DNA of 61,342 bases, the filler included, from Stramenopiles sp. TOSAG23-6 (lineage: Eukaryota), in assembly GCA_900128565.1 (NCBI GenBank). It is 12 parts of 12 records of this genome, joined end to end, with 100 filler letters (N's around TTAATTAATTAA, not from the genome) between each part and the next. Parts side by side here need not be neighbours in the genome. Positions count along the whole stretch, not along the records: positions 1 to 5,052 come from LT636982.1; positions 5,153 to 10,201 come from LT636983.1; positions 10,302 to 15,343 come from LT636984.1; positions 15,444 to 20,483 come from LT636985.1; positions 20,584 to 25,620 come from LT636986.1; positions 25,721 to 30,746 come from LT636988.1; positions 30,847 to 35,855 come from LT636989.1; positions 35,956 to 40,963 come from LT636990.1; 4 more parts are not named here. One strand, 5' to 3'. Position numbers and translations under genes: made by a program. Below the pieces are notes generated by a model. It was not told the origin of the DNA and made no database searches. It worked only from the letters and a program-made list of their open reading frames with translations. Each line of letters opens with the position of its first letter. Positions within the stretch are counted from its first letter, which is position 1. Below, piece after piece: positions 1-61,342 of this stretch.

Positions 1-56
1 ATTTTGTACCTAACAAATTTTAGTTTTTTTTTTTGAAATATTTTTCCAAAATACAT

Positions 57-658
57 AAGGATTACTAATGCACTGTATCAAGCACAGTTGATCAATAAAG
101 GTGGAAAAATTGTTATTATTACTTCACAAGCTGGTTCAATTTCCTGGCGCGCTCATCAAAACCCCAATGGTGATAATTATGTACGCGCTAATCACTCTTT
201 TTCATCATATATTTCATTTTTTTTCATCGGAAATTTCATTTCTAACAAATTTCAAATTTGGCATTTTTTTTGTGAGCCACATGGTCACCATATGAGTCGC
301 TCTGCGACAAATATGATGGCAAAATTACTTTCATTTGAAATGAAAAATCATGGTTTTCCTGTTGCTTTATTACACCCAGGATTTAATAAAACTACAATGA
401 CTAAAAAATATGAATCTATTTGGGATGTTGAAGGTGCGGTAGACCCAGAAATCGGTGCCATGTATGTTTTATTTTTTTTTTTACAAAAAAATCGAATTTA
501 TTTTTCATACGAAATTTTGTACGTAATAAATTTTTTTAGATTTTTTTTGAAATATTTTTCCAAAATACATGAGAGTTCTTCATACAATCAATCAAGTAAA
601 TATGGAAAACTCTGGAGATTTTATAAATTGTGAGGATGGGCTATTAATACCGTGGTAA
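57..658 (+). CDS. Short-chain dehydrogenase/reductase (CsgA-like), 5'-partial; exons 57-180, 283-461, 571-658
   Basis: Spliced product reads KIVIITSQAGSI...GDNY|GHHMSRSATNM...VALLHPGFNKT.MT...GAM|RVLH...SGDFINCEDGLLIPW*, matching the CsgA-type SDR C-terminus. Obtained by removing GT..AT introns. Confidence 0.85.
181..282 (+). other. Non-canonical GT-AT intron (diverged family member)
   Basis: gtacgc...tctaac...gagccacat; removal joins DNY to GHHMS. Confidence 0.8.
462..570 (+). other. Non-canonical GT-AT intron (repeat family)
   Basis: gtatgttttatttt...catacgaaattttgtacgtaat...ccaaaatacat; removal restores the frame to the conserved ...IPW* end. Confidence 0.85.
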
Positions 659-983
659 ATTGGTAAATTGGTAATTAATTTGTCAATTTGTATGACTGCA
701 AAATGGCAAAATATCTCTTTACTTGAAATTTCAAAAACAACAACAATGATACCAACATTTGATATATTTGAATGATATATGAATTGATTTTTATAATTTA
801 TCTTTTTAATTCAATAAAATTTCATATTTGATTTCGGATACTGTATTTTTTATTTTCAATTCTGAGCATACCTTATAAATAGATTTCTATCCATTAGTTC
901 AATTTTTTTTTACGTAAAACTTTTATTTTTTTCGTACGAAATTTTGTACCTAACATTTTTTTTCCAAGATTTTTTTTTTCCTG

Positions 984-1493
984 TTATCCAACATTGGTTG
1001 CTTGTATCCATAGTATCGTACTGATAAAAAAAGAGACGCTCAAAGATGCTAATGAAACATAAGTTACCCGGATATCATAAAGTGGCGATGTCGGTGGTAG
1101 AGGACCTTTTTGTCTTAGAATTGCATTTATTTGAGTTTTTCTTTTATTCTTTAGTTCTTCGGCATAAGGCGGAAGAGTTTTATCAGGTTTGTCTTGTTCG
1201 GAATCAGAAAAAAAATCATCACCAGAATACTCCCCATACGGATCTATTGATTTTCCTTTCTCTTTTTCGTCTCTTTGTGACTCATCCCCAGAAAATTCTG
1301 ACCTTGATGCTGATACACCCGCTTCAATATCTAAATTTTGTTGTTCTTGATCATTATATATATCCGCTTCTAATTGACGGTCCTCATCATATATATTTTG
1401 GTCATATTCGCCAGGGGAGGTAGGAGAACGAGATCTTGAAGAGCGTGATGAAGAACGCGAACTTTCTCTTCCATAGTCAGGATAGTTGGACAT
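984..1493 (-). CDS. Hypothetical acidic protein with C-terminal hydrophobic segment
   Basis: 169-aa ATG-initiated ORF; no family recognised. Confidence 0.55.
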   Translation of the reverse strand: MSNYPDYGRESSRSSSRSSRSRSPTSPGEYDQNIYDEDRQLEADIYNDQEQQNLDIEAGVSASRSEFSGDESQRDEKEKGKSIDPYGEYSGDDFFSDSEQDKPDKTLPPYAEELKNKRKTQINAILRQKGPLPPTSPLYDIRVTYVSLASLSVSFFISTILWIQATNVG

Positions 1494-1831
1494 GGTTGTA
1501 ATGTATCAAAATGTTCAAATGTATCCCAGCAAATTCGGAAAGAGAACAAAGTTGTATGGATGTCGTTATTATTTAATGTACTGCTGTAGATAGAACGTTT
1601 GTGTTCTCATTGGACAATATAAGTAACGGACATTCCTACTAACGATTCCAAAGTTTAATTTGAGAATGCAAAACAGGTTTGTTCAAAAAAATAAAATTGT
1701 TTTTTTTTTCTATCATGTGTGACCGAAGAAGAGAGAGAGAGAGAAGAGAAAAGATTTCAATATTTTGAGATTCGAGATTTAGATTAAGAGATTGCGTGAC
1801 ACACCTTCATATTTGGTGGAACCACGTTATA

Positions 1832-2566
1832 ATGAACATTGTCGCATTACTTGTTCTCGCTGTATTACCTCTCTATTCTTTTGCGGGGGGTGAAGAAGGT
1901 TGGGAGGAAGACACATTGGATGTCAATGGTGGCATGTTGGGAAAAAAAATGAGTATTTCTGTTCCTACTTTGAGTGAAGAAGAAGCTGAAAGTGTACAAA
2001 TTCCAGGAAATCTCAAGTGTTGTGGTTGTATTGCTGTAGCATATAATATCCAAAAACAGATTGAGGCGGCCGAAGCTAATCTTCCGAAAAGCAAAAAAGA
2101 TATGCCAATAAGTGAAGTTGCAATTATAGAAACCTTTGAAAAGGCATGTAGTCGTGCTACATATGATGATTATGGTGTTTCTGAAGTAGAAGGCAAAAAA
2201 TTCTTAAAGGGTGATGGACTACCCTACATGACGGAAAGAGCAGGTGCCAGTATAGGAGGCTCTTTATGGCCTTCTCGTTTGAGTCGTACATGTTCACTAT
2301 TTACAGGTGATGAGACATGGGAAGATGGCGAAGAAGAATTTTACCTTACATTTTGGAGAAAGTCGAAGAAGAATTTCACACACGAATTGTGTGTGAATAA
2401 AATGAAATATTGCACAAATGAACAACTCAAGCTCCGTATGACTCCATACACAAAAAACGATATCAAAAAAAGCAACAAAAGCAAAAAGACTAAAAAACGC
2501 AAACGCAAACGAAAGAGTGGTCGTAAAAAAAAAGTACATCAAGGTTTAAATAAAACTGAGCTGTAG
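1832..2566 (+). CDS. MZB1/canopy-like saposin-fold ER protein
   Basis: Signal peptide, LKCCGCIAVAY, DYGVSEVEGKKFLKGDGL, WPSRLSRTC and C-terminal KTEL retention signal resemble MZB1. Confidence 0.8.
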   Translation: MNIVALLVLAVLPLYSFAGGEEGWEEDTLDVNGGMLGKKMSISVPTLSEEEAESVQIPGNLKCCGCIAVAYNIQKQIEAAEANLPKSKKDMPISEVAIIETFEKACSRATYDDYGVSEVEGKKFLKGDGLPYMTERAGASIGGSLWPSRLSRTCSLFTGDETWEDGEEEFYLTFWRKSKKNFTHELCVNKMKYCTNEQLKLRMTPYTKNDIKKSNKSKKTKKRKRKRKSGRKKKVHQGLNKTEL

Positions 2567-2649
2567 TTTAAAAATGCGTTCATTTATTTGTATATTGAAT
2601 TTGTACCAGACATATAGCATATATCATTATGTTGTAGTAGTATTGTCTT

Positions 2650-3690
2650 CTATTTTGTTTTGTTTTTATCAAACAAGAAAATTGCATCACCAAGTATCTT
2701 TTTTATATCATCATTGATAACTAGTTTTGTTTCTCTTGAAGTTATATTATTTCGAGTAAGACGCTTTCTTTGCCCTCGTGATAGACATCTGTTTTTCATA
2801 TCAAAAGATATAGAGTTAGGGTTACTCGAGTTATTATTATTATTCAATGAATTATGTACCACACTGAACAATCTTTGATGGTTTGAACAACGTAGATATG
2901 TACCATTTATTGTCCTTGCTGTAACTATTTTACTTCTACTAATATGTAAAGAATTTTCTTTCTTTGCAGAAATTTTCTCCCAGTAATATAATAAACTTTT
3001 CATGTTTTGCTTTTCCAGACACTTTTGAAATGATTGGGTGCAAGTATTGTGTAATTTACACGCAGTTTCTATTGTAGCTGGCTGGCCATTAATAGAACGG
3101 CGTGTAATAAAATCTTTTACAGCTCTTTGAACGTTTTGTTTATTCACTACTTTAATTTTTGTTTTCTCTTTAATTTTTGTTTGTTCTTGTTTTTGTTCTT
3201 TTATTTCTCTTTTTTCACGGTACCTACTCCGTGATAATGGATGCTTCATCTTCATTTGATGATGCTTGCTGCTATTAAAAACATCCATTTTGTTGACATA
3301 GTTAGCATATTCTTTTTGGACCTCGAGGCGTGTCTTTGGATTGTTTGCAAAATAAGAGAACCTTCGTTTCTCAAAAAAACTTCGTTGTACATCCGAGATT
3401 TGCCTAGGTATTTCTTTGTTATTTCCCAGTGAACAAATGCGGATTCTCATTGGTTTTGAGTTAGTACAATACTCTTTAGTTTGTTGTAAACTATTCGATT
3501 TTTCTGGTTCATCGCCAAATACACCATACATTTCAGGAAAATTCAAATGTTTCATTTTATTTGACTTGTGCTGTTTTTCTCGGATCTTTAGAAGCATTTC
3601 CTTGTATTGTTTTCGTTTCTCAGATATTTCTGCATCTCCCGTAACTTCACGAAAATGCTCGGGTATATCATACATTGAGAATGATTGCAT
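2650..3690 (-). CDS. Hypothetical basic protein
   Basis: 346-aa ORF, no recognised motif. Confidence 0.55.
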   Translation of the reverse strand: MQSFSMYDIPEHFREVTGDAEISEKRKQYKEMLLKIREKQHKSNKMKHLNFPEMYGVFGDEPEKSNSLQQTKEYCTNSKPMRIRICSLGNNKEIPRQISDVQRSFFEKRRFSYFANNPKTRLEVQKEYANYVNKMDVFNSSKHHQMKMKHPLSRSRYREKREIKEQKQEQTKIKEKTKIKVVNKQNVQRAVKDFITRRSINGQPATIETACKLHNTCTQSFQKCLEKQNMKSLLYYWEKISAKKENSLHISRSKIVTARTINGTYLRCSNHQRLFSVVHNSLNNNNNSSNPNSISFDMKNRCLSRGQRKRLTRNNITSRETKLVINDDIKKILGDAIFLFDKNKTK

Positions 3691-3961
3691 ATAAAATCCT
3701 TTGGTTCAGCAAGAAAAATGTACTGGTTCAAAGAAATACTAAGTGTACTGGTTTACTATAGGGCTGCCGTATGGAAATTCTTTTTCGAAACGGATTTTTC
3801 ATTTGATATCAAAAATCTCCGAATGCTTAGCTACCCTAATATGACAGTGTTCACACGAATGAAAGCAAATGATAAATTGTTGCTGTTATCAGATATATTT
3901 GTGTCATATTATTGAGTATTATCCATTGAGAATCCCCATAAAATTATAATATAGGAGCAAG

Positions 3962-4507
3962 ATGTGCATCAAATCGAAAGCAGCAACGTGTATGGCTACA
4001 ATCAGTGCTTGTACTTTTATTATATTCTTCGTCCTTGCTTACACTTTTCAAAAACGTGCATACAATAAATTATACACTAGAGACGACGAAATTAGTTGTC
4101 TAGAACGCAACTTTCAAAAGTTGGATGATATTAGTAAATGCTATATTTACCAGCACACGACAAACAAATGTTACATGGGAATATACATCCCTTCTGGAAG
4201 TCGCCGATGTGTAGTTAATACAATGAAACCTTTAATCTTTGTGTTTTATATTTTGTCTGGAGTTTCGTTTATTCTGTCAGTGTTGCTCTACGGTTGTCTC
4301 TTTTTCAATTACTTTGAATCATCTAAGGTATTAAAAAAGGATAATCCTAAACGTGTAGCAACACAGCAACTGTCATCATTTTCTCCTAGAAATCCAGTAA
4401 TTATTACTGTACAATCACCGTTTTCACTTGAGTCAATTTACCAATTTACACTTGATAGCATATTTTTAGATGTATGTTCTATTAGCTATACGGGTACTGG
4501 CAGTTAG
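3962..4507 (+). CDS. Hypothetical protein with two transmembrane segments and a Cys-containing loop
   Basis: Two hydrophobic stretches in a 181-aa ORF. Confidence 0.5.
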   Translation: MCIKSKAATCMATISACTFIIFFVLAYTFQKRAYNKLYTRDDEISCLERNFQKLDDISKCYIYQHTTNKCYMGIYIPSGSRRCVVNTMKPLIFVFYILSGVSFILSVLLYGCLFFNYFESSKVLKKDNPKRVATQQLSSFSPRNPVIITVQSPFSLESIYQFTLDSIFLDVCSISYTGTGS

Positions 4508-5052
4508 TACGTCCCTTTTAATGGGTCAAAAGAGCCACAAGAGCCACAAGAGCCACAAGAACCACAAGAATGTCATGAAAAAAAGGTCAAAAGTTTCAAA
4601 ACGATAAAATAAAATGTAAAATCTAATTTGGGAGAAAATGACTTGATGTATTGAAATTTTATTATTATATCAACTAATAAATTCTTTTTCTGTATCTTAT
4701 GATGAATGTTTTTGATACTAACAATACATTTATATATAGTTTCATAGTTTCATTATACTCTTCTTCGTCCAACGAGAGCTTTCCCCGACACTAGCCATAT
4801 GTTCATAGGACGAGTCACGAGTCAAAAAAACCATCGTCATCATCACTATCGCTGCTATCCCAAGTAGATCCTTCATCGTTTCTACTATCTTTCATCTGAC
4901 CAAAATATGCCGCGTAATCAGGATTTTTATTTTCCTGTTGTCTTCTTGTTTCATCTTTCATCTGACCTTCTTTTTCGTTTTTCATCATTTCCTCTGCTGC
5001 TTTTTGCCTTCTTCGCTGTGCTCTGCGTTCCATCCGAAGTCGTTGATTTTTT

Positions 5053-5152
5053 NNNNNNNNNNNNNNNNNNNNNNNNNNNNNNNNNNNNNNNNNNNNTTAA
5101 TTAATTAANNNNNNNNNNNNNNNNNNNNNNNNNNNNNNNNNNNNNNNNNNNN
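5053..5152. other. Artificial contig linker (first of 11)
   Basis: N-run + ttaattaattaa (stops in all frames) + N-run, recurring near 10.2, 15.4, 20.5, 25.6, 30.8, 35.9, 41.0, 46.1, 51.2 and 56.3 kb. Confidence 0.97.
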
Positions 5153-5659
5153 TTTTTTTTTACAAAAAAAAAAAAAAAAAAAAAATATTTCTTCACAACA
5201 AATAACAGAATCTCTTGGAGATCATCAGATTCTTCAACAATTGTAGCAACACAACAACAACAGAATAATTCTGAAATATCTGATATTTCAAACCCTAACC
5301 CTAATAATATAAATGATAGGTTAAAACAGTTGGAAATTGATCTGTTGAATCGAAGGCGTAAAAATTCAAGTAGTAGTGGCGGAAGAGCAATAATGCAATG
5401 GTCAAAAAGTGACGATCAAATTTTAGTTTGAAGAGTTTGATACGATTTTATAAAAATGTTTCAAAATGTTTAAAAAATTTAAAAAAATATAGTAAAACTA
5501 TATTTTAAAAATATATTTTAAAAATATATATGGTCAAAATGTTGTAACTATACTATAAAAAATAGAATAAAAGCTGATATTTCTCCCCTTCCCCTCCTTT
5601 ATCATAAATATTCATATAATTTTAAAACAATTGTCGTTGGACGTTGAACACCTCATTTT

Positions 5660-5830
5660 TGTTCTTTTAGTTGAGTTTTATAATTAAAAACATTCCTATA
5701 CATTTTGTTATTGTTTTTTTAGTCAAGTTTTATAATTAAAAACATTCCTACAAATGTTGCTATTGTTCTTTTAGTTGAGTTTTATAATTAAAAACATTTC
5801 TACAAATTCCTACAAATGTTGCTATTTTTC
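5660..5830. repeat. Three imperfect tandem copies of a ~55-bp AT-rich unit
   Basis: ttttagttgagttttataattaaaaacattcctac-like unit repeated three times. Confidence 0.75.
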
Positions 5831-6309
5831 AAACCAAATTTCGTTATTCATATAATAATTTAATTTTANCAATCAAATCAATTCAGTCCTTTACACTTCA
5901 CAGATGTCTGATTTTTTATTCTCTATAGATATCATTGTTGGTTTGTCAAGACCATTTTGTACTTTAGTGCGATGCACTATTTTCATTCAATGTTTCAAAT
6001 TTAATTTTGTTGCACACGACACGAAATATCCAAATATCTGGTGATTTGATGACATCTTCCACAGTNACACAAATAAAAAAAAANAAAAAAAATACTCGCC
6101 GTTTCTTCTACTAAAACGTGAAAGATAAATACCTATTTTACATAGTACTATACACAAAGTTATATTGAATATATATTGGTCTTGTATAAAAAAATGTATA
6201 TAGATCAGAAATAAGATCATTTGCTTATATACTTTGAGTTGTATAAAAGTGTATTTGATACAATTCTTGAGAAGTAGAGAACCTGATCCAGGCAAAGGAA
6301 AAAAACAGT

Positions 6310-9300
6310 ATGGATAATCATTCCGCACGAAATATTGGATTATTTCCTTCTATTAGTCGTCATTCTTCGCCAGCAGTACCTTATAAAAATGACACCAATA
6401 CAAATAGTACAAAATCAACGAAAACGAGTACAGTAAGTTCATCCCCTGATAGTGTATTGAGCTATGCTCATGGTATAAAAACAGCAGCACAACGATCATC
6501 AGAACGTCACAAGACAAGTCTTGTAAAAAATTCTCGCACAGTCTCACGGAATAGTGCCAGACACATTCTCAGTCGATCACAAGGGAAATCATCACATTCT
6601 GGACAATCTCATTCTGGACAATCATTTAATACAACATCAAGATATCGTCCCAGAACAAATCGAGTAAGTTTGTTGACTAAACGAGGACACCGAAGACTTC
6701 ATGCAAAATCAATTCCATTATCACCAGATTTTATAAATAATCGTCCAAAGTCTCACCATATTTCTTCGTCTTCATCCTCTCAAATAATCAACTCTACATT
6801 TAATCAATATGGACTATATACCAAAAATAGTAAATATAATAAGGTAAGTATAGGAATGAGTGGTGGTTCAAATCGTTTGAGGCATAAATATTTACGTGAC
6901 AAAAATGGGAAAAAATTAAAAAACACAAAAAACACAAAACATTCAAAAAATATTANAAAAAAAAGAGACTTTTCTAAAGATACTATTCAACGTGGATTGC
7001 GAAGTACAACAAGTCATAGATTATATAAGAAGAAAAAACCATCTTCACCATATATTTCAAGATTACAATCATCAAATACGATTGTGACCAATGGAATTCT
7101 CTCTCAAGACGGAAATAGAGGGTACCCGGTAACATCATCTCGTTTTTCTACAAAGTCAACAAAATCTCATTTGTCATCAAGTCATAGTAATACTAATTCC
7201 ATGCAGAGGTCAATAATGTCTCCTACTATATCTCATACAACATCTCACAATACTCATGATAAATTACAAACCAAAACACGTGGCTTGAGCAGAAAAAAAA
7301 ATTCAAATTTTCATTGGAATTCTCCGAATTTTAAAAAAAATAATTTGAAAGGTAGTTTAAAAAATCGAACAGGAATAAAAAATGAAGATCAAAATGTGTA
7401 TACATATTATACAAAAAGTATTCAAAATATAAAAAATGCACAAAATATACAAAATGTAAAATATTCAGTAAAAAATACAAAAAATACCAAAAATACCAAA
7501 AATACCAAAAATACAAAAAATNTAAAAAATAATAAAAATAATAAAAATTTGTCAACAAATTCACAAATTCGACCAAGAACATATCGTATAAAAAGACCTC
7601 TGTCAATGCGTGATACAAAAGATTTGAGTTGGCGTCGTGGACGAAGTGCTACAAGTACAACAGATTTTGGCACTTCACAGTTTTCTAATTTGACTCGAGA
7701 TACACCAAAAAATCGTAAAAATCATCAAAATATAAAAAATAATAAAATTGTACAACTTGGCGATTTGGAGAGATCAGGTTGGTTGTATCATGATGCTAAA
7801 ATAACACGAAATCTTGATAATTTATTAACAGCTGCATCAAGTGCATCTTCTGTTGTGTCGATGATGTCAAGACTGAATAGAGAAAAAGTTGTTTGTACGT
7901 TTATTATCTTACAAAACTACAAAATAACTACAAAATAACTACAAAATAACTACAAAATGTTGTGTATTCTAAAAAAATGTTTTTTTTTTTTTTTAATTTT
8001 TAAATTTTTAATTGAACCCTAACCCTAACTCATGAATGTTTTTTCTACAATCTAAAAATATTTCTTGTCATCACATGGAGTCGAGTTTTTTATAGATTAG
8101 AAAGAAATTCATTAAAATTTTATGCTTCAGAACACAACAGGACAAAAACATCACCAAATCCAAACAATGTACGTTTTATTTTTTTTCAATTTTGAGTTTA
8201 TTTTTTTTTTTTTCATAGTAAATTTTGTACCTAACAATTTTTTTTTTTTTTTTTGAAAAATTTTTCCAAAANNNNNNNNNNNNNNNNNNNNNNNNNNNNN
8301 NNNNNNNNNNNNNNNNNNNNNNNNNNNNNNNNNNNNNNNNNNNNNNNNNNNNNNNNNNNNNNNNNNNNNNNNNNNNNNNNNNNNNNNNNNNNNNNNNNNN
8401 NNNNNNNNNNNNNNNNNNNNNNNNNNNNNNNNNNNNNNNNNNNNNNNNNNNNNNNNNNNNNNNNNNNNNNNNNNNNNNNNNNNNNNNNNNNNNNNNNNNN
8501 NNNNNNNNNNNNNNNNNNNNNNNNNNTTTTTTTTTTTTTTGGTTTTTTATAAAAATTTTGTACCTAACAAATTTTTTAAAATTTTTTTGAAATATTTTTG
8601 AAAATACATGGGTTACTTTAACAATAATAACTGATACTAAGTATGACTATGTTCGATGGTTTGAAAGTCTTGCTGCCTTTTTGTTTAGTTCTAAACAAAA
8701 AGAAAATAATTCTTTACCTGCTTCTAATCTAGACAATATTAAAAATAATATTAAAAATAATATTGAAAATAATATTGAAAATAATATTGAAAACAATATT
8801 GAAAATAATATTGAAAATAATATTGAAAATAATATTGAAAATACAAAATTGAATACAGATGAAAAAGAACACAATTCTTCTAACACAGAGCATTTTGTCC
8901 AAAAGACAATTTCTGTGATTCCGGAGATAAAACCGGTTGAAATCTTGACAGCAACGTCTTTATTAAATACTCACGATTTTTCAGAGATCTTACCTACCAT
9001 GGTGCTTCCAATGTATGTTTTATTTTATTTTTTTTCGAATTTATTTTTTTATAGTAAATTTTGTACCTAACGAATAGAAGGTTTTTTTTTTTGAAATATT
9101 TTTCCAAAATACATGGCACCGACAATTCGAGCAAAGCCAATATTACCCGGTACTCTTTCAAATAATCAACAAATTACTATGAATGAGATTGGAACAACAC
9201 ATGATGGTATGACATCACCAAATTATGATATCCCAAGTAATGTTGGTGTGTACGTTTTCTTCAATTTCATTTTTTTTATAATTTAATATTTTTTCATACG

Positions 9301-10201
9301 AAATGTTGTACCTAACGAGTTTTTTTTTCCAAAAAAAAAAAAAAAAAAATATTGTTTTATTCTACATTGATATTGGAATGGGAAAACGTTTAATGATGGG
9401 CCTAGCTTCAGTATCACAAAATAGAATTCGTGCGGTATCAAGTCATATATGTTTTATTTTTTTTCATTTTTGATTTTTTTTTTTTATAAAATTTTTTTTT
9501 TCGTACGAAATTTCGTACCTAACAATTTTTTTTTTAGAAAATTTTGAAATATTTTTCGAAAATACATGTTGCACCAACTATTTCAGAACGTCGTGAAAGA
9601 ATTCGATTAGGCAAAAATATTTGTTCAAGTAATCCAAATAATACAACAAAAATCAGTAGAGGTCAACAGGTTCGTGCTATCCCAGAAACATTATTGAAAG
9701 CTATCCGTGATGCAAATAATGCTGAAAATAATAACAATAGTGACATTGAAAATATAGGTCAGAAGAATGACGAATCAGTTGAACATTCTGATGAGAAGAA
9801 AAAAGTAGACAAAAATACAAAAAATACAAAAAATACAAAAAATACAAAAAATACAAAAAATACAAAAAATACAAAAAATACAAAAAATACAAAACATACA
9901 AAAAGTGAATTTTTTGTGAATAGTTTTGAAAATATTGATGAAAATATTGATGAAAATATTGATGAATATATTGAAAATACAAAAAATACAAAAAATACAA
10001 AAAATACAAAAAATATTCATATTATAAATAATGGAAATAATGGTATGCATAAAGACAAACCAGCAGTGCCAAGTAGAATTTCAAAAAGTTTTCATATAAT
10101 ACAAAAATCTATTATAACAAACGTAAAAAGTGATAGTTGTAGCACATCGCTTGATTCAGATGAAAAAGAAGAATTAGTTGTGCCCGATTGTTTAAGTACA
10201 A
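6310..10201 (+). CDS. Multi-exon low-complexity protein with a PH domain, 3'-partial
   Basis: ERSGWLY...VV|WSRVFYRLERNSLKFYASE...YDYVRWFESL after removing introns 7895-8076, 9013-9114 and 9250-9367 (GT-AT) and 9447-9567 (AT-AT); internal N gap. Confidence 0.7.
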
Positions 10202-10302
10202 NNNNNNNNNNNNNNNNNNNNNNNNNNNNNNNNNNNNNNNNNNNNTTAATTAATTAANNNNNNNNNNNNNNNNNNNNNNNNNNNNNNNNNNNNNNNNNNN
10301 NT

Positions 10303-13300
10303 GTGATGTTTATTTCTGGTGATGATGTAATGTGCGTTTTCTTTTTCCTTTTTCCTGCAAAAGATGGTGGTAACTTTAAGGCGTTGTCAAAGTGGATAGG
10401 AAAAGGGAACACTAAAACGAGTGCAGCTGCTGAAGCCCAAGTTTTGCGAAATATTTGGGAGGCAATAAATCCGTTCGTTTTGCAACAATCTTCTAAAGCA
10501 ATGTCGTTAGTAATCCCTCGTAGAGTGTTGTATAGATTACAGTGTCCATTGAGCTTTAAACAGCAATCGCTATACCAGACATTAGCGAAAAAGGCAGGTC
10601 AACAAATAAAGCCTTTGTTTGGTACATTGGATGTAAAGAAGAAAAAAGGGAAAAAGTCAAAAGGTAGTTCCATGAAGTCAGTGAAGCATTTGAAAGGAGC
10701 ATCATTGATATCTCTCGTGAGCCTTCTACATAGTGTATCGCATCACCCAGCGATTATTGAAGGTGATTCTTCGGGTTCGCTTGCGGAATCTTCATTTGTG
10801 CAAATGCAACGCATAATATTCCATGCATCAAAACTGATATTATTGAATTCTACACCATTTGGGGCGGCTTATCTACCTGGTGTACCATTTTCTCCGTCGG
10901 GACTAAATGTTGTAAATAGTTTAAATCTTCTTGGGCTTGGTTTTATCATAACTAATTTAGAAAATAGTTCAAATTCTTCATTACTTGGAACTTGTTCATA
11001 TGATGTGAGAGAAAGGCGAAGAAAAATATCAAAGGTATGTGATGGCACAAGAAATAATGATGAAGCAGTTACTATTGCCGAGCAGCGTAGCGCTTCATAT
11101 GGTCGAAGATTTTTGTATGGAATACCTAAAAAGTTTGAATCAATCTATGATTTACGAGATGGATCAGATTCTCCTGTGTATAATAATAATAATCAATTAG
11201 CAGAAAGTAAAAGATCTCTTGTGTGTCCAATATATGGTCGTATGTTGCGCGATAGAGTAACTGTTGGATTACAATCACATATAATGGGTGTAGAAAAGTA
11301 TAGTACGGATTTTACGTTTCGTAGTATACTAGAAAAAAGAAAAAATAGTTTTGCTGGCAAAAAATACGCTAGAAAATGGATTTCTCATACACATCCAGCG
11401 GAAGATATGATTATAGTAACTCATCAATCAAAGTACAAATCAGTCCTAGATAGACTTGAGTGTACTAATATAGTATTTCATCCAGTTTGTGCATTTCCGC
11501 CTCGAATGGCCATTGCATCAGGTGTTCCAATCACAGGTTTACCTCGTGAATGTCGTCGTTATTCAAATAATATCATCACAGAATTATCTAGAAAACTTTC
11601 AGTATATGGCGAGTCTTTATTGCGCGTCTCACATCCTGGTCATTCTGCAATGGCCGGAAGTAAGCTGAAAGCAGCTCTCCGTATAGTTCGAGTATGTAAT
11701 AGTGGATATAGAATGGATGGTAATGTTCTAGGAAATATATTTCCCACTGATTCATCGATTTCGCGTACACAACGTAAAAATCGTAAATGTATTATATCTG
11801 CCTGGAATAGGACAATGCTTGATCAGATGTGTAGTATACTAAGTGCTTCAAGAATTACTTATCTCAGGTTTACACCTAGTAATGATAGCAATGATGTACC
11901 GCCAAGCTATATCAGAAAATTTAACAGAAATTCAGCGATTAATGTTTTTGTTTTACCTATGACTTCAAAAATTAATATGGAAAAGTTTCCTCTCATTTCG
12001 TTGTGTACGACTATTTTACTTGACAGTGATATGGCAAATGGTCTCGAAAAAGCAAAAAGCAGTCCATTATTGTGTTCGATTTCAGAACCATGGATAAATA
12101 TGTCTGTGTATTTGATATCATCTATTAATGAAGAAAATAGTGATGGCGACGTCATCAAAACGATTCGTAAATTAGAAACAGCTGTCGTAAAAGAAGGGGG
12201 GATTTCACACTCTCTTGTGAAGCGCGTCGATACATCATTATTAGATTCAGTGTCTGCAAAAGACGTAAAGACTAAAGCCAAGAAACAAACAACCAAACCA
12301 AGAGCAAAAAGGAAGCGTGGTGCAAGTACAAGTCCTTCCACTAGTGGTCGTTCTAGGGGTCGAGGTAAACGACAAAAAGTATCTGTAACTTCTGAAAAGG
12401 AAGGCAGCTCAATCGATGATGCGAGTAGTAACTCTTTTTCGACAACTTCTTTAGAAGCTAGTAATGAAATGGAGGAAGACATTGTCATTTCAAATGCAAC
12501 TATACGCTCTGAACACAGTGTTTTGGATTACGGTGTTTCTTTTGTCTCTAGTCGTGGTATATTAGATATATGTAAAACGAATAGTCATTACAGATCAAAT
12601 ACTACTACGCTGCAGCAGCACCTTGATACATTATGTGGTATAACCAGAAGACCTGACTCGAAGGATACTGAGTCTACTAGAGAAGTTCAATTAGTGAGTG
12701 CAACGAATAGTTTTTTATCCACTCAAAATGATTCAAAATTTTCTTCTACGGATCCAGCCAGTACCTCGATGATAGGACAGAAGGACAAAAGAGACAACAC
12801 AATTATAGATTCTCTCAGTCACTCTGATTCTGAATTATTTTACAGTGTTCCTGGAAATGATGGTGTTTCATGGATGAATCGTTTACAGTTGGGTTTCAAT
12901 CAAGAAATATTTCGACTCAATAAATGGCTAAAAATAGATCGATTTCTTGGAATATATGGTCCGCCTTTACTACCACCATTAAAACCTAAACATATGAATC
13001 AAAAAGAAAAGAAAGATATTGATGTTATGATACCTCCTTGGACTAATGAAGTTTCTTGGAGTGTCCCTGTTGATGTTACTTATGGAAAAAGTGACAATAC
13101 TAAACAAACGAAACTAGATGTGTATGGTTGTCCCAAAGTTAAAAAGACAGACTCAGAAGAAGTTAAAGAGTTATGTATTAAAAGTTTTATTCGAAAAGAA
13201 GATTCTGACATTTACAATGATCCGATGTATATAGATGGAGGGAAGGAATACATGGAACCGTCGGCACCTTTACGAGATAATAACTCATATAGTAGATACA

Positions 13301-14733
13301 ATAACCAAAATCAACAGGGAAAGAATAACATCAATACGGATAGTGTACGATATCGACAATTTAATGGAGTACTTCCTACATATAGAATCAGAGGAGGCAA
13401 TAGTGGTAATCACCCCTTTAGTTCAAGTACTATACCACAAGATTCTATTAGACGACGTATGCCTAGAGCTCAAACTGGTAGTGCTGCAACCAAAGTACTC
13501 AAAGCAAGACTCACTAGTGAGCAGCAAATTCGAGATGGAGAAACAAAAAAGAAAAAACTAAAAGAAGCCCATTTACTTAAATCATTCTTCTTTTCGGCTA
13601 AAGATCCTGACACATTAGCTGCAAATCTTTCACTGGAGAATTCAAATGAAGATGACAATCTACCTGTTGAACCTATAGAACCAGTAAAGAAAAGTCGAGC
13701 GAGTATTGCTCGTAGTCGCGCGCGTGCTCGAGCAGGTGTTTCATGGTCACTTCAAGAGGACAATAAATTACTTCGTGGCGTTGAAAGATATGGATATAAT
13801 TGGGATTTAATTGCCTCATTACTGCAAAGAGAGTCACCGTTAATTCGTCACGAACGTTCTATTCATGATTGTCGTCTTAGATTTATTGCTTTGGAAGGAT
13901 TTCCGCAGAATGTAAAGAACTTGATGAAAGAATACGAAAAAAGAAAAAGTGCTAAGAAGAACTCTTTGGTTTCTTCTAACACTTCTACGATCGCGGACAA
14001 TACGAAGGTAAATACGCTTGCAGAGTCATCATCAACAGAAAAAACTGATATAGCTCCGTTGAATACTCAAAAAAAAACCAAGAGACCTCCCAATTTTAAG
14101 TTAAGTTTGCCTCCTCTTAAACGACCAAAGAGAAATGAAAGCTCTACATCAAACTCTTTGCAATTACTTAAACTTGTTCCAGATTCTGCGGTGAAACAAT
14201 TATCGATTATTGGTGCTCAACAGGCTTCTATTGGAGTACCTGGTTTATCTGCCCCAGTGATTGCACAAATTACTGGCATATCTCATGGTGGAATGGGACC
14301 GGCAAATGGTTGTAGTAGTATTACACATAGTAGATATGGCATTGGAGGGGGTACTCCAAATATTCCTCCTGTAGATGTACCATATGATGATCCTGCAGGA
14401 AATAGTATAGCGTATACATTACCTAGATATCGTGGACCTTCAGGTGTATATGTACACATTCAAGAGGCTATGGGTAATAAGCCAAGACCTTCGGTAATTC
14501 CAGGTATGGATGGTAATGTACCGATGTCAATCACTCCTGTGCATCCATCTCATTCTGCAGCTGGAGTTGCTGCGAGAATGAATAGTAGTATCATTCAACC
14601 TATTGGTGGTGATATTCTCAACGAGTATATTACACCCGCAACTGTTATTGATGATAGAAAGGCACAGAAGAAAAAGGAAGAAGCAAAACGACGTGAAAAA
14701 TTACGACAAAAACAAAATAGTGTTGCTGCATAA
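10303..14733 (+). CDS. p400/SWR1/EAF1-like chromatin protein: degenerate split SNF2 helicase C-half plus SANT/Myb domain, 5'-partial
   Basis: CPLSFKQQSLY, HHPAI, GSKLKAALRIV, RKCII...MLDQM...ITYLRF and WSLQEDNKLLRGVERYGYNWDLIASLL...RSIHDCRLRF. Confidence 0.65.
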   Translation: MMFISGDDVMCVFFFLFPAKDGGNFKALSKWIGKGNTKTSAAAEAQVLRNIWEAINPFVLQQSSKAMSLVIPRRVLYRLQCPLSFKQQSLYQTLAKKAGQQIKPLFGTLDVKKKKGKKSKGSSMKSVKHLKGASLISLVSLLHSVSHHPAIIEGDSSGSLAESSFVQMQRIIFHASKLILLNSTPFGAAYLPGVPFSPSGLNVVNSLNLLGLGFIITNLENSSNSSLLGTCSYDVRERRRKISKVCDGTRNNDEAVTIAEQRSASYGRRFLYGIPKKFESIYDLRDGSDSPVYNNNNQLAESKRSLVCPIYGRMLRDRVTVGLQSHIMGVEKYSTDFTFRSILEKRKNSFAGKKYARKWISHTHPAEDMIIVTHQSKYKSVLDRLECTNIVFHPVCAFPPRMAIASGVPITGLPRECRRYSNNIITELSRKLSVYGESLLRVSHPGHSAMAGSKLKAALRIVRVCNSGYRMDGNVLGNIFPTDSSISRTQRKNRKCIISAWNRTMLDQMCSILSASRITYLRFTPSNDSNDVPPSYIRKFNRNSAINVFVLPMTSKINMEKFPLISLCTTILLDSDMANGLEKAKSSPLLCSISEPWINMSVYLISSINEENSDGDVIKTIRKLETAVVKEGGISHSLVKRVDTSLLDSVSAKDVKTKAKKQTTKPRAKRKRGASTSPSTSGRSRGRGKRQKVSVTSEKEGSSIDDASSNSFSTTSLEASNEMEEDIVISNATIRSEHSVLDYGVSFVSSRGILDICKTNSHYRSNTTTLQQHLDTLCGITRRPDSKDTESTREVQLVSATNSFLSTQNDSKFSSTDPASTSMIGQKDKRDNTIIDSLSHSDSELFYSVPGNDGVSWMNRLQLGFNQEIFRLNKWLKIDRFLGIYGPPLLPPLKPKHMNQKEKKDIDVMIPPWTNEVSWSVPVDVTYGKSDNTKQTKLDVYGCPKVKKTDSEEVKELCIKSFIRKEDSDIYNDPMYIDGGKEYMEPSAPLRDNNSYSRYNNQNQQGKNNINTDSVRYRQFNGVLPTYRIRGGNSGNHPFSSSTIPQDSIRRRMPRAQTGSAATKVLKARLTSEQQIRDGETKKKKLKEAHLLKSFFFSAKDPDTLAANLSLENSNEDDNLPVEPIEPVKKSRASIARSRARARAGVSWSLQEDNKLLRGVERYGYNWDLIASLLQRESPLIRHERSIHDCRLRFIALEGFPQNVKNLMKEYEKRKSAKKNSLVSSNTSTIADNTKVNTLAESSSTEKTDIAPLNTQKKTKRPPNFKLSLPPLKRPKRNESSTSNSLQLLKLVPDSAVKQLSIIGAQQASIGVPGLSAPVIAQITGISHGGMGPANGCSSITHSRYGIGGGTPNIPPVDVPYDDPAGNSIAYTLPRYRGPSGVYVHIQEAMGNKPRPSVIPGMDGNVPMSITPVHPSHSAAGVAARMNSSIIQPIGGDILNEYITPATVIDDRKAQKKKEEAKRREKLRQKQNSVAA

Positions 14734-15443
14734 TTTTTGTTCATTATAAATGATAAATTTTTAATTATTTTTTTAAATTTCCAATCCTAATACGACAGTA
14801 GTAATTGACATTAGTAATTTAGACGTCGTTAAACTTTGGGTGACTGAATATTCAATATTAGCTAAGAAGTGTAAAATATATTTATGCATCAAAATAGGTC
14901 AAAAAAAAGAATGTGGGTTCTTGGTTGCGGAAATGATCTCTTAGCTCTAAAACGTATAAGAATGAATAGAAATTCTACGACTGCTAATGTTATATTTGAA
15001 TTACCTATAGCTAGTGATGAATACAATAATAAAGGATTCCCTTTGTTAGCCCTAACCCTAATACTTTTATTGTGGTACTCCCATCATACTTTAATGCTCC
15101 CAGCACGTGAACGAACCTGCACTTTACTTTTTTTCGACGACGCATCAATCATTCGCCTCATAAAAAAAAATCATAAAAAAAACTTTATTATAAAAAAGAT
15201 GGAGAGATTTAGATTGTGTTTCTTGATTCTGTGGTTTTGAGGAAAACCAACCTAATTGAAGGCTCACGCCATTCAATTACGCTCCCGACAAGTCGTTAAG
15301 ACAAGTCAGGACTAGAAAACAAGTAACTATTTATGAATCGGAGNNNNNNNNNNNNNNNNNNNNNNNNNNNNNNNNNNNNNNNNNNNNTTAATTAATTAAN
15401 NNNNNNNNNNNNNNNNNNNNNNNNNNNNNNNNNNNNNNNNNNN

Positions 15444-16035
15444 GCTGATAAAGATACAAAACTAGCACACCAAGCAATGATAAAAGCAAAAGAGCATGTT
15501 CTTTTGCTTTTTCCAAGGCCTCGCATAGTACCTTTTGTTGCATATCTGTAGTTTCTTTCAACTTTCTTGATAAATCCTTCTCCAACTCAGTTGCATGTTC
15601 TTTCGCATACTGTAGTGCAAGCTGTGCTGCTGCGGCATTATTTTCCGCAACTTTGTTCAAACTCTTTGCCACTGACATGGCTTTTCCTATCGTCGCATTT
15701 TTTACGTTTTCTGCTGCTTGTAAAGCTTTCCGTTGTAGGTAAGGATAATGAAACTCAAGAGATTTTACTCCAATATGCATAGAAGTTACTTTTGCATGAG
15801 CCTTCGCCAGGAAGCCGTGGTGTTTCAATAAGGTATCATCATGGTGAGGACTTAAATCAATAGGATTTGAGTTGGTTTCGTTATCAGTATTGCTATGAGC
15901 TTCAACATCTTTTAAATCATTTAGTTGGTGGTCGACGTTGGTTACTCCAAGTCTATCACTATCAAAATCAGACTCAAAGTCAGACTCTGTCCAATGATCA
16001 GATTCTGTTTCTATGGGTGGACTCAATTTAGCCAT
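15444..16035 (-). CDS. Hypothetical coiled-coil protein, 3'-partial
   Basis: ORF runs into the linker. Confidence 0.55.
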
Positions 16036-16310
16036 TTTATTAAAAAAATATAAATTCACTTAATAGAACATGCAATGTATTAAAGAATTTGGATCCACTC
16101 AATATATCATGCCATATACTTCATTTTATTTTCAGTAGGACAGTCTTGTAGTCTAGACTAGTAGATACCGCTACAGTTCCGACCGTTAAATTCGTAACGT
16201 TCATATGGGTGAGCCGATCGGAGTACCGTACACAGGTACTTATTTTCTCTGAAAATGATTATTTATGAATTTGTTTAAATATGCAAGTCATTTTCCGATA
16301 AGTAAGTAGC

Positions 16311-18723
16311 ATGTCGACATTCCGAAATACAACAGATAAGGCAAACAATATAGCAGAAAAAATTGAAGATAGTCGCTGGAAGTATAAGGAAGGTCCAGGT
16401 CCAAGAGGTCCAGGTAGATGGCAAATTCCAATATTCAATGAAGACAAGCCATTAGAAAATGATCCAAATTTAGTGGGAAAAAAATATTTTCACCTAGCAG
16501 AAGAAGATATAAAAGGAGGCAAGTCAGAATGGGAAAAACATCAGGTAGTTGTCGAACAAAACCGCGAGAGAAAAAGACGCCGCAAAATTGCTGGTTTACC
16601 ACCAGATGAAAACGAGCATATTCCAGGAAAGACGTGGGAAGTTGTATATCAGGGGAAAACATATGTTGGAAGCATAGTTCAACAAGACGTCCAAACAGGA
16701 GTACTAAAAGCTCGTACGTACGATGGGATTGTTGAGCGACCACCGACCCCACTTATTACGCAGGAAAACCTTATGAAACTGCAAGGACATGCACGAAGGA
16801 AAGCAGAAGAAAAGATTCGGATGCTTTCAAAGATAGAAAGAGCGAGAAGACGAAAATTACTTACAGAAGAAACGCGCATGATTCAAATGACTATCAATAA
16901 GGAAGACGACAAACTTTCAGGCAGCAGTTCTGACGGATCTAATATTTCTGATAGGCCAGGAGAAGGATTTTATGCAAGAGAAAAACGCCTTCTAAAGCAC
17001 CAAGCGGGCAGAGTTGCAGCACGACGTAGAAGAAGGCGTTTAAAGCGCCCAGATGGAAAAGGAGATAAAGATGAGCGAAATTTTTTGTTAAAGGAGTGCT
17101 TACATGGAGTAGATGGCTATAAGCATGGTAAGCGAAGAAAAAATAAAATAGAAAAAGACGGTCATACGAAGCGAATATTAGGACCAAAAACAAAACTTGC
17201 AGTGAGTGACAGTGTGAAAGTATCGAAATCTGCAGAGGGTGTTGGTGCGAATGGTGAGTTTTCTTCGGAAGAGTCAGATACGCTTCCTTCCCAAAAACTT
17301 CTTCAGGAACAAAGGAAGGAAGCTTCCCGTGTGCGTAAGAATAATCCAACTCCTGGGATTTGGAAACCGAGGAGGGAAAAAATTAATACTTTTAAGTATG
17401 CAAACCGTCGCAATCGCTGTAAAGGTCAGTTAGATGTTTCTAAGGATACAATTAACCTTTTAAGGGACCCCCCCCCCAGCGAGATACTACGGACCCAATG
17501 CGACAGATGGACACAACTGGTCAGAGAAACAACAGTCTTTATTAACACATGGAGTAAAAATAATCGAATCGGTATCAAAAGGTCGCCCCCCAGCTCCCAC
17601 AACTACGCCCCCGAGAAATTCACCGGCTGGGATTCTTTTGTGTTCAAAAGAACAAGAAAGCAAAACTTATAAAAAGATAGGTCCGACAGGGACCGAAGTG
17701 TGGGACTGGGGGTTCAAGACTAATGACGATGTTATAAAAGATGGGAAGCTCGTAACATACTACGCATCTGAACTTGGAAGACGTGATGCCGAAGAGGCAG
17801 AAAAACTTAGAAATAGTCTTTCGAGATTTAGGAAAGGTCATTTGGAGCCTCATCGAAGTAAAAATGTTCCGTATAGCCCCGTATCACCTATACGAAATAA
17901 TAAATCTACATTCACTGAGCCTCATACAATGAAAATTTATAGAAATACGCCAGAGCACCAGCACAGAATATCACTAATACAGTGTTTTCGAACAAAGAAT
18001 CCTGATAAATATTATGTGATGGTTGGGAAATCTCTAACCAAGGGGTTCATCAATGGTATCATTCATGCTATTGCATTTGATGAAAGGAAAGACGCAATCG
18101 TTTGCGTAAAATGCTGTCACAACCCAACCCCCGAAAAATTGCCTACATATATTCTTCAAAATAGCACTGACGTTGAGGGTTATGCATTTGGAAGTTCAGT
18201 GTTTATTAATGTGAATGCTATGGGAAAGAAAGCCGAGTATTCAGTTTACGCAAAAGATTTCCGTAACCAAGTTTTAGTTCTCAAATTAAAATCAGAATCT
18301 CATTTACAGAATAAACACAAAGAACTCAAAGATAATTCCATAGTTTCACCTATTAGAGTAAATCGGGGTTCTAAAAAAAGTCTTCCCAAAGGTCAAGTTA
18401 CACCTCTTGATCGCCATTGGGATGTAGAAGGTGCCACAAAAGTAGTTGATAAATTTTCTGAATGTAGTTATAGCAGTATAAGTAGCAGTATAAGTAGCAG
18501 TGATAGTACCGATAGTGCTGAAACATTCACATTAGAAAGTGACTTGATGCTAGCTGGTAAATCATTGAATGTGTCTTTCCTCCTGTTCATAAAAGTTGTG
18601 ACACTTTTTCTAGCCAATGAACTTTGTTTTTCGGACCCACTAATTTTCATCTTTTTAGATAAACTTCCGTTTCCCCGCCAGAGCAACATCACTTCTTCTT
18701 TAGACATTCTTCCTAACTCTTGA
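16311..18723 (+). CDS. Hypothetical protein; two ORFs joined by a probable frameshift in the poly-C run at ~17468-17477
   Basis: The alternative frame after the C-run (PARYYGPNATDGHNW...) is open into ORF 17638-18723. Confidence 0.55.
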
Positions 18724-20483
18724 TTATCTGCACCACATAGAGGACAGTATCGCGGTACAATGTTTGTTGATGAAGAATGCAGAGGTCGTCTGCACCCAAG
18801 GCATAAACCTCTTGGTGGCCAATGACCAACACCAGCATTGAGGGGGTATCTATTTTTGCCTTTTCTATACTCGTTGCCCAATGCGGCAAATTTTTGGATG
18901 GTAGCATTTTCTCTTTCCTGTAATAATTTTTCGCGGGTGTCGTTAGAATAAACATCTTGTAACCATTTTTGTCCTTTCCAGCCTTTGCGATTGGTGATAT
19001 CTGATCCTTCGATTTCAGTTTTTCCTTGTGCTTTTCGCTGTGCATTCAGTCGAGGATATAAACCTATCAAAAGTTTGCAAAATTCAGCAGATTCAAAACG
19101 AGATCCCATCTTTGCGCAGATATCCATAAGTTTTTCAATTGATGAAATTTCACCTTCCAGATCACAAGCCTCGCGAGACATTTCTAAACATTTCTGGTAT
19201 TGATTGTAACTTGCACGATAAGCACCAAAGCGCCGATAGGCTTCACCAAGATGAGAACGCATACGAACCTCTAAGATGCTATCCCCATCACCACTACTCA
19301 CCGGGTCTCCATTTTGATCAAACTTGATCATATGACTAGACTTCCCCAGAGATTGTGCCTCTGTTGCAGCAGCTAGAGCCTTTCGACTTGCCCTTAAGCA
19401 AGAATTCTTTTGCTGACGCACTCGAAAAGCATCTCCTAGCGCTGCCCAACAAATCGCCGCCATTTGTTTCTTTCGAAGAATAGGGTCTGCTAGCATCATC
19501 TCATTTTCATCCAAATGGCCATCTGAGTCTACAACACGGCTATAACCGTAATGATGACAATACTGTTCAGGTCTCATGACTTTTAAGCACAACTTATGAG
19601 CACGTGTTGCATTTTCAAGACAGTCATCCAGTAAATCTTGACGTTCTTTACCAGAAATCCTAGAATCATCAAGAGACGGTAAATTATTTTCAATGGTAGC
19701 AAGAAGCTTCCAAATTTCATGATCAACTCGTTGCTCCCTTATTCGATTGGATCGATCAATAATTGCTCGGTATTTAGGATCGGTGGCTATAAATTTATCA
19801 AACACTCCGCGCGGAAATGCGATACACTCAATATGCCTACCGAATGCCATTGCTTTCTTCATAGCGTTGCGTGCTCGAGCATCCGCAATACTCTGCATTG
19901 CTTCCTCTTTGGCTTTCGCTTCTTTTTCTTCTTTGCTTAGGTCTTCGATATTTTGTTTCTTTTTCCGAGAAAGTCCAAACCTATTTGCGCCCCCAATCCC
20001 TGCAGCTTTCGCTGCTCGGCTTGATAAACCAGCTGTAGGATGATCTTTCATAAGTTTTGCTGCAATCCTTTGCTCCCTTAATAAAGCTTCCTCGGCTTCT
20101 TCTGCAGGAGATGCACCAGCAATAAAACTACTACTTCTCCTACCTAAATCTGCGCAAACTTGTAGCGACGACACACCAAGGCGTCTATCACGCGCTTGTG
20201 CTTCTTTTTCCAAGTGAAAGAGGTTCTTCATTTCATCTCTCATCGACTGAACAGATTTTTGAGCAGCTTTTACACGGTCTTCTTCTCTACTTTGTTCAGG
20301 TTTTGCAGCCACAAGGGCAAGCTCCGCCTCCTCAATTTCGCGTCTACATGTTGCAATAATTTCTTTCTGTCTGTCTATTTCATTTTGTGTATTTTTACGA
20401 TGCCTTTCCGCAGCCTGTAGACTACCTCCAGCTAAATACAAAGCTTGCTCTATCTGTTTTTCCATTTTTGGAATTTGTTTGTG
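18468..20483 (-). CDS. Coiled-coil plus TPR-like protein with C-terminal CxxC..CxxC zinc ribbon, 5'-partial
   Basis: HLGEAYRRFGAYRASYNQYQKCLEMSRE (TPR-like); CLGC...CPLCG. Confidence 0.6.
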   Translation of the reverse strand, partial: HKQIPKMEKQIEQALYLAGGSLQAAERHRKNTQNEIDRQKEIIATCRREIEEAELALVAAKPEQSREEDRVKAAQKSVQSMRDEMKNLFHLEKEAQARDRRLGVSSLQVCADLGRRSSSFIAGASPAEEAEEALLREQRIAAKLMKDHPTAGLSSRAAKAAGIGGANRFGLSRKKKQNIEDLSKEEKEAKAKEEAMQSIADARARNAMKKAMAFGRHIECIAFPRGVFDKFIATDPKYRAIIDRSNRIREQRVDHEIWKLLATIENNLPSLDDSRISGKERQDLLDDCLENATRAHKLCLKVMRPEQYCHHYGYSRVVDSDGHLDENEMMLADPILRKKQMAAICWAALGDAFRVRQQKNSCLRASRKALAAATEAQSLGKSSHMIKFDQNGDPVSSGDGDSILEVRMRSHLGEAYRRFGAYRASYNQYQKCLEMSREACDLEGEISSIEKLMDICAKMGSRFESAEFCKLLIGLYPRLNAQRKAQGKTEIEGSDITNRKGWKGQKWLQDVYSNDTREKLLQERENATIQKFAALGNEYRKGKNRYPLNAGVGHWPPRGLCLGCRRPLHSSSTNIVPRYCPLCGADNQELGRMSKEEVMLLWRGNGSLSKKMKISGSEKQSSLARKSVTTFMNRRKDTFNDLPASIKSLSNVNVSALSVLSLLLILLLILL

Positions 20484-20583
20484 NNNNNNNNNNNNNNNNN
20501 NNNNNNNNNNNNNNNNNNNNNNNNNNNTTAATTAATTAANNNNNNNNNNNNNNNNNNNNNNNNNNNNNNNNNNNNNNNNNNNN

Positions 20584-20740
20584 GACTTTCTTTTGATTAA
20601 GACATTCTTTTTGATTAAGACTTTCTTTTGATTAAGACATTCTTTTTGATTAAGACTTTCTTTTGATTAAGACATTCTTTTTGATTAAGATTTTCTTTTG
20701 ATTAAGACATTCTTTTTGATTAAGATTTTCTTTTGATTCT
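20584..20740. repeat. Minisatellite, alternating 17/18-bp units
   Basis: (gactttcttttgattaa gacattctttttgattaa)n at the contig start. Confidence 0.9.
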
Positions 20741-21279
20741 GAATGAATTTTTAGTTCCTGTTTTGATTATTTAAAATCATCTATACTGAAGACGATTAGG
20801 GAAGTCAAACACGGATTTTTCTGGAAAATAAAGGATTGATTATTCATTTTAACCCCATTTTGAATATATCAAGTATCCTGTTTCTTTTTATATAATTCCA
20901 TTTCGTTGGAAAATAAAGGATTGATTATTTCCGGTTTATTCTGTTACCGTTTTGATTATATCAAGTATCCTGTTTCTTTTTATATAATTCCATTTGTTTT
21001 TGATTCCGCTGAATTTTTCATTAACTTTCCTATACTACTCTTATTTGTACTACACTACGTTATGATATTTTTGCATTGATCTCTATCCAAACATTTTGAT
21101 ATTCATGTGCCCTCATCTCGACACCCTTTCCATACTAAGTAGTATATTACGTCTAATATTACGTACATTTTATAAAATCATTTAATTCCATAAATTTCCA
21201 ATGTATAAAGCAACACAACCATTTTCATTTCCTATTTTCATTTCCTAATAGATTAAAATACACTTTATGAATTATTTCC

Positions 21280-22400
21280 ATTTCGAATGTTTTCATTATA
21301 TTGTGATATAAACAAATTGTTAAATAGGATTAGTACAATGAATCAGAGGAGACGGGCGCATCCCGTTTTTTTTTCTTGTTCTTGTTGCCTTTGAGTGAGG
21401 CGTGAGTGTTGCCTTCGAGTGAGGCGTGAATGAGTACGTTGGTGCTCCTCTAGAGCCCGTGTGTCACTTCTTGTAGTTCCTGTATGGTATGCCTCGTCAG
21501 CTATACCATCGGAGTTGTTCTAAGTATATTCTCTATACTTGTCTTGTTAAAAATAAAAACCTCAACACGACTGCATTTACTAAGTATAACCTACCTTATT
21601 TTTGTATTCTCTTCCATATATTAGATTCCCAATTTCGAATGTTTTCATTACATTGTGAAATAAATAAAATGTTACAAAGAATTAGTACAATGAATCAGAG
21701 GAGACGGGCGGAAGCAACCCGTTGTTTTTAACCATTTCGAGTACTTCGGTTTATCCTTATTAAAAACCTGAAGACAATTCAATTGCTACACTCTTATCGT
21801 TGAGTGAGACTTTTTAACATATTCTTACTACATACCCAGAGTAAAGGGACCCATTTTAACTTAGGGATTTTTATCATATTCGTACTACATAGCCCTCTAG
21901 TAAAGGGACCCAGTCAAAGCTGCCAAAGAGAAGAAGAAAGCAGATTAACTAGGGATTTTTATCATTCATTCGCATTACCTCAACACGACTGCATTAACTA
22001 AGTATAACTTACCTTTTTTAAAATTGAATATTCTCTTCCATATATATTAGATTCCAAATTTCGAATGTTTCATTCATTATATTGTGATATAAACAAATTG
22101 TTACATAGGATTAGTACAATGAATCAGAGGAGACGGGCGCATCCCGTTTTTTTTTCAAATACCTCGGTTGAATAACCGGTAAAACTATTAATTGCTCCAC
22201 TACTTCTGAGTGAGTCTTACTAAATAATTGCTCCACTACTTCTGAGTGAGTCTTACTTATTATTATTATTACTAAATACCCTTCAAACAGGGACCTACAC
22301 CAAGTAGGTTTTTTTCTAAAAAAACAACCTCAACACGACTGCATTTACTAAGTATAACCTACCTTATACAATTGAGTATTCTCTCTTGTATTCTCTTCTA
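21280..22400. repeat. Three interspersed direct-repeat modules, non-coding
   Basis: ...attagtacaatgaatcagaggagacgggcg at ~21330, 21680 and 22110; cctcaacacgactgcatt(t/a)actaagtataac at ~21560, 21980 and 22330. Confidence 0.85.
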
Positions 22401-22612
22401 TATAGTATGTATATGAATTATATATTCACACAATAATTAGGACAATCATTAGGACTCACAACCACCATGACCAGTACAACATTTTAGACAACATTTTAGA
22501 CAATAATTAGGACAATAATTAGGACAATAGTTAGGACAATAATTAGGACTCACAACTTCCATGACCAGTAGAACAACCAGTAGAACAACCAGTACAACAT
22601 TTTAGACAATAA

Positions 22613-23916
22613 TTAGGACTCACAACTACCATGACCAGTAGAACAACCAGTACAACATGAATCATTACTAGAATTTGAGTTTTGTAAATGTCGTATGCGT
22701 CGATCATAAAAATCTTTTAAATATCGATCTTTAATTACGTAATTGAATAAGGCATTAAACTCTTTTTCATCTGAAGAAGTAGCTGAAAAACTTTGTGGAG
22801 CTCGAAGTGTAGCAGAATTAGAAATAAATGCAATTGTAAAACGTATCCAATTTGCTACTTTTTTATACTCACTTGTACCACTATGTTGACGAAATTCTAT
22901 TGTTGATTGTCTACGTTGTACTAAAGGCTGAAAATTTAATTTATAATAACGTTTTCGATTACCGTTTGTATCACCTGGGTTCATGGCCAAGGCTAATTCA
23001 TCAAGATTTTGACAATTTTGTAATGTATTAATGCCTGCTTGTTACTCAATAAGAACAATTTTCGATTTCTTCGATTAGATCGAATATAAGTATTTGTATT
23101 ATTCCTTCGACTAGGGGGCATCATGGAATCCATCACTCGTTCATATTTTATAAAGTTTTTACTTATCTTACAAAGTTGAAATACATTTAAATCACTGACA
23201 TCAATATGAACATGCATTCCAGCAGATTTATTGACTGTAATTGACGCTACATTTGTAATTGCAGTCAAGACATTATTAAGTCGATTCAAACCTCGACCAC
23301 CGCGTAATATAGGAGAAACTAATTCAAATGTATTACAATTAGGCATATTTTGATTGCATTGAATACTGCTATCTTTGACAACTTTCCAATCTAAACTTGT
23401 TGCACTTCCATACGAAGCACGATGACAACGTTCACTACCAGCTCTAAGTGAAATTTGTCTGGCAATAAGATCAAGAGAAATATCACCTGATACAGTCAAC
23501 TCAAGTTCAACACCAAAGGTTCTCTCTGTCGTAAGTTTTAATGGGGGGGGGATGACAGAGGAACTATTGACTAGAAGACGTTTACGTTGTTGTGAGCTCC
23601 CTCCTTCCACAAAGGCAAGTTCATGACTAATTTTAATTTTACGACCATCAGATAGATATATGTATACTAAAGCAGTAAAAGCACCATATGATTGTTGCCT
23701 TGTCGTAAACGGGGGCAATGTACGGACATATCTACGAGGATCGAAGGATTTATGAAGTTCAAATACAACTTTGTGTATTAAATTGACGTTTCCTTCCGTG
23801 ACTTCACAAAATAGTGTCCAGTCATGAACTTTGAGATGTTGTCCACAATTAGAGCGAGATGCCTTTCTCTTTGGAATGCGATTATATGTATTACCCACTT
23901 TTACTGTGACACTCAT
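22613..23916 (-). CDS. YEATS domain fused to a putative amidoligase (COOH-NH2 ligase, Amidoligase_2-like); one frameshift near 23025
   Basis: N-terminus VKVGN..HDWTLF..IHKVVFELHKSF..PPF....YGAF (YEATS). C-terminus TFGVELE, WKVVKDSSI, FELVSPIL, GMHVHI, RYYKLN, TIEFRQHSGT. Restoring 1 nt joins the two ORFs (KQALNTLQNCQNLDELA). Confidence 0.8.
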
Positions 23917-24194
23917 TATTATTTAGTTTTTCCACTTTAAAGAACACCAAGTATACACATTTTATATACTATCGAACAGTGCGCAGCGCAGACACGACAC
24001 AGATAAACGCTGCGAGCGCGCTGCGAGCCTGCGACTGACTGTCAGTGACTGACTTGAAACATGTGTCAAAAAAAGTAGCAAATTCAAAATAAAAAAAACC
24101 AAGCAAGTCCTGTAATATACATGGTCAATAAGCTATTGTTTCAATCTCACTAACTACATTTAGTACGTATATTTCTTGATCAGAACTCTGATTG

Positions 24195-25354
24195 ATGAAT
24201 CCAGATGAACTCGAGCGTACACTACTTGATAATATACCAGTCATATATGACACGTACAATGGAATCTCCGTCAAGAGCAACTCTTGGATAGAGAGTTTTC
24301 ATGGAAATACAAAACTTTTTAAAAGAGTCTTACAAAAAATCCTTACACACATGGCGTTCAAAAGGTTATTTTGGCGTTTGGCTTCATCTCCCTATATCTT
24401 CAGCAATATTTATTCCCATAGCTGTTGAAGTTGGATTTTGGTTTCATCATGCGAGACCAAAATATGTAGTATTATGTGTATGGTTGCCTCATGCAACGAA
24501 ATCTCGTTTGCCTCTGGCTCCTTGTAACTACGTTAGTGTCGGAGGTTGTGTCATTAATAGTAAAAATCAAATTCTATGTGTTCAAGAAAAGACTGGTCCT
24601 ACAGCTCATATGCAATTATGGAAATTTCCTGGTGGACTATGTGAAACAGGAGAAAATATTGCCCACGCAGTACGGTTTCATTTTGAATTTTTTACCTAAA
24701 TTTATTTTTTTTGATTTCGTACGAAATTTCGTACCTAACAAATTTTCGAATTTAATTTTTTGTACAATACATGCGACTCGTGAAATATTTGAAGAAACTG
24801 GAATAAAAACAAGTTTTCATTGTCTTGTTTCAGTGATTCAATTTCACAATGGCAAAGGGTTAGGATTAGCTAGGGAATCATTTTCCGATATTCATTGTAT
24901 ATGTGCTTTATATGTATGTTTTATTTTTTATTTTTTTTCAATTTTGAATTTATTTTTTTTTTCATACGAAATTTCGTACCTAACAATTTTTTTTTCAAAT
25001 TTTAGTTTTTTTTTGAAATATTTTTCCACAATACATATAACGGATGAAACACAAAAAATAAATGTCCAAGAAGATGAAATTTCAAAATGTAACTGGATAT
25101 CATTTGAAAAACTTATAGATCATTCTTTATATCGTGAATATGATGAACTTCGTCATGCCTACCGCACTGCTTTTAGTATAACAAAACAATATAAAGATTC
25201 AACTCACCTAAGAAATAACCCTAACCCTACTAATCACCTAAGAAATAACCCTAACCCTAGTCAAAATATATATAACAGGCTATTAACTTCTGTTGACATC
25301 AGTAGTGAGCCACTCAATGTTGTTAAAGGAGTGAATCCAAAAAGTAAATTATAA
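24195..25354 (+). CDS. NUDT6-like Nudix hydrolase; introns 24670-24772 and 24914-25036; apparent homopolymer frameshift ~24335
   Basis: GVWLHLP, GFWFHHA, and a complete Nudix box GGLCETGENIAHA|ATREIFEETGI only after GT-AT splicing. Confidence 0.9.
24670..24772 (+). other. GT-AT intron splitting the Nudix box
   Basis: gca|gtacgg...tttcgtacgaaatttcgtacctaac...caatacat|gcg restores GX5EX7REUXEEXGU spacing exactly. Confidence 0.9.
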
Positions 25355-25527
25355 CCCTATTTTAGTATAATATTATATAAATATAACTTTGGTCTCAATT
25401 ATATATAGTAAATTAATTTTATGTACAAACGGACACCCTAACCCTAATCGGTTGTTTTCAATTTAAAATTTTCAAATCTTCAAATTTTCAAATTGAGAAA
25501 TGTATAAGAAGTTCCAACTTTACAAAT

Positions 25528-25620
25528 TTAAAAGCAGCCCTCAAGCCTGGTTTTTGCAATACTACTACCTAAATTAGCAGATTTAGTCCACCACTTTTTA
25601 GCTTCATTNTTGTCTTTAGC
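25528..25620 (-). CDS. Sel1-like repeat protein C-terminal fragment
   Basis: AKDXNEAKKWWTKSANLGSSIAKTRL*. Confidence 0.55.
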   Translation of the reverse strand, partial: AKDXNEAKKWWTKSANLGSSIAKTRLEGCF

Positions 25621-25864
25621 NNNNNNNNNNNNNNNNNNNNNNNNNNNNNNNNNNNNNNNNNNNNTTAATTAATTAANNNNNNNNNNNNNNNNNNNNNNNN
25701 NNNNNNNNNNNNNNNNNNNNGTACAAAAAAAAAAAAAAAAAATTGTTAGGTACAAAATTAACTACGAAAAAGAAAAAAAAATTTTGATAATTTTTTTTTT
25801 TTTGAAATATTTTTTAAATATTTTTCTAAAATAAAAAAAAAACATTAAAAAAAAAAAAACGTAC

Positions 25865-28193
25865 TTAATTCTTCGACATTTTCTGAATTACAAAAACAAT
25901 ACATTAAAGCTGTTTTGCCATTTGGATCCGTGTCATTGATATTGGCACCTTTTTCAAATAAAACTTTACATATTTCAAATCGAAACGTCAAAGAAGCAAC
26001 AATTAAAGCAGTTTTTCCTTGTATCCATGAAGTTGGAAAATTCACAATTGGTGCATGACATTTTAATACAGAATGTATTGTATCAATATTATCTTCAATA
26101 ATGGCCCAAATTAAATGTTTATGAAGTATAGCACAAGACATTTGACCGATAGATCCACAGCTTTTAGCTATATACTTCCATTGCTCAAAGACAATTTCCG
26201 AAGAAGACATATCCGTAATATCATCTATAGCATATCCAGACACTGACATGCATGTACGATAAAAAATATAAAAAATATAAATTTTGTTAGGTACAAAATT
26301 TACTATAAAAAAAAATATTTTTTTTTTTACCGAAAAAAAAAAAAATGTAAAAAATATAAATTTTGTTAGGTACAAAATGTACTATAAAAAAAATATTTTT
26401 TTTTTTACCGAAAAAAAAAAAATTTTTCAAAAATATAAAACATGCATACTGTATTACCTATTGAAACTGTTGAAATCTTTTGTTTTTGGAATGCATCAAT
26501 GTATTGTGAAAAAATATTTTAATTTTTTTTGTTTTTTTTTAGGTTTAGGTACAAAATTTCATACGAAAACCAAAACCAAAAAAAAACATTAAAAAAAAAA
26601 AACATACGAGTGGACACGAACGGGGTATACAGCTGCCGTTTTTGTTGCTTTTTCAATTTGTTGTACTCTCCAATCTTCTATATATTCAAAATGAGTAGTA
26701 GTACTATTATTATTCTGTTTGATTGGTTGGATTGGTGTTGTTGTTGGTGTGGGATCACCATGAGAGAGCTGAACATTTTGTCCAGATCCCCATGTGTACA
26801 ATCTCCCACTTGATGTTATACAGCAACCATTTGTAGTACCGGGTATCAACATGACGATTTCATCTTCTTTAAAGAATTCCTGATTGATTTTTTTTGGTAT
26901 CCATTGGTCCAATGTATTTCCATGCCCAAGTTGACCATATTGACCTTCTCCCCACGTAAACACTGAACCAGAATCTGCCATGAGAGCACTACTATGATGT
27001 CCAGAAAAAGATAAAATAATTGGATTTTCACCTTCAAATGTAAAAGAACCTAAAACAACTGGATGTATTTTGGAAAAATATTTCAAAAAAAAAAAACTTA
27101 AATTTGTTANNNNNNNNNNNNNNNNNNNNNNNNNNNNNNNNNNNNNNNNNNNNNNNNNNNNNNNNNNNNNNNNNNNNNNNNNNNNNNNNNNNNNNNNNNN
27201 NNNNNNNNNNNNNNNNNNNNNNNNNNNNNNNNNNNNNNNNNNNNNNNNNNNNNNNNAAAAAAAACCCAATTTTTAAAAAAAAAAAAAATCGTTAGGTACG
27301 AAATTTCGTATGAAACCAAAAAAAAAAAGAAATTAATAAATTCATGATGAAGACGTACATGACCAGTTTCAAAGATTACACCAACGTGACTAGCACCTGA
27401 TGTGATTTGAACAGCTCTACTTGTAGATAGTAATTTGTGACATGAAATATTCGTCATTTTTTCGGTATTTTCGGTATTTTCGGTATTTTCATTTTCAGAA
27501 GAATGATTTGAATGTTTTATACTCTTTATATGTTGAATCAATTTTTGAGGTGTGGTAAAAATAAAATTCTCATCATTTTGAATCGCCGAACTTTGTTCAA
27601 TACTTGACTGTTGTGACTGTTGTGTAGGTAACCCTAACCCTAACTGTCCATTTTCATTAGACCCCCAAATTTTGTCAAAAAATATTTTAAAAAAAAATCG
27701 TTAGGTACAAAAAATTTTTACCAAAAAAAAAAAAAAAAAAAACAATTTTTTNNNNNNNNNNNNNNNNNNNNNNNNNNNNNNNNNNNNNNNNNNNNNNNNN
27801 NNNNNNNNNNNNNNNNNNNNNNNNNNNNNNNNNNNNNTAATTTTTTTATTTGGAAACGTACAAGAATATAATTCACCATTTTCAGTAATTACAACCGAAT
27901 GTTTGTTACCAAGTGCAGTGGCATAAATACATGTAATTTGTAGAAAATATTTCAAAAAAAAAAATTTAATTTTTGTTAGGTACAAAATTTCGTATAAAAA
28001 AAAATTCAATTCAAAATTGGTAAAATACTTTGCCCTTCGAAGTTTATTCTTGCAAGGTATGATGGCTTTGATCGATCTATCAAGTCATTCAAACCTAATT
28101 GACCAAAATTATTTTTTCCCCATATCCATTTTTTGTGAATTAATATTTTTGTATAGTATTATTTGGATGAGAAAAATTTCAAAATATTTCAAA

Positions 28194-28228
<35 letters not shown>

Positions 28229-29421
28229 GTAAAAAATTATCTACGAAAAAAAAAAAAAAAAAAAAAAAAAATCTTTTAAAATATAAATGACATACAAACA
28301 CTTCCTTTAGTATCTATTGCAATTGCGTGCTGATACCCTAACGAAATACTTGTGATTTTTTCATTACTAAAAAATCTTTGTGGAACATTTCTTAATTGTG
28401 TTTTTTTTTCATATTGTTCAGAATCTCTGGATTTCGTGTTTTTTTCAATATTTGTTTCAATATTTGTTTCAATATTTTCTTTTGTATTTTTTGTATTTTT
28501 TGTATTTTTTGTATTTTTTGTATTATTTATAACAACAATACCGTCACCAAAAAGATCAAGACTACCATCATTATATAAGACAGCACCAAATGATTGGTTT
28601 ACTTCTGAATAAATTATCTCTTTTATATTTGTATTTTTTTTTTTTTTTTGGAAATTTTTTTGAATTTTTTAATGTATTTTCCGTATTTTCTGAATTTTGA
28701 ATTTGAACTTGATGTGGCATTGCATATACAAAATTACTACTTAAAGTCCTTAAAGTTTCATCTTTGTTCTTTAGGTTCTTTAGGTTCTTTATCTCTTTTG
28801 TATCTTCACAATAAAGCATTATAAGATTGCCCCACGCATACAAATTGATATCTTCGACATTAGGGTTAGGGTTAGAATCTGTTGTTGATTTTGTTGATTT
28901 TGATTCCATTGTAGAAGATTTATTCATATCAAACTTTTCTTTTAAAAATTTCCATTGTTTTGGTTTTGGTGGAATTTTTGGAGCTGTCCAAGATATACTA
29001 GGGTTAGGGTTCATGTTGGTGTCAACATCTGATAATATTTCATCTTTCGTTTGACTATTTTTTTTTTTTGGCTCTTTTGGCTCTTTTGCAAACGTAATTT
29101 ACGTACTTTATTTCGGTCCCTATTTCCACGTTGTACTGATTGTATTCTACATGCAGCTTTGCCAAATGGTGGTGGTAGAGGTGGTGTATACCCCGCAAGA
29201 GAACCAGGGACAAGTTTCTGATTCTTTTTTACCTTTAGTAAAGATTGACGAACGTAACCACCTCTGTATACAGATTGTACTTTCGTTGCAGCAACATCAG
29301 GTGATAAAGCCAATAGAGACATCTCATTATCCTCATTATCCTCATTATCCTCATTATGAGGCGACTCATCTGTTGGTTTTGTTGGTTTTGTTGTAATCTG
29401 TTTCATTTCAATATTATCCAT
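25865..29421 (-). CDS. IQ-motif, RCC1-repeat and ankyrin-repeat protein, multi-exon, 3'-partial
   Basis: VQSVYRG/IQSVQRG IQ motifs; spliced RCC1 motifs GSV|WIWGKNNFGQLG and ELYS|WGSNENGQLGLG; GKTALIVAS ankyrin. Introns 28128-28295, 27931-28028, 27667-27861, 26499-26607, 26252-26445; homopolymer frameshifts. Confidence 0.75.
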
Positions 29422-29797
29422 TTGCTTCTTATTGGTCAAATCTTTCGAAAGTTCTATATATAGTACTGCGATAAAAGTTTCACAACTATAAAAAAGATGA
29501 CGTTACTCTCCCTTGGTCTGCGTAGATTTCACATATATACTGTGTGATTTAGATTTCGTGGTGCAAAGTATATCCGATATTTCGTGTTTGAAACTGTCAT
29601 TGAGATTCTTTTTTTTCAGTCAGACAATAAATAGTAGTTTGCATTTTGTAATAGTTTTCACACATTCTTCAAGTGAAGAGTTAGTGAATACGACCAAGCG
29701 AATGATTTATGTCATATTATTGTGAAAGCGTCTATTTGTTTTTTACGTATATTCATTATACTTATAAATACTATAATTGTGGAAGAATCAAAAAGAA

Positions 29798-30412
29798 ATG
29801 TTAGAAGCAAAACCAAGGGTAAAACGTCAACCCCAATGGAAAAAACAACACAATTTTATACCTGAAAAATTCATAGATTTACTCGACAAAAGACAATCAT
29901 TCGCTAGACATAGACCTATATATCGTCAATTACACAACCATCAGAGGTACACAAGAGAACCGGTCTCTTCAAATGATACAAAATATGAAATAAACAATTC
30001 AAAATATCATAGTAATTATCGAAAGAATTCAATGAACAATATAAATCCAATAAATCCAATAAATCCAAAGAACAACTGTACTAGTCAAAATGTATCAACA
30101 ATGTACCAACATCAAAAACCTCGAGCAATGTTTTGGGTTGAAAAAGATATGAATAAACAATTTCGCGAAGCATGCTCAAGAAGAATTCTGCTATCAAAAT
30201 TTTCCAACGCAAATTTATCACCAAAAGCTTTCAATTGTCCTTATCAAATACTATCCATTCATCCTCCACCAACAAATACATTTGTCACTAAACAATGGCA
30301 AAGAGAAGAAAAGAAAAATGTATATCAGCGGAAACTTAATCAAGAGATTGCATCCATACGACATAACTTTCTTCGGTGGGAAAATGTACGTCACTTTGAT
30401 GCAACATTTTAA
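29798..30412 (+). CDS. Hypothetical protein
   Basis: ~204-aa ORF, no recognised family. Confidence 0.45.
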   Translation: MLEAKPRVKRQPQWKKQHNFIPEKFIDLLDKRQSFARHRPIYRQLHNHQRYTREPVSSNDTKYEINNSKYHSNYRKNSMNNINPINPINPKNNCTSQNVSTMYQHQKPRAMFWVEKDMNKQFREACSRRILLSKFSNANLSPKAFNCPYQILSIHPPPTNTFVTKQWQREEKKNVYQRKLNQEIASIRHNFLRWENVRHFDATF

Positions 30413-30710
30413 AAAAAAAAAAAAAAAAATGATGTATCGATGATTCTAATTCGAAATTTCAAAAAAAAAAAATTTTCATCGATTTTTTTGTAGTACAGTA
30501 CAAAACCTAACAAACAAATAAACAAACAATTGAAATATTTCTATACACTTTATGAGCGAATGAATGGAACAAGACCTCAAACCATGGAAGGGTCATTTCA
30601 GAAAAAATGTGTCGAGAATGCATTGAGTAAAATATGGTGTCAAGAATTGATTGGGCGTACAAAAATGTATTTTTTATTTTTATGTTTTTATACGAAATTT
30701 TGTACTTAAA

Positions 30711-30746
<36 letters not shown>

Positions 30747-30921
30747 NNNNNNNNNNNNNNNNNNNNNNNNNNNNNNNNNNNNNNNNNNNNTTAATTAATT
30801 AANNNNNNNNNNNNNNNNNNNNNNNNNNNNNNNNNNNNNNNNNNNNTTGTACTTAAACAATCGGGCACAACTAATTCTTCTTTTTCATCTGAATCAAGCG
30901 ACGTGCTACAACTATCACTTT

Positions 30922-32048
30922 TTACATTTGACTTTTTGCAAGAATTGCTTGTAATTCTAATAAAGAACAATCCGTGGAATCAACACAATCTTCAACGGCT
31001 GGTTTTTCTATAGTTTTTTGGTACTGAAATTTCAAACCACTTTGTACTATTTCATTAGGGTTAGGGTTAGGGCTTTGTTCTCCTACGTTTATAGTAGTAG
31101 ACGTTGTTGTTATTGTAGGGTTAGTATTCGCATCAGTCGCACATTCAATACCCCAAACATTATCTTCATGTATAGATTTTTCATCATTACATTTTCTATT
31201 TTTTTTCCATTCTTTTTTTTTCCAACTACAATATTTTTTCTGTAAATCACAACAGTGAACATTTTCACAATCTTTATTCGGTTTCATGCAATCACCAGGG
31301 AAAAAATTACTCATTGCATTATATCCTAAATAATATGAAACTTGACCAAAATCTAATAAATATTTCAAAACATTCTGAACAAGTAAACCAGATATAATAC
31401 CCATTGTTGTTGGAAGTGAAGCCGCACAAACTCCATCTCTTTTTAATGATGACTCATCGATGTCAGAAGCTACAATTAAGGGAGGTATACATTCAAAGCA
31501 GGCTGATCGACCAGGTAACATTAGTTGTATATGTCCATTAACCTATATTGTTGAACATATTTAAAAAAAAAACAAGTGAAAAAAAATGTTAAGTACAAAT
31601 TTTGATACGAAAAAAAAAAAGTTAAAAAAAAAATCATGATGAAAAAATACAGCATCTTCACTAACTCCTGATTCCATCCATGGTTGATTCAATTCATTAC
31701 ACGCCTGATTTATGGCAATACGAGCACCGTAGTTATCAACACAAGAAAGTACAAGATCAACAGCTACTTCCTGAGTTATGTCACTCGATACATCCGAATT
31801 TGTTCTTTTCATCTTCTTAGAAAGCCCACCTGTTTTTATTCTATCCATAAAATGTTCAAAATTACGCGGAGATGTGATATCATAACAATATTCTTCGAAT
31901 TGAACATCAGGATTAATTTTTAGTAAAGTCTTTACCGCGGCTTCAGTTTTGGTCATACCAGTTTGATCTGGTGTGAAAAATAGTCTATTCATATTTGCTA
32001 ATTCAACTTTATCATAGTCAAAAAGGATAAGTTTTCCGATACCACAAC
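30922..32048 (-). CDS. UBA5: UFM1-activating enzyme UBA5, N-terminus missing
   Basis: [73 protein letters not shown]-like motif; intron 31543-31650 is GT-AG. Confidence 0.92.
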
Positions 32049-32248
32049 GTGTATTGTAAAAAAAATTAATTCGAAATTTGTTAGGTACAAAATTTCGTAC
32101 GAAAAAAAAAATAAATTTGAAATTCATAATGAAAATGTACAGTAATCATGTGTTTAGAATAAATATGTCAAATTCGAAATTGTTAGAAATTGTTTAGATA
32201 CAAAATATTTCTAGTAAAATAAATCTGAAATTCCTGATTAAAACAAAC

Positions 32249-34126
32249 ATATTGATACGATCACCTGAGTATCGTCTGGATTTTGAATGTATAGTATCTC
32301 TATTTATCCCTGAAGTAGTAGAAATACTTTGCTTGTGTTTTACGTCACTGTGACTAGGGTTAGGGTTAGGACTAATTTTTCCAAACCTATCCTGTGAATT
32401 TTGAAAACCTGTTTGTTCTTGATAAATAACATGTTCTGTTATCAATACACGAAATGTCAGGGCAGCTTCATTTGTAAAGTTTTTAATACTCTGTATTGCT
32501 TTAACGTCATTTTGCTGCATTGCTTCCTTTAATTTCTCATTCATTTCGAATTGATTGGGTCGTAATATATTAGGACCAAGAACAATAGATAGAGATGTAT
32601 TGTGAAAAAATATTTTAGAAAAAAATCGTTAGGTACAAAATTTCGTACGAAAAAAAAATAAATTTGAAATTTATCATAGAAACGAACATTCTTCATTCAT
32701 TTGATTTTCAGGTATTGATATAATTTCTCTACATAAAAGTAATAAATCATTTAATAATAAAAGACTTGGCTCATCCACATTTTCAGTCAATATTTTTTTT
32801 AATTCTACTGATACATTTATACTCATCTTTGAAGTGTCCATATATTTTGAAAAATTAACACTTTCATTTTCATGAGTTGAAAAATTAACACTTTCATTTT
32901 CATGAATGTTTTGCTTATATTTTCGCTTATATTTTGTCATTTTCAAAATTCTCCTAAAAACACTTGCTGGGATTAAAGGGGCATGTTGACGTAAGACACG
33001 TTTGATCGCACATGTATTTTGGGAAAATATTTCAAAAATTTTATTTTTTTCGTTAGGTACAAAATTTTGTACTAAAAAACATTTTTTTTTTAAATAATGA
33101 CAACGTACAAGCGACAGCAAAATGTTGGGGTGTTGGTGATATAGAGTTGATATTTTCTGCTCTCAATGCGATTGCATCCGACAAAAGCGTAATTTCCTTC
33201 AAAGTAGCAGGAACACGAAATATTCCTCTTATATGAAGAGAATTTTGTCTCAAAAACCAAATGGCAGCATGTAAAGCTTTAATTGTAAATAAACCTAATT
33301 GAGGTTCAATCTTCATTTCGATTTCTTCCTTTGTATTTGTGTTTCTAAGTTTTTTATTATCTACGATTTTATCTTTTTCTTTCTTTGCATTTTTGATATC
33401 AATCATATCAGAATTTCTTGATGAATTGACAGTACTCTCCGCTGAACTAATGTTAGGGTTTAATGTATTAGAAGTATTCAAACTTTGGAAGCTAATTTGG
33501 TTTTGGATTTTTTGTAAAATTGTTTTTCTTTGTGGCGTTGCAGGGTAAGGATGAGTAATAGAAGTTTTAGATATAGTGAGGGCGTCAACTAAATTGTTAC
33601 GAGAGGTTGTTTCTTTCATTGTTGAAGTAAATAAATTAACCGTGGAATTATTTCTTTGCTTGCTAGGAGATATTTTCATATCACTTTCTTTAGACTTTAG
33701 TTTACTACTACTATCTGGACTTTCAAAGGATAACAATCTATTTGTACTACTTATATCCATATTTCCCGTTTTTTTTGGTATCTTCTCAAAAATACTGTGC
33801 CTTGACTTAAGAACAGTTTCATTTGGGAATTTTTCCTCTGTGGCCGTATTATTCTGCACGTAGGGTGGTGACTGTAGTGTAGGTCGTCTAATGCGCGATG
33901 AGTTTTTTTCACCAGGTGTCATAGTTTTCCTTATTTCATTTAACTTCTCCAGTCCAGCACCAGCTTTCCGTGCAGAATCAAGCACAACACGTCGTTCAAA
34001 CAGATTCTTTGAATTATTGAATGAATCTTTCCTCATAACATTCTTCTCCAGGGGTTGCCCACTCAAAATTCCTTTCTTCTTAGAAAAATTGAATGGTGAT
34101 GGCCGATGAATTAGAACGGACGACAA
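32249..34126 (-). CDS. RhoGAP-domain protein, multi-exon, no stop seen
   Basis: GIFRVPA, HFAVA|CAIKRVLRQHAPLIP, NQMNEE|SLSIVLGPNILRP after removing GT-AT introns 33012-33108 and 32595-32687. Confidence 0.85.
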
Positions 34127-34329
34127 AAAATTTCCTAACCGACGGAAAGATTTTTTTGAACTTTTTTTTTTTTCAGTGCCCAGTCATATATTATACAGCG
34201 TCAGTTACTTTTTGTATTGTGTCACTCCACAAGTTATCAAACAAACTACGCCGAGTTGGTATATGGGATAATATGAAAGTAATCAAATGCTTAGTATAAT
34301 TTATTTGATATATCGAGATTAGGACTAAA

Positions 34330-35854
34330 ATGCAGCGGGAAAATAAATTGAAGGGCATCGCTGCTTTTAGTGTTGAGCACAAGTCTTTTCAAGGTGGCCT
34401 CCAACGATTTAAACATTTATCTAAATCTGCGTTAACAAATGCACAATTTTCGCCACCTATTATAGTTTCCCTAAAACCAGGTCCAATGGGTGCAATGATG
34501 GGTCCTGCCATAGGTAAAAGGGGTACAATTGTTACGTCTGTAGATCCAGTTGGACAACTACAAAATGCATTACAAAACAACAATGTGGAAGGTATGCATC
34601 TAATTAGAGTAAATAATGAAGACGTTGCTAGGTTAAAATATCGTCAAACTGTGTGGCTTTTAAGTTCCCTTACGAATAAGGCAAAAGAGCTGCATTTTGC
34701 TAGAAAACGTGATGATTTGGCTAATATAGATCATTCTATAAAAAATGAGAAAAATGCCAGCAGAAAAAAAATACACATGAAGTCAAAAGGTGGCCTCCAA
34801 CGATTTAAACATTTATCTAAATCTGCGTTAACAAATGCACAATTTTCGCCACCTATTATAGTTTCCCTAAAACCAGGTCCAATGGGTGCAATGATGGGTC
34901 CTGCCATAGGTAAAAGGGGTACAATTGTTACGTCTGTAGATCCAGTTGGACAACTACAAAATGCATTACAAAACAACAATGTGGAAGGTATGCATCTAAT
35001 TAGAGTAAATAATGAAGACGTTGCTAGGTTAAAATATCGTCAAACTGTGTGGCTTTTAAGTTCCCTTACGAATAAGGCAAAAGAGCTGCATTTTGCAAGA
35101 AAATTGTCGTATTTGAAAGGAAATCAAAACCAAATATCAAAAAACAATAACGAAAATAATATAATTGAAATATACAAAGCGAAGGAGAATCAATCGTATT
35201 TACTTTCCAGTAGTAGTACATCAGTGATTCCAAACATGACATCTTATACTGAAAATCCCAATTTTAATGAGAGTAAACTTTATAGAAATAAAAAACATAA
35301 ATTACACCAAAACAATGCAGCAATGGTAATTCAATCATATCAGCGTGGCAAACAAGCTAGAAAACATAACAAACATCAAAAGAATGCAGCAATGGTAATA
35401 CAATCACACCAGCGTGGCAGACAAATTAGAAACAAAAATGCATTTAGTGAACCAATCGTATTATCCTCTAAATCGTTTATATCAGATATATCCGAAATAG
35501 ATGATGTCAACAACAATGACAGTATATATGCAGCCACGTTAATACAATCACATCAGCGTGGCAGGCAAATCAGAGAACATAAATTACGCCAAGACAATGC
35601 AGCTATGGTAATACAATCACATGAGCGTGGCAAACAAGCTAGAAAACATAAAAAACATCAAAAGAATGCAGCCATAGTAATACAATCACATCAGCGTGGC
35701 AAACAAGCTAGAAAACATAATAAACATCAAAACAATGCAGCAATGGTAATACAATCACACCAGCGTGGCAGAAAAATTAGAAACAAAAATGCATTTAGTA
35801 AACCAATCGTATTATCCTCTAAATCGTTTATATCAGATATATCCGAAATAGATG
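34330..35854 (+). CDS. Protein with two identical PDZ-like units and multiple IQ motifs, 3'-partial
   Basis: LKPGPMG...VTSVDPVGQ...LIRVNNEDV duplicated; repeated AAMVIQSHQRGKQAR. Confidence 0.7.
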
Positions 35855-35955
35855 ANNNNNNNNNNNNNNNNNNNNNNNNNNNNNNNNNNNNNNNNNNNNT
35901 TAATTAATTAANNNNNNNNNNNNNNNNNNNNNNNNNNNNNNNNNNNNNNNNNNNN

Positions 35956-36048
35956 ATACTGTGTTGCTGTTCAATGGAAAAAGATTATTTTTTCCGGCCC
36001 TGTTGTTGTTGTTATTGTTATTATTATTAACGCACAATTCAACATCTT
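35956..36048 (+). repeat. Left copy of ~90-bp inverted repeat bounding the contig
   Basis: Reverse complement of 40874-40963 apart from one extra gtt. Confidence 0.95.
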
Positions 36049-36228
36049 TTACTAAAAGATCTCAACACCCAATACATTGATAAAAATAAGAAGAATAAAT
36101 GTACGAAACAAAACGAAAACGGTGTTTAAAAGACAAGATCAATTCACTCTCCAATTATTACACCACATAATATTGAAAGCAAAGTTAACAAAAGAAAAGG
36201 CTTGTTTTCCTTTCTGCAAAACGGGAAG

Positions 36229-38448
36229 ATGGAAGGGGACGGAAAGGACGCGAAGAAAGTCGCATCAGGGAACGTGTTGCGGCACCAGGAATATGGAACG
36301 AAAGAGTGTTTTTTCTTTTTGATAAATTGCGAACAAAGTATGTTCGAAAAGAACACTGGCGGCATAGTCCCTATCGACTTAGCGTTTACGCTCCTAATCT
36401 CTTGGATGGAAAATCGAGTGGTGCAGCATCCAAACGAAATGATTGGTATCATTTTTTTCAACACGAAAGTATTGAACAATGACAACAAGTTCAAAGGGGT
36501 CTATACGTTCAAGAAGTTGGGCACCTTGTCAGCCGGGATCATAAATGCGATCCAAGATATACACAACAAGATCATGGAAAACCTGTCCGACTTGGGCAAA
36601 AACGCCGTGTGGGGCGGTCCTGGTCCAGCAGTAAGCGAGGGGGCGACCGCGCTAGACCTACTTCACGTGCTGCACGACACCCTTTGGGAAACTTCCAGAC
36701 AGATCTTTTCTGAAAAAAAAGTTAAGAAATTTTATCGCTGCCGAATAAATTTGTTGACTTGTGCGGACGACCCGTGCGGCGGTAACGACGACGAAACCTT
36801 GCAGACATTAACAAAGGTAGAAGATATGGGCAGGAAGGGATACTCCACGGAACTGTATTTTATGAACAGGAAGCAGAACATTGCTGGAGGACAGGACGGG
36901 ATGTTTCAACTTAGTAGGTTCTATGACGGTTTCAACAGTCACAACAAGACCGGCCTGGTAGAATTCTTCAAAGAAAACAACCTGACCAACGACGACAGCG
37001 AGAGCACAGAGAAATCGTTTAAAATCTCGAGCAAAGCGGACACCCTCAACCGAGCACGGGATCGTTACCATTCCAAGCGAACGGCTGGTCGTCTCTGCAT
37101 TAGCATCGGTGACCAGGTTAAAATCGGCGCGGCTGCTTACCATTTGTTTGCAGAGCAGAAGAAACCTTTGAAGAAAAATTTGCACGTGCAAACAAACAAA
37201 GAGATTATATCAGATCGCAGCCTTTATTGCGAAGACTCGGGTAGGAAATTACAGCCCTCGGATTATGAGCTTTACTTCGTCCTTGGTACCAACAAAAAGG
37301 ACGTATCTAGCCGTGTTTTCTTTGAAAAAGACGAAGTTTCCGTGCAAATAAAGGAATCGCACAAGATGGATCCCGGTTGCCGTGTTCTTGGGTTCCGGTC
37401 CAAAGTGAGCTTGAAACCGTACTACCAAGCGAAGGGGTCGTACTTTTTGTACCCCGACAATTCGACTCTACATGGGAGCGTGAAAGCATTCACTGCGTTG
37501 CATGATGCAATGGTTGAGAGGAACGTGGTCGCCATAGCGATGATTCGCATAACCCGGATATCTTCCCCACGCTTGGCCGCGTTGATTCCGCAAGAGAGCG
37601 TTTTCGCAAGAAGCCAACTCGTATCATTTCCTCCCCACATACCAGTTAATATTGGAGACGTAATCGATGCTGAGTCTGGGGAAGGATCTGGGACGGTTGT
37701 GCGTCAAGAAGCAGGGAATGGCGGAATGTATTGGCAAGTTCAGCTAGAGAAAGGATCGTCCCCTTTTGAAAACGGCATGGAAGTTGAACTTCTCAGCGAT
37801 GAGGACAGGGAGATGAAGTTTAAACTGAGCGCGGTCATGCCCCCAGTTTTGGGGAACCACACCACACCAGCGGGCTTTCAAGCCGTTATTTTACCGTGGG
37901 CGAATGAGATACGGAAAGAGGAGGATTGGATGCCCGCAAGCATAGGGCAAGCCGAACCAAATGCACATTTAGTCGAGCATATGGAGAACATAGTCGAGGA
38001 TTGCGATTTGGGCACGTACGTGCCAGGGCAGTTCCGAAACCCAAGTTTAACAAGGTTTTATGCAGTCTTGAAGGCTTTGGCTTTGAATGATATGAGTGTG
38101 GAATGGAGCGATGAAAAGCACGACAAGTTGAGGCCCCCACCAGAAGCTGATGAACACTGTGCAGACGATGTTAAAGAAATTTTATCGCTCCTACCAGACG
38201 TGCCTCCGGCCAGTAGTCAAAAGAAACGTGAACGTGCCGGCGCTTCTTCTGAAACTGCCAGAAAGAAATTCAAGAGTGAAGCCCCTCTGAACTGGAACAA
38301 GATTTATGCAAGAAGTGAGGTTGCCAAGCAAACGGTGCCCGCACTGAAAAAATTCTTGAAAGAACTTGGCCAAGATTGCACGGGGAGAAAATCGGAGCTT
38401 GTCGAAAGGGTGAACAAGGTTCTAAAAGAACAATTGGCAGACTTGTGA
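36229..38448 (+). CDS. XRCC6: Ku70 (NHEJ DNA end-binding subunit), intronless
   Basis: vWA start KECFFFLINCEQSMF, core YFLYP...GSVKAFTALHDAM, TPAGFQAVILPWANEIR, FRNPSLTRFYAVLKALAL, C-terminal SAP domain TVPALKKFLKELG..GRKSELVERV. Confidence 0.9.
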   Translation: MEGDGKDAKKVASGNVLRHQEYGTKECFFFLINCEQSMFEKNTGGIVPIDLAFTLLISWMENRVVQHPNEMIGIIFFNTKVLNNDNKFKGVYTFKKLGTLSAGIINAIQDIHNKIMENLSDLGKNAVWGGPGPAVSEGATALDLLHVLHDTLWETSRQIFSEKKVKKFYRCRINLLTCADDPCGGNDDETLQTLTKVEDMGRKGYSTELYFMNRKQNIAGGQDGMFQLSRFYDGFNSHNKTGLVEFFKENNLTNDDSESTEKSFKISSKADTLNRARDRYHSKRTAGRLCISIGDQVKIGAAAYHLFAEQKKPLKKNLHVQTNKEIISDRSLYCEDSGRKLQPSDYELYFVLGTNKKDVSSRVFFEKDEVSVQIKESHKMDPGCRVLGFRSKVSLKPYYQAKGSYFLYPDNSTLHGSVKAFTALHDAMVERNVVAIAMIRITRISSPRLAALIPQESVFARSQLVSFPPHIPVNIGDVIDAESGEGSGTVVRQEAGNGGMYWQVQLEKGSSPFENGMEVELLSDEDREMKFKLSAVMPPVLGNHTTPAGFQAVILPWANEIRKEEDWMPASIGQAEPNAHLVEHMENIVEDCDLGTYVPGQFRNPSLTRFYAVLKALALNDMSVEWSDEKHDKLRPPPEADEHCADDVKEILSLLPDVPPASSQKKRERAGASSETARKKFKSEAPLNWNKIYARSEVAKQTVPALKKFLKELGQDCTGRKSELVERVNKVLKEQLADL

Positions 38449-38528
38449 TTCCAAGACGAGGTTAGTTTGCAAAGAATTATATACCATAATATATATTTTC
38501 TTGTTATATTAATTCATTAAACCGAACT

Positions 38529-40379
38529 TTATGAACAGTCTCCTCCGTCGAATTTACATTCTTTTGAATTACACATCCAGTGACAAACCCCATCATCGGC
38601 TACATGCCTACTCCAGCAATATTTACTGCATACGGGTTTGCAATCCAACTCTTTGTCTGTGTTGCAAACCATGTTACCTGAAAAATACGNTTCAACTTGG
38701 TTCCTCGNTATCAGCGCCTTCAAATCATTGCTTACGCTAGAAATGTTATTATCACGCGCATCTAAATATTTCAGGTGCTTGAATGCAACTAAATATGATG
38801 GGAGTTTCTTTAAATTGCATCTTGCGACACCTAGATACTGAAGTGTTCCCATCAGCGATTTATCAGGAAACGCCATTCCATTATTTCCATTCAAATATAA
38901 ATACATAATATTTGGAAACATCTTTTTGTCCAACTGAAAGTTGACGCCGACACTATTATTATTAAACGCCAACAGCACAAGTGACGGCATCGTAATCTTA
39001 GTTTCAGAGCTTGGGATTTCCATGCCAGTATTATCTGAAATATCAAGGTATTCAATCTTGATATGGGTCCACAAAGCAATCCTATTGTAAGTTGAAATAT
39101 TATTATGAAACAAGTGAAGTTTGTGTAATTTTTTCCACTCACGCACATCCACATCAAACTCTTGCAGCCGATTAAACGATATTTCAAAATCGACTATCTG
39201 CGTCAACTTTTCCATTTTCGGCGGCAAAGTGGTCAAATTGCAATTGCGTATAAAGACTTTTCGCAACCCAGTCATTCTATCTACCAGTGAATTCGGTAAC
39301 GCCAGCAACTTGTAATCATTTTCTATCTTCATACTCGCGCAATTACACGTAGGCTTAAACAGACTTTTGCAAAAGGGGATCTTGTTGACGCAGCCTTTTT
39401 CCCACGTTGTTTTATCACAGTTTGCAAAATTTTCCGTCTCTAGAGACATTCCAAGATGCGCCACCGCCACCGAAAACAAGAAGAGGCCATATCCAACATT
39501 ATAGATACAAAATGCTTTCGAAACCACTTTTGGCACACGCCCCCTCTGTATTTTCGCTATTCTTTTCCCGTCCGTGACGCTAAGTCCCATAGTGTTTTCT
39601 GTCCTTACTCGAACTATCTCCCTGAAAATTGAGCGTGACTTGCTGAATAGGCATAGAGATGGCCAAAACGTTATCTGTATCATTTCTTGCACCGAAATTG
39701 GAATTTGATATCCAAACCACAAGACACAGAGAGGTAATGCAACACAGAGAAAATCAATACAAAGGTCTGTTTTGATTTGCCAGTCCCGACGCTCAACAGT
39801 ATAATGTTGGTTCAGCTGGTAGGCCCGGTAAAATGCATCAAGGCTCAGGACCATGCACATGGAGACGGTTACTGACTCCGGCAGGGTGCACAAATAGAAT
39901 GTGTTGACGTTGACAAGTTGGTTGATACTCTCCACAAATTCTGTAAAATATAATTTCCACAAAAACAAGCTACCTTTGATATCAAAGTCTCTCTTATAAC
40001 GTTGAATGGTTCTACATACACTTCTTGCACCTCGTCTCTTCGGTTTAGTTGTTCTGCTTTGTTCTACTACATATTTTGCATGTCTTTTCCACGCAAAAAA
40101 GTAAAGAAAGCTGAGCAGAGAATACAGCACCGCAAGCACCAGAAACAACCACACCCAAGGTCGGTGCCATGCCTGAAACGACTTGGTATACAAAAAGGTG
40201 ATATACACAAACAACCCAGCAATCCCCAGCAAGAAAAACAGCACCAACGCACCGTCCCAGCCTACGTGAGTGCAGAAAGTTATGTTGACGTGTACCTTCT
40301 GCTGTTCGTCAGTTCGTGCAGAGTTCACGGAGGTCAACTCGACGTCTTTTGGGCTCGTAGGAGTGTCGGGGGTACCCAT
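38529..40379 (-). CDS. Multi-pass membrane protein with LRRs and a C-terminal LNR/Notch-like Cys motif
   Basis: Several TM helices, LxxLxLxxN repeats, DGVCHWMCNSKECKFDGGDC. Confidence 0.8.
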   Translation of the reverse strand: MGTPDTPTSPKDVELTSVNSARTDEQQKVHVNITFCTHVGWDGALVLFFLLGIAGLFVYITFLYTKSFQAWHRPWVWLFLVLAVLYSLLSFLYFFAWKRHAKYVVEQSRTTKPKRRGARSVCRTIQRYKRDFDIKGSLFLWKLYFTEFVESINQLVNVNTFYLCTLPESVTVSMCMVLSLDAFYRAYQLNQHYTVERRDWQIKTDLCIDFLCVALPLCVLWFGYQIPISVQEMIQITFWPSLCLFSKSRSIFREIVRVRTENTMGLSVTDGKRIAKIQRGRVPKVVSKAFCIYNVGYGLFLFSVAVAHLGMSLETENFANCDKTTWEKGCVNKIPFCKSLFKPTCNCASMKIENDYKLLALPNSLVDRMTGLRKVFIRNCNLTTLPPKMEKLTQIVDFEISFNRLQEFDVDVREWKKLHKLHLFHNNISTYNRIALWTHIKIEYLDISDNTGMEIPSSETKITMPSLVLLAFNNNSVGVNFQLDKKMFPNIMYLYLNGNNGMAFPDKSLMGTLQYLGVARCNLKKLPSYLVAFKHLKYLDARDNNISSVSNDLKALIXRNQVEXYFSGNMVCNTDKELDCKPVCSKYCWSRHVADDGVCHWMCNSKECKFDGGDCS

Positions 40380-40873
40380 AGTTCAGTATGTTTGCGGACT
40401 TTACTTTTAATATAAGTCTTTGCAACCGTATAAGATCCTGTCTTTGTTCTGACTAGGATTTACAATTTGCGACTTGGTGCTGGTTGTCGAAATACAAGAA
40501 TAGCCCTGAAGAAGACTGAATCAGAACATCAACCTCGTTCGAATAATTTGTAAACAACTAAGGGAAAGAAAAAATGGAAAATGCGTGTTCGTTGAGAGGT
40601 GTTCATCGCGGCAGGAGACAGCAGTAGTGATAAAATTAGTAAGTTGTTTTAGTTAATTTATTTTTCATTAAGCTCACTTTGATAGGACGCTTCAAGTACA
40701 CTAGACACAAAATTATATTAGGCTACTCCGGCTTCGCTCTCTGGCATTTTGGAGACAGGCATCGTTTCACCGCCTTCCTGCCCATCGACAAGGTTCGAAC
40801 CAACACCGACGGCCCGTCAAACTTCTCTTGGGCCCTGCGCATCAGTGTCTCCATCTTTTTCAACTCTTCGTCC

Positions 40874-40963
40874 AAGATGTTGAATTGTGCGTTAATAATA
40901 ATAACAATAACAACAACAGGGCCGGAAAAAATAATCTTTTTCCATTGAACAGCAACACAGTAT
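40874..40963 (-). repeat. Right copy of ~90-bp inverted repeat bounding the contig
   Basis: Reverse complement of 35956-36048. Confidence 0.95.
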
Positions 40964-41115
40964 NNNNNNNNNNNNNNNNNNNNNNNNNNNNNNNNNNNNN
41001 NNNNNNNTTAATTAATTAANNNNNNNNNNNNNNNNNNNNNNNNNNNNNNNNNNNNNNNNNNNNTACGAAATTTTGTACCTAACAAATTTCGAATTTAATT
41101 TTTTTTACAATATAT

Positions 41116-41311
41116 GTACACAGCAAAAGTTAATGCTGGGGAAATGCTCGTTTTTTATTCATGCATGCGTCACGGTACTTATATAAATAAGGGTGGTTCA
41201 AATCCATATGTGGCAGATATACAGGACTCAGACGAAGGTCTTAGCGTTGCGATTGCACACTACTTTACTTTCCCTCCTCCTTATATCTTACAATTAGAAC
41301 TTCCAAGACTC
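41116..41311 (+). CDS. Exon with cupin/JmjC-like C-terminal motif
   Basis: YTAKVNAGEMLVFYSCMRHGTY, flanked by family introns. Confidence 0.4.
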
Positions 41312-42343
41312 GTACGTTCTATTTTTTTTGAATTTCGAATTTATTTTTTTTTTTGAATTTCAAATTTATTTTTTTTTACCCAATTTTCCAAAACAAAATA
41401 TTTTTTCACAATATATGTACCTCCTACTGTGGCAGAGAAGGCAGAGTGTATGTTTTATCATGAATGTTTTACCTAAATTGTTTTGTACTATATTTTTTAC
41501 CTAACGAATTTTAAATTTTGCAATATTTTTTACTATATACGCCCATCTGATTGGCACCGTAGGAAATCACAATGGGAACATATGTACTCAAACAATACAA
41601 TTAATTTACCACAAAATTTACACTTATCTACAATAGCAAAACAGAAAAATGACAATAACAATAACAATCAAAAGATTATAATAGAGAAATTATTATCAAT
41701 GGGATTTACTCAAAGTGAAGTGATATGTATGTTTTATTTTTTTTCAAATTCCAAGTTTTTTTTTTNTAGTAAANTTTNTACCNAANCAAATTTAAGTTTT
41801 TTTTTGAAATATTTTTCCAAAATACATATACTCTCAATAACATAACTAAAGATACTCGTGTCAATACATGGGTAATTCTTGATGGTGTCAGTGTTCTCCT
41901 ACAATCTTCCGTCGATTTAGATGAAACAAAAATCAAAAATTTGACATCTCAATTTTGTATGTATGTTTTATTTTTTTTTTTCACAAAAAAATCGATTTTG
42001 TTTTTTATAAAAATTTTGTACCTAACGATTTTTTTTTGAAATATTTTTCCAAAATACATGGAATATGAAATTGTGAGTAAAGATTGTAGCACTAACCTGG
42101 CGAAAACTGTGCAAACAAATATATTACGTGCTTTGCAACAAACTGCGCACACAAAATCAATATTGGAAAGTGTTATGTTCCAACACAAAACATTTCCACA
42201 AAGTGAATTCAAAAGTTTAGATATGAGGGAACAGGGTTTTTCTTCTTCATGTATATTTTCAGGATCAATTTTAAATTTATTTATATTTTTATAAAAATTT
42301 TGTACCTAACAAAAACACATGAAAATATTTTCCTAAAATACAT

Positions 42344-43777
42344 GTAGGGCGAAATGGATGAAAACTATTCAGAAGAAATATACTTTACTAGTTAATAATA
42401 AGTTTTGTGATGAAATGGCTACTAATAGTAAAAATAAGATATGTGGCGGTTTTGATATTAATTCCTTTTTACAATATTATGGGAATGCAAATAAATTCAA
42501 AAGGTTACAAGAAATCATTATTTCGTGTCCAGGTATACATGCTCGTAAGACGGCGCCTTGTAATTTAGATAATGATTATACAGTGTATAGAAATAATGGA
42601 GATACTTTGCGTGTACTTTTTGTACGCCACTCATTGAAGGATTCACAATATGATATTACTGAAAATATTGAAAATATTGAATTTTCTGTACATAATAGAT
42701 TTATACCTATTCCAGAGATCAAAACAGAAGCTGTATTCAGTATTTATGGAAATACACGCATCGATGGTAGTGCAGTAGAATTGGCATTCGATAGTTTTCT
42801 TGAACAAACACACGATGAAAATAATTATAGTAATGATACGAAAGATACCTTACAATGTAATTCCAATACAAAGAATCCAACTTCATGTAATAAAATTCCA
42901 GGAATTTTTGGTTTTATGCCAAGGTTCGTTGGGCGTCGTCCAAATAACCTTATTGGTGTTTCCGATATTGATGGTGATTTTGTTTTGGCAGAACATACCA
43001 TCGCTCATGGATATAACATTGTTGCTGCCACTTCAATGATGTTCCATCGTGAATTGTTGAATGAATATATCTGCGGGTCATCGAAACGGCTTTTGGAACT
43101 CGTGGATGTACGTTTTCATTTCAATTTTGAAATTTTTTTCATACGAAATTTTGTACCTAACGATTTTTTTTATTTTCGGTTAAAAAAAAAATATCTTTTT
43201 ACAATACATCAATACCAAAATGCAACAGAAGATATCTTATTCAACATTGTTGCTGCCAAGTTTGGTCATTCTAAAGCGATCATGTATGTTTTATTTTTTT
43301 TCACAAAAAATTCGAATTTTTTTCGTACTAAATTTTGTACCTAACGAATTTTTTTTTGAAATATTTTTCCAAAATACATACTCCCTCGATTGGATTGTAG
43401 AAATTCTTATATTCAGTACGGTGGTGATTGTTGTGGTGGTCACTTTCTAATTACAGATATAAATGATTTCCAAAATGTAGATGATGAAAATAAACAGATA
43501 TATGAAAAAAATATTTCAAAAAAGAAGGATTCGGCAAAATATTGGTGGCATGTAGGTTTCCATTAGGGTTAGGGTTTTCATCTTTTTCAAAATTTAAAAT
43601 TTTTTTTTTCAAAGTAAATTTCGTACCTAACGAATTTCAAATTTCAAACATGTTTTCTTGGCAATACATAGTGCTCACATCCAGACCTTAGCAGAAGAAG
43701 AATTTGGTATACGTTTGAAAACTACAAAGTTGTGTATAACTTCATTTGATATTGAATGTGTGGAAAATCCTAAATGA
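42344..43777 (+). CDS. Glycosyltransferase family 64 (EXTL-like) domain exons; upstream exons uncertain
   Basis: VHNRFIP.PEIKTEAVFS, GFMPR, YNIV..SMMFHR, VD|QYQNATEDILFN; GT-AT introns 43108-43209, 43284-43379, 43552-43669. Confidence 0.75.
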
Positions 43778-43919
43778 ATCAATTCGTGTATTAGGGTTAG
43801 GGTTTCATGAATAATAGAGAAAACAAAATATTTCAAAAAAGACATTTGGAATTAAAAAAATAAAAGAATCAAACAATATATAGTACCTAATAGTTTATTC
43901 CTATTACCTCAAAAATGAA

Positions 43920-44831
43920 TCAATTTGATTGAAAATTTTCACCCCATATACTACTAAACGTTCCCATAGTCATATCAGAAATATCTGTCTTTCTGTGGAT
44001 ATTGTTGTTTTGTTTTCCCCATATATCAAGACATGCACGAAACCTTGGTGTATATGTATCACCTTGCTGTTCGTTTTGGGGATGACTTACTTGTAATAAC
44101 TTATATTGACAACTGTATCCAGTGGTGATAATTGGAAGAACGTTTTGTTTTATTTCATTCTTTTTGACATCTTTTGCACTGTGAGAGTTAAATGAATCAC
44201 AATCTGATGTAATGATAGGTTTTTCTTTGTCTACAATAACTCGAAATGACGTCTCAATGTTAGTTTCATTCGGTTCATCTCCAGAACATTTATTTTCAAC
44301 ATTTTCTTCGGAAACTCGAAAATTTGAGAGAGAAGAACATTTATTTTCAACATTTTCTTCAGAAGTTCGAAAATTTGAGAGAGAAGATTTGCTGACCTGA
44401 AGTTTATACTTTGCCTTTCCCGAAGGTTTACTCTTAATACGCGCTATTGCATGCTTATTTGTTATAGGCATGCCATACTCTCGGAGCTCAGAAGGACCGT
44501 GAGCAAAGGAGCAAAGATTACCAAATTCGCATTTTCCACATTTTTCATAACTTCGGCATAAATTTGTTTTAAAATTCGAATACTGAAGATTGTGTAAATC
44601 TGAGTCTTGTTCTGGGCTTATGTGAACAGTATCCGTTGTATTGCTTTCGGTTGAACTTGTTTTTTTTCGACCTGGTTCTGGTGACAGGAGGTTTCGATCT
44701 TTTGCGATTTCAACGAATTTTTTATTTGCATTCCACACATTCTTTTGTGGGGTGGTTTTGATATCATCACTAAGGGTCCGTTGCATTTTTCTATTTTTTG
44801 CCTTCCAAGTTAAAGTTTGTTTTTGAGTCAT
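43920..44831 (-). CDS. TIS11/ZFP36-type CCCH zinc-finger protein (single finger)
   Basis: [31 protein letters not shown]. Confidence 0.8.
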
Positions 44832-45117
44832 TGTGTTTGGTACCTTCAATGTTTCTGTGTGGTTGTTGTTCTTGTTGTATAGATCTTTGTTATTTAGTAA
44901 CACAAACATATATAGCGAAATAGGTATTCTTTCCTGTTGGCCATATTGTTTGTTTATGTTTTCTTTCTTCGAGAAGCAGGTTTGCGCGTATAATATAGTA
45001 GGGTATACTTGTCGTTGTCGTTGTCGGTTGAACATCAAAAAAAGCATCAAAAGAGGAACAAATAAAACTTTTTGTGTTTCAAAAAAACAAAAGATTGAAA
45101 AGATTAAAATTGTAAAT

Positions 45118-46013
45118 ATGACAGACTCAGATCAGGCAGATCAGGCACAATTACCTCAATGCCAACCCCTAGAGCAGCATGATCCAGAGTTATATGATAT
45201 TATTGAACGTGAAAAAACAAGACAATGGTCTTGCTTAGAGCTAATCGCTTCTGAAAATTTTACGTCTCGTGCAGTCATGGAATGCTTAGGCAGCTGCCTA
45301 ACTAACAAGTATGCTGAAGGTCTCCCCCACAGACGATACTACGGTGGAAACGAGTTTATAGACCAAGTTGAACAACTTTGTCAGACTCGCGCACTGGCTG
45401 CATATGGCCTTGACTCGGAAAAATGGGGAGTCAATGTACAGCCTTACTCTGGATCACCTGCTAATTTCGCTGTGTACACTGGTTTGTTGAAGCCACATGA
45501 ACGCATCATGGGATTAGATTTGCCATCCGGTGGTCATTTGACCCATGGATATTACACGTATTCAAAAAAGAGTCAAGTGAAATTGAATATTTCAGCAACT
45601 TCAAAATATTTTGAGTCTATGCCTTATCGCGTATCTGCAGAAACTGGAAGAATTGACTACGATGAGTTAGAAAAACATGCTGCACTCTTCAAGCCTGCTT
45701 TAATTGTAGCCGGTGGTTCTGCATATCCTCGAGAATGGGACTACTCTCGATTCCGAGACATTTGTGATTCGAATGGTGCTCTACTCATGTGTGACATGGC
45801 ACATATTTCGGGCCTTGTCGCAACTGGAGAAGCACGAAGCCCTTTCGACGTATGTGATATTGTCACGACAACTACACACAAATCTCTGAGAGGACCAAGG
45901 GCAGGAATGATTTTCTTTCGAAAGGATAACGGTAAGGGTTGGGAGAAAAAGATTAATGATGCCGTTTTTCCTGCCTTACAGGGAGGACCTCACGAGCACC
46001 AGATTGCAGGGAT
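45118..46013 (+). CDS. SHMT: Serine hydroxymethyltransferase, first exon, 3'-partial
   Basis: [44 protein letters not shown]; ends at a family donor at|gtatgtttt. Confidence 0.97.
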
Positions 46014-46306
46014 GTATGTTTTATTTTTTTTCAAATTCGATTTTTTTTTCGTACGAAATTTTGTANNNNNNNNNNNNNNNNNNNNNNNNNNNNNNNNNNN
46101 NNNNNNNNNTTAATTAATTAANNNNNNNNNNNNNNNNNNNNNNNNNNNNNNNNNNNNNNNNNNNNAGTAATTCATATATTGTGAAACATATTTTTTTTTT
46201 TGTGTTTTTTTTTTTTTTTTTAAAAAATTCAAAAAAAAAAACATTAGGGAAAAAATTTCCTAAAAAAAAAAACAAAAAAAAAAAAAAAAATGAAAAAAAA
46301 ACATAC

Positions 46307-46691
46307 TTTTTTTGGACATAACGCAACACGAATAGCAAGATCAATTTCAGATGCAAATGCAGCTTGAAATCTTTGAGGAAATGAAAATTGTAATGGTTGT
46401 TGATGAAACCCAGACACATCAGCTGCTGTGATATTGCATTTATTGTGAAATAATAATTTTTTTTCTTTGATTTTGTTAAATTTTCATTTCAAAAAAAAAA
46501 ATATTTTTTTTGTTCGATTTTGTTACTATTTTGTACAAAATTTTCATTTCGAAAAAAAACTATATATATTATTTAGGTACAAAATTTGGTATGAAACCAT
46601 TTCAAAAACACAAGTATGAAATAAACGTACATTCACGAGGAGTCTCCACCACCATTTTACCCTTTGTACCAATACATTCAATTCGATTATC
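46307..46691 (-). CDS. Two internal exons of a myo-inositol 2-dehydrogenase-like (Gfo/Idh/MocA) protein
   Basis: DNRIECIGTKGKMVVETPRE|CNIT...PLQFSFPQRFQAAFASEID; intron 46438-46630 is GT..AAT. Confidence 0.7.
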
Positions 46692-46797
46692 ATGTATTTT
46701 GAAACAATATTTCAAAAAAAAAAAAAAAATTTNGTNAGGTACAAAATTTCGTACGAAAAAAAAAATAAATTCGAAATTGAAAAAAAATAAAACGTAC

Positions 46798-47962
46798 ATG
46801 CCAAGATGTCCCACAAGCGCATATGATAATACGTTTTGCATTTTTAAGCTTTGGCCAAACTTCTTGAAGTCCACCGAGCTTAATATCAGCAGATTCGACT
46901 CTTTTTGGACTTTCATTGACACGAATATCAGTATTTCTACTTATACCATCAAACAAAATTCTGCCCCTCATACATGTATTGTGAAAAAACACGAAATCAC
47001 AAAATAAAATCGTTAGGTATGAAATTTCGTATGAAAAAAAATGTAGGTAAAACATTGAAAAAAAATAAAAACATACATGCATTGAGTGTTCTAGGTTGAT
47101 CATTAATTTCCTTCAACATAAAATATTTATAGCCACCTTTTTCAATTTCACAGCGCTTCATTTGTATTCTTTGAACTTCACGGGATAGCTTTTGATCTAT
47201 AATGGAGTGTATAGAAATAATTTTGTGTGAGACTTTTTTTTCTTTGTTTGTAGGGTTAGGGTTACGGATAATGGTAATGAGATCTGCATCTTTCAAATAT
47301 ATCACATTATCAGTATACTCAACGACTGCAGATGCATCGCTAGCAAGAAAATATTCATCATATTCTTTACCAACACCAACAATAAGAGGTGAACCCATTC
47401 GAGCCCCAATGAGAACATTTGGGTTGGCTGAACTTACTACAGCGATACCAAAAGTACCTTCAATTTGCGTCAGTGCGAGTCGAACAGCTTCAGTGAGTGT
47501 TTCCGTACTACTTCTTCTGTCGTCTGAATTTTTTTTAATTCCTTTTAAAATATCGTCTATAAGATGCACTACGACCTCAGTGTCAGTTTTAGAAACGAAT
47601 TGATATCCTTTTTCTTGAAGCATCCCACGGAGAACTTCGTGGTTTTCAATGATTCCATTATGGACAACACAAATATCACCTAAAGTAGAGGTATGCGGAT
47701 GAGAATTAACATCACTAGGTTCACCATGTGTTGCCCAACGAGTATGACCCACACCAACACAGCATTTAGTATTTTTCTGATTCTTTAACGCACCCTCCAA
47801 GTTTGAAACTTTACCCATTCGCTTTGTAACACACAGTGTGCCATTTTCATCAACAATACCAACTCCTGCGCTATCATAACCACGGTATTCAAGGCGCTTC
47901 AAACCGAGAACTAAAACGTCACGTGTCACGCGACTACCAATATAGGCTATGATTCCACACAT
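46798..47962 (-). CDS. glmS: Glutamine-fructose-6-phosphate aminotransferase, N-terminal part
   Basis: MCGI, LEYRGYDSAG, GHTRWATHG, VHNGIIEN, FMLKEINDQP..NA|CMRGR, ACGTSWH; intron 46974-47076 is GT-AT. Confidence 0.95.
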
Positions 47963-48241
47963 TGTTGTTCTCTGAAGAGTATTTTAATGATAGGTACAAC
48001 AAGTCACTGGTAATTATACAAAGGCCAGCTTGTTTTTCTGCTGTTTTTCTTGGAGTCAGTCAATGATTTGATGGATTTGATTAGAATCTGATTTGATTCA
48101 AAATCACCCACGCACGAAATCGGGTACCATCACATTTTCACATCTAGAAATGCATAAATTATCTGAACAATTTTAAGTATCTTTATAAGCTCTTTATTAT
48201 AAAAAATAATTTTGAACTTCTTTATTTATGGTACTTGTATA

Positions 48242-51101
48242 CTACACTGTCAAATTATTAAGAAAAGGATTTTCTTCTTTCACTTGTTTCAAAACATTTA
48301 GCCCAATATCAGTGAAAACATTACCATGGAGAAAAAGATGCCTTATTGTTTTATTGACTCCCAGGATTTTTTTCACATTTTTATTAAACTTTGATTCCTT
48401 TATTGATTTGTCGAATTTTTCCTTTGGACGTCTTATTTGAGATCGATGTACTGAATTAGAAATATTACCATCATTATATTGAATACAAAAATTATCAGTT
48501 GGTTCACCTTTCCGATTGAAACGAATTTTAGTAATGTATTTTGGAAAAATATTTAAAAAAAAATCGTTAGGTACAAAATTTCCTATAAAAAAATAAATTC
48601 GAAATTGAAAAAAAAAATAAAACATACATAACTCCGCCATAATAGATTCTTGGATTTCCTCGGTATTGTGCTTCACATTTCATACCTACAGTCCATGGAA
48701 TTTTAAGTGGTGTAGAGGGGGCTTTTAGTCCAAAATCATGACCCAAACCTAAAATTTTTGCAAATCTCTTGGCCGTATCATCTCGAAGGCCATTTTTAGA
48801 TAAGTCCAATTCAACTAACGTTGTATTTACAGATAAAGCAGCAGCAAGAGACGATGCACCGTCATCTCCAATTATATTCTGTGCAATATGTAAGGTTTCT
48901 ATTTTTGTTTTTTTGTTCTCCAAGGCTCTAGCGATGCAATATGCTGTATGGGTACCCATAGAATTATTACTAAAGTCAATATTTCGCAATGTAGTATTTG
49001 TCTGCAAAGCTTCACCAAGTTTCTCTCCTCCCTCTACTCCAATGGAGTTGTACCCCATGTCAAGCGTGAATAAACCTGTATTGTCTACTACTGCTTCCGC
49101 AAGAGATGTTGCCCCATTATCGCGAATACCATTACTACTTAAACGGATAATTTCTAGTGTGCTGTTAGACCGAAGAGCACGAGCAATATGTGCAGCACCG
49201 ACACATCGTATACCATTACTAGAAAGATCTAAAGAAGTGAGAGTTGTATTTTCTAATAGCATATTGGCTACGGCTGAACTACCTTTGTCGTAATACAAAC
49301 CCGCCATGCAACCCATGAGACACAATGATTTTAAAGTTTGATTCCCTTGTAATGCATTTGCTAAATGTACCAAGCCCTCCGCTTCTATTTTGTTATATGT
49401 GAGATCTAGTTCAGTAAGCACAGTATTTTCACGGAGCATTGCTGACATGTGCAATGCCCCCTTCTCCCCGATTGCACCACCAGGTATCGAAAATATTTTA
49501 ATATTTGGATGTTTGCGTAATGCCATTGCTAATGCTACTGCCCCTGTTGGACCAATTCGAGAATGAGTCATACTTATTTTACACAAAGCGTCGGCATTCC
49601 CTGTATGGGTTGTCAAAGTTTCGGCAAGTAATTCTGCACCATCTGGACCCACAGGCGCAAGTTTTAGATCAACTTCATTTGTATTTCCATCTCGAATATT
49701 TCGAATCCATCTGGGGCATAATTGACTCCGAATTTTCTTTTTAGACTCCTGGTCGCGGTTCACTTCTGGTAACCAAGAAGCTGCATGTATTGTGAAAAAA
49801 TATATTTTTATTTTTTTTTGTTAGGTACGAAGTTTCGTACTAAAAACAAAATTTGAAATTGAAAAAAAATAAAACATGCTACACGTTTTGTATCGAATGT
49901 CTGATTAGCAGATCTTTCAGAACCCCGAGCCGGATTCTTTCTCAGTTGCCCTCGTCTTGTAGCGGCTCGAAATCGCTTATGATCAGGAAGTGGTACTGGT
50001 AGAATTTCTCCACCAGATGCAAAGTCTCCAGCAACGGCAGCTTTACCGTATACCCTTTGTTTTTCAGCAAGATCATGAGCTTCATTTGCGGCATTATTTA
50101 ATAACAATGTATCTTGTCGTTCTCTTTCTCGAGCTTCAATTTCTTTTTTAATTCTTGTCAAATGTGAACGACCAAGCTCACCGAATCTTTTCCATGTATT
50201 TTGGAAAAATATTTCAAAAAAAAATCGTTAGGTACAAAATTTCCTATAAAAAAATAAATTCGAAATTGAAAAAAAAAAAAAAACATACATGATGGAACGC
50301 CTGGTAAACGTGCCATTCGAAGATTTACATTATTGGTTTTATTCACAGATGTTTTAGACTCATTCGTTGAATTTTTAGACTCATTCGTTGAATTTTTAGA
50401 CTCATTTGTTGATACTTTAGGCTCATTTGTTGAATTTGACAAACTTTCACTTTCATGTATTCTTGACGCTTTTTTTTTCATTGATATTTTCAGTTTTTTC
50501 TTTTCAATCCTGGCTTTTCTTTTCTTGTCAAGCTTATATACTTTTGTTTTTTTACGTTTTGGGACTACAGTGACAACTACGCGAACACCTTCTTCAATTA
50601 ATGCATCTATTATACGACGTTTATATTTCATAACGGTTGTCTCTCCAAATTCTTTTATGAGTTGTAATGTATTTTGGAAAAATATTCCAAAAAAAAAACT
50701 CAAAATTTGTTAGGTACAAAAATTCGTACGAAAAAAAAACTTCGAATTTGAAAAAAAATTAAAACATACATTTGATAAGCCGATAGCTCTTATTGGATAT
50801 ATCAGCCATTGTTGATAAAACTCTTGCGTGTCGAACAACATCTGGCTCCTGCATTGTGTCTCGTTTATTCGTTTTTTTTTCAGTTGCTAATTGAGACAAT
50901 GATTTATTTTGATTATCCATTCTGTCAATTTGATGCCGAAAGAAATCCTTATGAGTTTGTGCCCGTTGACATTGGCTACTTGGGCGAGACAAAAACTCTT
51001 CGCTATATACACTACTTGGACGATCTGTTGATTGTTCATTAAGAGTTTGTTCAACAGAGAATTGGTTTTGAGAATTTTCTTGGATTGTTTTTATGGCCAG
51101 A
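48242..51101 (-). CDS. RNI-type (NLRC3-like) LRR protein with an embedded Tudor-like domain, multi-exon, 5'-partial
   Basis: 28-aa LRRs (NTTLTSLDLSSNGI..GA..IA.AL); CEAQYRG..YYGGV|ITKIR...FCIQYNDG; introns 48534-48627, 49785-49879 (GC-AT), 50194-50288, 50667-50769. Confidence 0.8.
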
Positions 51102-51259
51102 AGGTATTTTGGAAAAATATTTCAAAAAAAATTCTAAAAAATTTGTTAGGTACAAAATTNNNNNNNNNNNNNNNNNNNNNNNNNNNNNNNNNNNNNNNNN
51201 NNNTTAATTAATTAANNNNNNNNNNNNNNNNNNNNNNNNNNNNNNNNNNNNNNNNNNNN

Positions 51260-51338
51260 CCGCTGGAGGGACTTGAACCCCCACTCTTTATAGAACCGGC
51301 TTCTAAGACCGGCGTGCCTACCATTCCACCACAACGGC
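51260..51338 (-). tRNA. trnL: tRNA-Leu(TAG), 3' end clipped by contig end
   Basis: gccgttgtggtggaatggtaggcac...ccggtct TAG aagccgg, long variable arm, ggttcaagtcc T-loop; bacterial/organellar style. Confidence 0.85.
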
Positions 51339-51644
51339 TAAGGAAAACGGCAGTAAGCTAGTAACCAAAGCACCAGCGCTGAACGAGCTGTTGGTAGTTG
51401 GGTAAACCCCAACTTCACCCAACTGGCCGGCTCCGGCCGGGCCCGACCCCGTACCCAAGACAACCCCGGCCGGAGCCAATACCCCACACCACGCGTGCCC
51501 GCCTAAGCCCACACCTGAGAACCCCCAAGGCCTTATACCCATAACTACCTAACTGACAAAGCACCGGAAGGAGGCCCCACATTTGGGGCCAGATACGAGG
51601 CCGACCTTGGGATAACCCTTACCACTGCCTAGGCCCCCACCAAC

Positions 51645-51717
51645 TGCCTGCATTGGGTCTCGAACCCAAAACCCTCGGATTAAAAGTCCGATGCTCTGCC
51701 AATTGAGCTATGCAGGC
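51645..51717 (-). tRNA. trnK: tRNA-Lys(TTT)
   Basis: 73-nt cloverleaf gcctgca-tagctcaattggcagagc-tcgga ctTTTaa tccga-ttgggttcgagacccaa-tgcaggc a. Confidence 0.93.
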
Positions 51718-51944
51718 CAAACCGGCAGGGCCTGATACGGCCATGACACCCGGGCAAACGAAGGACGAAGAAGAACGAGGTGCCGGCGATAGAAGTTGCG
51801 AGGGCCGCAAGATTGGCAGAACAAAAGGTTACAAGCTAACCCGGCCCCTAACCCCGTTAAGCCGAGCGCGCCAGTGTTAGCCCAGCACTACACGGGGGTA
51901 GACTACGGGCGCACGAGCTAGAAGAAACTAGCCTACCCCGGAGT

Positions 51945-52278
51945 CAACAAAAAAGATGAATTTGCTCCACAACAGCAATGTGCCAACCGGAGGTGGCGTA
52001 CCCCAGACCTACGTGCTGCGTGTGCTAAACCAATCTTTAGGGGGTAAAACACCCCCCATACGGGCAGCTTACCCGAGAAGCCCTAAAGCCCAACCAAGCC
52101 CTAACCCAGAGCCCACAAAAAGATAGGCCCGCCCCACAACAGCAACGGGCCAACCGGAGCTGGCGTACCCCAGACCCACGTGCTGCGTGTGCTAAACCAA
52201 TCTTTAGGGGGCAAAACACCCCCCATACGGGCAGCTTACCCGAGAAGCCCTAAAGCCCACCCAAGCCCTACCCCGGGC
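51945..52278. repeat. Tandem duplication, 167-bp period
   Basis: gccaaccggag...gtgctaaaccaatctttaggggg...ccctaaagccc starts at 51982 and 52149. Confidence 0.9.
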
Positions 52279-52319
52279 CTACAGCTAGGAACCCAGGCCC
52301 GAAGACACGGGATGACAGA

Positions 52320-52367
52320 GCCCATCCAATTAACGGCCGGACACCCTACCACTGAGCTATGACGCGC
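52320..52367 (-). pseudogene. tRNA-Asn(GTT)-like 5' portion lacking a T arm
   Basis: catagctcagtggtagggtg tccgg ccGTTaa ttgga, with no TTC loop downstream. Confidence 0.5.
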
Positions 52368-55300
52368 AAGACCCCCCACTAGAGCTGGGGCGACCCACGA
52401 GTCCAGTGCGTCGGCAGGGGCTGTTGGGGCCCTCAAGTGAGCCCAGGTAAACTTAAGGAAATAAAAGGGAAATCACCCCTACAAAGGAAGCTTAAGGGCG
52501 GGGGTGCCCCAAGACCCGCTGTGCTGTAGCCCAAACACACTTACCCGTTCCCGACGCACGCAGGCTTTATGACGGAGGGGCAACATGCCCTGACCCGCCC
52601 CCATTCAAGCACAACCCCAAGTTCCCCGAACCATAGGGTTTATAGGAAGTAAGGTAGGTTAAAGCTTGCTAAAAATGACAACACCCAACCCCTGACCAGA
52701 GCCAGCCCAACTACCCAAACCAAAGCATAGGCCAAAACACAGTGCTTTAGGGCCTGCCTTTGCCAAGGCGGACCTCACCAACAAAAGCACTCCCAGCACT
52801 TGGATACGACCGCCGCCACCCCAGTCCCAACGCCGCAAAAGCCCCGTGACAAACGGAGGCACCAACAAAAACGGCCGGCTCGAAACCAGGCCTACCCTAG
52901 TTCACCGGGGTTAGGCCGATCGCAGTCGGAGGGAGTAAGAAAGAAAGGTTAGCCGGACTGCCAACTCCCAACCCGGACAAGTAACAGACGTCTCGGCTGG
53001 TTTTATGCCCCTCTCAAGGTACCTAAGGGCCAAAAACCGGAGTAACGGCTAACAACGGCCAAACACCCTATCACCAGGCGTGCAAGACTGACCTTCGCTG
53101 CGGTCGCGCGAGGTAAGACCGTGGCTAAACAAGGTTTCAAAAGCCTAACAACCTTCTCGGACGTAGTGCCCCAAGAACATTAAACTCTGGCACCAAAAAA
53201 GCTTAGCTAAAAATGGGCTGACACTGCAGACCCGGCACGGAGTGAGCTCGATAACAAGAGCCTACCCGCCCCTATCATAAGGCAGGAGTTTCGCTCTCTG
53301 ACCCAAAAAACCGCACCACACCAGCTTATGGGCCTTACTGACACCCACAGACCCCTAGACAACGGGCCAGCCTCGTCAGTCGCGTAGCTGCCAAGATCAA
53401 GGAACTTGTAGATGCACCCTAACGGGACTCAACCGCCCGGAACAGCCCAGATAACGTGCGAAAGTCTTTGCTCACACGATGTTTACCCCCTTTTGGGTAT
53501 ATGCTTACTTATTAGCCACGGGCTTCTTCGTGATTAATTGAGGACCCAAAATTGGTCGACCACCTCAGACTAAACATGACGGCAAGAGAGGGCCTACTAT
53601 ATTAGCTATTCTAACCAGAAGCGGAGTTGAAGAACCCTAGAACTCACCCCCAGCCTATCACTACTGACACAAGGCCGACGCAAAAGGATAAGACCGTAGA
53701 CGGTTACCCAAAACCGCACCTCAGAATAGGGCCCAATACGTATAGGTAACCAGAAGAACCTTTAGTGCGTTGCCCCAACACCCTTTCCCACTAAAGTAGA
53801 AACTGTATGCTCTTTAGAGGGTCCAAAAAATACGCGTACGCCCAGTACCACCTATAACCCATAAGCCTAGCTACCGCACCAAAAAAACTGTACCCCACAA
53901 ACAATCAAGTAAGGCAAATAAGGAAACCCACACACCCCCAAACCGAGCCGCAGATGTCACAGCTCAAAACCCTTTCAGACTGTACCGGGGCTTACTTGAT
54001 TTAATAAAGATGCCACCCTAACCTCCCGGACTCGCGTGACCTTAACTAACCTAAAAAAAGCTTCAGGCCCAAGCCCATCCCTCAAAACTGTGGAAGTGCC
54101 AGGACCGCTTACGAAGTAAAGGCGGCGATAAAATCGGCTAAGATCGTAAGGTTGCGGCAAAACCGCACGACCTCCCGTAGATTAGCCGGGTTGGTTGCTA
54201 AAACAACAGATCCTACAAGCTTACACCACCTAAACCACCCCGCTCCAAGACGGCTCCGCCCCTCACACCCTAACACGGGGCTGACCTCTGCCAAAAGCCC
54301 CCCTGCATACAGGAGACGATAGCCAACCCGTCTTTTTATGCTACACCTTAAACGGAGTAACCACTCACACCAGTTACGTGTTTTTTAAAACTCCTAGGCT
54401 AAGACGTCTTATCTCCCAAAACCATACACTGCTACAATGCCCTTGGGCTCTGAAGCGTGCCTAAACCTACGTAACACTTAGGAACAGAATCTCATAAACG
54501 ACCACTCTTAGGCCAGAATGTGAGAACACCTCACGCCGCTAACGCATAACGACCAAACCCGAAGAAGTAGGCCCCCTACATCTAACCTAAAACCCCCTAA
54601 GACCTCAAACAGGGCCTTGGTACAGGTTAACGAAAGACCTACACCGTAGGCTAGCTAAGCCTAAGCCCTAAACGTGTACCTAAGAACCAAGAACCCCCCC
54701 CNAACCCACGAGTGACAAGCAACACACAGTAACTATTGCTAGACTAACTCTCGCATGTGAAACAACCAGAGCACCCTAGGAACTCATAAGCACGCACGGC
54801 AACACACGGAGCGGGTGGCCGACGCCTTACCCCCAACCTGACGGCCACTAACAAACCACCTGGCCCCAAACAATGGCCCACCCGAGCCTAAAAAAGAGGA
54901 ACAAGCAGCTCCTATAGTTTTAGGAACCCCTCTAAAGTCAGGTTGTAAGAACCTCTGTACCATTAAAAACCGTAGCCCAGAAGAGTACGCACCAAAAGTA
55001 AAGATAAAACGAACTAACCTGGGTAAGGAAAAGTACGCTTCCTACCTTTAATTTTTAAGACTGAGGTGCTGTTGGCGCACCACTCCCATAAAGTTAGATA
55101 AACGACAATACTATAAAAAATCTGAGAGAGGAAAAAACGTAAACCCCTTTGTACCTAACACGAACTCCTAAACCGTTACAGTATAAAACGACCCCAACCA
55201 ACACACCCAATACAGAGGTTGTTTAAAGGATTGATGGTGTATTTATACCTTTATAGACCACAGGTTAACTACCCAATTTCAAAGAACTCAAGGTAAGCAC

Positions 55301-56404
55301 AAGCTGCGACAAGAACATATGCGCACCCCCATACCGTTAGGGGAGCTTAAACCCCGATCCTTTTGATTAACGACTAATAATTAGGTGCGCTACCACCAGG
55401 CCCTACCACCGAACCCTATCGTCGAGCTCTACCACAAGAACCCTTACCTGGCAGAATAAAAACACAGGCTATCACTAAAGCCCAGCCGAGTTAATCAAAC
55501 TTTTTAGACATCCGAGTAAAGATTGGCCGCCTGACAAAGTTTTCAAAAATTTAACCACTTTTGAGTACCGTGAAGTCTGGGTAAACTCCGCTAAACACCT
55601 TTGTTAGAAGAGATAAGTCTCAACCATACCCACCTAAGGTCCCTACCGAACCCCATAAACCCTACTGCATTAACCCCAGTAATCCCTTTGTGTTGCTTAT
55701 CCAAGGGTTAGCCAAACTAACTATACTAGATAATCACTTGTGTTTCAAACGAGGGTACAACCCCCGTAAGGAATATTTATACAAAAACCGTTAAAGCACT
55801 TACGCCCACCCAAGAAGAGTCGCAGTACTGTGACCCACCCCAGACAAGCACCAACTCTTAGCCAGTAGGTCAGCCCCACCAACTATGTAACCACCAGACG
55901 CAAACGATTTGGTACTAGATGTGGGCAGGAGACCAACCACCAAAACTAGCTCGCCTAACGCACGCGCCAATCTTTGTCCTCGTGATGGCTTCTTCCCTGC
56001 CCGTGCCCCTATTTTGACGAGCCAACGTGTTTACGCGTGCCCGCCTACCCGGGCGGCTAGGCTCCTGCTAAGATGTAATAGTAACCCCCAGAGCGTCGGT
56101 AGACATGAAACTAGGTCGTAAGCTGACTAGCTACCCCAATAACTACCACGTACCCTTCGCTAAATTAACATAACACTGCTTGAGCGGGTCCCTTTATATC
56201 CGTAATCAAACCAAACGTTATCGTATATAAGCCACGCTTACACAAGACTTTNNNNNNNNNNNNNNNNNNNNNNNNNNNNNNNNNNNNNNNNNNNNTTAAT
56301 TAATTAANNNNNNNNNNNNNNNNNNNNNNNNNNNNNNNNNNNNNNNNNNNNGTACAAAATTTCGTACGAAAAAAAAATCGAATTTGAAAAAAAATAAAAC
56401 ATAC

Positions 56405-57300
56405 ATTCATATTATCAGTCCATTTTTGTGAATATGTTAGACTCTTTTTTGTATCTTGCGTTTCGATGGTAAACTCTTTGGAAAATATATTTGTCAATTT
56501 GGCACCATCTGTATTGTGGAAAAAAAAATTTTTAGTAAAAAAATGCATTAGGTACGAAATTTCGTACTAAAAAAATAAATTTGAAATGATGAAAACGTAC
56601 ACCCATGACGTCCTCCAGTGTATTTTGAAGCTTCATCGGTGAAATTTGATCCAGTGAGTAAATAACCAAAAACTAATTGAGGAATATAAATCTTTTCTGT
56701 TTTATGCTTACGAACAGGGACACCTTTCCCATTATTCCAGACAGAGATTTTAGGTCGTTCTGTCTCCATGTATTGTGAAAAAATATTTTTTTTTTTTTCG
56801 TAAAAAAAAATCGTTAGGTATAAAATTTAGTACGAAAAAACAAAATTCGAAATTCAAAAAAATAAAACATATATGTCTTCCAAGTTTACTTCAATTCTAT
56901 TTGTGTTTTTATCACGCTGTACATTATCCACAGCATTGACAAGGATCTCATCAAATATTTTATATAGACCTGGATTAAAATCCACAGTCTCTTGTGAAAA
57001 ATGAACTTTTCCAGATTTGGGTTCGTTTAATACCCATAACTTTTCATTTGCAAGAGTATTTACTGAACCAATATACATGCCTGGCCGAAGTAAAACATGT
57101 TCCACAGGAGTTTTACGTTGATATAACTCTGCAGATAATTCTCGAACAAGTTTAATATTATTTACTTTAGTTCTTCTTGGTGTTGACGAAGAAGCTTCTG
57201 ATCTCAAAGTGGGGGTTGTGGTGTAAAATCTACCACCAACACGTGAAATGAAAATACCACAGTCATAGAATGCGCGGATATACCGCTGAGATTGTTGCAT
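56405..57300 (-). CDS. TOP2: DNA topoisomerase II, N-terminal ATPase exons, possible mitochondrial presequence, 3'-partial
   Basis: YQRKTPVEHVLLRPGMYIGS, GLYKIFDEILVNAVDN, ISVWNNGKGVP, LLTGSNF, GGRHG|YGAKLTNIFS, WTDNM; introns 56768-56872 (AT-AT) and 56509-56600 (GT-AG). Confidence 0.95.
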
Positions 57301-57610
57301 CAACAGAAAGTACAAATTAACGATAGCTAAATACTAACCCCTTTTCAAACATTCATTCTTCAAATATACAGGATATACTAACCAATACGACGGGTGGTGA
57401 ATATATAATATAATGAGCCTGCCCTTAGTCAAGTTCTAAAGAATTATTAATTAATTACTACTACCTTCATTCATCGATCATCAATGTCCATCGCGATTCG
57501 CGAATGATGGCCAATTTTCTGATCGCGGTCAAAATTAAATATTTTCAAATGACTGGCCGATTTGCTATTCTTGAACGCGAACACGTCTTTTTCTACAAAG
57601 AAAGTGTAAA

Positions 57611-58648
57611 ATGAATGCACGCAAACGCACAAAACATGAAGAAGAGGTCATGCAAAAAGTTCTTAGCGGATTAGGTCCTGCTATTGTGATCACAAGTTTC
57701 TTATGTCTGGAAGATCGACTCTCAGGGAGAGCTGTGTCAAATGATAAGCATAGACCTTGGATGGTTGGTGTTGATTGGGGTGGTGTGTCGTGTACTGAAA
57801 CAGTGAAGCACAATGGCTTTGAATTTTTCAAGTACTTAAGAAGCCAAAAACCACCTTGTCCTTGGGATGAAGAAACATGTCATTGGGTAGCTGGAAATGG
57901 TTGTTTAGAGGTATTAAAATGGGTAAGAAGTCAAAATCCACCTTGTCCATGGGATAGCTGGACGTGTGCTTATGCAGCTGAAAATGGTCACTTAGAAGTA
58001 ATGAAATGGATAAGAAGTCAACATCCACCTTGTCCATGGGATGAAAATACGTGTAATTATGCAGCTGCAAATGGCCATTTAGAAGTACTAAAATGGGTAA
58101 GAAGTCAAAAACCACCTTGTCCTTGGGATGAAGAGACGTGTTCTTATGCAGACGTAAATGGTCATTTCGAAGTGTTGAAATGGGTAAGAAGTCAAAATCC
58201 ACCTTTTCCGTGGAATGAAAAAACGTGTCATTATGCAGCTGCAAGTGGTCACTTGGAAGTATTAAAATGGTTAAGAAATCAAAATCCACCTTGTCCATGT
58301 GATGAAATTACGTGTTCATATGCAGCTAAGAATGGTCACTTGGAAGTATTAAAATGGTTAACAAGTCAAAATCCACCTTGTCCATGGGATGAACGTACTT
58401 GTCGATATGCAGCTGAAAAAGGTCACTTGGAAGTATTGAAATGGTTAAGAAGTCAAAATCCACCTTGTCCTTGGGATGAAAATACATGTCTTTTCGCAGC
58501 TAAAGATGGTCACTTAGAAGTATTGAAATGGGTAAGAGGTCAAAATCCACCTTGTCCATGGGATGAAAGGACGTGTCGATATGCAGATGAAAATGGTCAC
58601 TTAGAAGTATTACAATGGTTGAGAAAGATGGGAGCTCCAGGGTCTTGA
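57611..58648 (+). CDS. Ankyrin-like repeat protein (PPCPWDE.TC..AA..GHLEVLKW.R type), intronless
   Basis: About ten 27-aa (81-bp) tandem units. Confidence 0.9.
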   Translation: MNARKRTKHEEEVMQKVLSGLGPAIVITSFLCLEDRLSGRAVSNDKHRPWMVGVDWGGVSCTETVKHNGFEFFKYLRSQKPPCPWDEETCHWVAGNGCLEVLKWVRSQNPPCPWDSWTCAYAAENGHLEVMKWIRSQHPPCPWDENTCNYAAANGHLEVLKWVRSQKPPCPWDEETCSYADVNGHFEVLKWVRSQNPPFPWNEKTCHYAAASGHLEVLKWLRNQNPPCPCDEITCSYAAKNGHLEVLKWLTSQNPPCPWDERTCRYAAEKGHLEVLKWLRSQNPPCPWDENTCLFAAKDGHLEVLKWVRGQNPPCPWDERTCRYADENGHLEVLQWLRKMGAPGS

Positions 58649-59019
58649 GAGAATGATTCAGTTTCGTTTCCTGAATCTTCATCAAATTCATCTTCTGAAG
58701 AAGAATAATAAAATCACATTCATTTCAAATGTAGGCTATATATTTTAAAATAATGAATCAAAAATATACATTTTGTGTAAATTATAAAATGAATGAGTCA
58801 AAATAAATTATATTTCAATAGCAATATTTTTACATTTAGCATTAAATTATACAATAAATTTTGTCAGATTCACATTGTTATTTTTTTTTTACTACCAACT
58901 ACGTGTACTAATTTGATACTAATTTTCACGTCATTTAAAAAACAAAAAAATGTTTTTTACAGAAGAAGAAAAAGAATAATTTGGAAAATATTTTATTTTT
59001 AACCCTAATACTACTCTGT

Positions 59020-61253
59020 TTACTCTTGGATTTTATTCTTGTGATTTAAATAAAATTCACATAGTGCAATGCAAATAGCCAACTGTTTTTTTTTTATTTC
59101 AAAAAATTCATATTGCTGAATTACATCTTTATGCATTTTTCGAGTTGTTATGTTGATATCTCCTATTGGAATTGCTTCAAAAATGGACTTACTTTGAGAT
59201 CTTTTTTGTTTCAGCAAATGTAATGCCTCTACATATATTGTGAAAAAAATATGTTTTAAAAATTGTTAGGTACAGATTTTGCTATAATTTTTTTTTTTTT
59301 AAATTGGTGTTGAAAACATACATGAATCTCTATACTATCATTGATGATGTTAGTGTTAGCTTTTCCCCCCTTTCTCATTCCATCTTTCTGTTTATTAATA
59401 TACAATTCCAATGCATCGATTTTGCTATTTATTTCCTTCATATATATTGTGAAAAAATATTTTTTTTTTGGAAAAAAAATGTTAGGTACAAAATGTAGTA
59501 CAAAAACAATTTCAAATTTTGAAATTGAAAACGTACATGTGTATTCTCAAATCTCTTTGTGTGATGATTTTCTAACTTTGTTTTCTCAAGCGATTTGAAT
59601 AGTTTATATTTTTTACGTCCAACTGACTCTAATGAAGAAACACAAAACTGTTTCTCCTTTTGTAATTCATAAAGATATGAAAGAACTTTTGATCGATACA
59701 TGTACTGTGAAAAAATATTTTAAAAAACATAATTTGTTAGGTACAAAAATTTTTATGAAAAATAAATAAATTTGAAATTCATGATGAAGACGTATATTTT
59801 GTCTGTACTATTGATTTGATGTTCCTCTTGGGTAGATTTTTCGTGTAATTTATCAATTAATTTTCGATTCTTTGTTCTTAAAAATGTTATATCTTTATTA
59901 CGATTATATATATTTGTTGAATATTGCTGACATCTTGGACATATAATTCTTTGTGTTTTGGAAAGAGAATATAAATTGTGAATAATATTTTTTTTAGTAA
60001 AAATACTTTGTTAGGTACAAAATTTCGTATGAAAAAACAATTAATTTTCAATTTTGAAAACGTACCATCAGTCGTCTGAAAAGAAAAAGCATGGTCCTGG
60101 CCCGCAACAATCATAAATCGCCTATATGTTTTCCATATACCTTCACCTGAAATTGGATCCCAATCTTCATGTAATATATTGGAACTCATTCTTAAATTAT
60201 CATCTGAATATTTTTTGAATGCTTTCATCAATTTTGGCGAAGCTAGAAATTTACTACATTGGTCATGTCCAAGTTGACCATGAGAGTTGTTTCCCCAGGA
60301 GTATATGAATTGTGAAAAATATTTTTGTTTGGTGTAAAAAAAATCGTTAGGCATACAATGTTTTGTTGTACAAAAAACAAAAATTAGGTGAAAACAATTA
60401 ATTTTGTTAGGATTAGGATTAGGATTAGGATTAGGGTGATAAAAGCATACACTGCATTGATAGCATCGACAGCCACTGAGAAATTTCGACCTAATGAAAC
60501 AAAACAACAACGACGTTGAGGACCTCCACGGGTCTTTTGTGTGAATATTCCTCGTATAGGAAACGGAGACTTTTGATATCTAAAATGTCCAAGGCCAAGT
60601 TGTCCATGTATTCTAAGGGAAATATTTCAAATATTTGATGTCAATATTTTTGTTAAAATTTTCTATGAAAACAAAATCAAACACTTCAAAAAAAAAATTA
60701 AATTCATTTGAAAGCCTTTGATACCATACATGATCATTTTTCCCCCACATATATAAATTATTTGAACTTTCATTTGAAATCGCAGCATAGTGATTCTTTC
60801 CAGCAGCAATGTAAATTGCTAATGCATTTAATGTGATGTTTTTACCAGTTGAAGATGACGTCAATTTATTAATCAACTTCAATGAACCATCCCAAAATAA
60901 AATCAAAGTTCCATTTGAAGAACAACATACTTGTCTCACAATACTTCCATCAATTCCAGCTGACATGTATTGTGATTTTTTTTTTTTTCACGAAAAAAAA
61001 TCGTTAGGTACGAAATTTCGTATGAAATAAAATTTAATCATTAGGTAAAAAAGAAAACATACATGGAAATTCTCTCACTCCCTTTTAATGGTATCGACAC
61101 TTCTGAAAATTCTCTTGACATTGTTGTATCTTTATGTAGAGGTAAATTATTTTTATTTTTTAATTTTTCTTGCCTTTTGTTTTTTTGAGTTTGCTGAGTT
61201 TGCTGAGATTCAGAAAGTTTTGAAGTTTTACCCCATGTGAAACAACACAAAAC
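59020..61253 (-). CDS. RCC1-repeat protein with coiled-coil C-terminus, multi-exon, 5'-partial
   Basis: LYMWGKNDH|GQLGLGH, YSWGNNSHGQLG; GT-AT introns 60965-61062 and 60606-60729 plus several further family copies. Confidence 0.7.
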
Positions 61254-61342
61254 ATGTATTTTGGGAAAATATTTCAAAAAAAACTTGTTAGGTACAAAAT
61301 TTCGTACGAAAAAAAAATCGAATTTGAAAAAAAATAAAACAT

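Follow-up and report, generated by a model that had tools for sequence, protein, structure and literature searches.

Introners, that is, mobile introns, are known in Micromonas, Aureococcus, Symbiodinium, Polarella and others (Gozashti et al. 2022, PMC9860276; review PMC11282704). In the parts of these sources available to us, they are described as hundreds to thousands of near-identical short introns that lie in sense orientation in unrelated genes of aquatic protist hosts, whose insertion and splicing restore the mRNA exactly, which are polymorphic for insertion between isolates, and which carry short terminal inverted similarity and a short direct repeat at their borders. The families described there were reported with GY-AG borders, and the available part of the survey tabulates only rare GC and GA 5′ sites (PMC9860276). 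According to the accessible part of the review, transposon-derived introns with non-canonical ends occur in Fritillaria, Amoebophrya and euglenids, and those of Fritillaria borealis are AG-AC and AG-AT (PMC11282704). GT-AT and AT-AT introns are described as minor-spliceosome variants in Physarum, in the part of the preprint available to us (bioRxiv 10.1101/2020.10.12.336362).

The intron family analysed here lies in the genes of a window of 61,342 nucleotides from Stramenopiles sp. TOSAG23-6, an AT-rich marine stramenopile. The window consists of 12 contigs of about 5 kb each, ordered by descending length and separated by spacers of N44-TTAATTAATTAA-N44. The assembly is fragmentary, the family repeat breaks contigs, and at least one join is likely chimeric. 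About 50 copies of one short, near-identical intron type (~100 bases) were found, and an nhmmer profile built from 19 copies gave 55 matches at E<=0.01, every one in AT-rich contigs. The copies are 89-133 nt long and share a layout of 5′ GTAYGT, TACCTAAC branch motif, T-rich tract and 3′ AATACAT, and they apparently represent essentially all introns seen in the window. We consider it probable that they are one introner family in the nuclear genome of an uncultured stramenopile, removed by a U2-type spliceosome that accepts a 3′ AU.

This family shares all the introner traits listed above, as far as the available text describes them. Unlike the families reported there, it ends in AT in 29/31 copies, inside a conserved 7-nt terminal motif, and its direct repeat measures no more than 2 bp (AT), missing in 11/30 copies. 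No report of an AT-ending introner family was found in the literature searched. Fritillaria borealis and Amoebophrya, in the accessible account, likewise gained non-GT-AG introns from mobile elements en masse, thought to be spliced by the host, with a 3′ AT possible in Fritillaria; their 5′ ends are non-canonical too and their borders diverse, whereas here one homogeneous family has a textbook yeast-like 5′ site and branch motif, and only the last base departs. Near-identical introns that start with the usual GT but end in AT, where AG is almost universal, amount to a natural experiment on 3′ site choice by the splicing machinery.

Saccharomyces-type U2 introns read GUAUGU ... UACUAAC ... YAG. 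The family has the identical 5′ hexamer, a T-rich tract and a similar distance from branch to 3′ end, and its branch motif is one inserted C apart; unlike the yeast introns it ends in AU instead of AG, and AGs between the branch and the terminal AU are bypassed in 7/24 AT-ending copies with a branch motif. Its 5′ site is the yeast-like GTAYGTTTT, its branch motif GTACCTAAC, and its 3′ AATACAT is almost invariant.

As listed in Table 1, 31 complete copies were mapped, of which 24 are GT-AT, 2 GC-AT, 3 AT-AT and 2 GT-AG. Base counts were made on 30 of them, to which the second AG copy (31650-31543), read by eye, was added for the 31-copy tally; copy 32140-32049, which ends in AC, was left out because its upstream side looks chimeric or tandem and its frame is uninformative. 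The 5′ dinucleotide in these 30 copies is GT in 25, GC in 2 and AT in 3 (first base G in 27, A in 3), and the 3′ dinucleotide is AT in 29 and AG in 1. Toward the 3′ end, T at -5 and A at -2 are found in 30/30, A at -4 in 29, C or T at -3 in 25 and 5, and T or G at -1 in 29 and 1. The earlier note had counted 22 GT-AT, 2 GC-AT, 2 AT-AT, 1 GT-TT and 2 GT-AG; the dominance of AT ends stands, while the counts for these classes become 24, 2, 3, 0 and 2. The sequences it quoted (caatacag at 56509, caatatag at 31543) and its borders (gca|gt at 24670, aa|gt at 28028, tc|gt at 26607) are correct. The branch-like motif it placed about 30-50 nt from the end was recovered as TA[CT][CT]TAA[CT] in 25/30 copies, where 33-53 nt separate the branch A from the 3′ end. 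Copies interrupt coding exons in sense orientation, with (C)AT|G as the usual site, and the upstream exon ends in AT in 19/30.

Table 1. Copies of the intron family in the window, with positions along the whole stretch.
Positions	Strand	Termini and location	Remarks
462..570	+	GT-AT	upstream exon end CAT; profile, frame test
9013..9114	+	GT-AT	profile, frame test
9250..9367	+	GT-AT	upstream exon end GT, not AT
9447..9567	+	AT-AT, 5′ ATATGT	profile, frame test
24670..24772	+	GT-AT, inside Nudix box	upstream exon end CA
24914..25036	+	GT-AT	internal TTTTAG bypassed
26499..26607	-	GT-AT	upstream exon end TC
27931..28028	-	GT-AT, 5′ GTATTT	upstream exon end AA
31543..31650	-	GT-AG, in UBA5	read by eye; homology-fixed cut
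32049..32252	-	two tandem or degenerate copies, end ATACAC	between RhoGAP stop and mid-UBA5 exon; uncounted
33012..33108	-	GT-AT, RhoGAP-like gene	frame test
41312..41416	+	GT-AT, ATATAT end	frame test not best, short exons
41727..41827	+	GT-AT	profile, frame test
41961..42059	+	GT-AT	frame test
42251..42343	+	GT-AT, 5′ GTATAT	profile, frame test
43108..43209	+	GT-AT	frame test not best, short exons
43284..43379	+	GT-AT	best profile match
43548..43669	+	GC-AT, with TTAGGGTTAGGG insert	frame test not best, short exons
46174..46306	-	GT-AT	adjoins contig end; frame uninformative
46692..46797	-	GT-AT, after CGTSWH of GlmS	frame test not best, short exons
46974..47076	-	GT-AT, in GlmS	frame test
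48534..48627	-	GT-AT	frame test, spliced model
49785..49879	-	GC-AT	upstream exon end TA; in independent DNA; RNA contig departs at 5′ end
50194..50288	-	GT-AT	missing from allele in DNA run X3
50667..50769	-	GT-AT	frame test, spliced model
51104..51159	-	3′ part of copy, contig end cuts rest	..AAAATAC then CT, not AT
56509..56600	-	GT-AG, in TOP2 between GGRHG and GAKL	homology-fixed cut
56768..56872	-	AT-AT, in TOP2	frame test
59233..59321	-	GT-AT	frame test
59442..59536	-	GT-AT	frame test
59700..59795	-	AT-AT, 5′ ATACGT	frame test
59971..60065	-	GT-AT, ATTTAT end	upstream exon end TG
60965..61062	-	GT-AT	frame test

Removal of exactly GTAYGT..ACAT was compared across the three frame classes in 31 copies, here including 32140-32049. 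Exact removal was the best class in 25/31, tied in two (32140, 46306) and not best in four (41312, 43108, 43548, 46797), all with short flanking exons. Leaving 32140 aside, it was best in 25 of 28 informative copies, where chance would give 1/3. Unspliced reading across the element meets a stop in 24/30 copies, and spliced models of a five-exon gene and of TOP2 are open, with no stops. Flanking open reading frames are longer on the sense strand in 27/30 copies (medians 69.5 versus 18.5 codons antisense), in line with the co-orientation with host genes noted earlier. The segments behave, as had been proposed, as introns ending in AT in conserved, intact genes, with GT..AT the best register.

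Alignments to solved structures fix the cut at both AG copies. The TOP2 exons around 56600-56509 leave exactly one residue for the split codon when set against solved TOP2 chains (in 9bq8_A, residue 139 and then 141), and the UBA5 exons around 31650-31543 match residues 27-144 and 145-278 of 5l95_A without a gap. The Nudix exons around the GT-AT copy 24670-24772 match Pfam NUDIX positions 4-46 and then 48-66, with one unaligned residue between and no indel. At the TOP2 AT-AT junction homology does not fix the cut, since the loop there has 3 residues more than its counterpart in the solved chains.

DNA from other samples carried the same family. An independent seawater DNA run sampled in another year (X3) contains these loci, more than 99% identical and with the same copies in place; its depth is about 4-8 over exons and intergenic spacer and 1,200-41,000 in intron bins, and the copy number of the family is very high. 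Its record 6 (1,264 nt, 5 mismatches) retains copy 49879-49785 with the same AT end and joins 50288 straight to 50192, precisely without the 95 nt of copy 50288-50194. Such an allele indicates an introner family. L003, a metagenome contig of other origin, has a copy in another gene (CAT|GTATGT..CACAATACAT|GG), together with a candidate non-family GT..CAG intron with the same GTACGT and GTACCTAAT motifs.

Metatranscriptome contigs bore out removal at the RNA level in part. Two of them, X6 records 9 and 15, follow the genome up to an intron border and diverge from it precisely there. Over 49877-50003 record 9 has zero mismatches; it then departs, as a GC..AT cut predicts because the next exon starts with GCA like the intron. 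The match of record 15 ends at 51103, on the border with copy 51159-51104. Both contigs are short and low in depth (2 and 4.6) and cover the near side of the junction, with the 3′ AT cut outside their view. No exon-into-intron contig at the locus of copies 49879-49785 and 51159-51104 is among the RNA contigs listed. Intron-bearing contigs are also numerous in the RNA runs, with intron-bin depths of up to 430 (X6) and 9,900 (X7), and in some contigs (X8 record 27, X6 record 11) a copy is joined to a foreign exon. The intron-bearing contigs suggest that splicing may be inefficient, or that DNA or pre-mRNA was carried over.

A cut two bases upstream at both ends would make the same segments AT-AC introns (ATGTAYGT...ATAC), with the non-AT exon ends as variants, and we regard this as very unlikely. 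In its favour, known spliceosomes accept an A(+1)/C(-1) pair, no part of the 3′ end is more constant than ATAC, and exonic AT precedes all three 5′ ATAYGT copies. At the 19 copies with an upstream AT both readings yield identical mRNA and are thus indistinguishable; moreover, a -2 shift of both cuts changes neither length nor frame, and frames therefore cannot exclude it. Copies 24670, 28028 and 26607, which the earlier note took to rule it out, therefore do not do so themselves, and it is countered by RNA and homology at other copies. X6 record 9 holds the exonic TA that the shifted cut would remove, which excludes that register at copy 49879-49785, and both AG copies are cut directly before GTAYGT, after AG. 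The shift also makes a stop at 43548, and the 5′ dinucleotide would vary (AT, GT, CA, TC, AA, TT, TG, TA) beside an invariant GTAYGT. At copy 51159-51104, X6 record 15 keeps the CT that follows ATAC, as would be expected if the cut came after ATAC, or if the upstream exon likewise ended in CT. A diverged minor (U12-type) spliceosome, whose snRNAs co-evolved with the motifs and which allows either A or G at +1 and different 3′ terminal bases, seems unlikely. The copies start with G in 27 and with A in 3 of 30 cases, in a long conserved motif, and the branch motif is highly conserved. In the available part of the Physarum study, GT-AT (17%) and AT-AT (8%) are among the commonest non-canonical U12 boundaries, U12 snRNA and branch motif co-evolved, and the introns resemble ours in terminal pairs, R at +1, long conserved 5′ and branch motifs and large expansion (bioRxiv 10.1101/2020.10.12.336362). 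The 5′ motif there is RTATCCTT, however, and here GTAYGT; the branch lies 9-12 nt from the 3′ end there, and here 33-53 nt with a T tract in between; and GT-AT and AT-AT are a small minority there and the rule here. The family's apparent share of the window's introns and the motifs common to the L003 GT..CAG candidate also speak against it.

Removal by something other than a spliceosome, such as DNA elimination, euglenid-like structure-guided cleavage or ribosomal bypass, is highly improbable. The consensus ends are complementary (exon AT + GTAT against ATACAT, with 85% of cells pairable) and one DNA allele precisely lacks one copy, but RNAalifold found 0 conserved pairs, covariation of the terminal pairing was not above shuffles (316/500 as high), and that allele's contig still retains the neighbouring copy. 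The take-off and landing codons required for bypass mismatch in most phase-0 copies, and RNA splicing is favoured by the strong sense bias and by the canonical motifs at the 5′ site and branch. We find it hardly credible that the elements are never removed, as decaying repeat-riddled genes or an assembly or amplification artefact. The repeat-broken assembly, its likely chimeric join and the intron-bearing contigs in the RNA runs could be read in that way; against it, exons of TOP2, UBA5, GlmS, SHMT and Nudix keep long open frames and conserved motifs, X3 repeats the loci and copies, and the RNA contigs depart at intron borders.

Under splicing by a U2-type spliceosome that accepts a 3′ AU, the transcript would lose the segment from the G of GTAYGT to the T of ACAT, and the reading frame would be exactly restored. 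Each copy brings its own splicing signals, namely 5′ site, branch motif, T-rich tract and 3′ AATACAT. We infer that the ordinary major spliceosome is the most likely agent. Its recognition of the 5′ site and branch would be conventional, and its second step would accept a 3′ AU alongside a 3′ AG, with the 3′ site probably chosen via the conserved AAUACAU context or position, not the last base alone. We know of no support in studied spliceosomes for G(+1)/U(-1) pairing at the second step. The AG-ending members (2/31) are cut at the position equivalent to that of AT-ending copies, and this, with the L003 candidate, points to tolerance of 3′ AU or a position-based 3′ choice, not to AG given up. 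Of the earlier proposal of a spliceosome re-specified to accept or prefer 3′ AU, the evidence favours the AU tolerance but does not support the re-specification, since AG copies still work. Its description of GT-AT as the form of the genome's dominant introns applies to one homogeneous, insertion-polymorphic family that dominates the window, not to introns in general. The candidate branch motif with which U2 would pair reads UACCUAAC.

The segments lying between exons in the window proved to be copies of one sequence and not diverse introns. They followed the pattern (C)AT/GTAYGTTTTAYTTTTTTT...TTTTTCGTACGAAATTTYGTACCTAACRA..T-run..GAAATATTTTTCCAAAATACAT/G, in which the slashes mark the cuts, and in a second subfamily the end was TTTTTTCACAATACAT. 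A family profile built from 19 copies found 55 matches in the window at E<=0.01, all in AT-rich contigs, and zero in contigs 10302-20483, 35956-40963 and 51260-56251, which hold long uninterrupted ORFs or none. For the tally of termini, both ends of 30 copies were placed on profile coordinates, and copy 31650-31543 was read by eye (coordinates running from high to low denote the minus strand). Of these 31 copies, 24 were GT-AT, 2 GC-AT, 3 AT-AT and 2 GT-AG, that is, the 3' end was AT in 29 and AG in 2. Among the 30 profile-placed copies, the 5' end was GTAYGT or a close variant in 25, GC in 2 and AT in 3, with the consensus RTAYGTTTT, and the final seven intron bases, A A T A C/T A T, were nearly invariant (T at -5 and A at -2 in 30/30, T at -1 in 29/30). 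A branch motif of the TACCTAAC type, also written GTACCTAAC, was present in 25/30 copies, and the distance from its second A to the 3' end was 33-53 nt. T runs downstream of this motif were visible in the family alignment, which comprised 24 copies, one of them from L003, a contig of another metagenome.

Copy 32140-32049, which ends in ATACAC, was dropped from the tally as a probable chimeric join. It follows the stop codon of a RhoGAP-like gene and a degenerate copy and precedes a UBA5 exon whose first residue corresponds to residue 27 in a solved UBA5 chain, the N-terminal part being absent, and for this reason the join probably runs through the repeat. When the window was scanned for canonical GT..YAG introns that do not belong to the family, one plausible site emerged, 30386-30493/30498; an in-frame AT end is also possible there and the segment looks like a diverged family member, and it was rejected. 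The family seems to make up nearly all introns in view.

The effect of removal on the reading frame was examined with a set of 31 mapped copies that still included 32140-32049. Exact GTAYGT..ACAT removal was the best of the three frame relations in 25 of the 31, the three classes tied at two (32140 and 46306), and exact removal was not best in four, all with short flanking exons. With 32140 left out, it was best in 25/28 informative copies. The earlier note's observation of predominantly GT-AT introns is confirmed. Reading through the element met a stop codon in 24/30 copies, and the flanking ORFs were longer on the element's own strand in 27/30 (medians 69.5 vs 18.5 codons). In spliced models, a five-exon gene (51103-48200) and the N-terminus of TOP2 both read cleanly through.

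Frames alone cannot set the register of the cuts, because an equal shift of both cuts keeps the length. The three copies that had been put forward as excluding an AT-AC reading, with both cuts two bases upstream of the GT..AT cuts, therefore do so in name only. The upstream exon ends in AT in 19/30 copies, where the GT..AT and AT..AC readings are indistinguishable since they give the same mRNA. At copies with another exon end, homology fits GT-AT and the shift by -2 alike and does not separate them, because a single variable residue differs. Four observations set the register, three of them from homology and one from RNA. At the AG copy in TOP2, 56600-56509, the flanking exons leave exactly one residue for the split codon when compared with solved TOP2 chains (139 and 141 of 9bq8_A; 155 and 157 of 7l6s_A), and the -2 shift would alter that residue. 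At the AG copy in UBA5, 31650-31543, the exon end and start correspond to residues 144 and 145 of 5l95_A. Across the GT-AT copy in a Nudix gene, 24670-24772, whose upstream exon ends in CA, the Pfam NUDIX profile stops at position 46 in one exon and resumes at 48 in the other; a single residue between them is unaligned, and there is no indel. Homology is loose at the TOP2 AT-AT junction, where the loop exceeds that of the solved chains by 3 residues; the GlmS junction at 47076 falls outside the alignments listed and was compared with the MRGR motif of human GFAT.

Transcript sequence also bears on the register. Record 9 of X6, a seawater RNA run, is a contig of 151 nt that matches 49877-50003 without mismatch and then departs from the genome for 24 further letters. 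The contig still holds the exonic TA at the GC-AT copy 49879-49785, two bases that would be lost if the cut were shifted upstream. It also reaches three bases into this intron, which is expected if the exons are joined there, because the next exon begins with GCA as the intron does. In the family alignment the T of ACAT shares a column with the G of ACAG. The GT..AT reading, with a predicted cut after the 3' AT, is therefore the best supported register. The truncated copy 51159-51104 ends in ATAC followed by CT, and X6 record 15 (RNA, 45 letters beyond the border) keeps the CT. Two readings agree with this: cutting may occur after ATAC, or the upstream exon may have CT as its end too.

The exon ends showed base preferences (n=30), with C at -3 in 14, A at -2 in 21 and T at -1 in 22 copies upstream, and G at +1 in 18 copies downstream, and both junctions therefore resemble CAT/G. 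Three explanations are possible: duplication of a 2-bp AT target where palindromic targets are preferred, insertion by reverse splicing with a bias towards a "proto-splice site", or membership of these bases in the 5' site. The exonic and the intronic AT do not co-vary, as copies without the exonic AT keep the intronic one. In the consensus the two ends can pair over 6 nt (AT+GTAT with ATACAT), and 85% of cells are pairable. Covariation in this terminal helix did not exceed that of shuffles (316/500 as high), and RNAalifold on the family gave 0 pairs and no conserved structure. On our reading, the complementarity would be a terminal inverted repeat and not an RNA helix.

The mobility of the family was assessed in X3, a seawater DNA run, on the contig 46737-51159. 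Depth was even, at ~4-8, over the exons and over the intergenic stretch that separates the two genes, and bins holding an intron copy reached 1,200-41,000, which puts the family at thousands of copies in the X3 community. X3 contigs more than 99% identical to the locus break at, or enter partly, 4/5 complete copies. X3 record 6 (1,264 nt, 5 mismatches) spans copy 49879-49785 and shows the same GC..AT ends in an independent run from another year. The same record joins 50288 directly to 50192 and so lacks exactly the 95 nt of copy 50288-50194. Across X3 records 1-7, one of the five complete copies was precisely absent and the other four were present. The unit gained or lost at 50288-50194 is exactly the unit that the frame requires to be spliced. 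Presence/absence polymorphism with precise borders is a hallmark of introners.

X3 also contains contigs with copies in tandem, which suggests that new copies insert at the borders of existing ones, where the CAT/G site is recreated. Among the joints listed, 48629/48630 to 50193/50194 were each seen in 11-21 contigs, and in the tandem joints the 3' end of one copy lay ~2 nt before the 5' end of another. A scan of metagenome contigs with a 19-nt branch-region pattern returned 4 loci, with a full copy in L003 only; the other three were short chance matches, and the lineage is nearly absent from the collection scanned. The copy in L003 is nearest to the 47076 copy, yet lies in a different gene.

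On the same contig, RNA was compared in the seawater runs X6, X7 and X8. Two RNA contigs, X6 records 9 and 15, both short and of low depth, depart from the genome at intron borders. The RNA runs also hold many intron-bearing contigs, some joined to exons of other genes. Most bins of 46737-51159 were without RNA cover and are uninformative either way, and the 5 records of X8 matched there held none informative for the locus. Intron-bin depth in RNA reached maxima of 430 in X6 and 9,900 in X7; spread over a few thousand copies, this is well below the exon depth of the gene in X6, but not in X7. The intron-bearing RNA may reflect stable introns, incompletely spliced transcripts, or carried-over DNA or pre-mRNA.

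In the simplest reading, the host major spliceosome would splice the family, accepting U as well as G at the last base, and would find the 3' site by the AAUACAU context or by its position. Like U2-type introns, the copies have a 5' GU hexamer, a branch motif and a downstream pyrimidine tract, but the terminal AG is found in only two of them. The 5' hexamer and, but for one extra C, the branch motif match a yeast-like U2-type system; a T tract comes next, and the branch-to-end distance is ordinary. Seven of the 24 AT-ending copies with a branch motif carry an AG between the branch and the AT end, often as TTTTAG ~10 nt past the branch, and by the frame this AG is not used. The two members with G for the final T are cut at the equivalent position. 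The earlier note's interpretation, a major spliceosome re-specified to accept or prefer a 3' AU, is supported in part; the mechanism is inferred.

The main rival is a diverged minor (U12-type) spliceosome. Three of 30 copies start with A, and GT-AT and AT-AT are described as typical minor-class variants in Physarum (bioRxiv 10.1101/2020.10.12.336362). However, the 5' consensus is RTAYGTTTT and not the U12-type RTATCCTT, and the copies have the GTACCTAAC motif at 33-53 nt plus a T tract, in place of TCCTTRAC near the 3' end without a tract. Within splicing by the major spliceosome, a more far-reaching version is possible and we hold it only tentatively: in this lineage the 3' site would no longer be defined by AG, the cut would be set by position in or just after AAUAC(A)U with nearer AGs skipped, and an introner would have replaced nearly the whole intron complement. 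The last base would then be immaterial, being U in most copies, G in two, and perhaps C or CU in odd copies. If true, it would mean that the way in which the second step selects its 3' site has been naturally re-wired in a U2-type system. In L003, a candidate intron at 409-536 (+) that is no clear family member shares with the family the GTACGT start and the GTACCTAAT branch motif and may end at an in-frame CACAG; in-frame AT and AC ends nearby are also possible.

Micromonas, Aureococcus, dinoflagellates and many aquatic protists are established hosts of introners (PMC9860276, PMC11282704). The present family resembles them in its near-identical introns in unrelated genes, sense orientation, restored frame and precise presence/absence polymorphism. 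It differs in its 3' AT, whereas described families are GY-AG; the pan-eukaryote introner survey gives GY-AG borders and lists only GC and GA as rare 5' variants (PMC9860276). Non-canonical transposon-derived introns are reported from Fritillaria (AG-AC, AG-AT), Amoebophrya and euglenids (PMC11282704). Oddity and diversity affect both ends there, whereas here the last base alone departs and the family is homogeneous. Unlike the euglenid non-conventional introns, it has no conserved end-joining stem. Papers on single-cell genomes and co-assembly of uncultured stramenopiles mention introns, in the portions of text available, in passing only. The full-text literature searched, supplements aside, held no GT-AT intron family and no such motif in a stramenopile; a related family could be among the 548 in SI Appendix Table 6 of PMC9860276. 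The family is a non-canonical introner with a 3' AU, of which we found no earlier description.

Few signals in eukaryotic gene expression are as constant as the 3' AG. In the introns found here the 5' and branch signals are of the textbook yeast kind, but some nine in ten of them end in AU, and they are mobile and still polymorphic, which would surprise a specialist. The system would offer a clean natural test of site choice in the second catalytic step, testable directly on reads that already exist, and the case would join an emerging link between transposon-derived intron bursts and relaxed splice-site rules. With gene finders tied to the GY-AG rule, most genes of the lineage will be mis-annotated, and surveys built on such annotations would miss the family.

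The window contains 11 spacers of the form N44-TTAATTAATTAA-N44, which separate 12 contigs of ~5 kb in descending length. Its coding content is eukaryotic with the standard code. For an SHMT exon, the named best matches were stramenopile proteins (oomycetes, diatoms, a pelagophyte, Cafeteria); the top match, on a 1,550-nt contig, was 86% identical, and there was no relative above this value. Sequence of the window was present in 2 small public DNA runs of one organism, 3 seawater DNA metagenomes and 5 seawater poly(A) metatranscriptomes. The source is accordingly taken to be an uncultured marine stramenopile. Many of the contig ends, and internal N gaps as well, lie within copies of the intron; this indicates that the family repeat is what fragments the assembly, and the contig ends so placed are a further sign of mobility.

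Features located in the window, with positions along the whole stretch
Feature	Positions	Remark
Repeat-bearing contig ends and N gaps	2-56, 8169-8271/8550-8609, 41063-41115, 46014-46065, 51104-51159, 56352-56404, 61254-61342	Inside intron copies
Degenerate copy and full copy in tandem, 7 nt apart	32049-32252 (-)	Between RhoGAP-like stop codon and UBA5 exon
tRNA-Lys(UUU)	51645-51717	Rfam; contig 51260-56251
Telomere-like 13-mer AACCCTAACCCTA	5291, 8015, 25217, 25247, 27630, 28861, 28999, 31056, 32355, 43564, 43792, 47251	12 occurrences

Copy density was very uneven, as three contigs (10302-20483 and 35956-40963) with a GC content of 0.36-0.43 and ORFs of up to 1,491 codons had zero family copies. 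The contig 51260-56251 was unlike the others, with GC 0.51, strong strand skew, no family copy and no ORF of at least 110 aa on either strand. At the gathering threshold, Rfam gave only two tRNA matches in the whole window, both in this GC-rich contig, the second one weaker and running into the spacer. This contig may come from another organism.

The telomere-like 13-mer occurred 12 times in the window vs 0 expected. Several occurrences lie in frame within coding exons and give NPNP-type peptides (at the C-terminus of Nudix, in the tail of the RhoGAP-like gene and in an insertion within GlmS), and one lies within the intron copy 43548-43669; L003 likewise has telomere-like repeats. At 57575-58648 (+), a 357-codon ORF is built from repeats of the NGHLEVLKW(L/V)RSQNPPCPWDE type, which we take to resemble ankyrin-like repeat proteins, a group common in stramenopiles and giant viruses.

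What the first reader, a model, noticed from the sequence alone, without database searches (positions are those of the whole stretch)
9447..9567. The introns form one repeat family (introner-like) with an internal palindrome
Seen: dozens of copies in unrelated genes share the consensus GTA(T/C)GTTTTATTTTTTTCAATTTCGAATTTATTTTTTTCGTACGAAATTT(T/C)GTACCTAACGATTTTTTTTGAAATATTTTTCCAAAATACAT. The core has overlapping perfect palindromes TTTCGTACGAAA and GTACGAAATTTCGTAC directly before the branch-like motif. Copies range from near-consensus to strongly decayed (181-282, 7895-8076). Established: introner elements generate sequence-similar introns in several algae and fungi. Inference: prolonged mass intron gain from a non-autonomous mobile element. 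The palindrome could be a transposase-binding site or an RNA hairpin that presents the branchpoint.
Basis: partly seen in the sequence, partly recalled or inferred. Interest (0 to 1): 0.88.

Follow-up and report, generated by a model that had tools for sequence, protein, structure and literature searches.

The report
Mobile intron family with non-AG ends
Nearly every intron seen in this sample of a marine eukaryote's genome is a copy of one small repeated element that starts like a normal intron but ends in CAT instead of AG, and one copy is missing from the same gene in a wild population, so the family seems to have been spreading recently.

Summary
A profile built from 21 copies finds 49 copies in the 61 kb window and none in reversed or shuffled controls. 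The window is 12 pieces of about 5 kb joined by linkers, so the copies lie in unrelated genes.

Copies are 89-123 nt. They start GTAYGT, carry the core TTTCGTACGAAATTTYGTACCTAAC, and end ACAT rather than AG. Cutting from GT to AT joins the flanking reading frames in 15 of 15 unambiguous cases. It also restores a Nudix box and a gapless GFAT alignment.

Similarity reaches far beyond splice signals, with subfamily-specific internal segments. One copy (50194-50288) is 97.9% identical to a neighbour. It is precisely absent from a seawater-metagenome contig that keeps the next intron.

The palindrome shows no covariation. Its variation sits on CpG sites.

Best reading: an introner-like mobile element that creates spliceosomal introns with GT...AT ends. 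This resembles the 3'-AT introns of Fritillaria tunicates. I saw no RNA junction reads, no transposase and no clear target-site duplication. The host taxon is unresolved.

The parts
9447..9567 (+). Focal copy, full element (121 nt), ATATGT...ATACAT, in the N-terminal part of a SNF2/Myb gene
   Evidence: (profile hit 9491-9567). Frames join in phase 0.
9447..9455 (+). 5' splice-site block of the focal copy (ATATGTTTT; family consensus GTAYGTTTT)
9499..9510 (+). 12-nt palindrome TTTCGTACGAAA
   Evidence: Exact in 9 copies of the window.
9503..9518 (+). 16-nt palindrome GTACGAAATTTCGTAC
   Evidence: exact in 3 copies. No covariation.
9515..9523 (+). GTACCTAAC, putative branch-site block, the most conserved part of the family
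   Evidence: Columns 96-104 are conserved in 25-29 of 29 copies. 36 exact matches in the window.
9558..9567 (+). 3' terminal block CGAAAATACAT, ending in AT rather than AG
1..56 (+). Copy, 3' half, cut by the window start
   Evidence: model 50-99
181..282 (+). Decayed copy (GTACGC...GCCACAT) in a short-chain dehydrogenase gene
   Evidence: Read; below the profile threshold
462..570 (+). Full copy
911..964 (+). Partial copy (core)
   Evidence: model 19-73
7895..8076 (+). Decayed or other intron, GTACGT...CACAT, with an internal tandem repeat and CCCTAACCCTAAC
   Evidence: Read; not a profile hit
8169..8271 (+). Copy, cut by an N run
8543..8608 (+). Copy, 3' part after an N run
9013..9114 (+). 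Full copy
9250..9326 (+). Copy; 3' end uncertain (9352 or 9368)
24670..24772 (+). Full copy that splits the Nudix box. Its borders cannot slide to AT-AC.
24914..25036 (+). Full copy (123 nt) in the Nudix gene
25739..25771 (-). Partial copy next to N
26279..26319 (-). Partial copy (tandem cores inside one long intron-like stretch)
26358..26415 (-). Partial copy (second core of the same stretch)
26499..26607 (-). Full copy in an RCC1 gene. Only the GT...AT register is possible.
27281..27358 (-). Copy, cut by an N run
27672..27727 (-). Partial copy
27943..28023 (-). Copy lacking a recognisable 5' end
30683..30715 (+). Weak core-only hit (E 0.0048). The only hit on the opposite strand to its neighbours.
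31546..31616 (-). Weak copy in a ThiF/E1-like gene, ending ATATAG
32049..32140 (-). Full copy ending ACAC. All three frames are closed just upstream, so it is probably part of a longer intron.
32595..32687 (-). Copy starting GTTCGT
33012..33108 (-). Full copy
41063..41114 (+). Copy, 3' half after a linker (tail C subfamily)
41448..41530 (+). Diverged copy
41727..41827 (+). Full copy
41961..42059 (+). Full copy
42251..42343 (+). Full copy
43108..43209 (+). Full copy in a GT64-like gene
43284..43379 (+). Full copy
43552..43669 (+). Copy starting GTAGGT, with TTAGGGTTAGGG inserted near its 5' end
46014..46065 (+). Copy, 5' half, interrupting SHMT; cut by a linker
46174..46306 (-). Probable decayed copy (GTATGTTTT...CACAATATAT) in GFAT
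   Evidence: Read; not a profile hit; frames not checked
46529..46601 (-). Partial copy inside a longer intron-like stretch of GFAT
46692..46797 (-). Full copy in GFAT
46974..47076 (-). Full copy in GFAT. The junction ...LNAC|MRGRI aligns to orthologues without a gap, and an 8-nt direct repeat CATGTATG sits at both borders.
48534..48627 (-). Full copy in the LRR gene, 97.9% identical to 50194-50288
49785..49879 (-). Full copy starting GCATGT. It is retained in the metagenome contig that lacks the next copy.
   Evidence: (X3 record 6)
50194..50288 (-). Full copy, precisely absent in X3 record 6 (which joins 50192 to 50288)
50667..50769 (-). Full copy
51104..51159 (-). Copy, 3' half ending ACCT; cut by a linker
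56352..56404 (-). Copy, 5' half; cut by a linker
56509..56600 (-). Full copy, the only one with a canonical 3' AG (ATACAG)
56768..56872 (-). Full copy starting ATATGT
59233..59321 (-). Full copy ending ATATAT (RCC1-like gene)
59442..59536 (-). Full copy ending ATATAT
59700..59795 (-). Full copy starting ATACGT
59976..60065 (-). Copy; 3' end unclear
60308..60383 (-). Weak copy
   Evidence: E 0.0012
60965..61062 (-). Full copy
61254..61341 (-). Copy, cut by the window end

Best explanation
This is an introner-like family: a short (about 90-120 nt), non-coding mobile element that brings a complete set of splicing signals with it. Each insertion into a coding exon is therefore removed from the transcript as a spliceosomal intron.

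The element supplies four things:
- a strong 5' splice site (GTAYGTTTT);
- T-rich spacers;
- a branch-site block (GTACCTAAC);
- a conserved 3' block, C(A/C)AATACAT, placed 32-53 nt after the branch site.

Excision runs from the G of GTAYGT to the T of ACAT, so these are GT...AT introns. The 3' cut is set by the element's own conserved end, not by the first AG after the branch point.

Insertions sit at (C)AT|G(T) sites. The CAT before the 5' site and the CAT that ends the intron form a short direct repeat, so excision restores the original reading frame.

Shown: the family, its exact reading-frame behaviour, its non-AG ends, its subfamilies and one presence/absence difference. Inferred: that removal is done by the spliceosome at the RNA level, and that spread is by DNA transposition (MITE-like, driven by an unseen autonomous element) rather than by reverse splicing. 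I put DNA transposition at about 2:1 over reverse splicing.

The palindromic core is most simply a feature of the master copy. TTTCGTAC occurs twice, 12 nt apart, and the second copy runs into the branch site. It decays by CpG transitions once a copy has inserted.
For: 1. Family. There are 49 profile hits against 0 in the reversed window and 0 in 10 shuffles. Hits lie in 8 of the 12 pieces that make up the window. Host genes are unrelated: SDR, SNF2/Myb, Nudix, RCC1, ThiF, GT64, SHMT, GFAT and LRR.

2. Precise removal at GT...AT.
- Of 25 full-length copies, 15 have a single open frame (25 codons or more) on each side. All 15 join in phase, and chance would give (1/3)^15, about 7e-8.
- 24 of 25 have a compatible frame pair.
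- Element lengths fall in all three classes mod 3.
- Removing 24670-24772 recreates E-x7-REIFEETGI, a Nudix box, read. The consensus of that box is recalled, not taken from a call.
- Removing 46974-47076 gives KEINDQPRTLNACMRGRI, which aligns without a gap to KEILDQPRALLNCIRGRI and 11 other GFAT relatives.

3. The 3' end is not AG.
- The 31 defined 3' ends are ACAT 26, ATAT 3, ACAC 1 and ACAG 1.
- 11 of 25 copies have no in-frame AG from the branch site to 45 nt into the exon.
- 7 of 25 have an AG between the branch site and the ACAT end that must be skipped.
- Copies 24670 and 26499 cannot slide to an AT-AC register.

4. Similarity goes beyond splice signals. Tail A was found 17 times, tail B 10, tail C 3 and head A 12, each with 0 hits in the reversed control. 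Head and tail types are associated (my reading; Fisher p=0.02). The single JGI metagenome contig with the exact core carries a full copy of the same subfamily as 46974-47076, bordered CAT|GTATGT...ACAT|GG.

5. Recent mobility.
- X3 record 6 (1264 nt, depth 6.8, 5 differences) joins 50192 directly to 50288. It therefore lacks exactly the 95-nt copy, yet it retains copy 49785-49879 and runs into copy 50667-50769.
- The absent copy is the youngest-looking one, 97.9% identical to 48534-48627 in the same gene.
- In X3 the summed contig depth is about 7 over exons and about 1,700-41,000 over bins holding elements. This points to a very large family.

6. Insertion-site signature. Upstream AT occurs in 22 of 31 copies (background 0.086) and CAT in 11 of 31 (background 0.016). 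Downstream G occurs in 19 of 31 and GT in 10 of 31.

7. Orientation. Within each piece all hits share one strand, the coding strand of the interrupted ORFs. The single exception is one weak hit.
Against: - I saw no RNA read or contig that bridges a junction. In the three polyA metatranscriptome runs laid, exon cover was near zero. Only two low-depth contigs stop at intron borders (X6 records 9 and 15), and the tool did not report them as joints.
- X3 is labelled 'DNA?', a guess. If it were RNA, the intron-less contig would be a partly spliced transcript and not an allele.
- Table 8 is truncated, so an X3 contig carrying the copy may also exist.
- A 3' AT paired with a 5' G is chemically unusual for the spliceosome. 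For about two thirds of copies the borders can slide, and the AT-AC register fits equally well.
- A target-site duplication cannot be told from a target or splice preference, because the intronic CAT does not vary with the exon flank.
- Terminal inverted repeats are only GTAT/ATAC plus T/A runs.
- No transposase or longer element was found, and the whole genome could not be searched.
- Only 61 kb was sampled. Four of the 12 pieces, with long ORFs such as Ku70 and a 1491-codon ORF, have no copy.
Confidence: 0.72

Rival explanations
1. The family and the introns are the same, but copies spread by reverse splicing. An excised intron RNA would insert into another transcript, followed by reverse transcription and recombination. 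No DNA transposase would be involved.
For: - All but one weak hit are in the sense orientation of the interrupted ORFs.
- No clear intergenic or antisense copy was seen in 61 kb.
- No convincing TIR was found.
- There is no covariation between the exon flank and the intron end that would prove a TSD.
- No transposase was found.
- The flank preference (C)AT|G(T) could be a proto-splice site of this spliceosome.
Against: - The junction motif is palindromic (ACAT|GT, and TACATGTA where the exon starts GTA). That is typical of sites cut by dimeric DNA enzymes.
- The youngest pair of copies lies 1.6 kb apart in one gene, like local hopping of a DNA element.
- Purifying selection alone would remove antisense exonic copies.
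- Introner families studied elsewhere mostly carry DNA-transposon marks: 49 of 130 families have TSDs and 72 of 177 have TIRs (PMC9860276, passage read).
Confidence: 0.18
2. There is no mobile element. These would be ordinary, old introns that look alike because this organism requires long, rigid splice signals and has T-rich, low-complexity intron bodies.
For: The most conserved columns are the ends and the branch block. Spacers are homopolymer-rich. Decayed introns (181-282, 7895-8076) keep only the ends and a CTAAC.
Against: - Long internal segments are shared by subsets of copies in different pieces, with 0 control hits.
- One pair of copies is 97.9% identical.
- One copy is precisely absent from a contig 99.6% identical in its flanks.
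- About 75 of roughly 95 positions are conserved in the consensus, far more than splicing needs.
Confidence: 0.04
3. The elements are cut out of the DNA, as in programmed elimination (IES-like), or are removed from RNA by a non-spliceosomal process that pairs the two ends, as in euglenid nonconventional introns.
For: - Short direct repeats sit at both borders.
- One copy is precisely absent in a DNA-like contig.
- AUGUAU at the 5' junction is complementary to AUACAU at the 3' end.
- A terminal GUAU/AUAC helix, or GUAC/GUAC in one of them, appears in 4 of 8 single-sequence folds.
Against: - The elements carry a textbook 5' splice site and branch site at the usual spacing.
- The same X3 contig keeps the neighbouring copies, and three metagenomes and the source assembly hold the elements.
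- RNAalifold finds no conserved pairing.
- The genetic code is standard and nothing ciliate-like was seen.
Confidence: 0.04
4. The window comes from a fritillariid larvacean tunicate, and this is the already published class of MITE-derived non-canonical introns.
For: - The published hallmark is a YAY triplet before the 5' site and as the last three intron bases, with 3' AT the commonest end in two Fritillaria species (PMC13326754, section 21 read).
- Here the 3' triplet is YAY in 30 of 31 copies and the upstream triplet in 15 of 31.
- The organism is marine.
Against: - The 5' ends here are GT in 28 of 31, whereas AG is commonest in F. borealis.
- The best relatives of its GFAT exon are mostly 600-625 residues long, a length I recall as typical of bacterial-type GlmS and not of animal GFAT.
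- Its Ku70 has only two relatives above 30% identity, both unnamed.
- Nothing animal-specific was established.
Confidence: 0.05

Closest known systems
Introner elements of Micromonas and Aureococcus, and the introner families found across eukaryotes (Huff et al. 2016, recalled; Gozashti et al. 2022, PMC9860276, passages; review PMC11282704, passages)
   Same: These are short non-coding repeats that make up many introns in unrelated genes. They carry splice signals, have short direct repeats at the borders, differ between populations, and occur mostly in aquatic organisms.
   Different: Those families use canonical GT/GC-AG ends, with one site taken from the TSD. Here the 3' end is a conserved CAT. 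TSD and TIR are not demonstrable here. Within this sample the family accounts for almost every intron I could recognise.
Non-canonical introns of Fritillaria borealis and F. pellucida (Henriet et al. 2019, known to me only through PMC13326754 and PMC11282704)
   Same: They have 3' AT ends, with a YAY triplet both before the 5' site and at the intron's end. They are thought to derive from MITEs and are removed by the U2-type spliceosome.
   Different: In F. borealis the 5' ends are mostly AG and the ends are highly diverse. Here there is a uniform GTAYGT 5' site, a yeast-like branch block and one dominant sequence family. The host is probably not a tunicate.
Amoebophrya introner elements (PMC7789003, passages read)
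   Same: Repeated non-canonical introns in a marine protist, with 3-5 nt direct repeats overlapping the borders and no transposase nearby.
   Different: Those have 8-20 nt inverted repeats that form a hairpin, and no fixed terminal dinucleotides. Here there is no conserved hairpin and the termini are fixed.
Fungal introner-like elements (van der Burgt et al. 2012, recalled; cited in PMC9860276)
   Same: Families of similar introns multiplied within one genome, decaying into ordinary-looking introns.
   Different: The fungal elements have GT-AG ends and predicted stable RNA structure. They are longer and have far fewer copies per kb.
Hemiascomycete yeast introns
   Same: They work alike at the 5' site (GTATGT) and the branch site (TACTAAC-like CTAAC), with the branch site tens of nt from the 3' end.
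   Different: Yeast uses YAG at the 3' end, has few introns, and those introns are not a repeat family.

Membership tests
Introner elements | Introns in many unrelated genes are similar along their whole length, not only at splice signals | tested here: met
   49 profile hits against 0 in controls. Shared internal heads and tails. Host genes are unrelated.
Introner elements | The elements are removed as introns, restoring the reading frame | tested here: met
   15 of 15 unambiguous frame joins. Nudix box restored. GFAT junction is gapless. Shown from DNA and homology only; no RNA junction was seen.
Introner elements | Evidence of recent insertion (presence/absence between individuals or strains, near-identical copies) | tested here: met
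   Of 7 intron sites in the laid stretch, 1 is absent, 4 are present and 2 are not assessable in X3. The best pair of copies is 97.9% identical. Caveat: the DNA label of X3 is a guess.
Introner elements | Target-site duplication at the borders | tested here: inconclusive
   A direct repeat CAT(G) is present: upstream AT in 22 of 31, CAT in 11 of 31, downstream G in 19 of 31. The intronic half never varies with the exon, so a TSD cannot be told from a site preference.
Introner elements | Terminal inverted repeats | tested here: inconclusive
   Only GTAT...ATAC plus T/A runs. The terminal helix appears in 4 of 8 folds and not in the alignment fold.
Introner elements | A cognate autonomous element, or thousands of copies genome-wide | not testable with these tools
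   No genome is held. The depth ratio in X3 hints at a very large family. No transposase domain was found in the window ORFs scanned.
Fritillaria-type non-canonical introns | YAY triplet as the last three intron bases and often just upstream of the 5' site | tested here: met
   3' triplet CAT, TAT or CAC in 30 of 31 copies; upstream YAY in 15 of 31. Definition taken from PMC13326754 section 21.
Fritillaria-type non-canonical introns | Non-GT 5' ends dominate (AG/AC, AG/AT), and the host is a fritillariid tunicate | tested here: not met
   5' GT in 28 of 31 copies. Host taxon unresolved, with hints against an animal.
U12-type AT-AC introns | 5' ATATCCTT, and branch site TCCTTAAC 10-15 nt from the 3' end (recalled definition) | tested here: not met
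   The 5' site is GTAYGTTTT. The branch block lies 32-53 nt from the 3' end in 23 of 25 copies.
Euglenid nonconventional introns / hairpin-dependent introners | Conserved pairing that brings the two intron ends together | tested here: not met
   RNAalifold predicts 0 pairs on 29 copies. Single-sequence z-scores run from +0.72 to -3.38, with different folds.
Ciliate IES | TA-bounded, removed from somatic DNA, in a host with a ciliate genetic code or nuclear dualism | tested here: not met
   Borders are CAT|G, with no TA at the empty site. Long ORFs are open under the standard code.

The most novel reading that the evidence does not exclude
In a unicellular marine eukaryote, a single introner family that is still active has created essentially the whole intron complement. 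It would have done so with a 3' splice site that is CAT rather than AG. That would be a genome-wide GT-AT intron class handled by a U2-type spliceosome, arising independently of the fritillariid tunicates and still segregating in wild populations.
Probability: 0.4. Interest if true: 0.82.

Novelty: new variant of a known kind. Interest (0 to 1): 0.7.

Why it matters
Introners are the best current explanation for bursts of intron gain, but nearly all described families obey GT-AG. A family with a textbook 5' site and branch site and a fixed non-AG 3' end would help in three ways:
- It would give a clean natural system for asking how the 3' splice site is chosen when AG is not used.
- It would show whether a spreading element can drag a genome's splice code away from the universal rule, as proposed for Fritillaria.
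- It would offer a case where gain can be watched in wild populations, since one site already differs between samples.

There is also a practical point. Gene finders trained on GT-AG will mis-predict most genes of this organism. In line with this, a search with the GFAT exon found no near-identical full-length protein, although the threshold used was very strict.

Tried and rejected
- Whole genome: none is held, so no genome-wide count and no search for an autonomous element.
I resent it for 46737-51159.
- RNA runs X6, X7 and X8. Exons had next to no cover, and none of the records shown bridges an intron. The listed joints are cross-matches between different copies of the family. X6 record 9 begins at 49877 with 24 unaligned letters. 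X6 record 15 ends at 51103 with 45 more letters. Both would fit spliced RNA, but their letters were not shown, so I do not count them.
- Taxon. The SHMT search, which I set by mistake to longer proteins only, gave 65-73% identity to plants, algae, dinoflagellates and a fungus, with no signal. The Ku70 search gave only two unnamed relatives at 37-38%. The Atlas search was uninformative.
- The GFAT exon search at E<=1e-100 found nothing. The threshold was too strict and the search was wasted.
- JGI metagenome contigs. A 104-aa exon query found no relative. The exact 25-mer found one contig. IMG/VR gave 0 hits.
- GTDB genomes gave 3 hits to a degenerate 22-mer. These match only the motif itself and are chance.
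- A census of ORF breaks with and without family hits was too noisy to use, because of spurious ORFs and homopolymer frameshifts. I therefore give no percentage of introns that belong to the family.
- Rfam found only two tRNAs.
- Literature. Searches for GT-AT plus introner (0 papers), introner with single-cell or uncultured terms, GT-AT non-canonical protist introns, the core motifs as words (primer coincidences only) and SAG/flagellate/splice terms found no description of this family. Supplements were closed, and Henriet et al. 2019 was not in the library.
- TA-type (Tc1/mariner) duplication was rejected. The empty site ...CCATCATGGAAAAG has no TA.
Full report
WHAT THE WINDOW IS. The window is not one stretch of a chromosome. 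At 11 places two runs of 44 N flank 12 letters, which read TTAATTAATTAA where I saw them. These cut the window into 12 pieces of about 5.05 kb. It is AT-rich, about 21-46% G+C in 2-kb windows apart from one odd piece. It reads in the standard code and has long eukaryotic ORFs: SNF2/Myb, Ku70, IQ, LRR/LNR, RNI-type LRR, ankyrin, RCC1, ThiF, YEATS-amidoligase, GT64, Nudix, SHMT and GFAT. The window is therefore a scattered sample of one genome, and 'unrelated genes' is literally true.

The element at 9447-9567 is as described.
- The 25-nt core with up to 3 mismatches occurs 29 times against 0 in 100 shuffles.
- GTACCTAAC occurs 36 times against a mean of 0.21.
- A profile built from 21 well-bounded copies finds 49 hits at E<=0.01. 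The reversed window gives 0, and 10 shuffles that keep local composition give 0 each.
- Hits lie in 8 of the 12 pieces. That is about 0.8 per kb overall, but the spread is very uneven. Some genes have a copy every 200-400 bp, while a 1491-codon ORF and Ku70 have none.
- The two 'decayed' examples keep the same ends and a degenerate core.
- The perfect palindromes are a minority state. The 12-mer is exact in 9 copies and the 16-mer in 3.

THEY BEHAVE AS INTRONS WITH EXACT BORDERS.
- Among 25 full-length copies, 15 have exactly one open frame of 25 codons or more on each side. In all 15, deleting the element from its first G to its last T joins those frames in phase. Chance would give about 7e-8.
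- 24 of 25 have a compatible frame pair. Element lengths fall in all three residue classes, so read-through would shift the frame.
- Two junctions are checked by homology. Removing 24670-24772 gives ...GENIAHA|ATREIFEETGI, a Nudix box with the right spacing (sequence; the box consensus is recalled). Removing 46974-47076 gives KEINDQPRTLNAC|MRGRI, which aligns without a gap to 12 GFAT relatives.
- The next GFAT junction (46692-46797) is followed by six residues with no counterpart in the relatives. That acceptor is therefore less certain.
- Copy 32049-32140 has stops in all frames just upstream and is probably part of a longer intron.

THE ENDS ARE THE SURPRISE.
- The 5' hexamers are GTATGT (16), GTACGT (9) and six single variants.
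- The 3' tetramers are ACAT (26), ATAT (3), ACAC (1) and ACAG (1).
- Eleven of 25 copies have no in-frame AG anywhere from the branch block to 45 nt into the exon.
- Seven copies have an AG between the branch block and the ACAT end that must be passed over.
- Because most copies are preceded by AT, their borders can slide by two, and an AT...AC reading fits them as well. Copies 24670-24772 (preceded by GCA) and 26499-26607 (preceded by CTC) cannot slide that way, and the first is the Nudix junction. The family reading is therefore GT...AT.
- The branch block sits 32-53 nt from the 3' end in 23 of 25 copies. The other two values are artefacts of my motif picking.

MOBILE ELEMENT OR RIGID SPLICE CODE? 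It does.
- A 22-nt tail type occurs 17 times, a second tail type 10 times, a 32-nt third type 3 times in three different pieces, and a 37-nt head type 12 times. All gave 0 hits in the reversed control.
- Head and tail types go together (my tabulation; Fisher p=0.02).
- The only JGI metagenome contig with the exact core carries a full copy of the same rare subfamily as 46974-47076. It is again bordered CAT|GTATGT...ACAT|GG.
- Pairwise identity runs from 97.9% down to a median of 68-70%. This fits a long history of insertion and decay.

RECENT ACTIVITY. Public runs that hold the 41-51 kb stretch are two small DNA runs of one organism (possibly the source), three seawater metagenomes and five seawater polyA metatranscriptomes. 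I laid X3 (metagenome, labelled 'DNA?') and three RNA runs on 46737-51159.
- In X3 every one of the 30 bins has cover. Bins without a family copy, spacer included, have depth about 4-16, and bins with elements sum to about 1,700-41,000. So the run holds the organism, and the family is very large there. The tool warns that this is not a copy number.
- X3 record 6 is 1264 nt long and has 5 differences. It runs from 49336 to 50192 and continues directly at 50288 to 50694. It lacks exactly the 95-nt copy 50194-50288, yet contains copy 49785-49879 and enters copy 50667-50769.
- Of the seven intron sites in the stretch, four are present in X3, one is absent and two cannot be judged.
- The absent copy is the one that is 97.9% identical to 48534-48627, 1.6 kb away in the same gene. 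A recent, perhaps local, insertion is the simplest reading. Precise loss through the CATG microhomology is the alternative.
- The empty site, ...CCATCAT|GGAAAAG..., contains CATG once and no TA.

INSERTION SITE. Upstream of the 5' site, T is at -1 in 27 of 31 copies, AT in 22 of 31 and CAT in 11 of 31. Background frequencies in this genome's ORFs are 0.086 for AT and 0.016 for CAT. Downstream, G is first in 19 of 31, GT in 10 of 31 and GTA in 5 of 31. Each border therefore tends to read CAT|GTA, and the right-hand border is often the palindrome ACATGT. This looks like a short duplication or a palindromic target. Because the intronic CAT and GTA never vary with the exon, I cannot separate a duplication from a preference. 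Terminal inverted repeats amount to GTAT...ATAC plus T and A runs.

THE PALINDROME. On 29 aligned copies:
- The helix GUACGA/UCGUAC is paired in 78.5% of cells against 78.2% after shuffling, with no compensatory change.
- The helix made by the 12-mer behaves the same way.
- RNAalifold predicts no pair at all.
- Single copies fold with z-scores from +0.72 to -3.38 and with different shapes. The 6-bp hairpin appears only where the palindrome is intact.
- Variation in the core sits on its three CpGs. CpG1 reads CG 10, CA 8, TA 4. CpG3 reads TG 19, CG 7. The neighbouring columns are 26-29 of 29 conserved, and GTACCTAAC is nearly invariant.

My reading is that the branch block is kept by selection for splicing. 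The palindrome belongs to the master copy and erodes by CpG transitions after insertion. TTTCGTAC occurs twice, 12 nt apart, so the core also looks like a tandem duplication of a branch-site-like 12-mer. A DNA-level role in transposition remains possible and untested.

COMPARISON WITH WHAT IS KNOWN.
- In how it works, this is an introner, as in Micromonas, Aureococcus, dinoflagellates, fungi and many aquatic eukaryotes (PMC9860276 and PMC11282704, passages read).
- Its ends recall the fritillariid tunicates. There, a YAY triplet precedes the 5' site and forms the last three intron bases, and 3' AT is the commonest end in two species (PMC13326754, sections 4 and 21 read). Here the 3' triplet is YAY in 30 of 31 copies.
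- The 5' ends here are GT in 28 of 31, not AG, and there is one dominant sequence family.
- The host does not look like a tunicate. The closest GFAT relatives are mostly 600-625 residues long. Ku70 has only two unnamed relatives at 37-38% and then 24-27% to fungi and insects. The taxon stays unresolved.
- Amoebophrya introners share the non-canonical ends and short border repeats but depend on long inverted repeats, which are absent here.
- U12-type, euglenid-type and ciliate IES readings each fail a defining feature (see the membership table).

VERDICT. The family and its intron behaviour are real and far beyond chance. The introner interpretation is well supported, the hairpin idea is not, and the non-AG 3' end is the most interesting point. 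Still missing are RNA junctions, a genome-wide census, an autonomous partner and the host's identity. Five literature searches found no description of this family or of GT-AT introners. Supplements, and the 2019 Fritillaria paper itself, could not be read.

Noticed in passing
window 5053-5152, 10202-10301, 15344-15443, 20484-20583, 25621-25720, 30747-30846, 35856-35955, 40964-41063, 46066-46165, 51160-51259, 56252-56351: The window is a concatenation of 12 pieces of about 5.05 kb, joined by N44 + 12 letters + N44 linkers. Genes and elements are cut at the piece ends, and neighbouring pieces need not be linked in the genome.
   Followed up: yes
window 5293, 8017, 15050, 25436, 27632, 28860, 31055, 43563, 43791; L001 about 2290-2350: Short telomere-like blocks, (TTAGGG)2-3 or (CCCTAA)2, occur at nine internal places. 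Some lie inside introns (8017, 43563), some inside apparent coding sequence, and some at gene ends. L001 has CCCTAA and TTAGGG blocks in inverted orientation after a gene. They could be a regulatory box, a coding NPNP repeat or insertion debris.
   Followed up: partly
window 51260-56251: One piece is quite different. Its G+C reaches 0.54, it is strongly A+C-rich on the + strand, and I saw no long ORF there. It has a 167-bp unit repeated 1.8 times at 51967-52274 and two tRNA genes (Leu-TAG at 51257-51339, Lys-TTT at 51645-51717, both on the - strand). It has no family copies. It could be a different genomic compartment or foreign DNA.
   Followed up: partly
window 10258-14733, 36130-38448, 18468-20531, 38529-40382: Several very long ORFs (1491, 772, 687 and 617 codons) have no copy at all, while other genes have one every 200-400 bp. 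The family is strongly clustered by gene.
   Followed up: no
window 28620-28690, 29040-29080 (- strand) and other long A/T runs: ORF breaks that coincide with homopolymer runs of 12-17 A look like sequencing frameshifts, not introns. Gene models in this assembly need care.
   Followed up: partly
window 26277-26445 (- strand): Two family cores lie in tandem about 80 nt apart (TAGTACATTTTGTACCTAAC...TAGTAAATTTTGTACCTAAC) within one intron-like stretch. This may be a nested or duplicated insertion.
   Followed up: no
window 22993-23922 (- strand): An ORF combines a YEATS domain with a putative amidoligase (Amidoligase_2) domain, an unusual pairing.
   Followed up: no
window 47078-47962 (- strand): The closest relatives of the GFAT N-terminal exon in the 50%-identity library are mostly about 600-625 residues long. 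I recall that length as typical of bacterial-type GlmS. The gene also has an 18-residue insertion just after the first intron junction.
   Followed up: partly

Follow-up and report, generated by a model that had tools for sequence, protein, structure and literature searches.

In a window of 61,342 nucleotides from an AT-rich marine eukaryote (12 unrelated contigs of ~5 kb), we found 38 complete copies of a repeated putative intron whose usual termini are GT-AT. Thirty copies have these termini; the others are AT-AT (3 copies), GC-AT (2), GT-AG (2), or GT-AC (1). GT-AT is the norm of the family, and the GT-AG intron of the TOP2 gene is an exception, not the reference form. The terminal G of introns is among the most constant signals in eukaryotic genes, and we know of no U2-type system in which GT-AT is the main class. 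In the passages we cite, GT-AT is a rare and mostly U12-type variant (PMC1557818; preprint 10.1101/2020.10.12.336362).

Our favored explanation, which we hold with moderate confidence, is that these are transposon-like, sense-oriented introns with regular GT...AT boundaries that are removed by a spliceosome with a Y-A-N 3' site. On the broader proposition we are evenly divided: that an uncultured marine heterotroph has thousands of GT...AT introns, and that its spliceosome (major or minor) gave up the 3' terminal G genome-wide while keeping the A at -2 and the pyrimidine at -3 and tolerating A at +1. One protein label hints that the source lineage is a MAST-3 stramenopile.

The element and its borders

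A search with nhmmer gave 49 matches to the element within 61 kb. The 38 complete copies are in genes for TOP2, UBA5-like, GFAT, Nudix, RCC1-like, LRR, and ANK proteins and in other open reading frames (Table 1). They are ~90-125 nt long (median 102 nt) and lie inside coding exons, strictly in the sense orientation. The 5' part of the element is GTAYGTTTT, which a variable A/T stretch separates from (T)TCGTACGAAATTTYGTACCTAAC. The 3' part is a T run, an A/T stretch, and TTTTYCAMAATACAT as the 3' end. By homology, the TOP2 introns and the other copies are one very abundant, MITE-like introner family. In the DNA runs X1 and X3, words from the element exceed the flanking exons in depth by factors of hundreds to thousands, which is not a copy count. 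Also, contigs end at copies of the element and have in places collapsed there.

Motif counts were far above those in shuffled sequences. GTAYGTTTT occurs 26 times in the window, with 2.6 expected, and CAMAATACAT occurs 20 times, with 0.74 expected. With A, C, or G as its last base, this 3' motif is found 3 times (1.9 expected), and only the occurrence at 56509 belongs to a family copy. We rejected 34212-34221 (CACAATACAA) as a family copy. ACCTAA is present in 31/38 copies (median distance to the 3' end, 39 nt) and is followed within 25 nt by a run of at least six T's in 23 copies; these are sequence motifs only. AG is found 11 times in the last 40 nt of the copies instead of the expected 25.8, a comparison between copies that are not independent.

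The insertion sites have the form (C)AT|G, with a 2-nt direct repeat of AT. The 5' exon ends with AT in 24/38 copies (versus a background of 0.11, p 2e-16) and with CAT in 13/38, and the 3' exon begins with G in 23/38. The AT repeat may be a target-site duplication or may reflect a target preference, and no empty site was seen. Terminal inverted repeats are present but short: GTAT...ATAC, or 4 bp, plus an imperfect T/A-rich extension. GTAT and ATAC form the closing stem in three of six minimum-energy folds.

Table 1. Coordinates and strands of the TOP2 features and of other copies of the element in the window.
Feature	Position	Strand	Remarks
TOP2 first coding exon, start of ATPase domain	56873..57300	-	TOP2 homologues; start codon not fixed
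TOP2 intron 1	56768..56872	-	Family copy, A at +1 (AT-AT by element homology), in frame, phase 2
TOP2 exon 2	56601..56767	-	
TOP2 intron 2	56509..56600	-	Family copy, G at -1 (GT-AG), border direct repeat absent
TOP2 exon 3	56405..56508	-	
TOP2 intron 3, 5' part (GTATGTTTT...)	56352..56404	-	Ends at contig end
A-initiated copy, AT-AT (= AT-AC)	9447..9567	+	Unique frames, in frame
A-initiated copy, RCC1-like gene	59700..59795	-	In frame on exact excision
GC-initiated copy, GC-AT, internal duplication	26252..26445	-	In frame on exact excision
GC-initiated copy, GC-AT	49785..49879	-	In-frame GT(+5)...AG(+4) alternative
Second GT-AG copy, UBA5-like gene	31543..31650	-	Exons align to chain 5l95_A
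GT-AT copy, Nudix	24670..24772	+	AT-AC impossible; in-frame GT...AG within 30 nt impossible
GT-AT copy, GFAT gene	46974..47076	-	8-nt direct repeat CATGTATG
RCC1-like gene stretch with six further GT-AT copies	59233..61062	-	
RCC1-like GT-AT copies	60965-61062, 60606-60729, 60305-60450, 59971-60065, 59442-59536, 59233-59321	-	
Partial copy, 3' part, ends ...ATACCT (AAAATACCT)	51102..51159	-	5' exon missing (contig end)
Diverged partial copy, 3' part, ends ...AAAATTT (GACAAAATTT)	27668..27751	-	5' side lost in N run

Variation at the termini

The initial annotation began with two adjacent TOP2 introns, one AT-AT and one GT-AG, and both are present in the sequence as it described. Intron 1 runs from 56872 to 56768 as ATATGTTTT...CACAATACAT, starting with ATATGT and ending with ACAT. 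Intron 2 runs from 56600 to 56509 as GTACGTTTT...CACAATACAG, starting with GTACGT and ending with ACAG. Aligned to the family, intron 1 is a G-to-A variant at +1 and intron 2 is a T-to-G variant at -1.

Across the 38 copies, the first base is G in 35 and A in 3, and the second is T in 36 and C in 2. At the other end, the last base is T in 35 copies, G in 2, and C in 1; the base at -2 is A in all 38; and at -3 there are 30 C's and 7 T's, giving a pyrimidine in 37/38. Variants are as frequent at +1 (3/38) as at -1 (3/38), and the neighboring positions have 4 (+5), 3 (+6), 8 (-3), and 2 (-4) variants. Variation at the terminal bases is no lower than at adjacent positions of the element.

The proposal that both terminal positions are relaxed is borne out in part: there are variants at both ends of homologous introns, but positions -2 and -3 are not relaxed. 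Relaxed splice termini are plausible in this family. Two further putative variant ends that had been listed are also in the sequence, and both belong to 5'-incomplete copies: the CT end is at 51102 as reported, and the TT end is at 27668 instead of 27667.

By their donors, the copies resemble U2-type introns, with G at +1 in 35/38, T at +2 in 36/38, and mostly GTAYGT. By their 3' ends they do not, as just 2/38 end with AG. The RT-AN form with a free last base, as in U12-type introns, describes the termini of the family, with two GC-AT copies in addition. The absence of the U12-type donor from these introns, which had been noted before, was confirmed: RTATCCTT is found in 0/38 copies (the consensus donor is RTAYGTTTT), and its 3 occurrences in the window, versus 4.2 expected, include 0 at family introns. 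The U12 branch motif TCCTTRAY was not found in the copies, which have TTTTYCA, with A at -9 in 36/38, and, further upstream (median 39 nt), ACCTAAC.

Exact excision and the reading frame

Where the open frame is unique and spans at least 20 codons on each side of the copy, exact excision leaves the exons in frame in 15/15 cases; the probability of this by chance is (1/3)^15, or ~7e-8. If any open frame flanking the copy on each side is accepted, 35/36 copies are frame-compatible. Reading through the element meets an in-frame stop codon in 30/38 copies, and the length of the element is not a multiple of 3 in 27/38. Removing the element plus one copy of the repeat restores the frame, and therefore the standard termini are GT...AT. 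The variants behave in the same way. All four of the other A- or GC-initiated copies that the initial annotation listed are present (Table 1), and they and the TOP2 AT-AT intron are in frame on exact excision.

We checked four junctions by homology (TOP2, UBA5-like, GFAT, and Nudix). Across TOP2 intron 2, the junction GGRHG|YGAKL aligns without gaps to solved TOP2 chains. In the UBA5-like gene, the exons on either side of the GT-AG copy align to chain 5l95_A up to residue 144 and from residue 145 onward. Excising the GFAT copy gives NAC|MRGR, and the closest homologue, P0121, has ECMRGR; the closest GFAT protein match is 55% identical. In the Nudix gene, the E-x7-RE spacing of the Nudix box is exact after excision. 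Searches with TOP2 exon 1 and for GFAT homologues gave no transcript-derived protein across a junction. The sole 100% match to the TOP2 exon 1 protein is the public gene model P0001. When P0001 was compared to metagenome contigs, we found 7 related loci, all at most 54% identical, and no DNA or cDNA from the same species.

We left out the GT-AC copy at 32049-32140 and the GFAT introns at 46692-46797 and 46438-46630 as junction evidence because the neighboring conserved exons are missing. In GFAT, about 64 residues are missing between 46797 and 46437, including the core of the SIS domain, and the UBA5-like gene lacks its N-terminal exon beside 32049-32140. These losses probably reflect collapse of the assembly between copies of the element. 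We also rejected a GT-AG end at 46526, which is an internal AG of a longer copy that ends with AAAT at 46438.

Nearby canonical sites do not explain these results in general. The first AG at or after the end of the element is at an offset of 0, 1, or 2 (modulo 3) in 11, 11, and 5 of 27 copies, so pairing the GT donor with the first AG downstream would put 16/27 out of frame, and we rejected that rule. With a very permissive window of 30 nt, some in-frame GT/GC...AG pair can be found for 27/38 copies. For the other 11 there is none, and 8 of these 11 are flanked on each side by an open reading frame of 30 codons or more. On both counts, canonical rescue fails as a general rule.

Which machinery might remove the element

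In the mechanism that we favor, a spliceosome would take the elements out of the RNA. It would recognize a U2-like donor, GUAYGU, and a branch motif, CUAAC, with a U run behind it. At the Y-A-N 3' site, the A at -2 and the pyrimidine at -3 would matter, and the last base would usually be U, with G or C tolerated. Tolerance of A as the first base is less certain. The initial annotation had attributed the choice of splice sites to donor positions +3 to +9, the branch motif, and distance. This idea is not supported: because the copies are transposon-like repeats, their conserved +3 to +9 positions, branch-like motif, and spacing are no evidence of site selection, and the conservation reflects common descent.

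Another possibility, which we consider unlikely, is that a diverged minor (U12-type) spliceosome splices the family, with a free last base and a 3' site set by distance; such a route has been proposed for the U12-type introns that transposons multiplied in Physarum. The donor RTAYGTTTT would then be the target of U11 and U6atac, and the T-rich...CA motif, with its A at -9, would be the target of U12. GT-AT, AT-AT, and GT-AG termini are all reported, in the passage cited, to be productive for the U12-type machinery (PMC1557818). In Physarum polycephalum, as far as the cited part of the preprint goes, non-canonical U12-type introns have similar termini, inverted repeats, and a TA direct repeat, and their donor, RTATCTTT, differs from the family's donor only at +5 (10.1101/2020.10.12.336362). 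Also, A is found at -9 in 36/38 copies, within TTTTYCA and preceded by C/T and a T run, and no pyrimidine tract immediately precedes the 3' end. On the other side, in place of CC or CT, +5 is G in 34/38 copies and +6 is T in 35/38. Compensating changes would be required in both U11 and U6atac. GUAYGU plus CUAAC and then a U run is a complete set of U2-type signals, and the conservation of the motifs may be mere shared descent. Rfam matched two tRNAs in the window and nothing else.

The A-initiated copies

The first-base variants raise a separate question: TOP2 intron 1 could be spliced as a canonical GT-AG intron at 56764-56868, from the GT at +5 (56868) to the exonic AG at 56765-56764. If so, the change at +1 would have disabled the normal donor, and variants of the first base would survive only with such a rescue. 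Exact AT-AT excision predicts the junction 56873|56767, with ...GAAGACAT|GGAGACA..., or EDM|ETERPK in the protein. The shifted intron (+4/+4) is also in frame and stop-free, and predicts the junction 56869|56763, with ...GACATATAT|ACAGAA..., or EDIY|TERPK. The public model P0001 uses the latter, but its predictor may have been restricted to canonical sites. Homology does not decide between them, as this part of TOP2 varies and aligns with gaps.

Similar alternatives are found elsewhere. The A-initiated copy in the RCC1-like gene is the sole copy with CACAG at -9 to -5, which arose by a unique A-to-G change at -5 and gives an in-frame GT(+5)...AG(-5) pair, and the GC-initiated copy at 49785-49879 has a +4/+4 alternative. 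In-frame GT(+5)...AG pairs occur in 3/5 variant-donor copies versus 2/33 copies with GT donors (one-sided Fisher p 0.011, for a ±10-nt window picked post hoc). Of the A-initiated copies, two have an alternative of this kind, but the third, at 9447-9567, does not; there, the +4/+19 pairing gives a stop codon. Also, the shifted TOP2 donor, GTTTTA, is a poor fit to the family's donor, and ATATGT keeps 5/6 positions. Overall, we doubt the canonical reading of intron 1.

A further reading, which seems quite improbable to us, is that splicing occurs two bases upstream, at AT-AC borders, in the copies with an intact AT repeat, all of the A-initiated ones among them (56770-56874 in TOP2). Only copies that lack the repeat would need GT-AT or GT-AG. 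A(+1) and C(-1) are a compatible pair under the first/last-base rule of yeast. AT-AC introns are stated, in the passage cited, to work in both types of spliceosome (PMC1557818). All three A-initiated copies have a direct repeat of 2-4 nt at their borders (ACAT in TOP2 intron 1), and the AT-AC reading is exactly equal, with the same mRNA, for 21/38 copies, including 3/3 A-initiated copies; 3/3 has a chance probability of ~0.2. Both AG-ending copies lack the upstream AT. However, 15/38 copies allow neither AT-AC nor GT/GC-AG, including the homology-backed Nudix intron, and yet they sit in open frames, so GT-AT must work anyway. The downstream AT is kept in 35/38 copies and the upstream AT in 24/38, which is the opposite of what an upstream intron start would lead us to expect. 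The AT-AC reading also puts the donor motif 2 nt out of register.

DNA and RNA reads

Matching sequencing data included a pair of DNA runs from a single organism, several metagenomes from seawater, and two metatranscriptomes at a share of 0.06. We compared reads across 58626-61342, using X1 (likely the source DNA), X3 (independent seawater DNA), and two RNA runs. The bin at 59809-59899 had zero cover in every run.

If the variant terminal bases were errors of sequencing or assembly, then all of the introns would truly be GT-AT. The assembly is from a single cell and is rich in repeats, the contigs break or collapse at copies of the element, and the element is extremely repetitive. Nevertheless, we consider this explanation very unlikely. 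The terminal bases adjoin unique exon, where paralogous copies should disturb the consensus least, and the eight variants in 38 copies match the variation at other positions of the element. X1 and X3 show no difference at the intron ends that they cover (60965-60968 and 61059-61062), and X3 keeps the ACAT end at 60965 along with differences at three third-codon positions in the adjoining exon.

Removal without a spliceosome, by programmed DNA elimination (as with the IES of ciliates) or by structure-guided excision (as in euglenids), is scarcely credible: those systems are likewise marked by border direct repeats and inverted termini, in the passage of PMC11282704 that we cite, and the GUAU and AUAC ends can pair, but the copies are strictly sense-oriented with donor-like and branch-like motifs, and their junctions are CAT|G and are not bounded by TA. 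In X1, the unique intron part at 60355-60445 is covered like the exons (depth 257, versus 192 for exons), and none of the 15 DNA joints listed for 58626-61342 skips exactly one element. We rejected elimination of the ciliate type on the basis of the junctions and the depth in X1. Folding of six copies was weak (z from -2.63 to +0.72), with a terminal stem of 4 bp at most, instead of the stable structure of hairpin-guided excision.

Among the contigs listed from the two RNA runs for 58626-61342, none bridges an intron. In X5, a polyA metatranscriptome, we found exon pieces at 60114-60265 and 60764-60947. The depth in X5 was 9.3 on the intron at 60606-60729, versus 2.4-4.7 on neighboring exons, and words from the element were about as enriched as in DNA. 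This intron signal may be from unspliced RNA or carried-over DNA.

Similar introns in other eukaryotes

The introners of Micromonas pusilla and Aureococcus anophagefferens are also short, non-autonomous, high-copy introns with terminal inverted repeats and short target-site duplications, and their spliced unit is also the element plus one copy of the repeat, which restores the frame (PMC11282704). These differ in having canonical GT/GC-AG termini, with AG or GT co-opted from the duplication (PMC11282704), whereas in our family of putative introns the standard 3' end is AT (35/38) and the repeat is the 2-nt AT.

Fritillaria borealis had a genome-wide burst of MITE-derived introns with terminal inverted repeats and target-site duplications that are off the GT/AG rule, and it has an adapted major spliceosome whose U2AF paralogues accept non-canonical 3' ends (PMC11282704, PMC13326754). 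However, Fritillaria is a tunicate in which the common pairs are AG-AC and AG-AT; here, the 5' GT stays and only the last base differs. The repeated introns of Amoebophrya (A25 and A120) have inverted repeats and border repeats of 3-5 nt that make the register ambiguous (PMC7789003). Those introns have no preferred dinucleotides, form hairpins from repeats of 8-20 nt, and were validated by RNA-seq (PMC7789003), whereas our family has nearly uniform GT-AT termini, terminal pairing of 4 bp, and weak folding.

Physarum has thousands of introns that probably derive from a DNA transposon and that have inverted termini and a direct repeat of 2 nt (10.1101/2020.10.12.336362). Its donor, RTATCTTT, is rigid and T-rich, and its TTTGA branch motif lies with its end 9-12 nt away from the 3' site. 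Of its introns with non-canonical termini, 17% are GT-AT and 8% are AT-AT, and 71% were classed as U12-type (10.1101/2020.10.12.336362). In contrast to our family, which has G at +5 and AT as the majority end, the Physarum introns have C at +5, most end with AG or AC, and minor snRNAs were found there that carry compensating changes.

In animals and plants, AT-AT, GT-AT, AT-AG, and AT-AA introns, which depart from GT-AG or AT-AC by a single base, are real, can be spliced, and switch between orthologues; Table 2 of the same paper lists 12 AT-AT and 7 GT-AT introns, and its text states that "AT-AN and GT-AT" are productive for U12-type splicing (PMC1557818). There are just a few dozen of these per genome, with RTATCCTT donors, whereas GT-AT here dominates a very high-copy repeat family with a GTAYGT donor. 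The nonconventional introns of euglenids also have non-canonical borders, repeats like target-site duplications, and a probable MITE origin, but they have stable pairing of +4..+6 with -8..-6 and no uniform donor (PMC11282704). Our family has a uniform donor and weak structure.

A literature search that joined MAST-3 with introner found no paper. In the main-text passages that we searched of three MAST genome papers (PMC5778133, PMC12614181, PMC8163842), unusual introns are not discussed: "intron" appears twice in PMC5778133, at least once in a passage on gene-prediction methods, and 0 times in the other two.

Implications for splicing and for gene models

If confirmed by RNA data, a marine protist changed a near-universal rule of splicing. 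Alongside Fritillaria, Amoebophrya, and Physarum, this protist would be a further, independent instance of a burst of introners reshaping the splicing code, and a new lineage in which such bursts and changes in what the spliceosome tolerates go together. If a young transposon family made Y-A-U the common 3' end, then the genome would be a natural experiment on the choice of the site for the second catalytic step. It would also be a natural experiment on the interplay of the first and last bases of the intron, as the combinations G/U, A/U, G/G, and G/C are all seen.

There would be practical consequences as well. Gene predictors that allow only canonical sites would systematically break, truncate, or shift the models in this genome. 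For instance, the public TOP2 model, P0001, reads through intron 3 and shifts intron 1 to GT...AG. Broken models can distort gene counts, completeness scores, and the calling of pseudogenes in an ecologically common group.

Between the TOP2 and RCC1-like genes, at 57837-58625, there is a tandem array with an 87-nt repeat unit.

A high-copy family of probable GT-AT introners

The two adjacent TOP2 introns appear to be a small part of something larger and of more interest, namely a high-copy family of GT-AT introners. The initial annotation gave their ends correctly: intron 1 reads ATATGTTTT...CACAATACAT and intron 2 reads GTACGTTTT...CACAATACAG. The further A- and GC-initiated copies that it listed are also present as described. 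A family profile built from 11 copies had 49 matches in the window, where GTAYGTTTT occurs 26 times (2.6 expected) and CAMAATACAT occurs 20 times (0.74 expected). Among reads on 58626-61342, element words reach hundreds to thousands of times the depth of the flanking exons, both in X1, the DNA run that is the likely source, and in X3, an independent run of seawater DNA; this depth is not a copy number, but it agrees with the density of the family in the window, ~0.8 copies per kb.

For 38 copies, which form our complete set, both ends were fixed by coordinates. Their lengths range from 89 to 194 nt with a median of 102 nt, and multiples of three are not favoured. The consensus opens at the 5' end with GTAYGTTTT and a variable stretch of A/T, continues with a near-palindrome, (T)TCGTACGAAATTTYGTACCTAAC, and a T run, and closes at the 3' end with TTTTYCAMAATACAT; GTAT at one end of the element and ATAC at the other form inverted repeats. 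The 5' exon ends with AT at 24/38 copies (background 0.11, p 2e-16) and with CAT at 13, and the 3' exon begins with G at 23/38. This anatomy is that of a MITE-like introner that inserted at (C)AT/G with a 2-nt direct repeat (slashes mark junctions). At the centre of many elements is GTACGAAATTTCGTAC, a 16-nt palindrome that is nearly perfect; the branch-like TACCTAAC overlaps its 3' half. The strict form is found in only 5/38 copies, and the palindrome may serve as a transposase site or form a hairpin.

By element homology, the terminal pairs are GT-AT (30 copies), AT-AT (3), GC-AT (2), GT-AG (2), and GT-AC (1), so GT-AT is the norm of the family. We did not rely on the GT-AC copy, which adjoins a probable assembly collapse. 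All 38 copies have A at -2 and 37 have a pyrimidine at -3. Variants at +1 (3/38) and at -1 (3/38) are as frequent as at neighbouring element positions. The TOP2 pair are a G-to-A variant at +1 (intron 1) and a T-to-G variant at -1 (intron 2) of the GT-AT norm.

Coordinates of features in the window, with strand where reported
Feature	Position	Remark
Spacers	5053-5152, 10202-10301, ... 56252-56351	11, of the form N44-TTAATTAATTAA-N44
Last piece	56352-61342	contains the TOP2 pair
TOP2 intron 1	56872 to 56768 (-)	AT-AT
TOP2 intron 2	56600 to 56509 (-)	GT-AG
A-initiated copy	59700-59795	similar in-frame alternative through a unique CACAG
A-initiated copy	9447-9567	no such GT...AG alternative
GC-initiated copy	49785-49879	in-frame alternative also present
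GC-initiated copy	26252-26445	
Partial copy, "CT" end	51102	no 5' exon
Partial copy, "TT" end	27668	no 5' exon
Central palindrome, example	56555-56575 (-)	
GFAT gap	46437-46797 (-)	
UBA5 gap	32040-32260 (-)	
Piece with complementary ends	35956-40963	GC 0.43
Ku70-like ORF	36130-38445	no introns
GC-rich piece	51260-56251	GC 0.52
tRNA genes	51258-51338, 51645-51717	
Ankyrin-repeat gene	57575-58648 (+)	
Tandem array	57837-58625	nine units of 87 nt (29 residues)
Telomere-like repeats	60407-60435 (-), 43565-43580 (+), 32350-32372 (-), about 5340, about 8080	
Amidoligase/YEATS gene	22950-23050 (-)	ORFs 22996-23922 and 22616-23041

Excision at the element borders

Fifteen copies have a single open frame of 20 codons or more both upstream and downstream, and exact excision preserves the frame at all of them (chance ~7e-8); among the 36 copies flanked by any open frame on the two sides, it is frame-compatible at 35. 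Read-through would lead to a stop in 30/38 copies, and the length of 27/38 is not divisible by three. Homology points to the same borders in several genes. In the UBA5-like gene, the exon upstream of 31543-31650 aligns with chain 5l95_A up to residue 144 and the downstream exon aligns with it from residue 145; in GFAT, removal of 46974-47076 produces the junction NAC/MRGR, where P0121, the closest homologue, has ECMRGR; and the Nudix box spacing, E-x7-RE, is kept across 24670-24772, where one exon ends with ...FPGGLCETGENI plus three residues and the next starts with ATREIFEETGI. In the exon adjoining intron 60965-61062, three third-codon positions (60961, 60940, and 60787) carry different bases in X3 and in the window, and X3 retains the ACAT end of this intron.

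The ORFs flanking both TOP2 introns encode TOP2, and P0001, the public gene model, aligns with solved TOP2 ATPase domains. At intron 2, the junction GGRHG/YGAKL aligns without gaps to GGRNGYGAKL of chain 7l6s_A, which fixes the GT-AG intron to the base. The junction of intron 1 lies in a variable and gapped stretch of the alignment, so homology does not fix its border. An in-frame alternative, GT(+5)...AG(+4) at 56764-56868, gives EDIY/TERPK and matches P0001. P0001, which models 56352-57300, uses this shifted GT...AG and reads through TOP2 intron 3 up to the contig end; gene prediction that allows only canonical sites appears to yield faulty models in this genome.

We examined reads over 58626-61342, which covers the RCC1-like gene with its eight family copies and is separated from TOP2 by the 87-nt tandem array. 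Pieces from X5, a polyA metatranscriptome, lie on exons (60114-60265 and 60764-60947), and the intron at 60606-60729 is covered too. None of the X5 contigs listed for this region bridges an intron.

In GFAT, ~64 conserved residues, including the SIS-domain core, are absent between two element copies, and in UBA5 the N-terminal nucleotide-binding exon is absent beside two copies 7 nt apart. These gaps probably arose where the assembly collapsed or became chimeric at the repeat, and so the order of exons close to elements is not reliable in every case. The ends of P0121 and P0122, the closest GFAT homologues (55% identity), resemble intron read-through after ...ASEFR(F/Y), and P0122 ends with ...FVCVLLFS, the would-be translation of a GTATGT...TTT-type intron start. 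A related organism may carry similar introns.

Splice register and spliceosome type

If we allow 30 nt on each side, which is very permissive, 27/38 copies have an in-frame, stop-free GT/GC...AG pair. The other 11 have no in-frame pair within 30 nt, and eight of these, including the Nudix intron, are flanked both upstream and downstream by ORFs of 30 codons or more. Therefore, GT-AT or a co-shifted equivalent is needed for at least part of the family. We rejected the combination of the normal GT with whichever AG comes first from the element end onwards: it requires an offset that is a multiple of three, and the offsets are 0, 1, and 2 mod 3 in 11, 11, and 5 of 27 copies. A GT...AG alternative of the kind seen at TOP2 intron 1 is present in 3/5 copies with variant donors and 2/33 with GT (Fisher p 0.011, with the window chosen post hoc).

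AT-AC is a known compatible terminal pair. Because of the direct repeat at the borders, a reading as AT-AC, two bases upstream, would give the same mRNA in 21/38 copies, including all three A-initiated ones. However, the evidence is against AT-AC as the general register: 15/38 copies permit neither AT-AC nor GT/GC-AG, and the downstream AT is kept in 35/38 copies while the upstream AT is kept in 24/38. The initial annotation proposed that both terminal positions are relaxed. By sequence logic, relaxation of the last intron base is well supported; relaxation of the first base is a tentative reading. The observation in the initial annotation stands, and its interpretation is supported in part.

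ACCTAA is found in 31/38 copies, at a median of 39 nt from the 3' end, and is followed by a U run in 23. In the stretch leading to the 3' end, AG occurs 11 times where 25.8 are expected, among copies that are not mutually independent. The GUAYGU donor, the CUAAC motif, and the U run make up a complete U2-type signal set. Because of these signals and the scarcity of AG, we favour removal by the major-type spliceosome, with Y-A-N as the putative 3' site.

Processing by the minor spliceosome is a serious alternative: among U12-type introns, GT-AT and AT-AT are typical of the variants that splice productively (PMC1557818). In our set, 36/38 copies have A at -9. In Physarum, U12-type introns have undergone a transposon-driven expansion; their donor is RTATCTTT, and their branch motif lies 9-12 nt from the end (10.1101/2020.10.12.336362). 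The family's donor differs from RTATCTTT only at +5. Excision guided by structure or at the DNA level is unlikely.

Comparison with other systems

In every DNA feature that we examined, the family matches the introner/MITE class. Introners of Micromonas and Aureococcus use canonical sites and Fritillaria introns are AG-AC or AG-AT (PMC11282704), Amoebophrya introns have no preferred termini and have long hairpins (PMC7789003), and Physarum introns have U12 donors (10.1101/2020.10.12.336362); the family differs from all of these. We found no paper on introners in MAST-3, and the passages searched in three MAST genome papers (PMC5778133, PMC12614181, and PMC8163842) do not discuss unusual introns.

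Source and other features of the pieces

The window is not a single locus: its 12 pieces of 4,991-5,052 bases are ordered from longest to shortest, and adjacent pieces are not adjacent in the genome. Copies of the family lie at the start or end of several pieces, which accounts for the fragmentation of the assembly. Among public runs, the last contig is contained in two DNA runs (one coded organism), several seawater or marine metagenomes, and two seawater metatranscriptomes. The best protein match of TOP2 exon 1 is P0001 (100% identity), whose source label hints at a MAST-3 stramenopile, as a clue to lineage only. No same-species sequence was found in JGI metagenome contigs, or among proteins beyond P0001.

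The GC content of most pieces is ~0.27-0.37. Two other pieces contain no element copies. In one, the terminal 30 bases at both ends are mutually reverse complementary, and there is a Ku70-like ORF with an LRR/LNR ORF on the opposite strand; it is possibly an amplification chimera or from another source. The other, with the tRNA genes, may be organellar or foreign DNA.

The amidoligase/YEATS gene is split across two overlapping frames with no family element between them; a frameshift, a short intron that went unrecognised, or an error of assembly may be the reason. Within introns, and once within a coding exon, there are short telomere-like repeats (CCTAA/TTAGG x4-5, TTAGGG x2, CCCTAA x2). The ankyrin-repeat gene, which lies between TOP2 and the RCC1-like gene and opposite to them in strand, contains a tandem array with units of the form ...GHLEVLKW.RSQNPPCPWDE.TC..AA...
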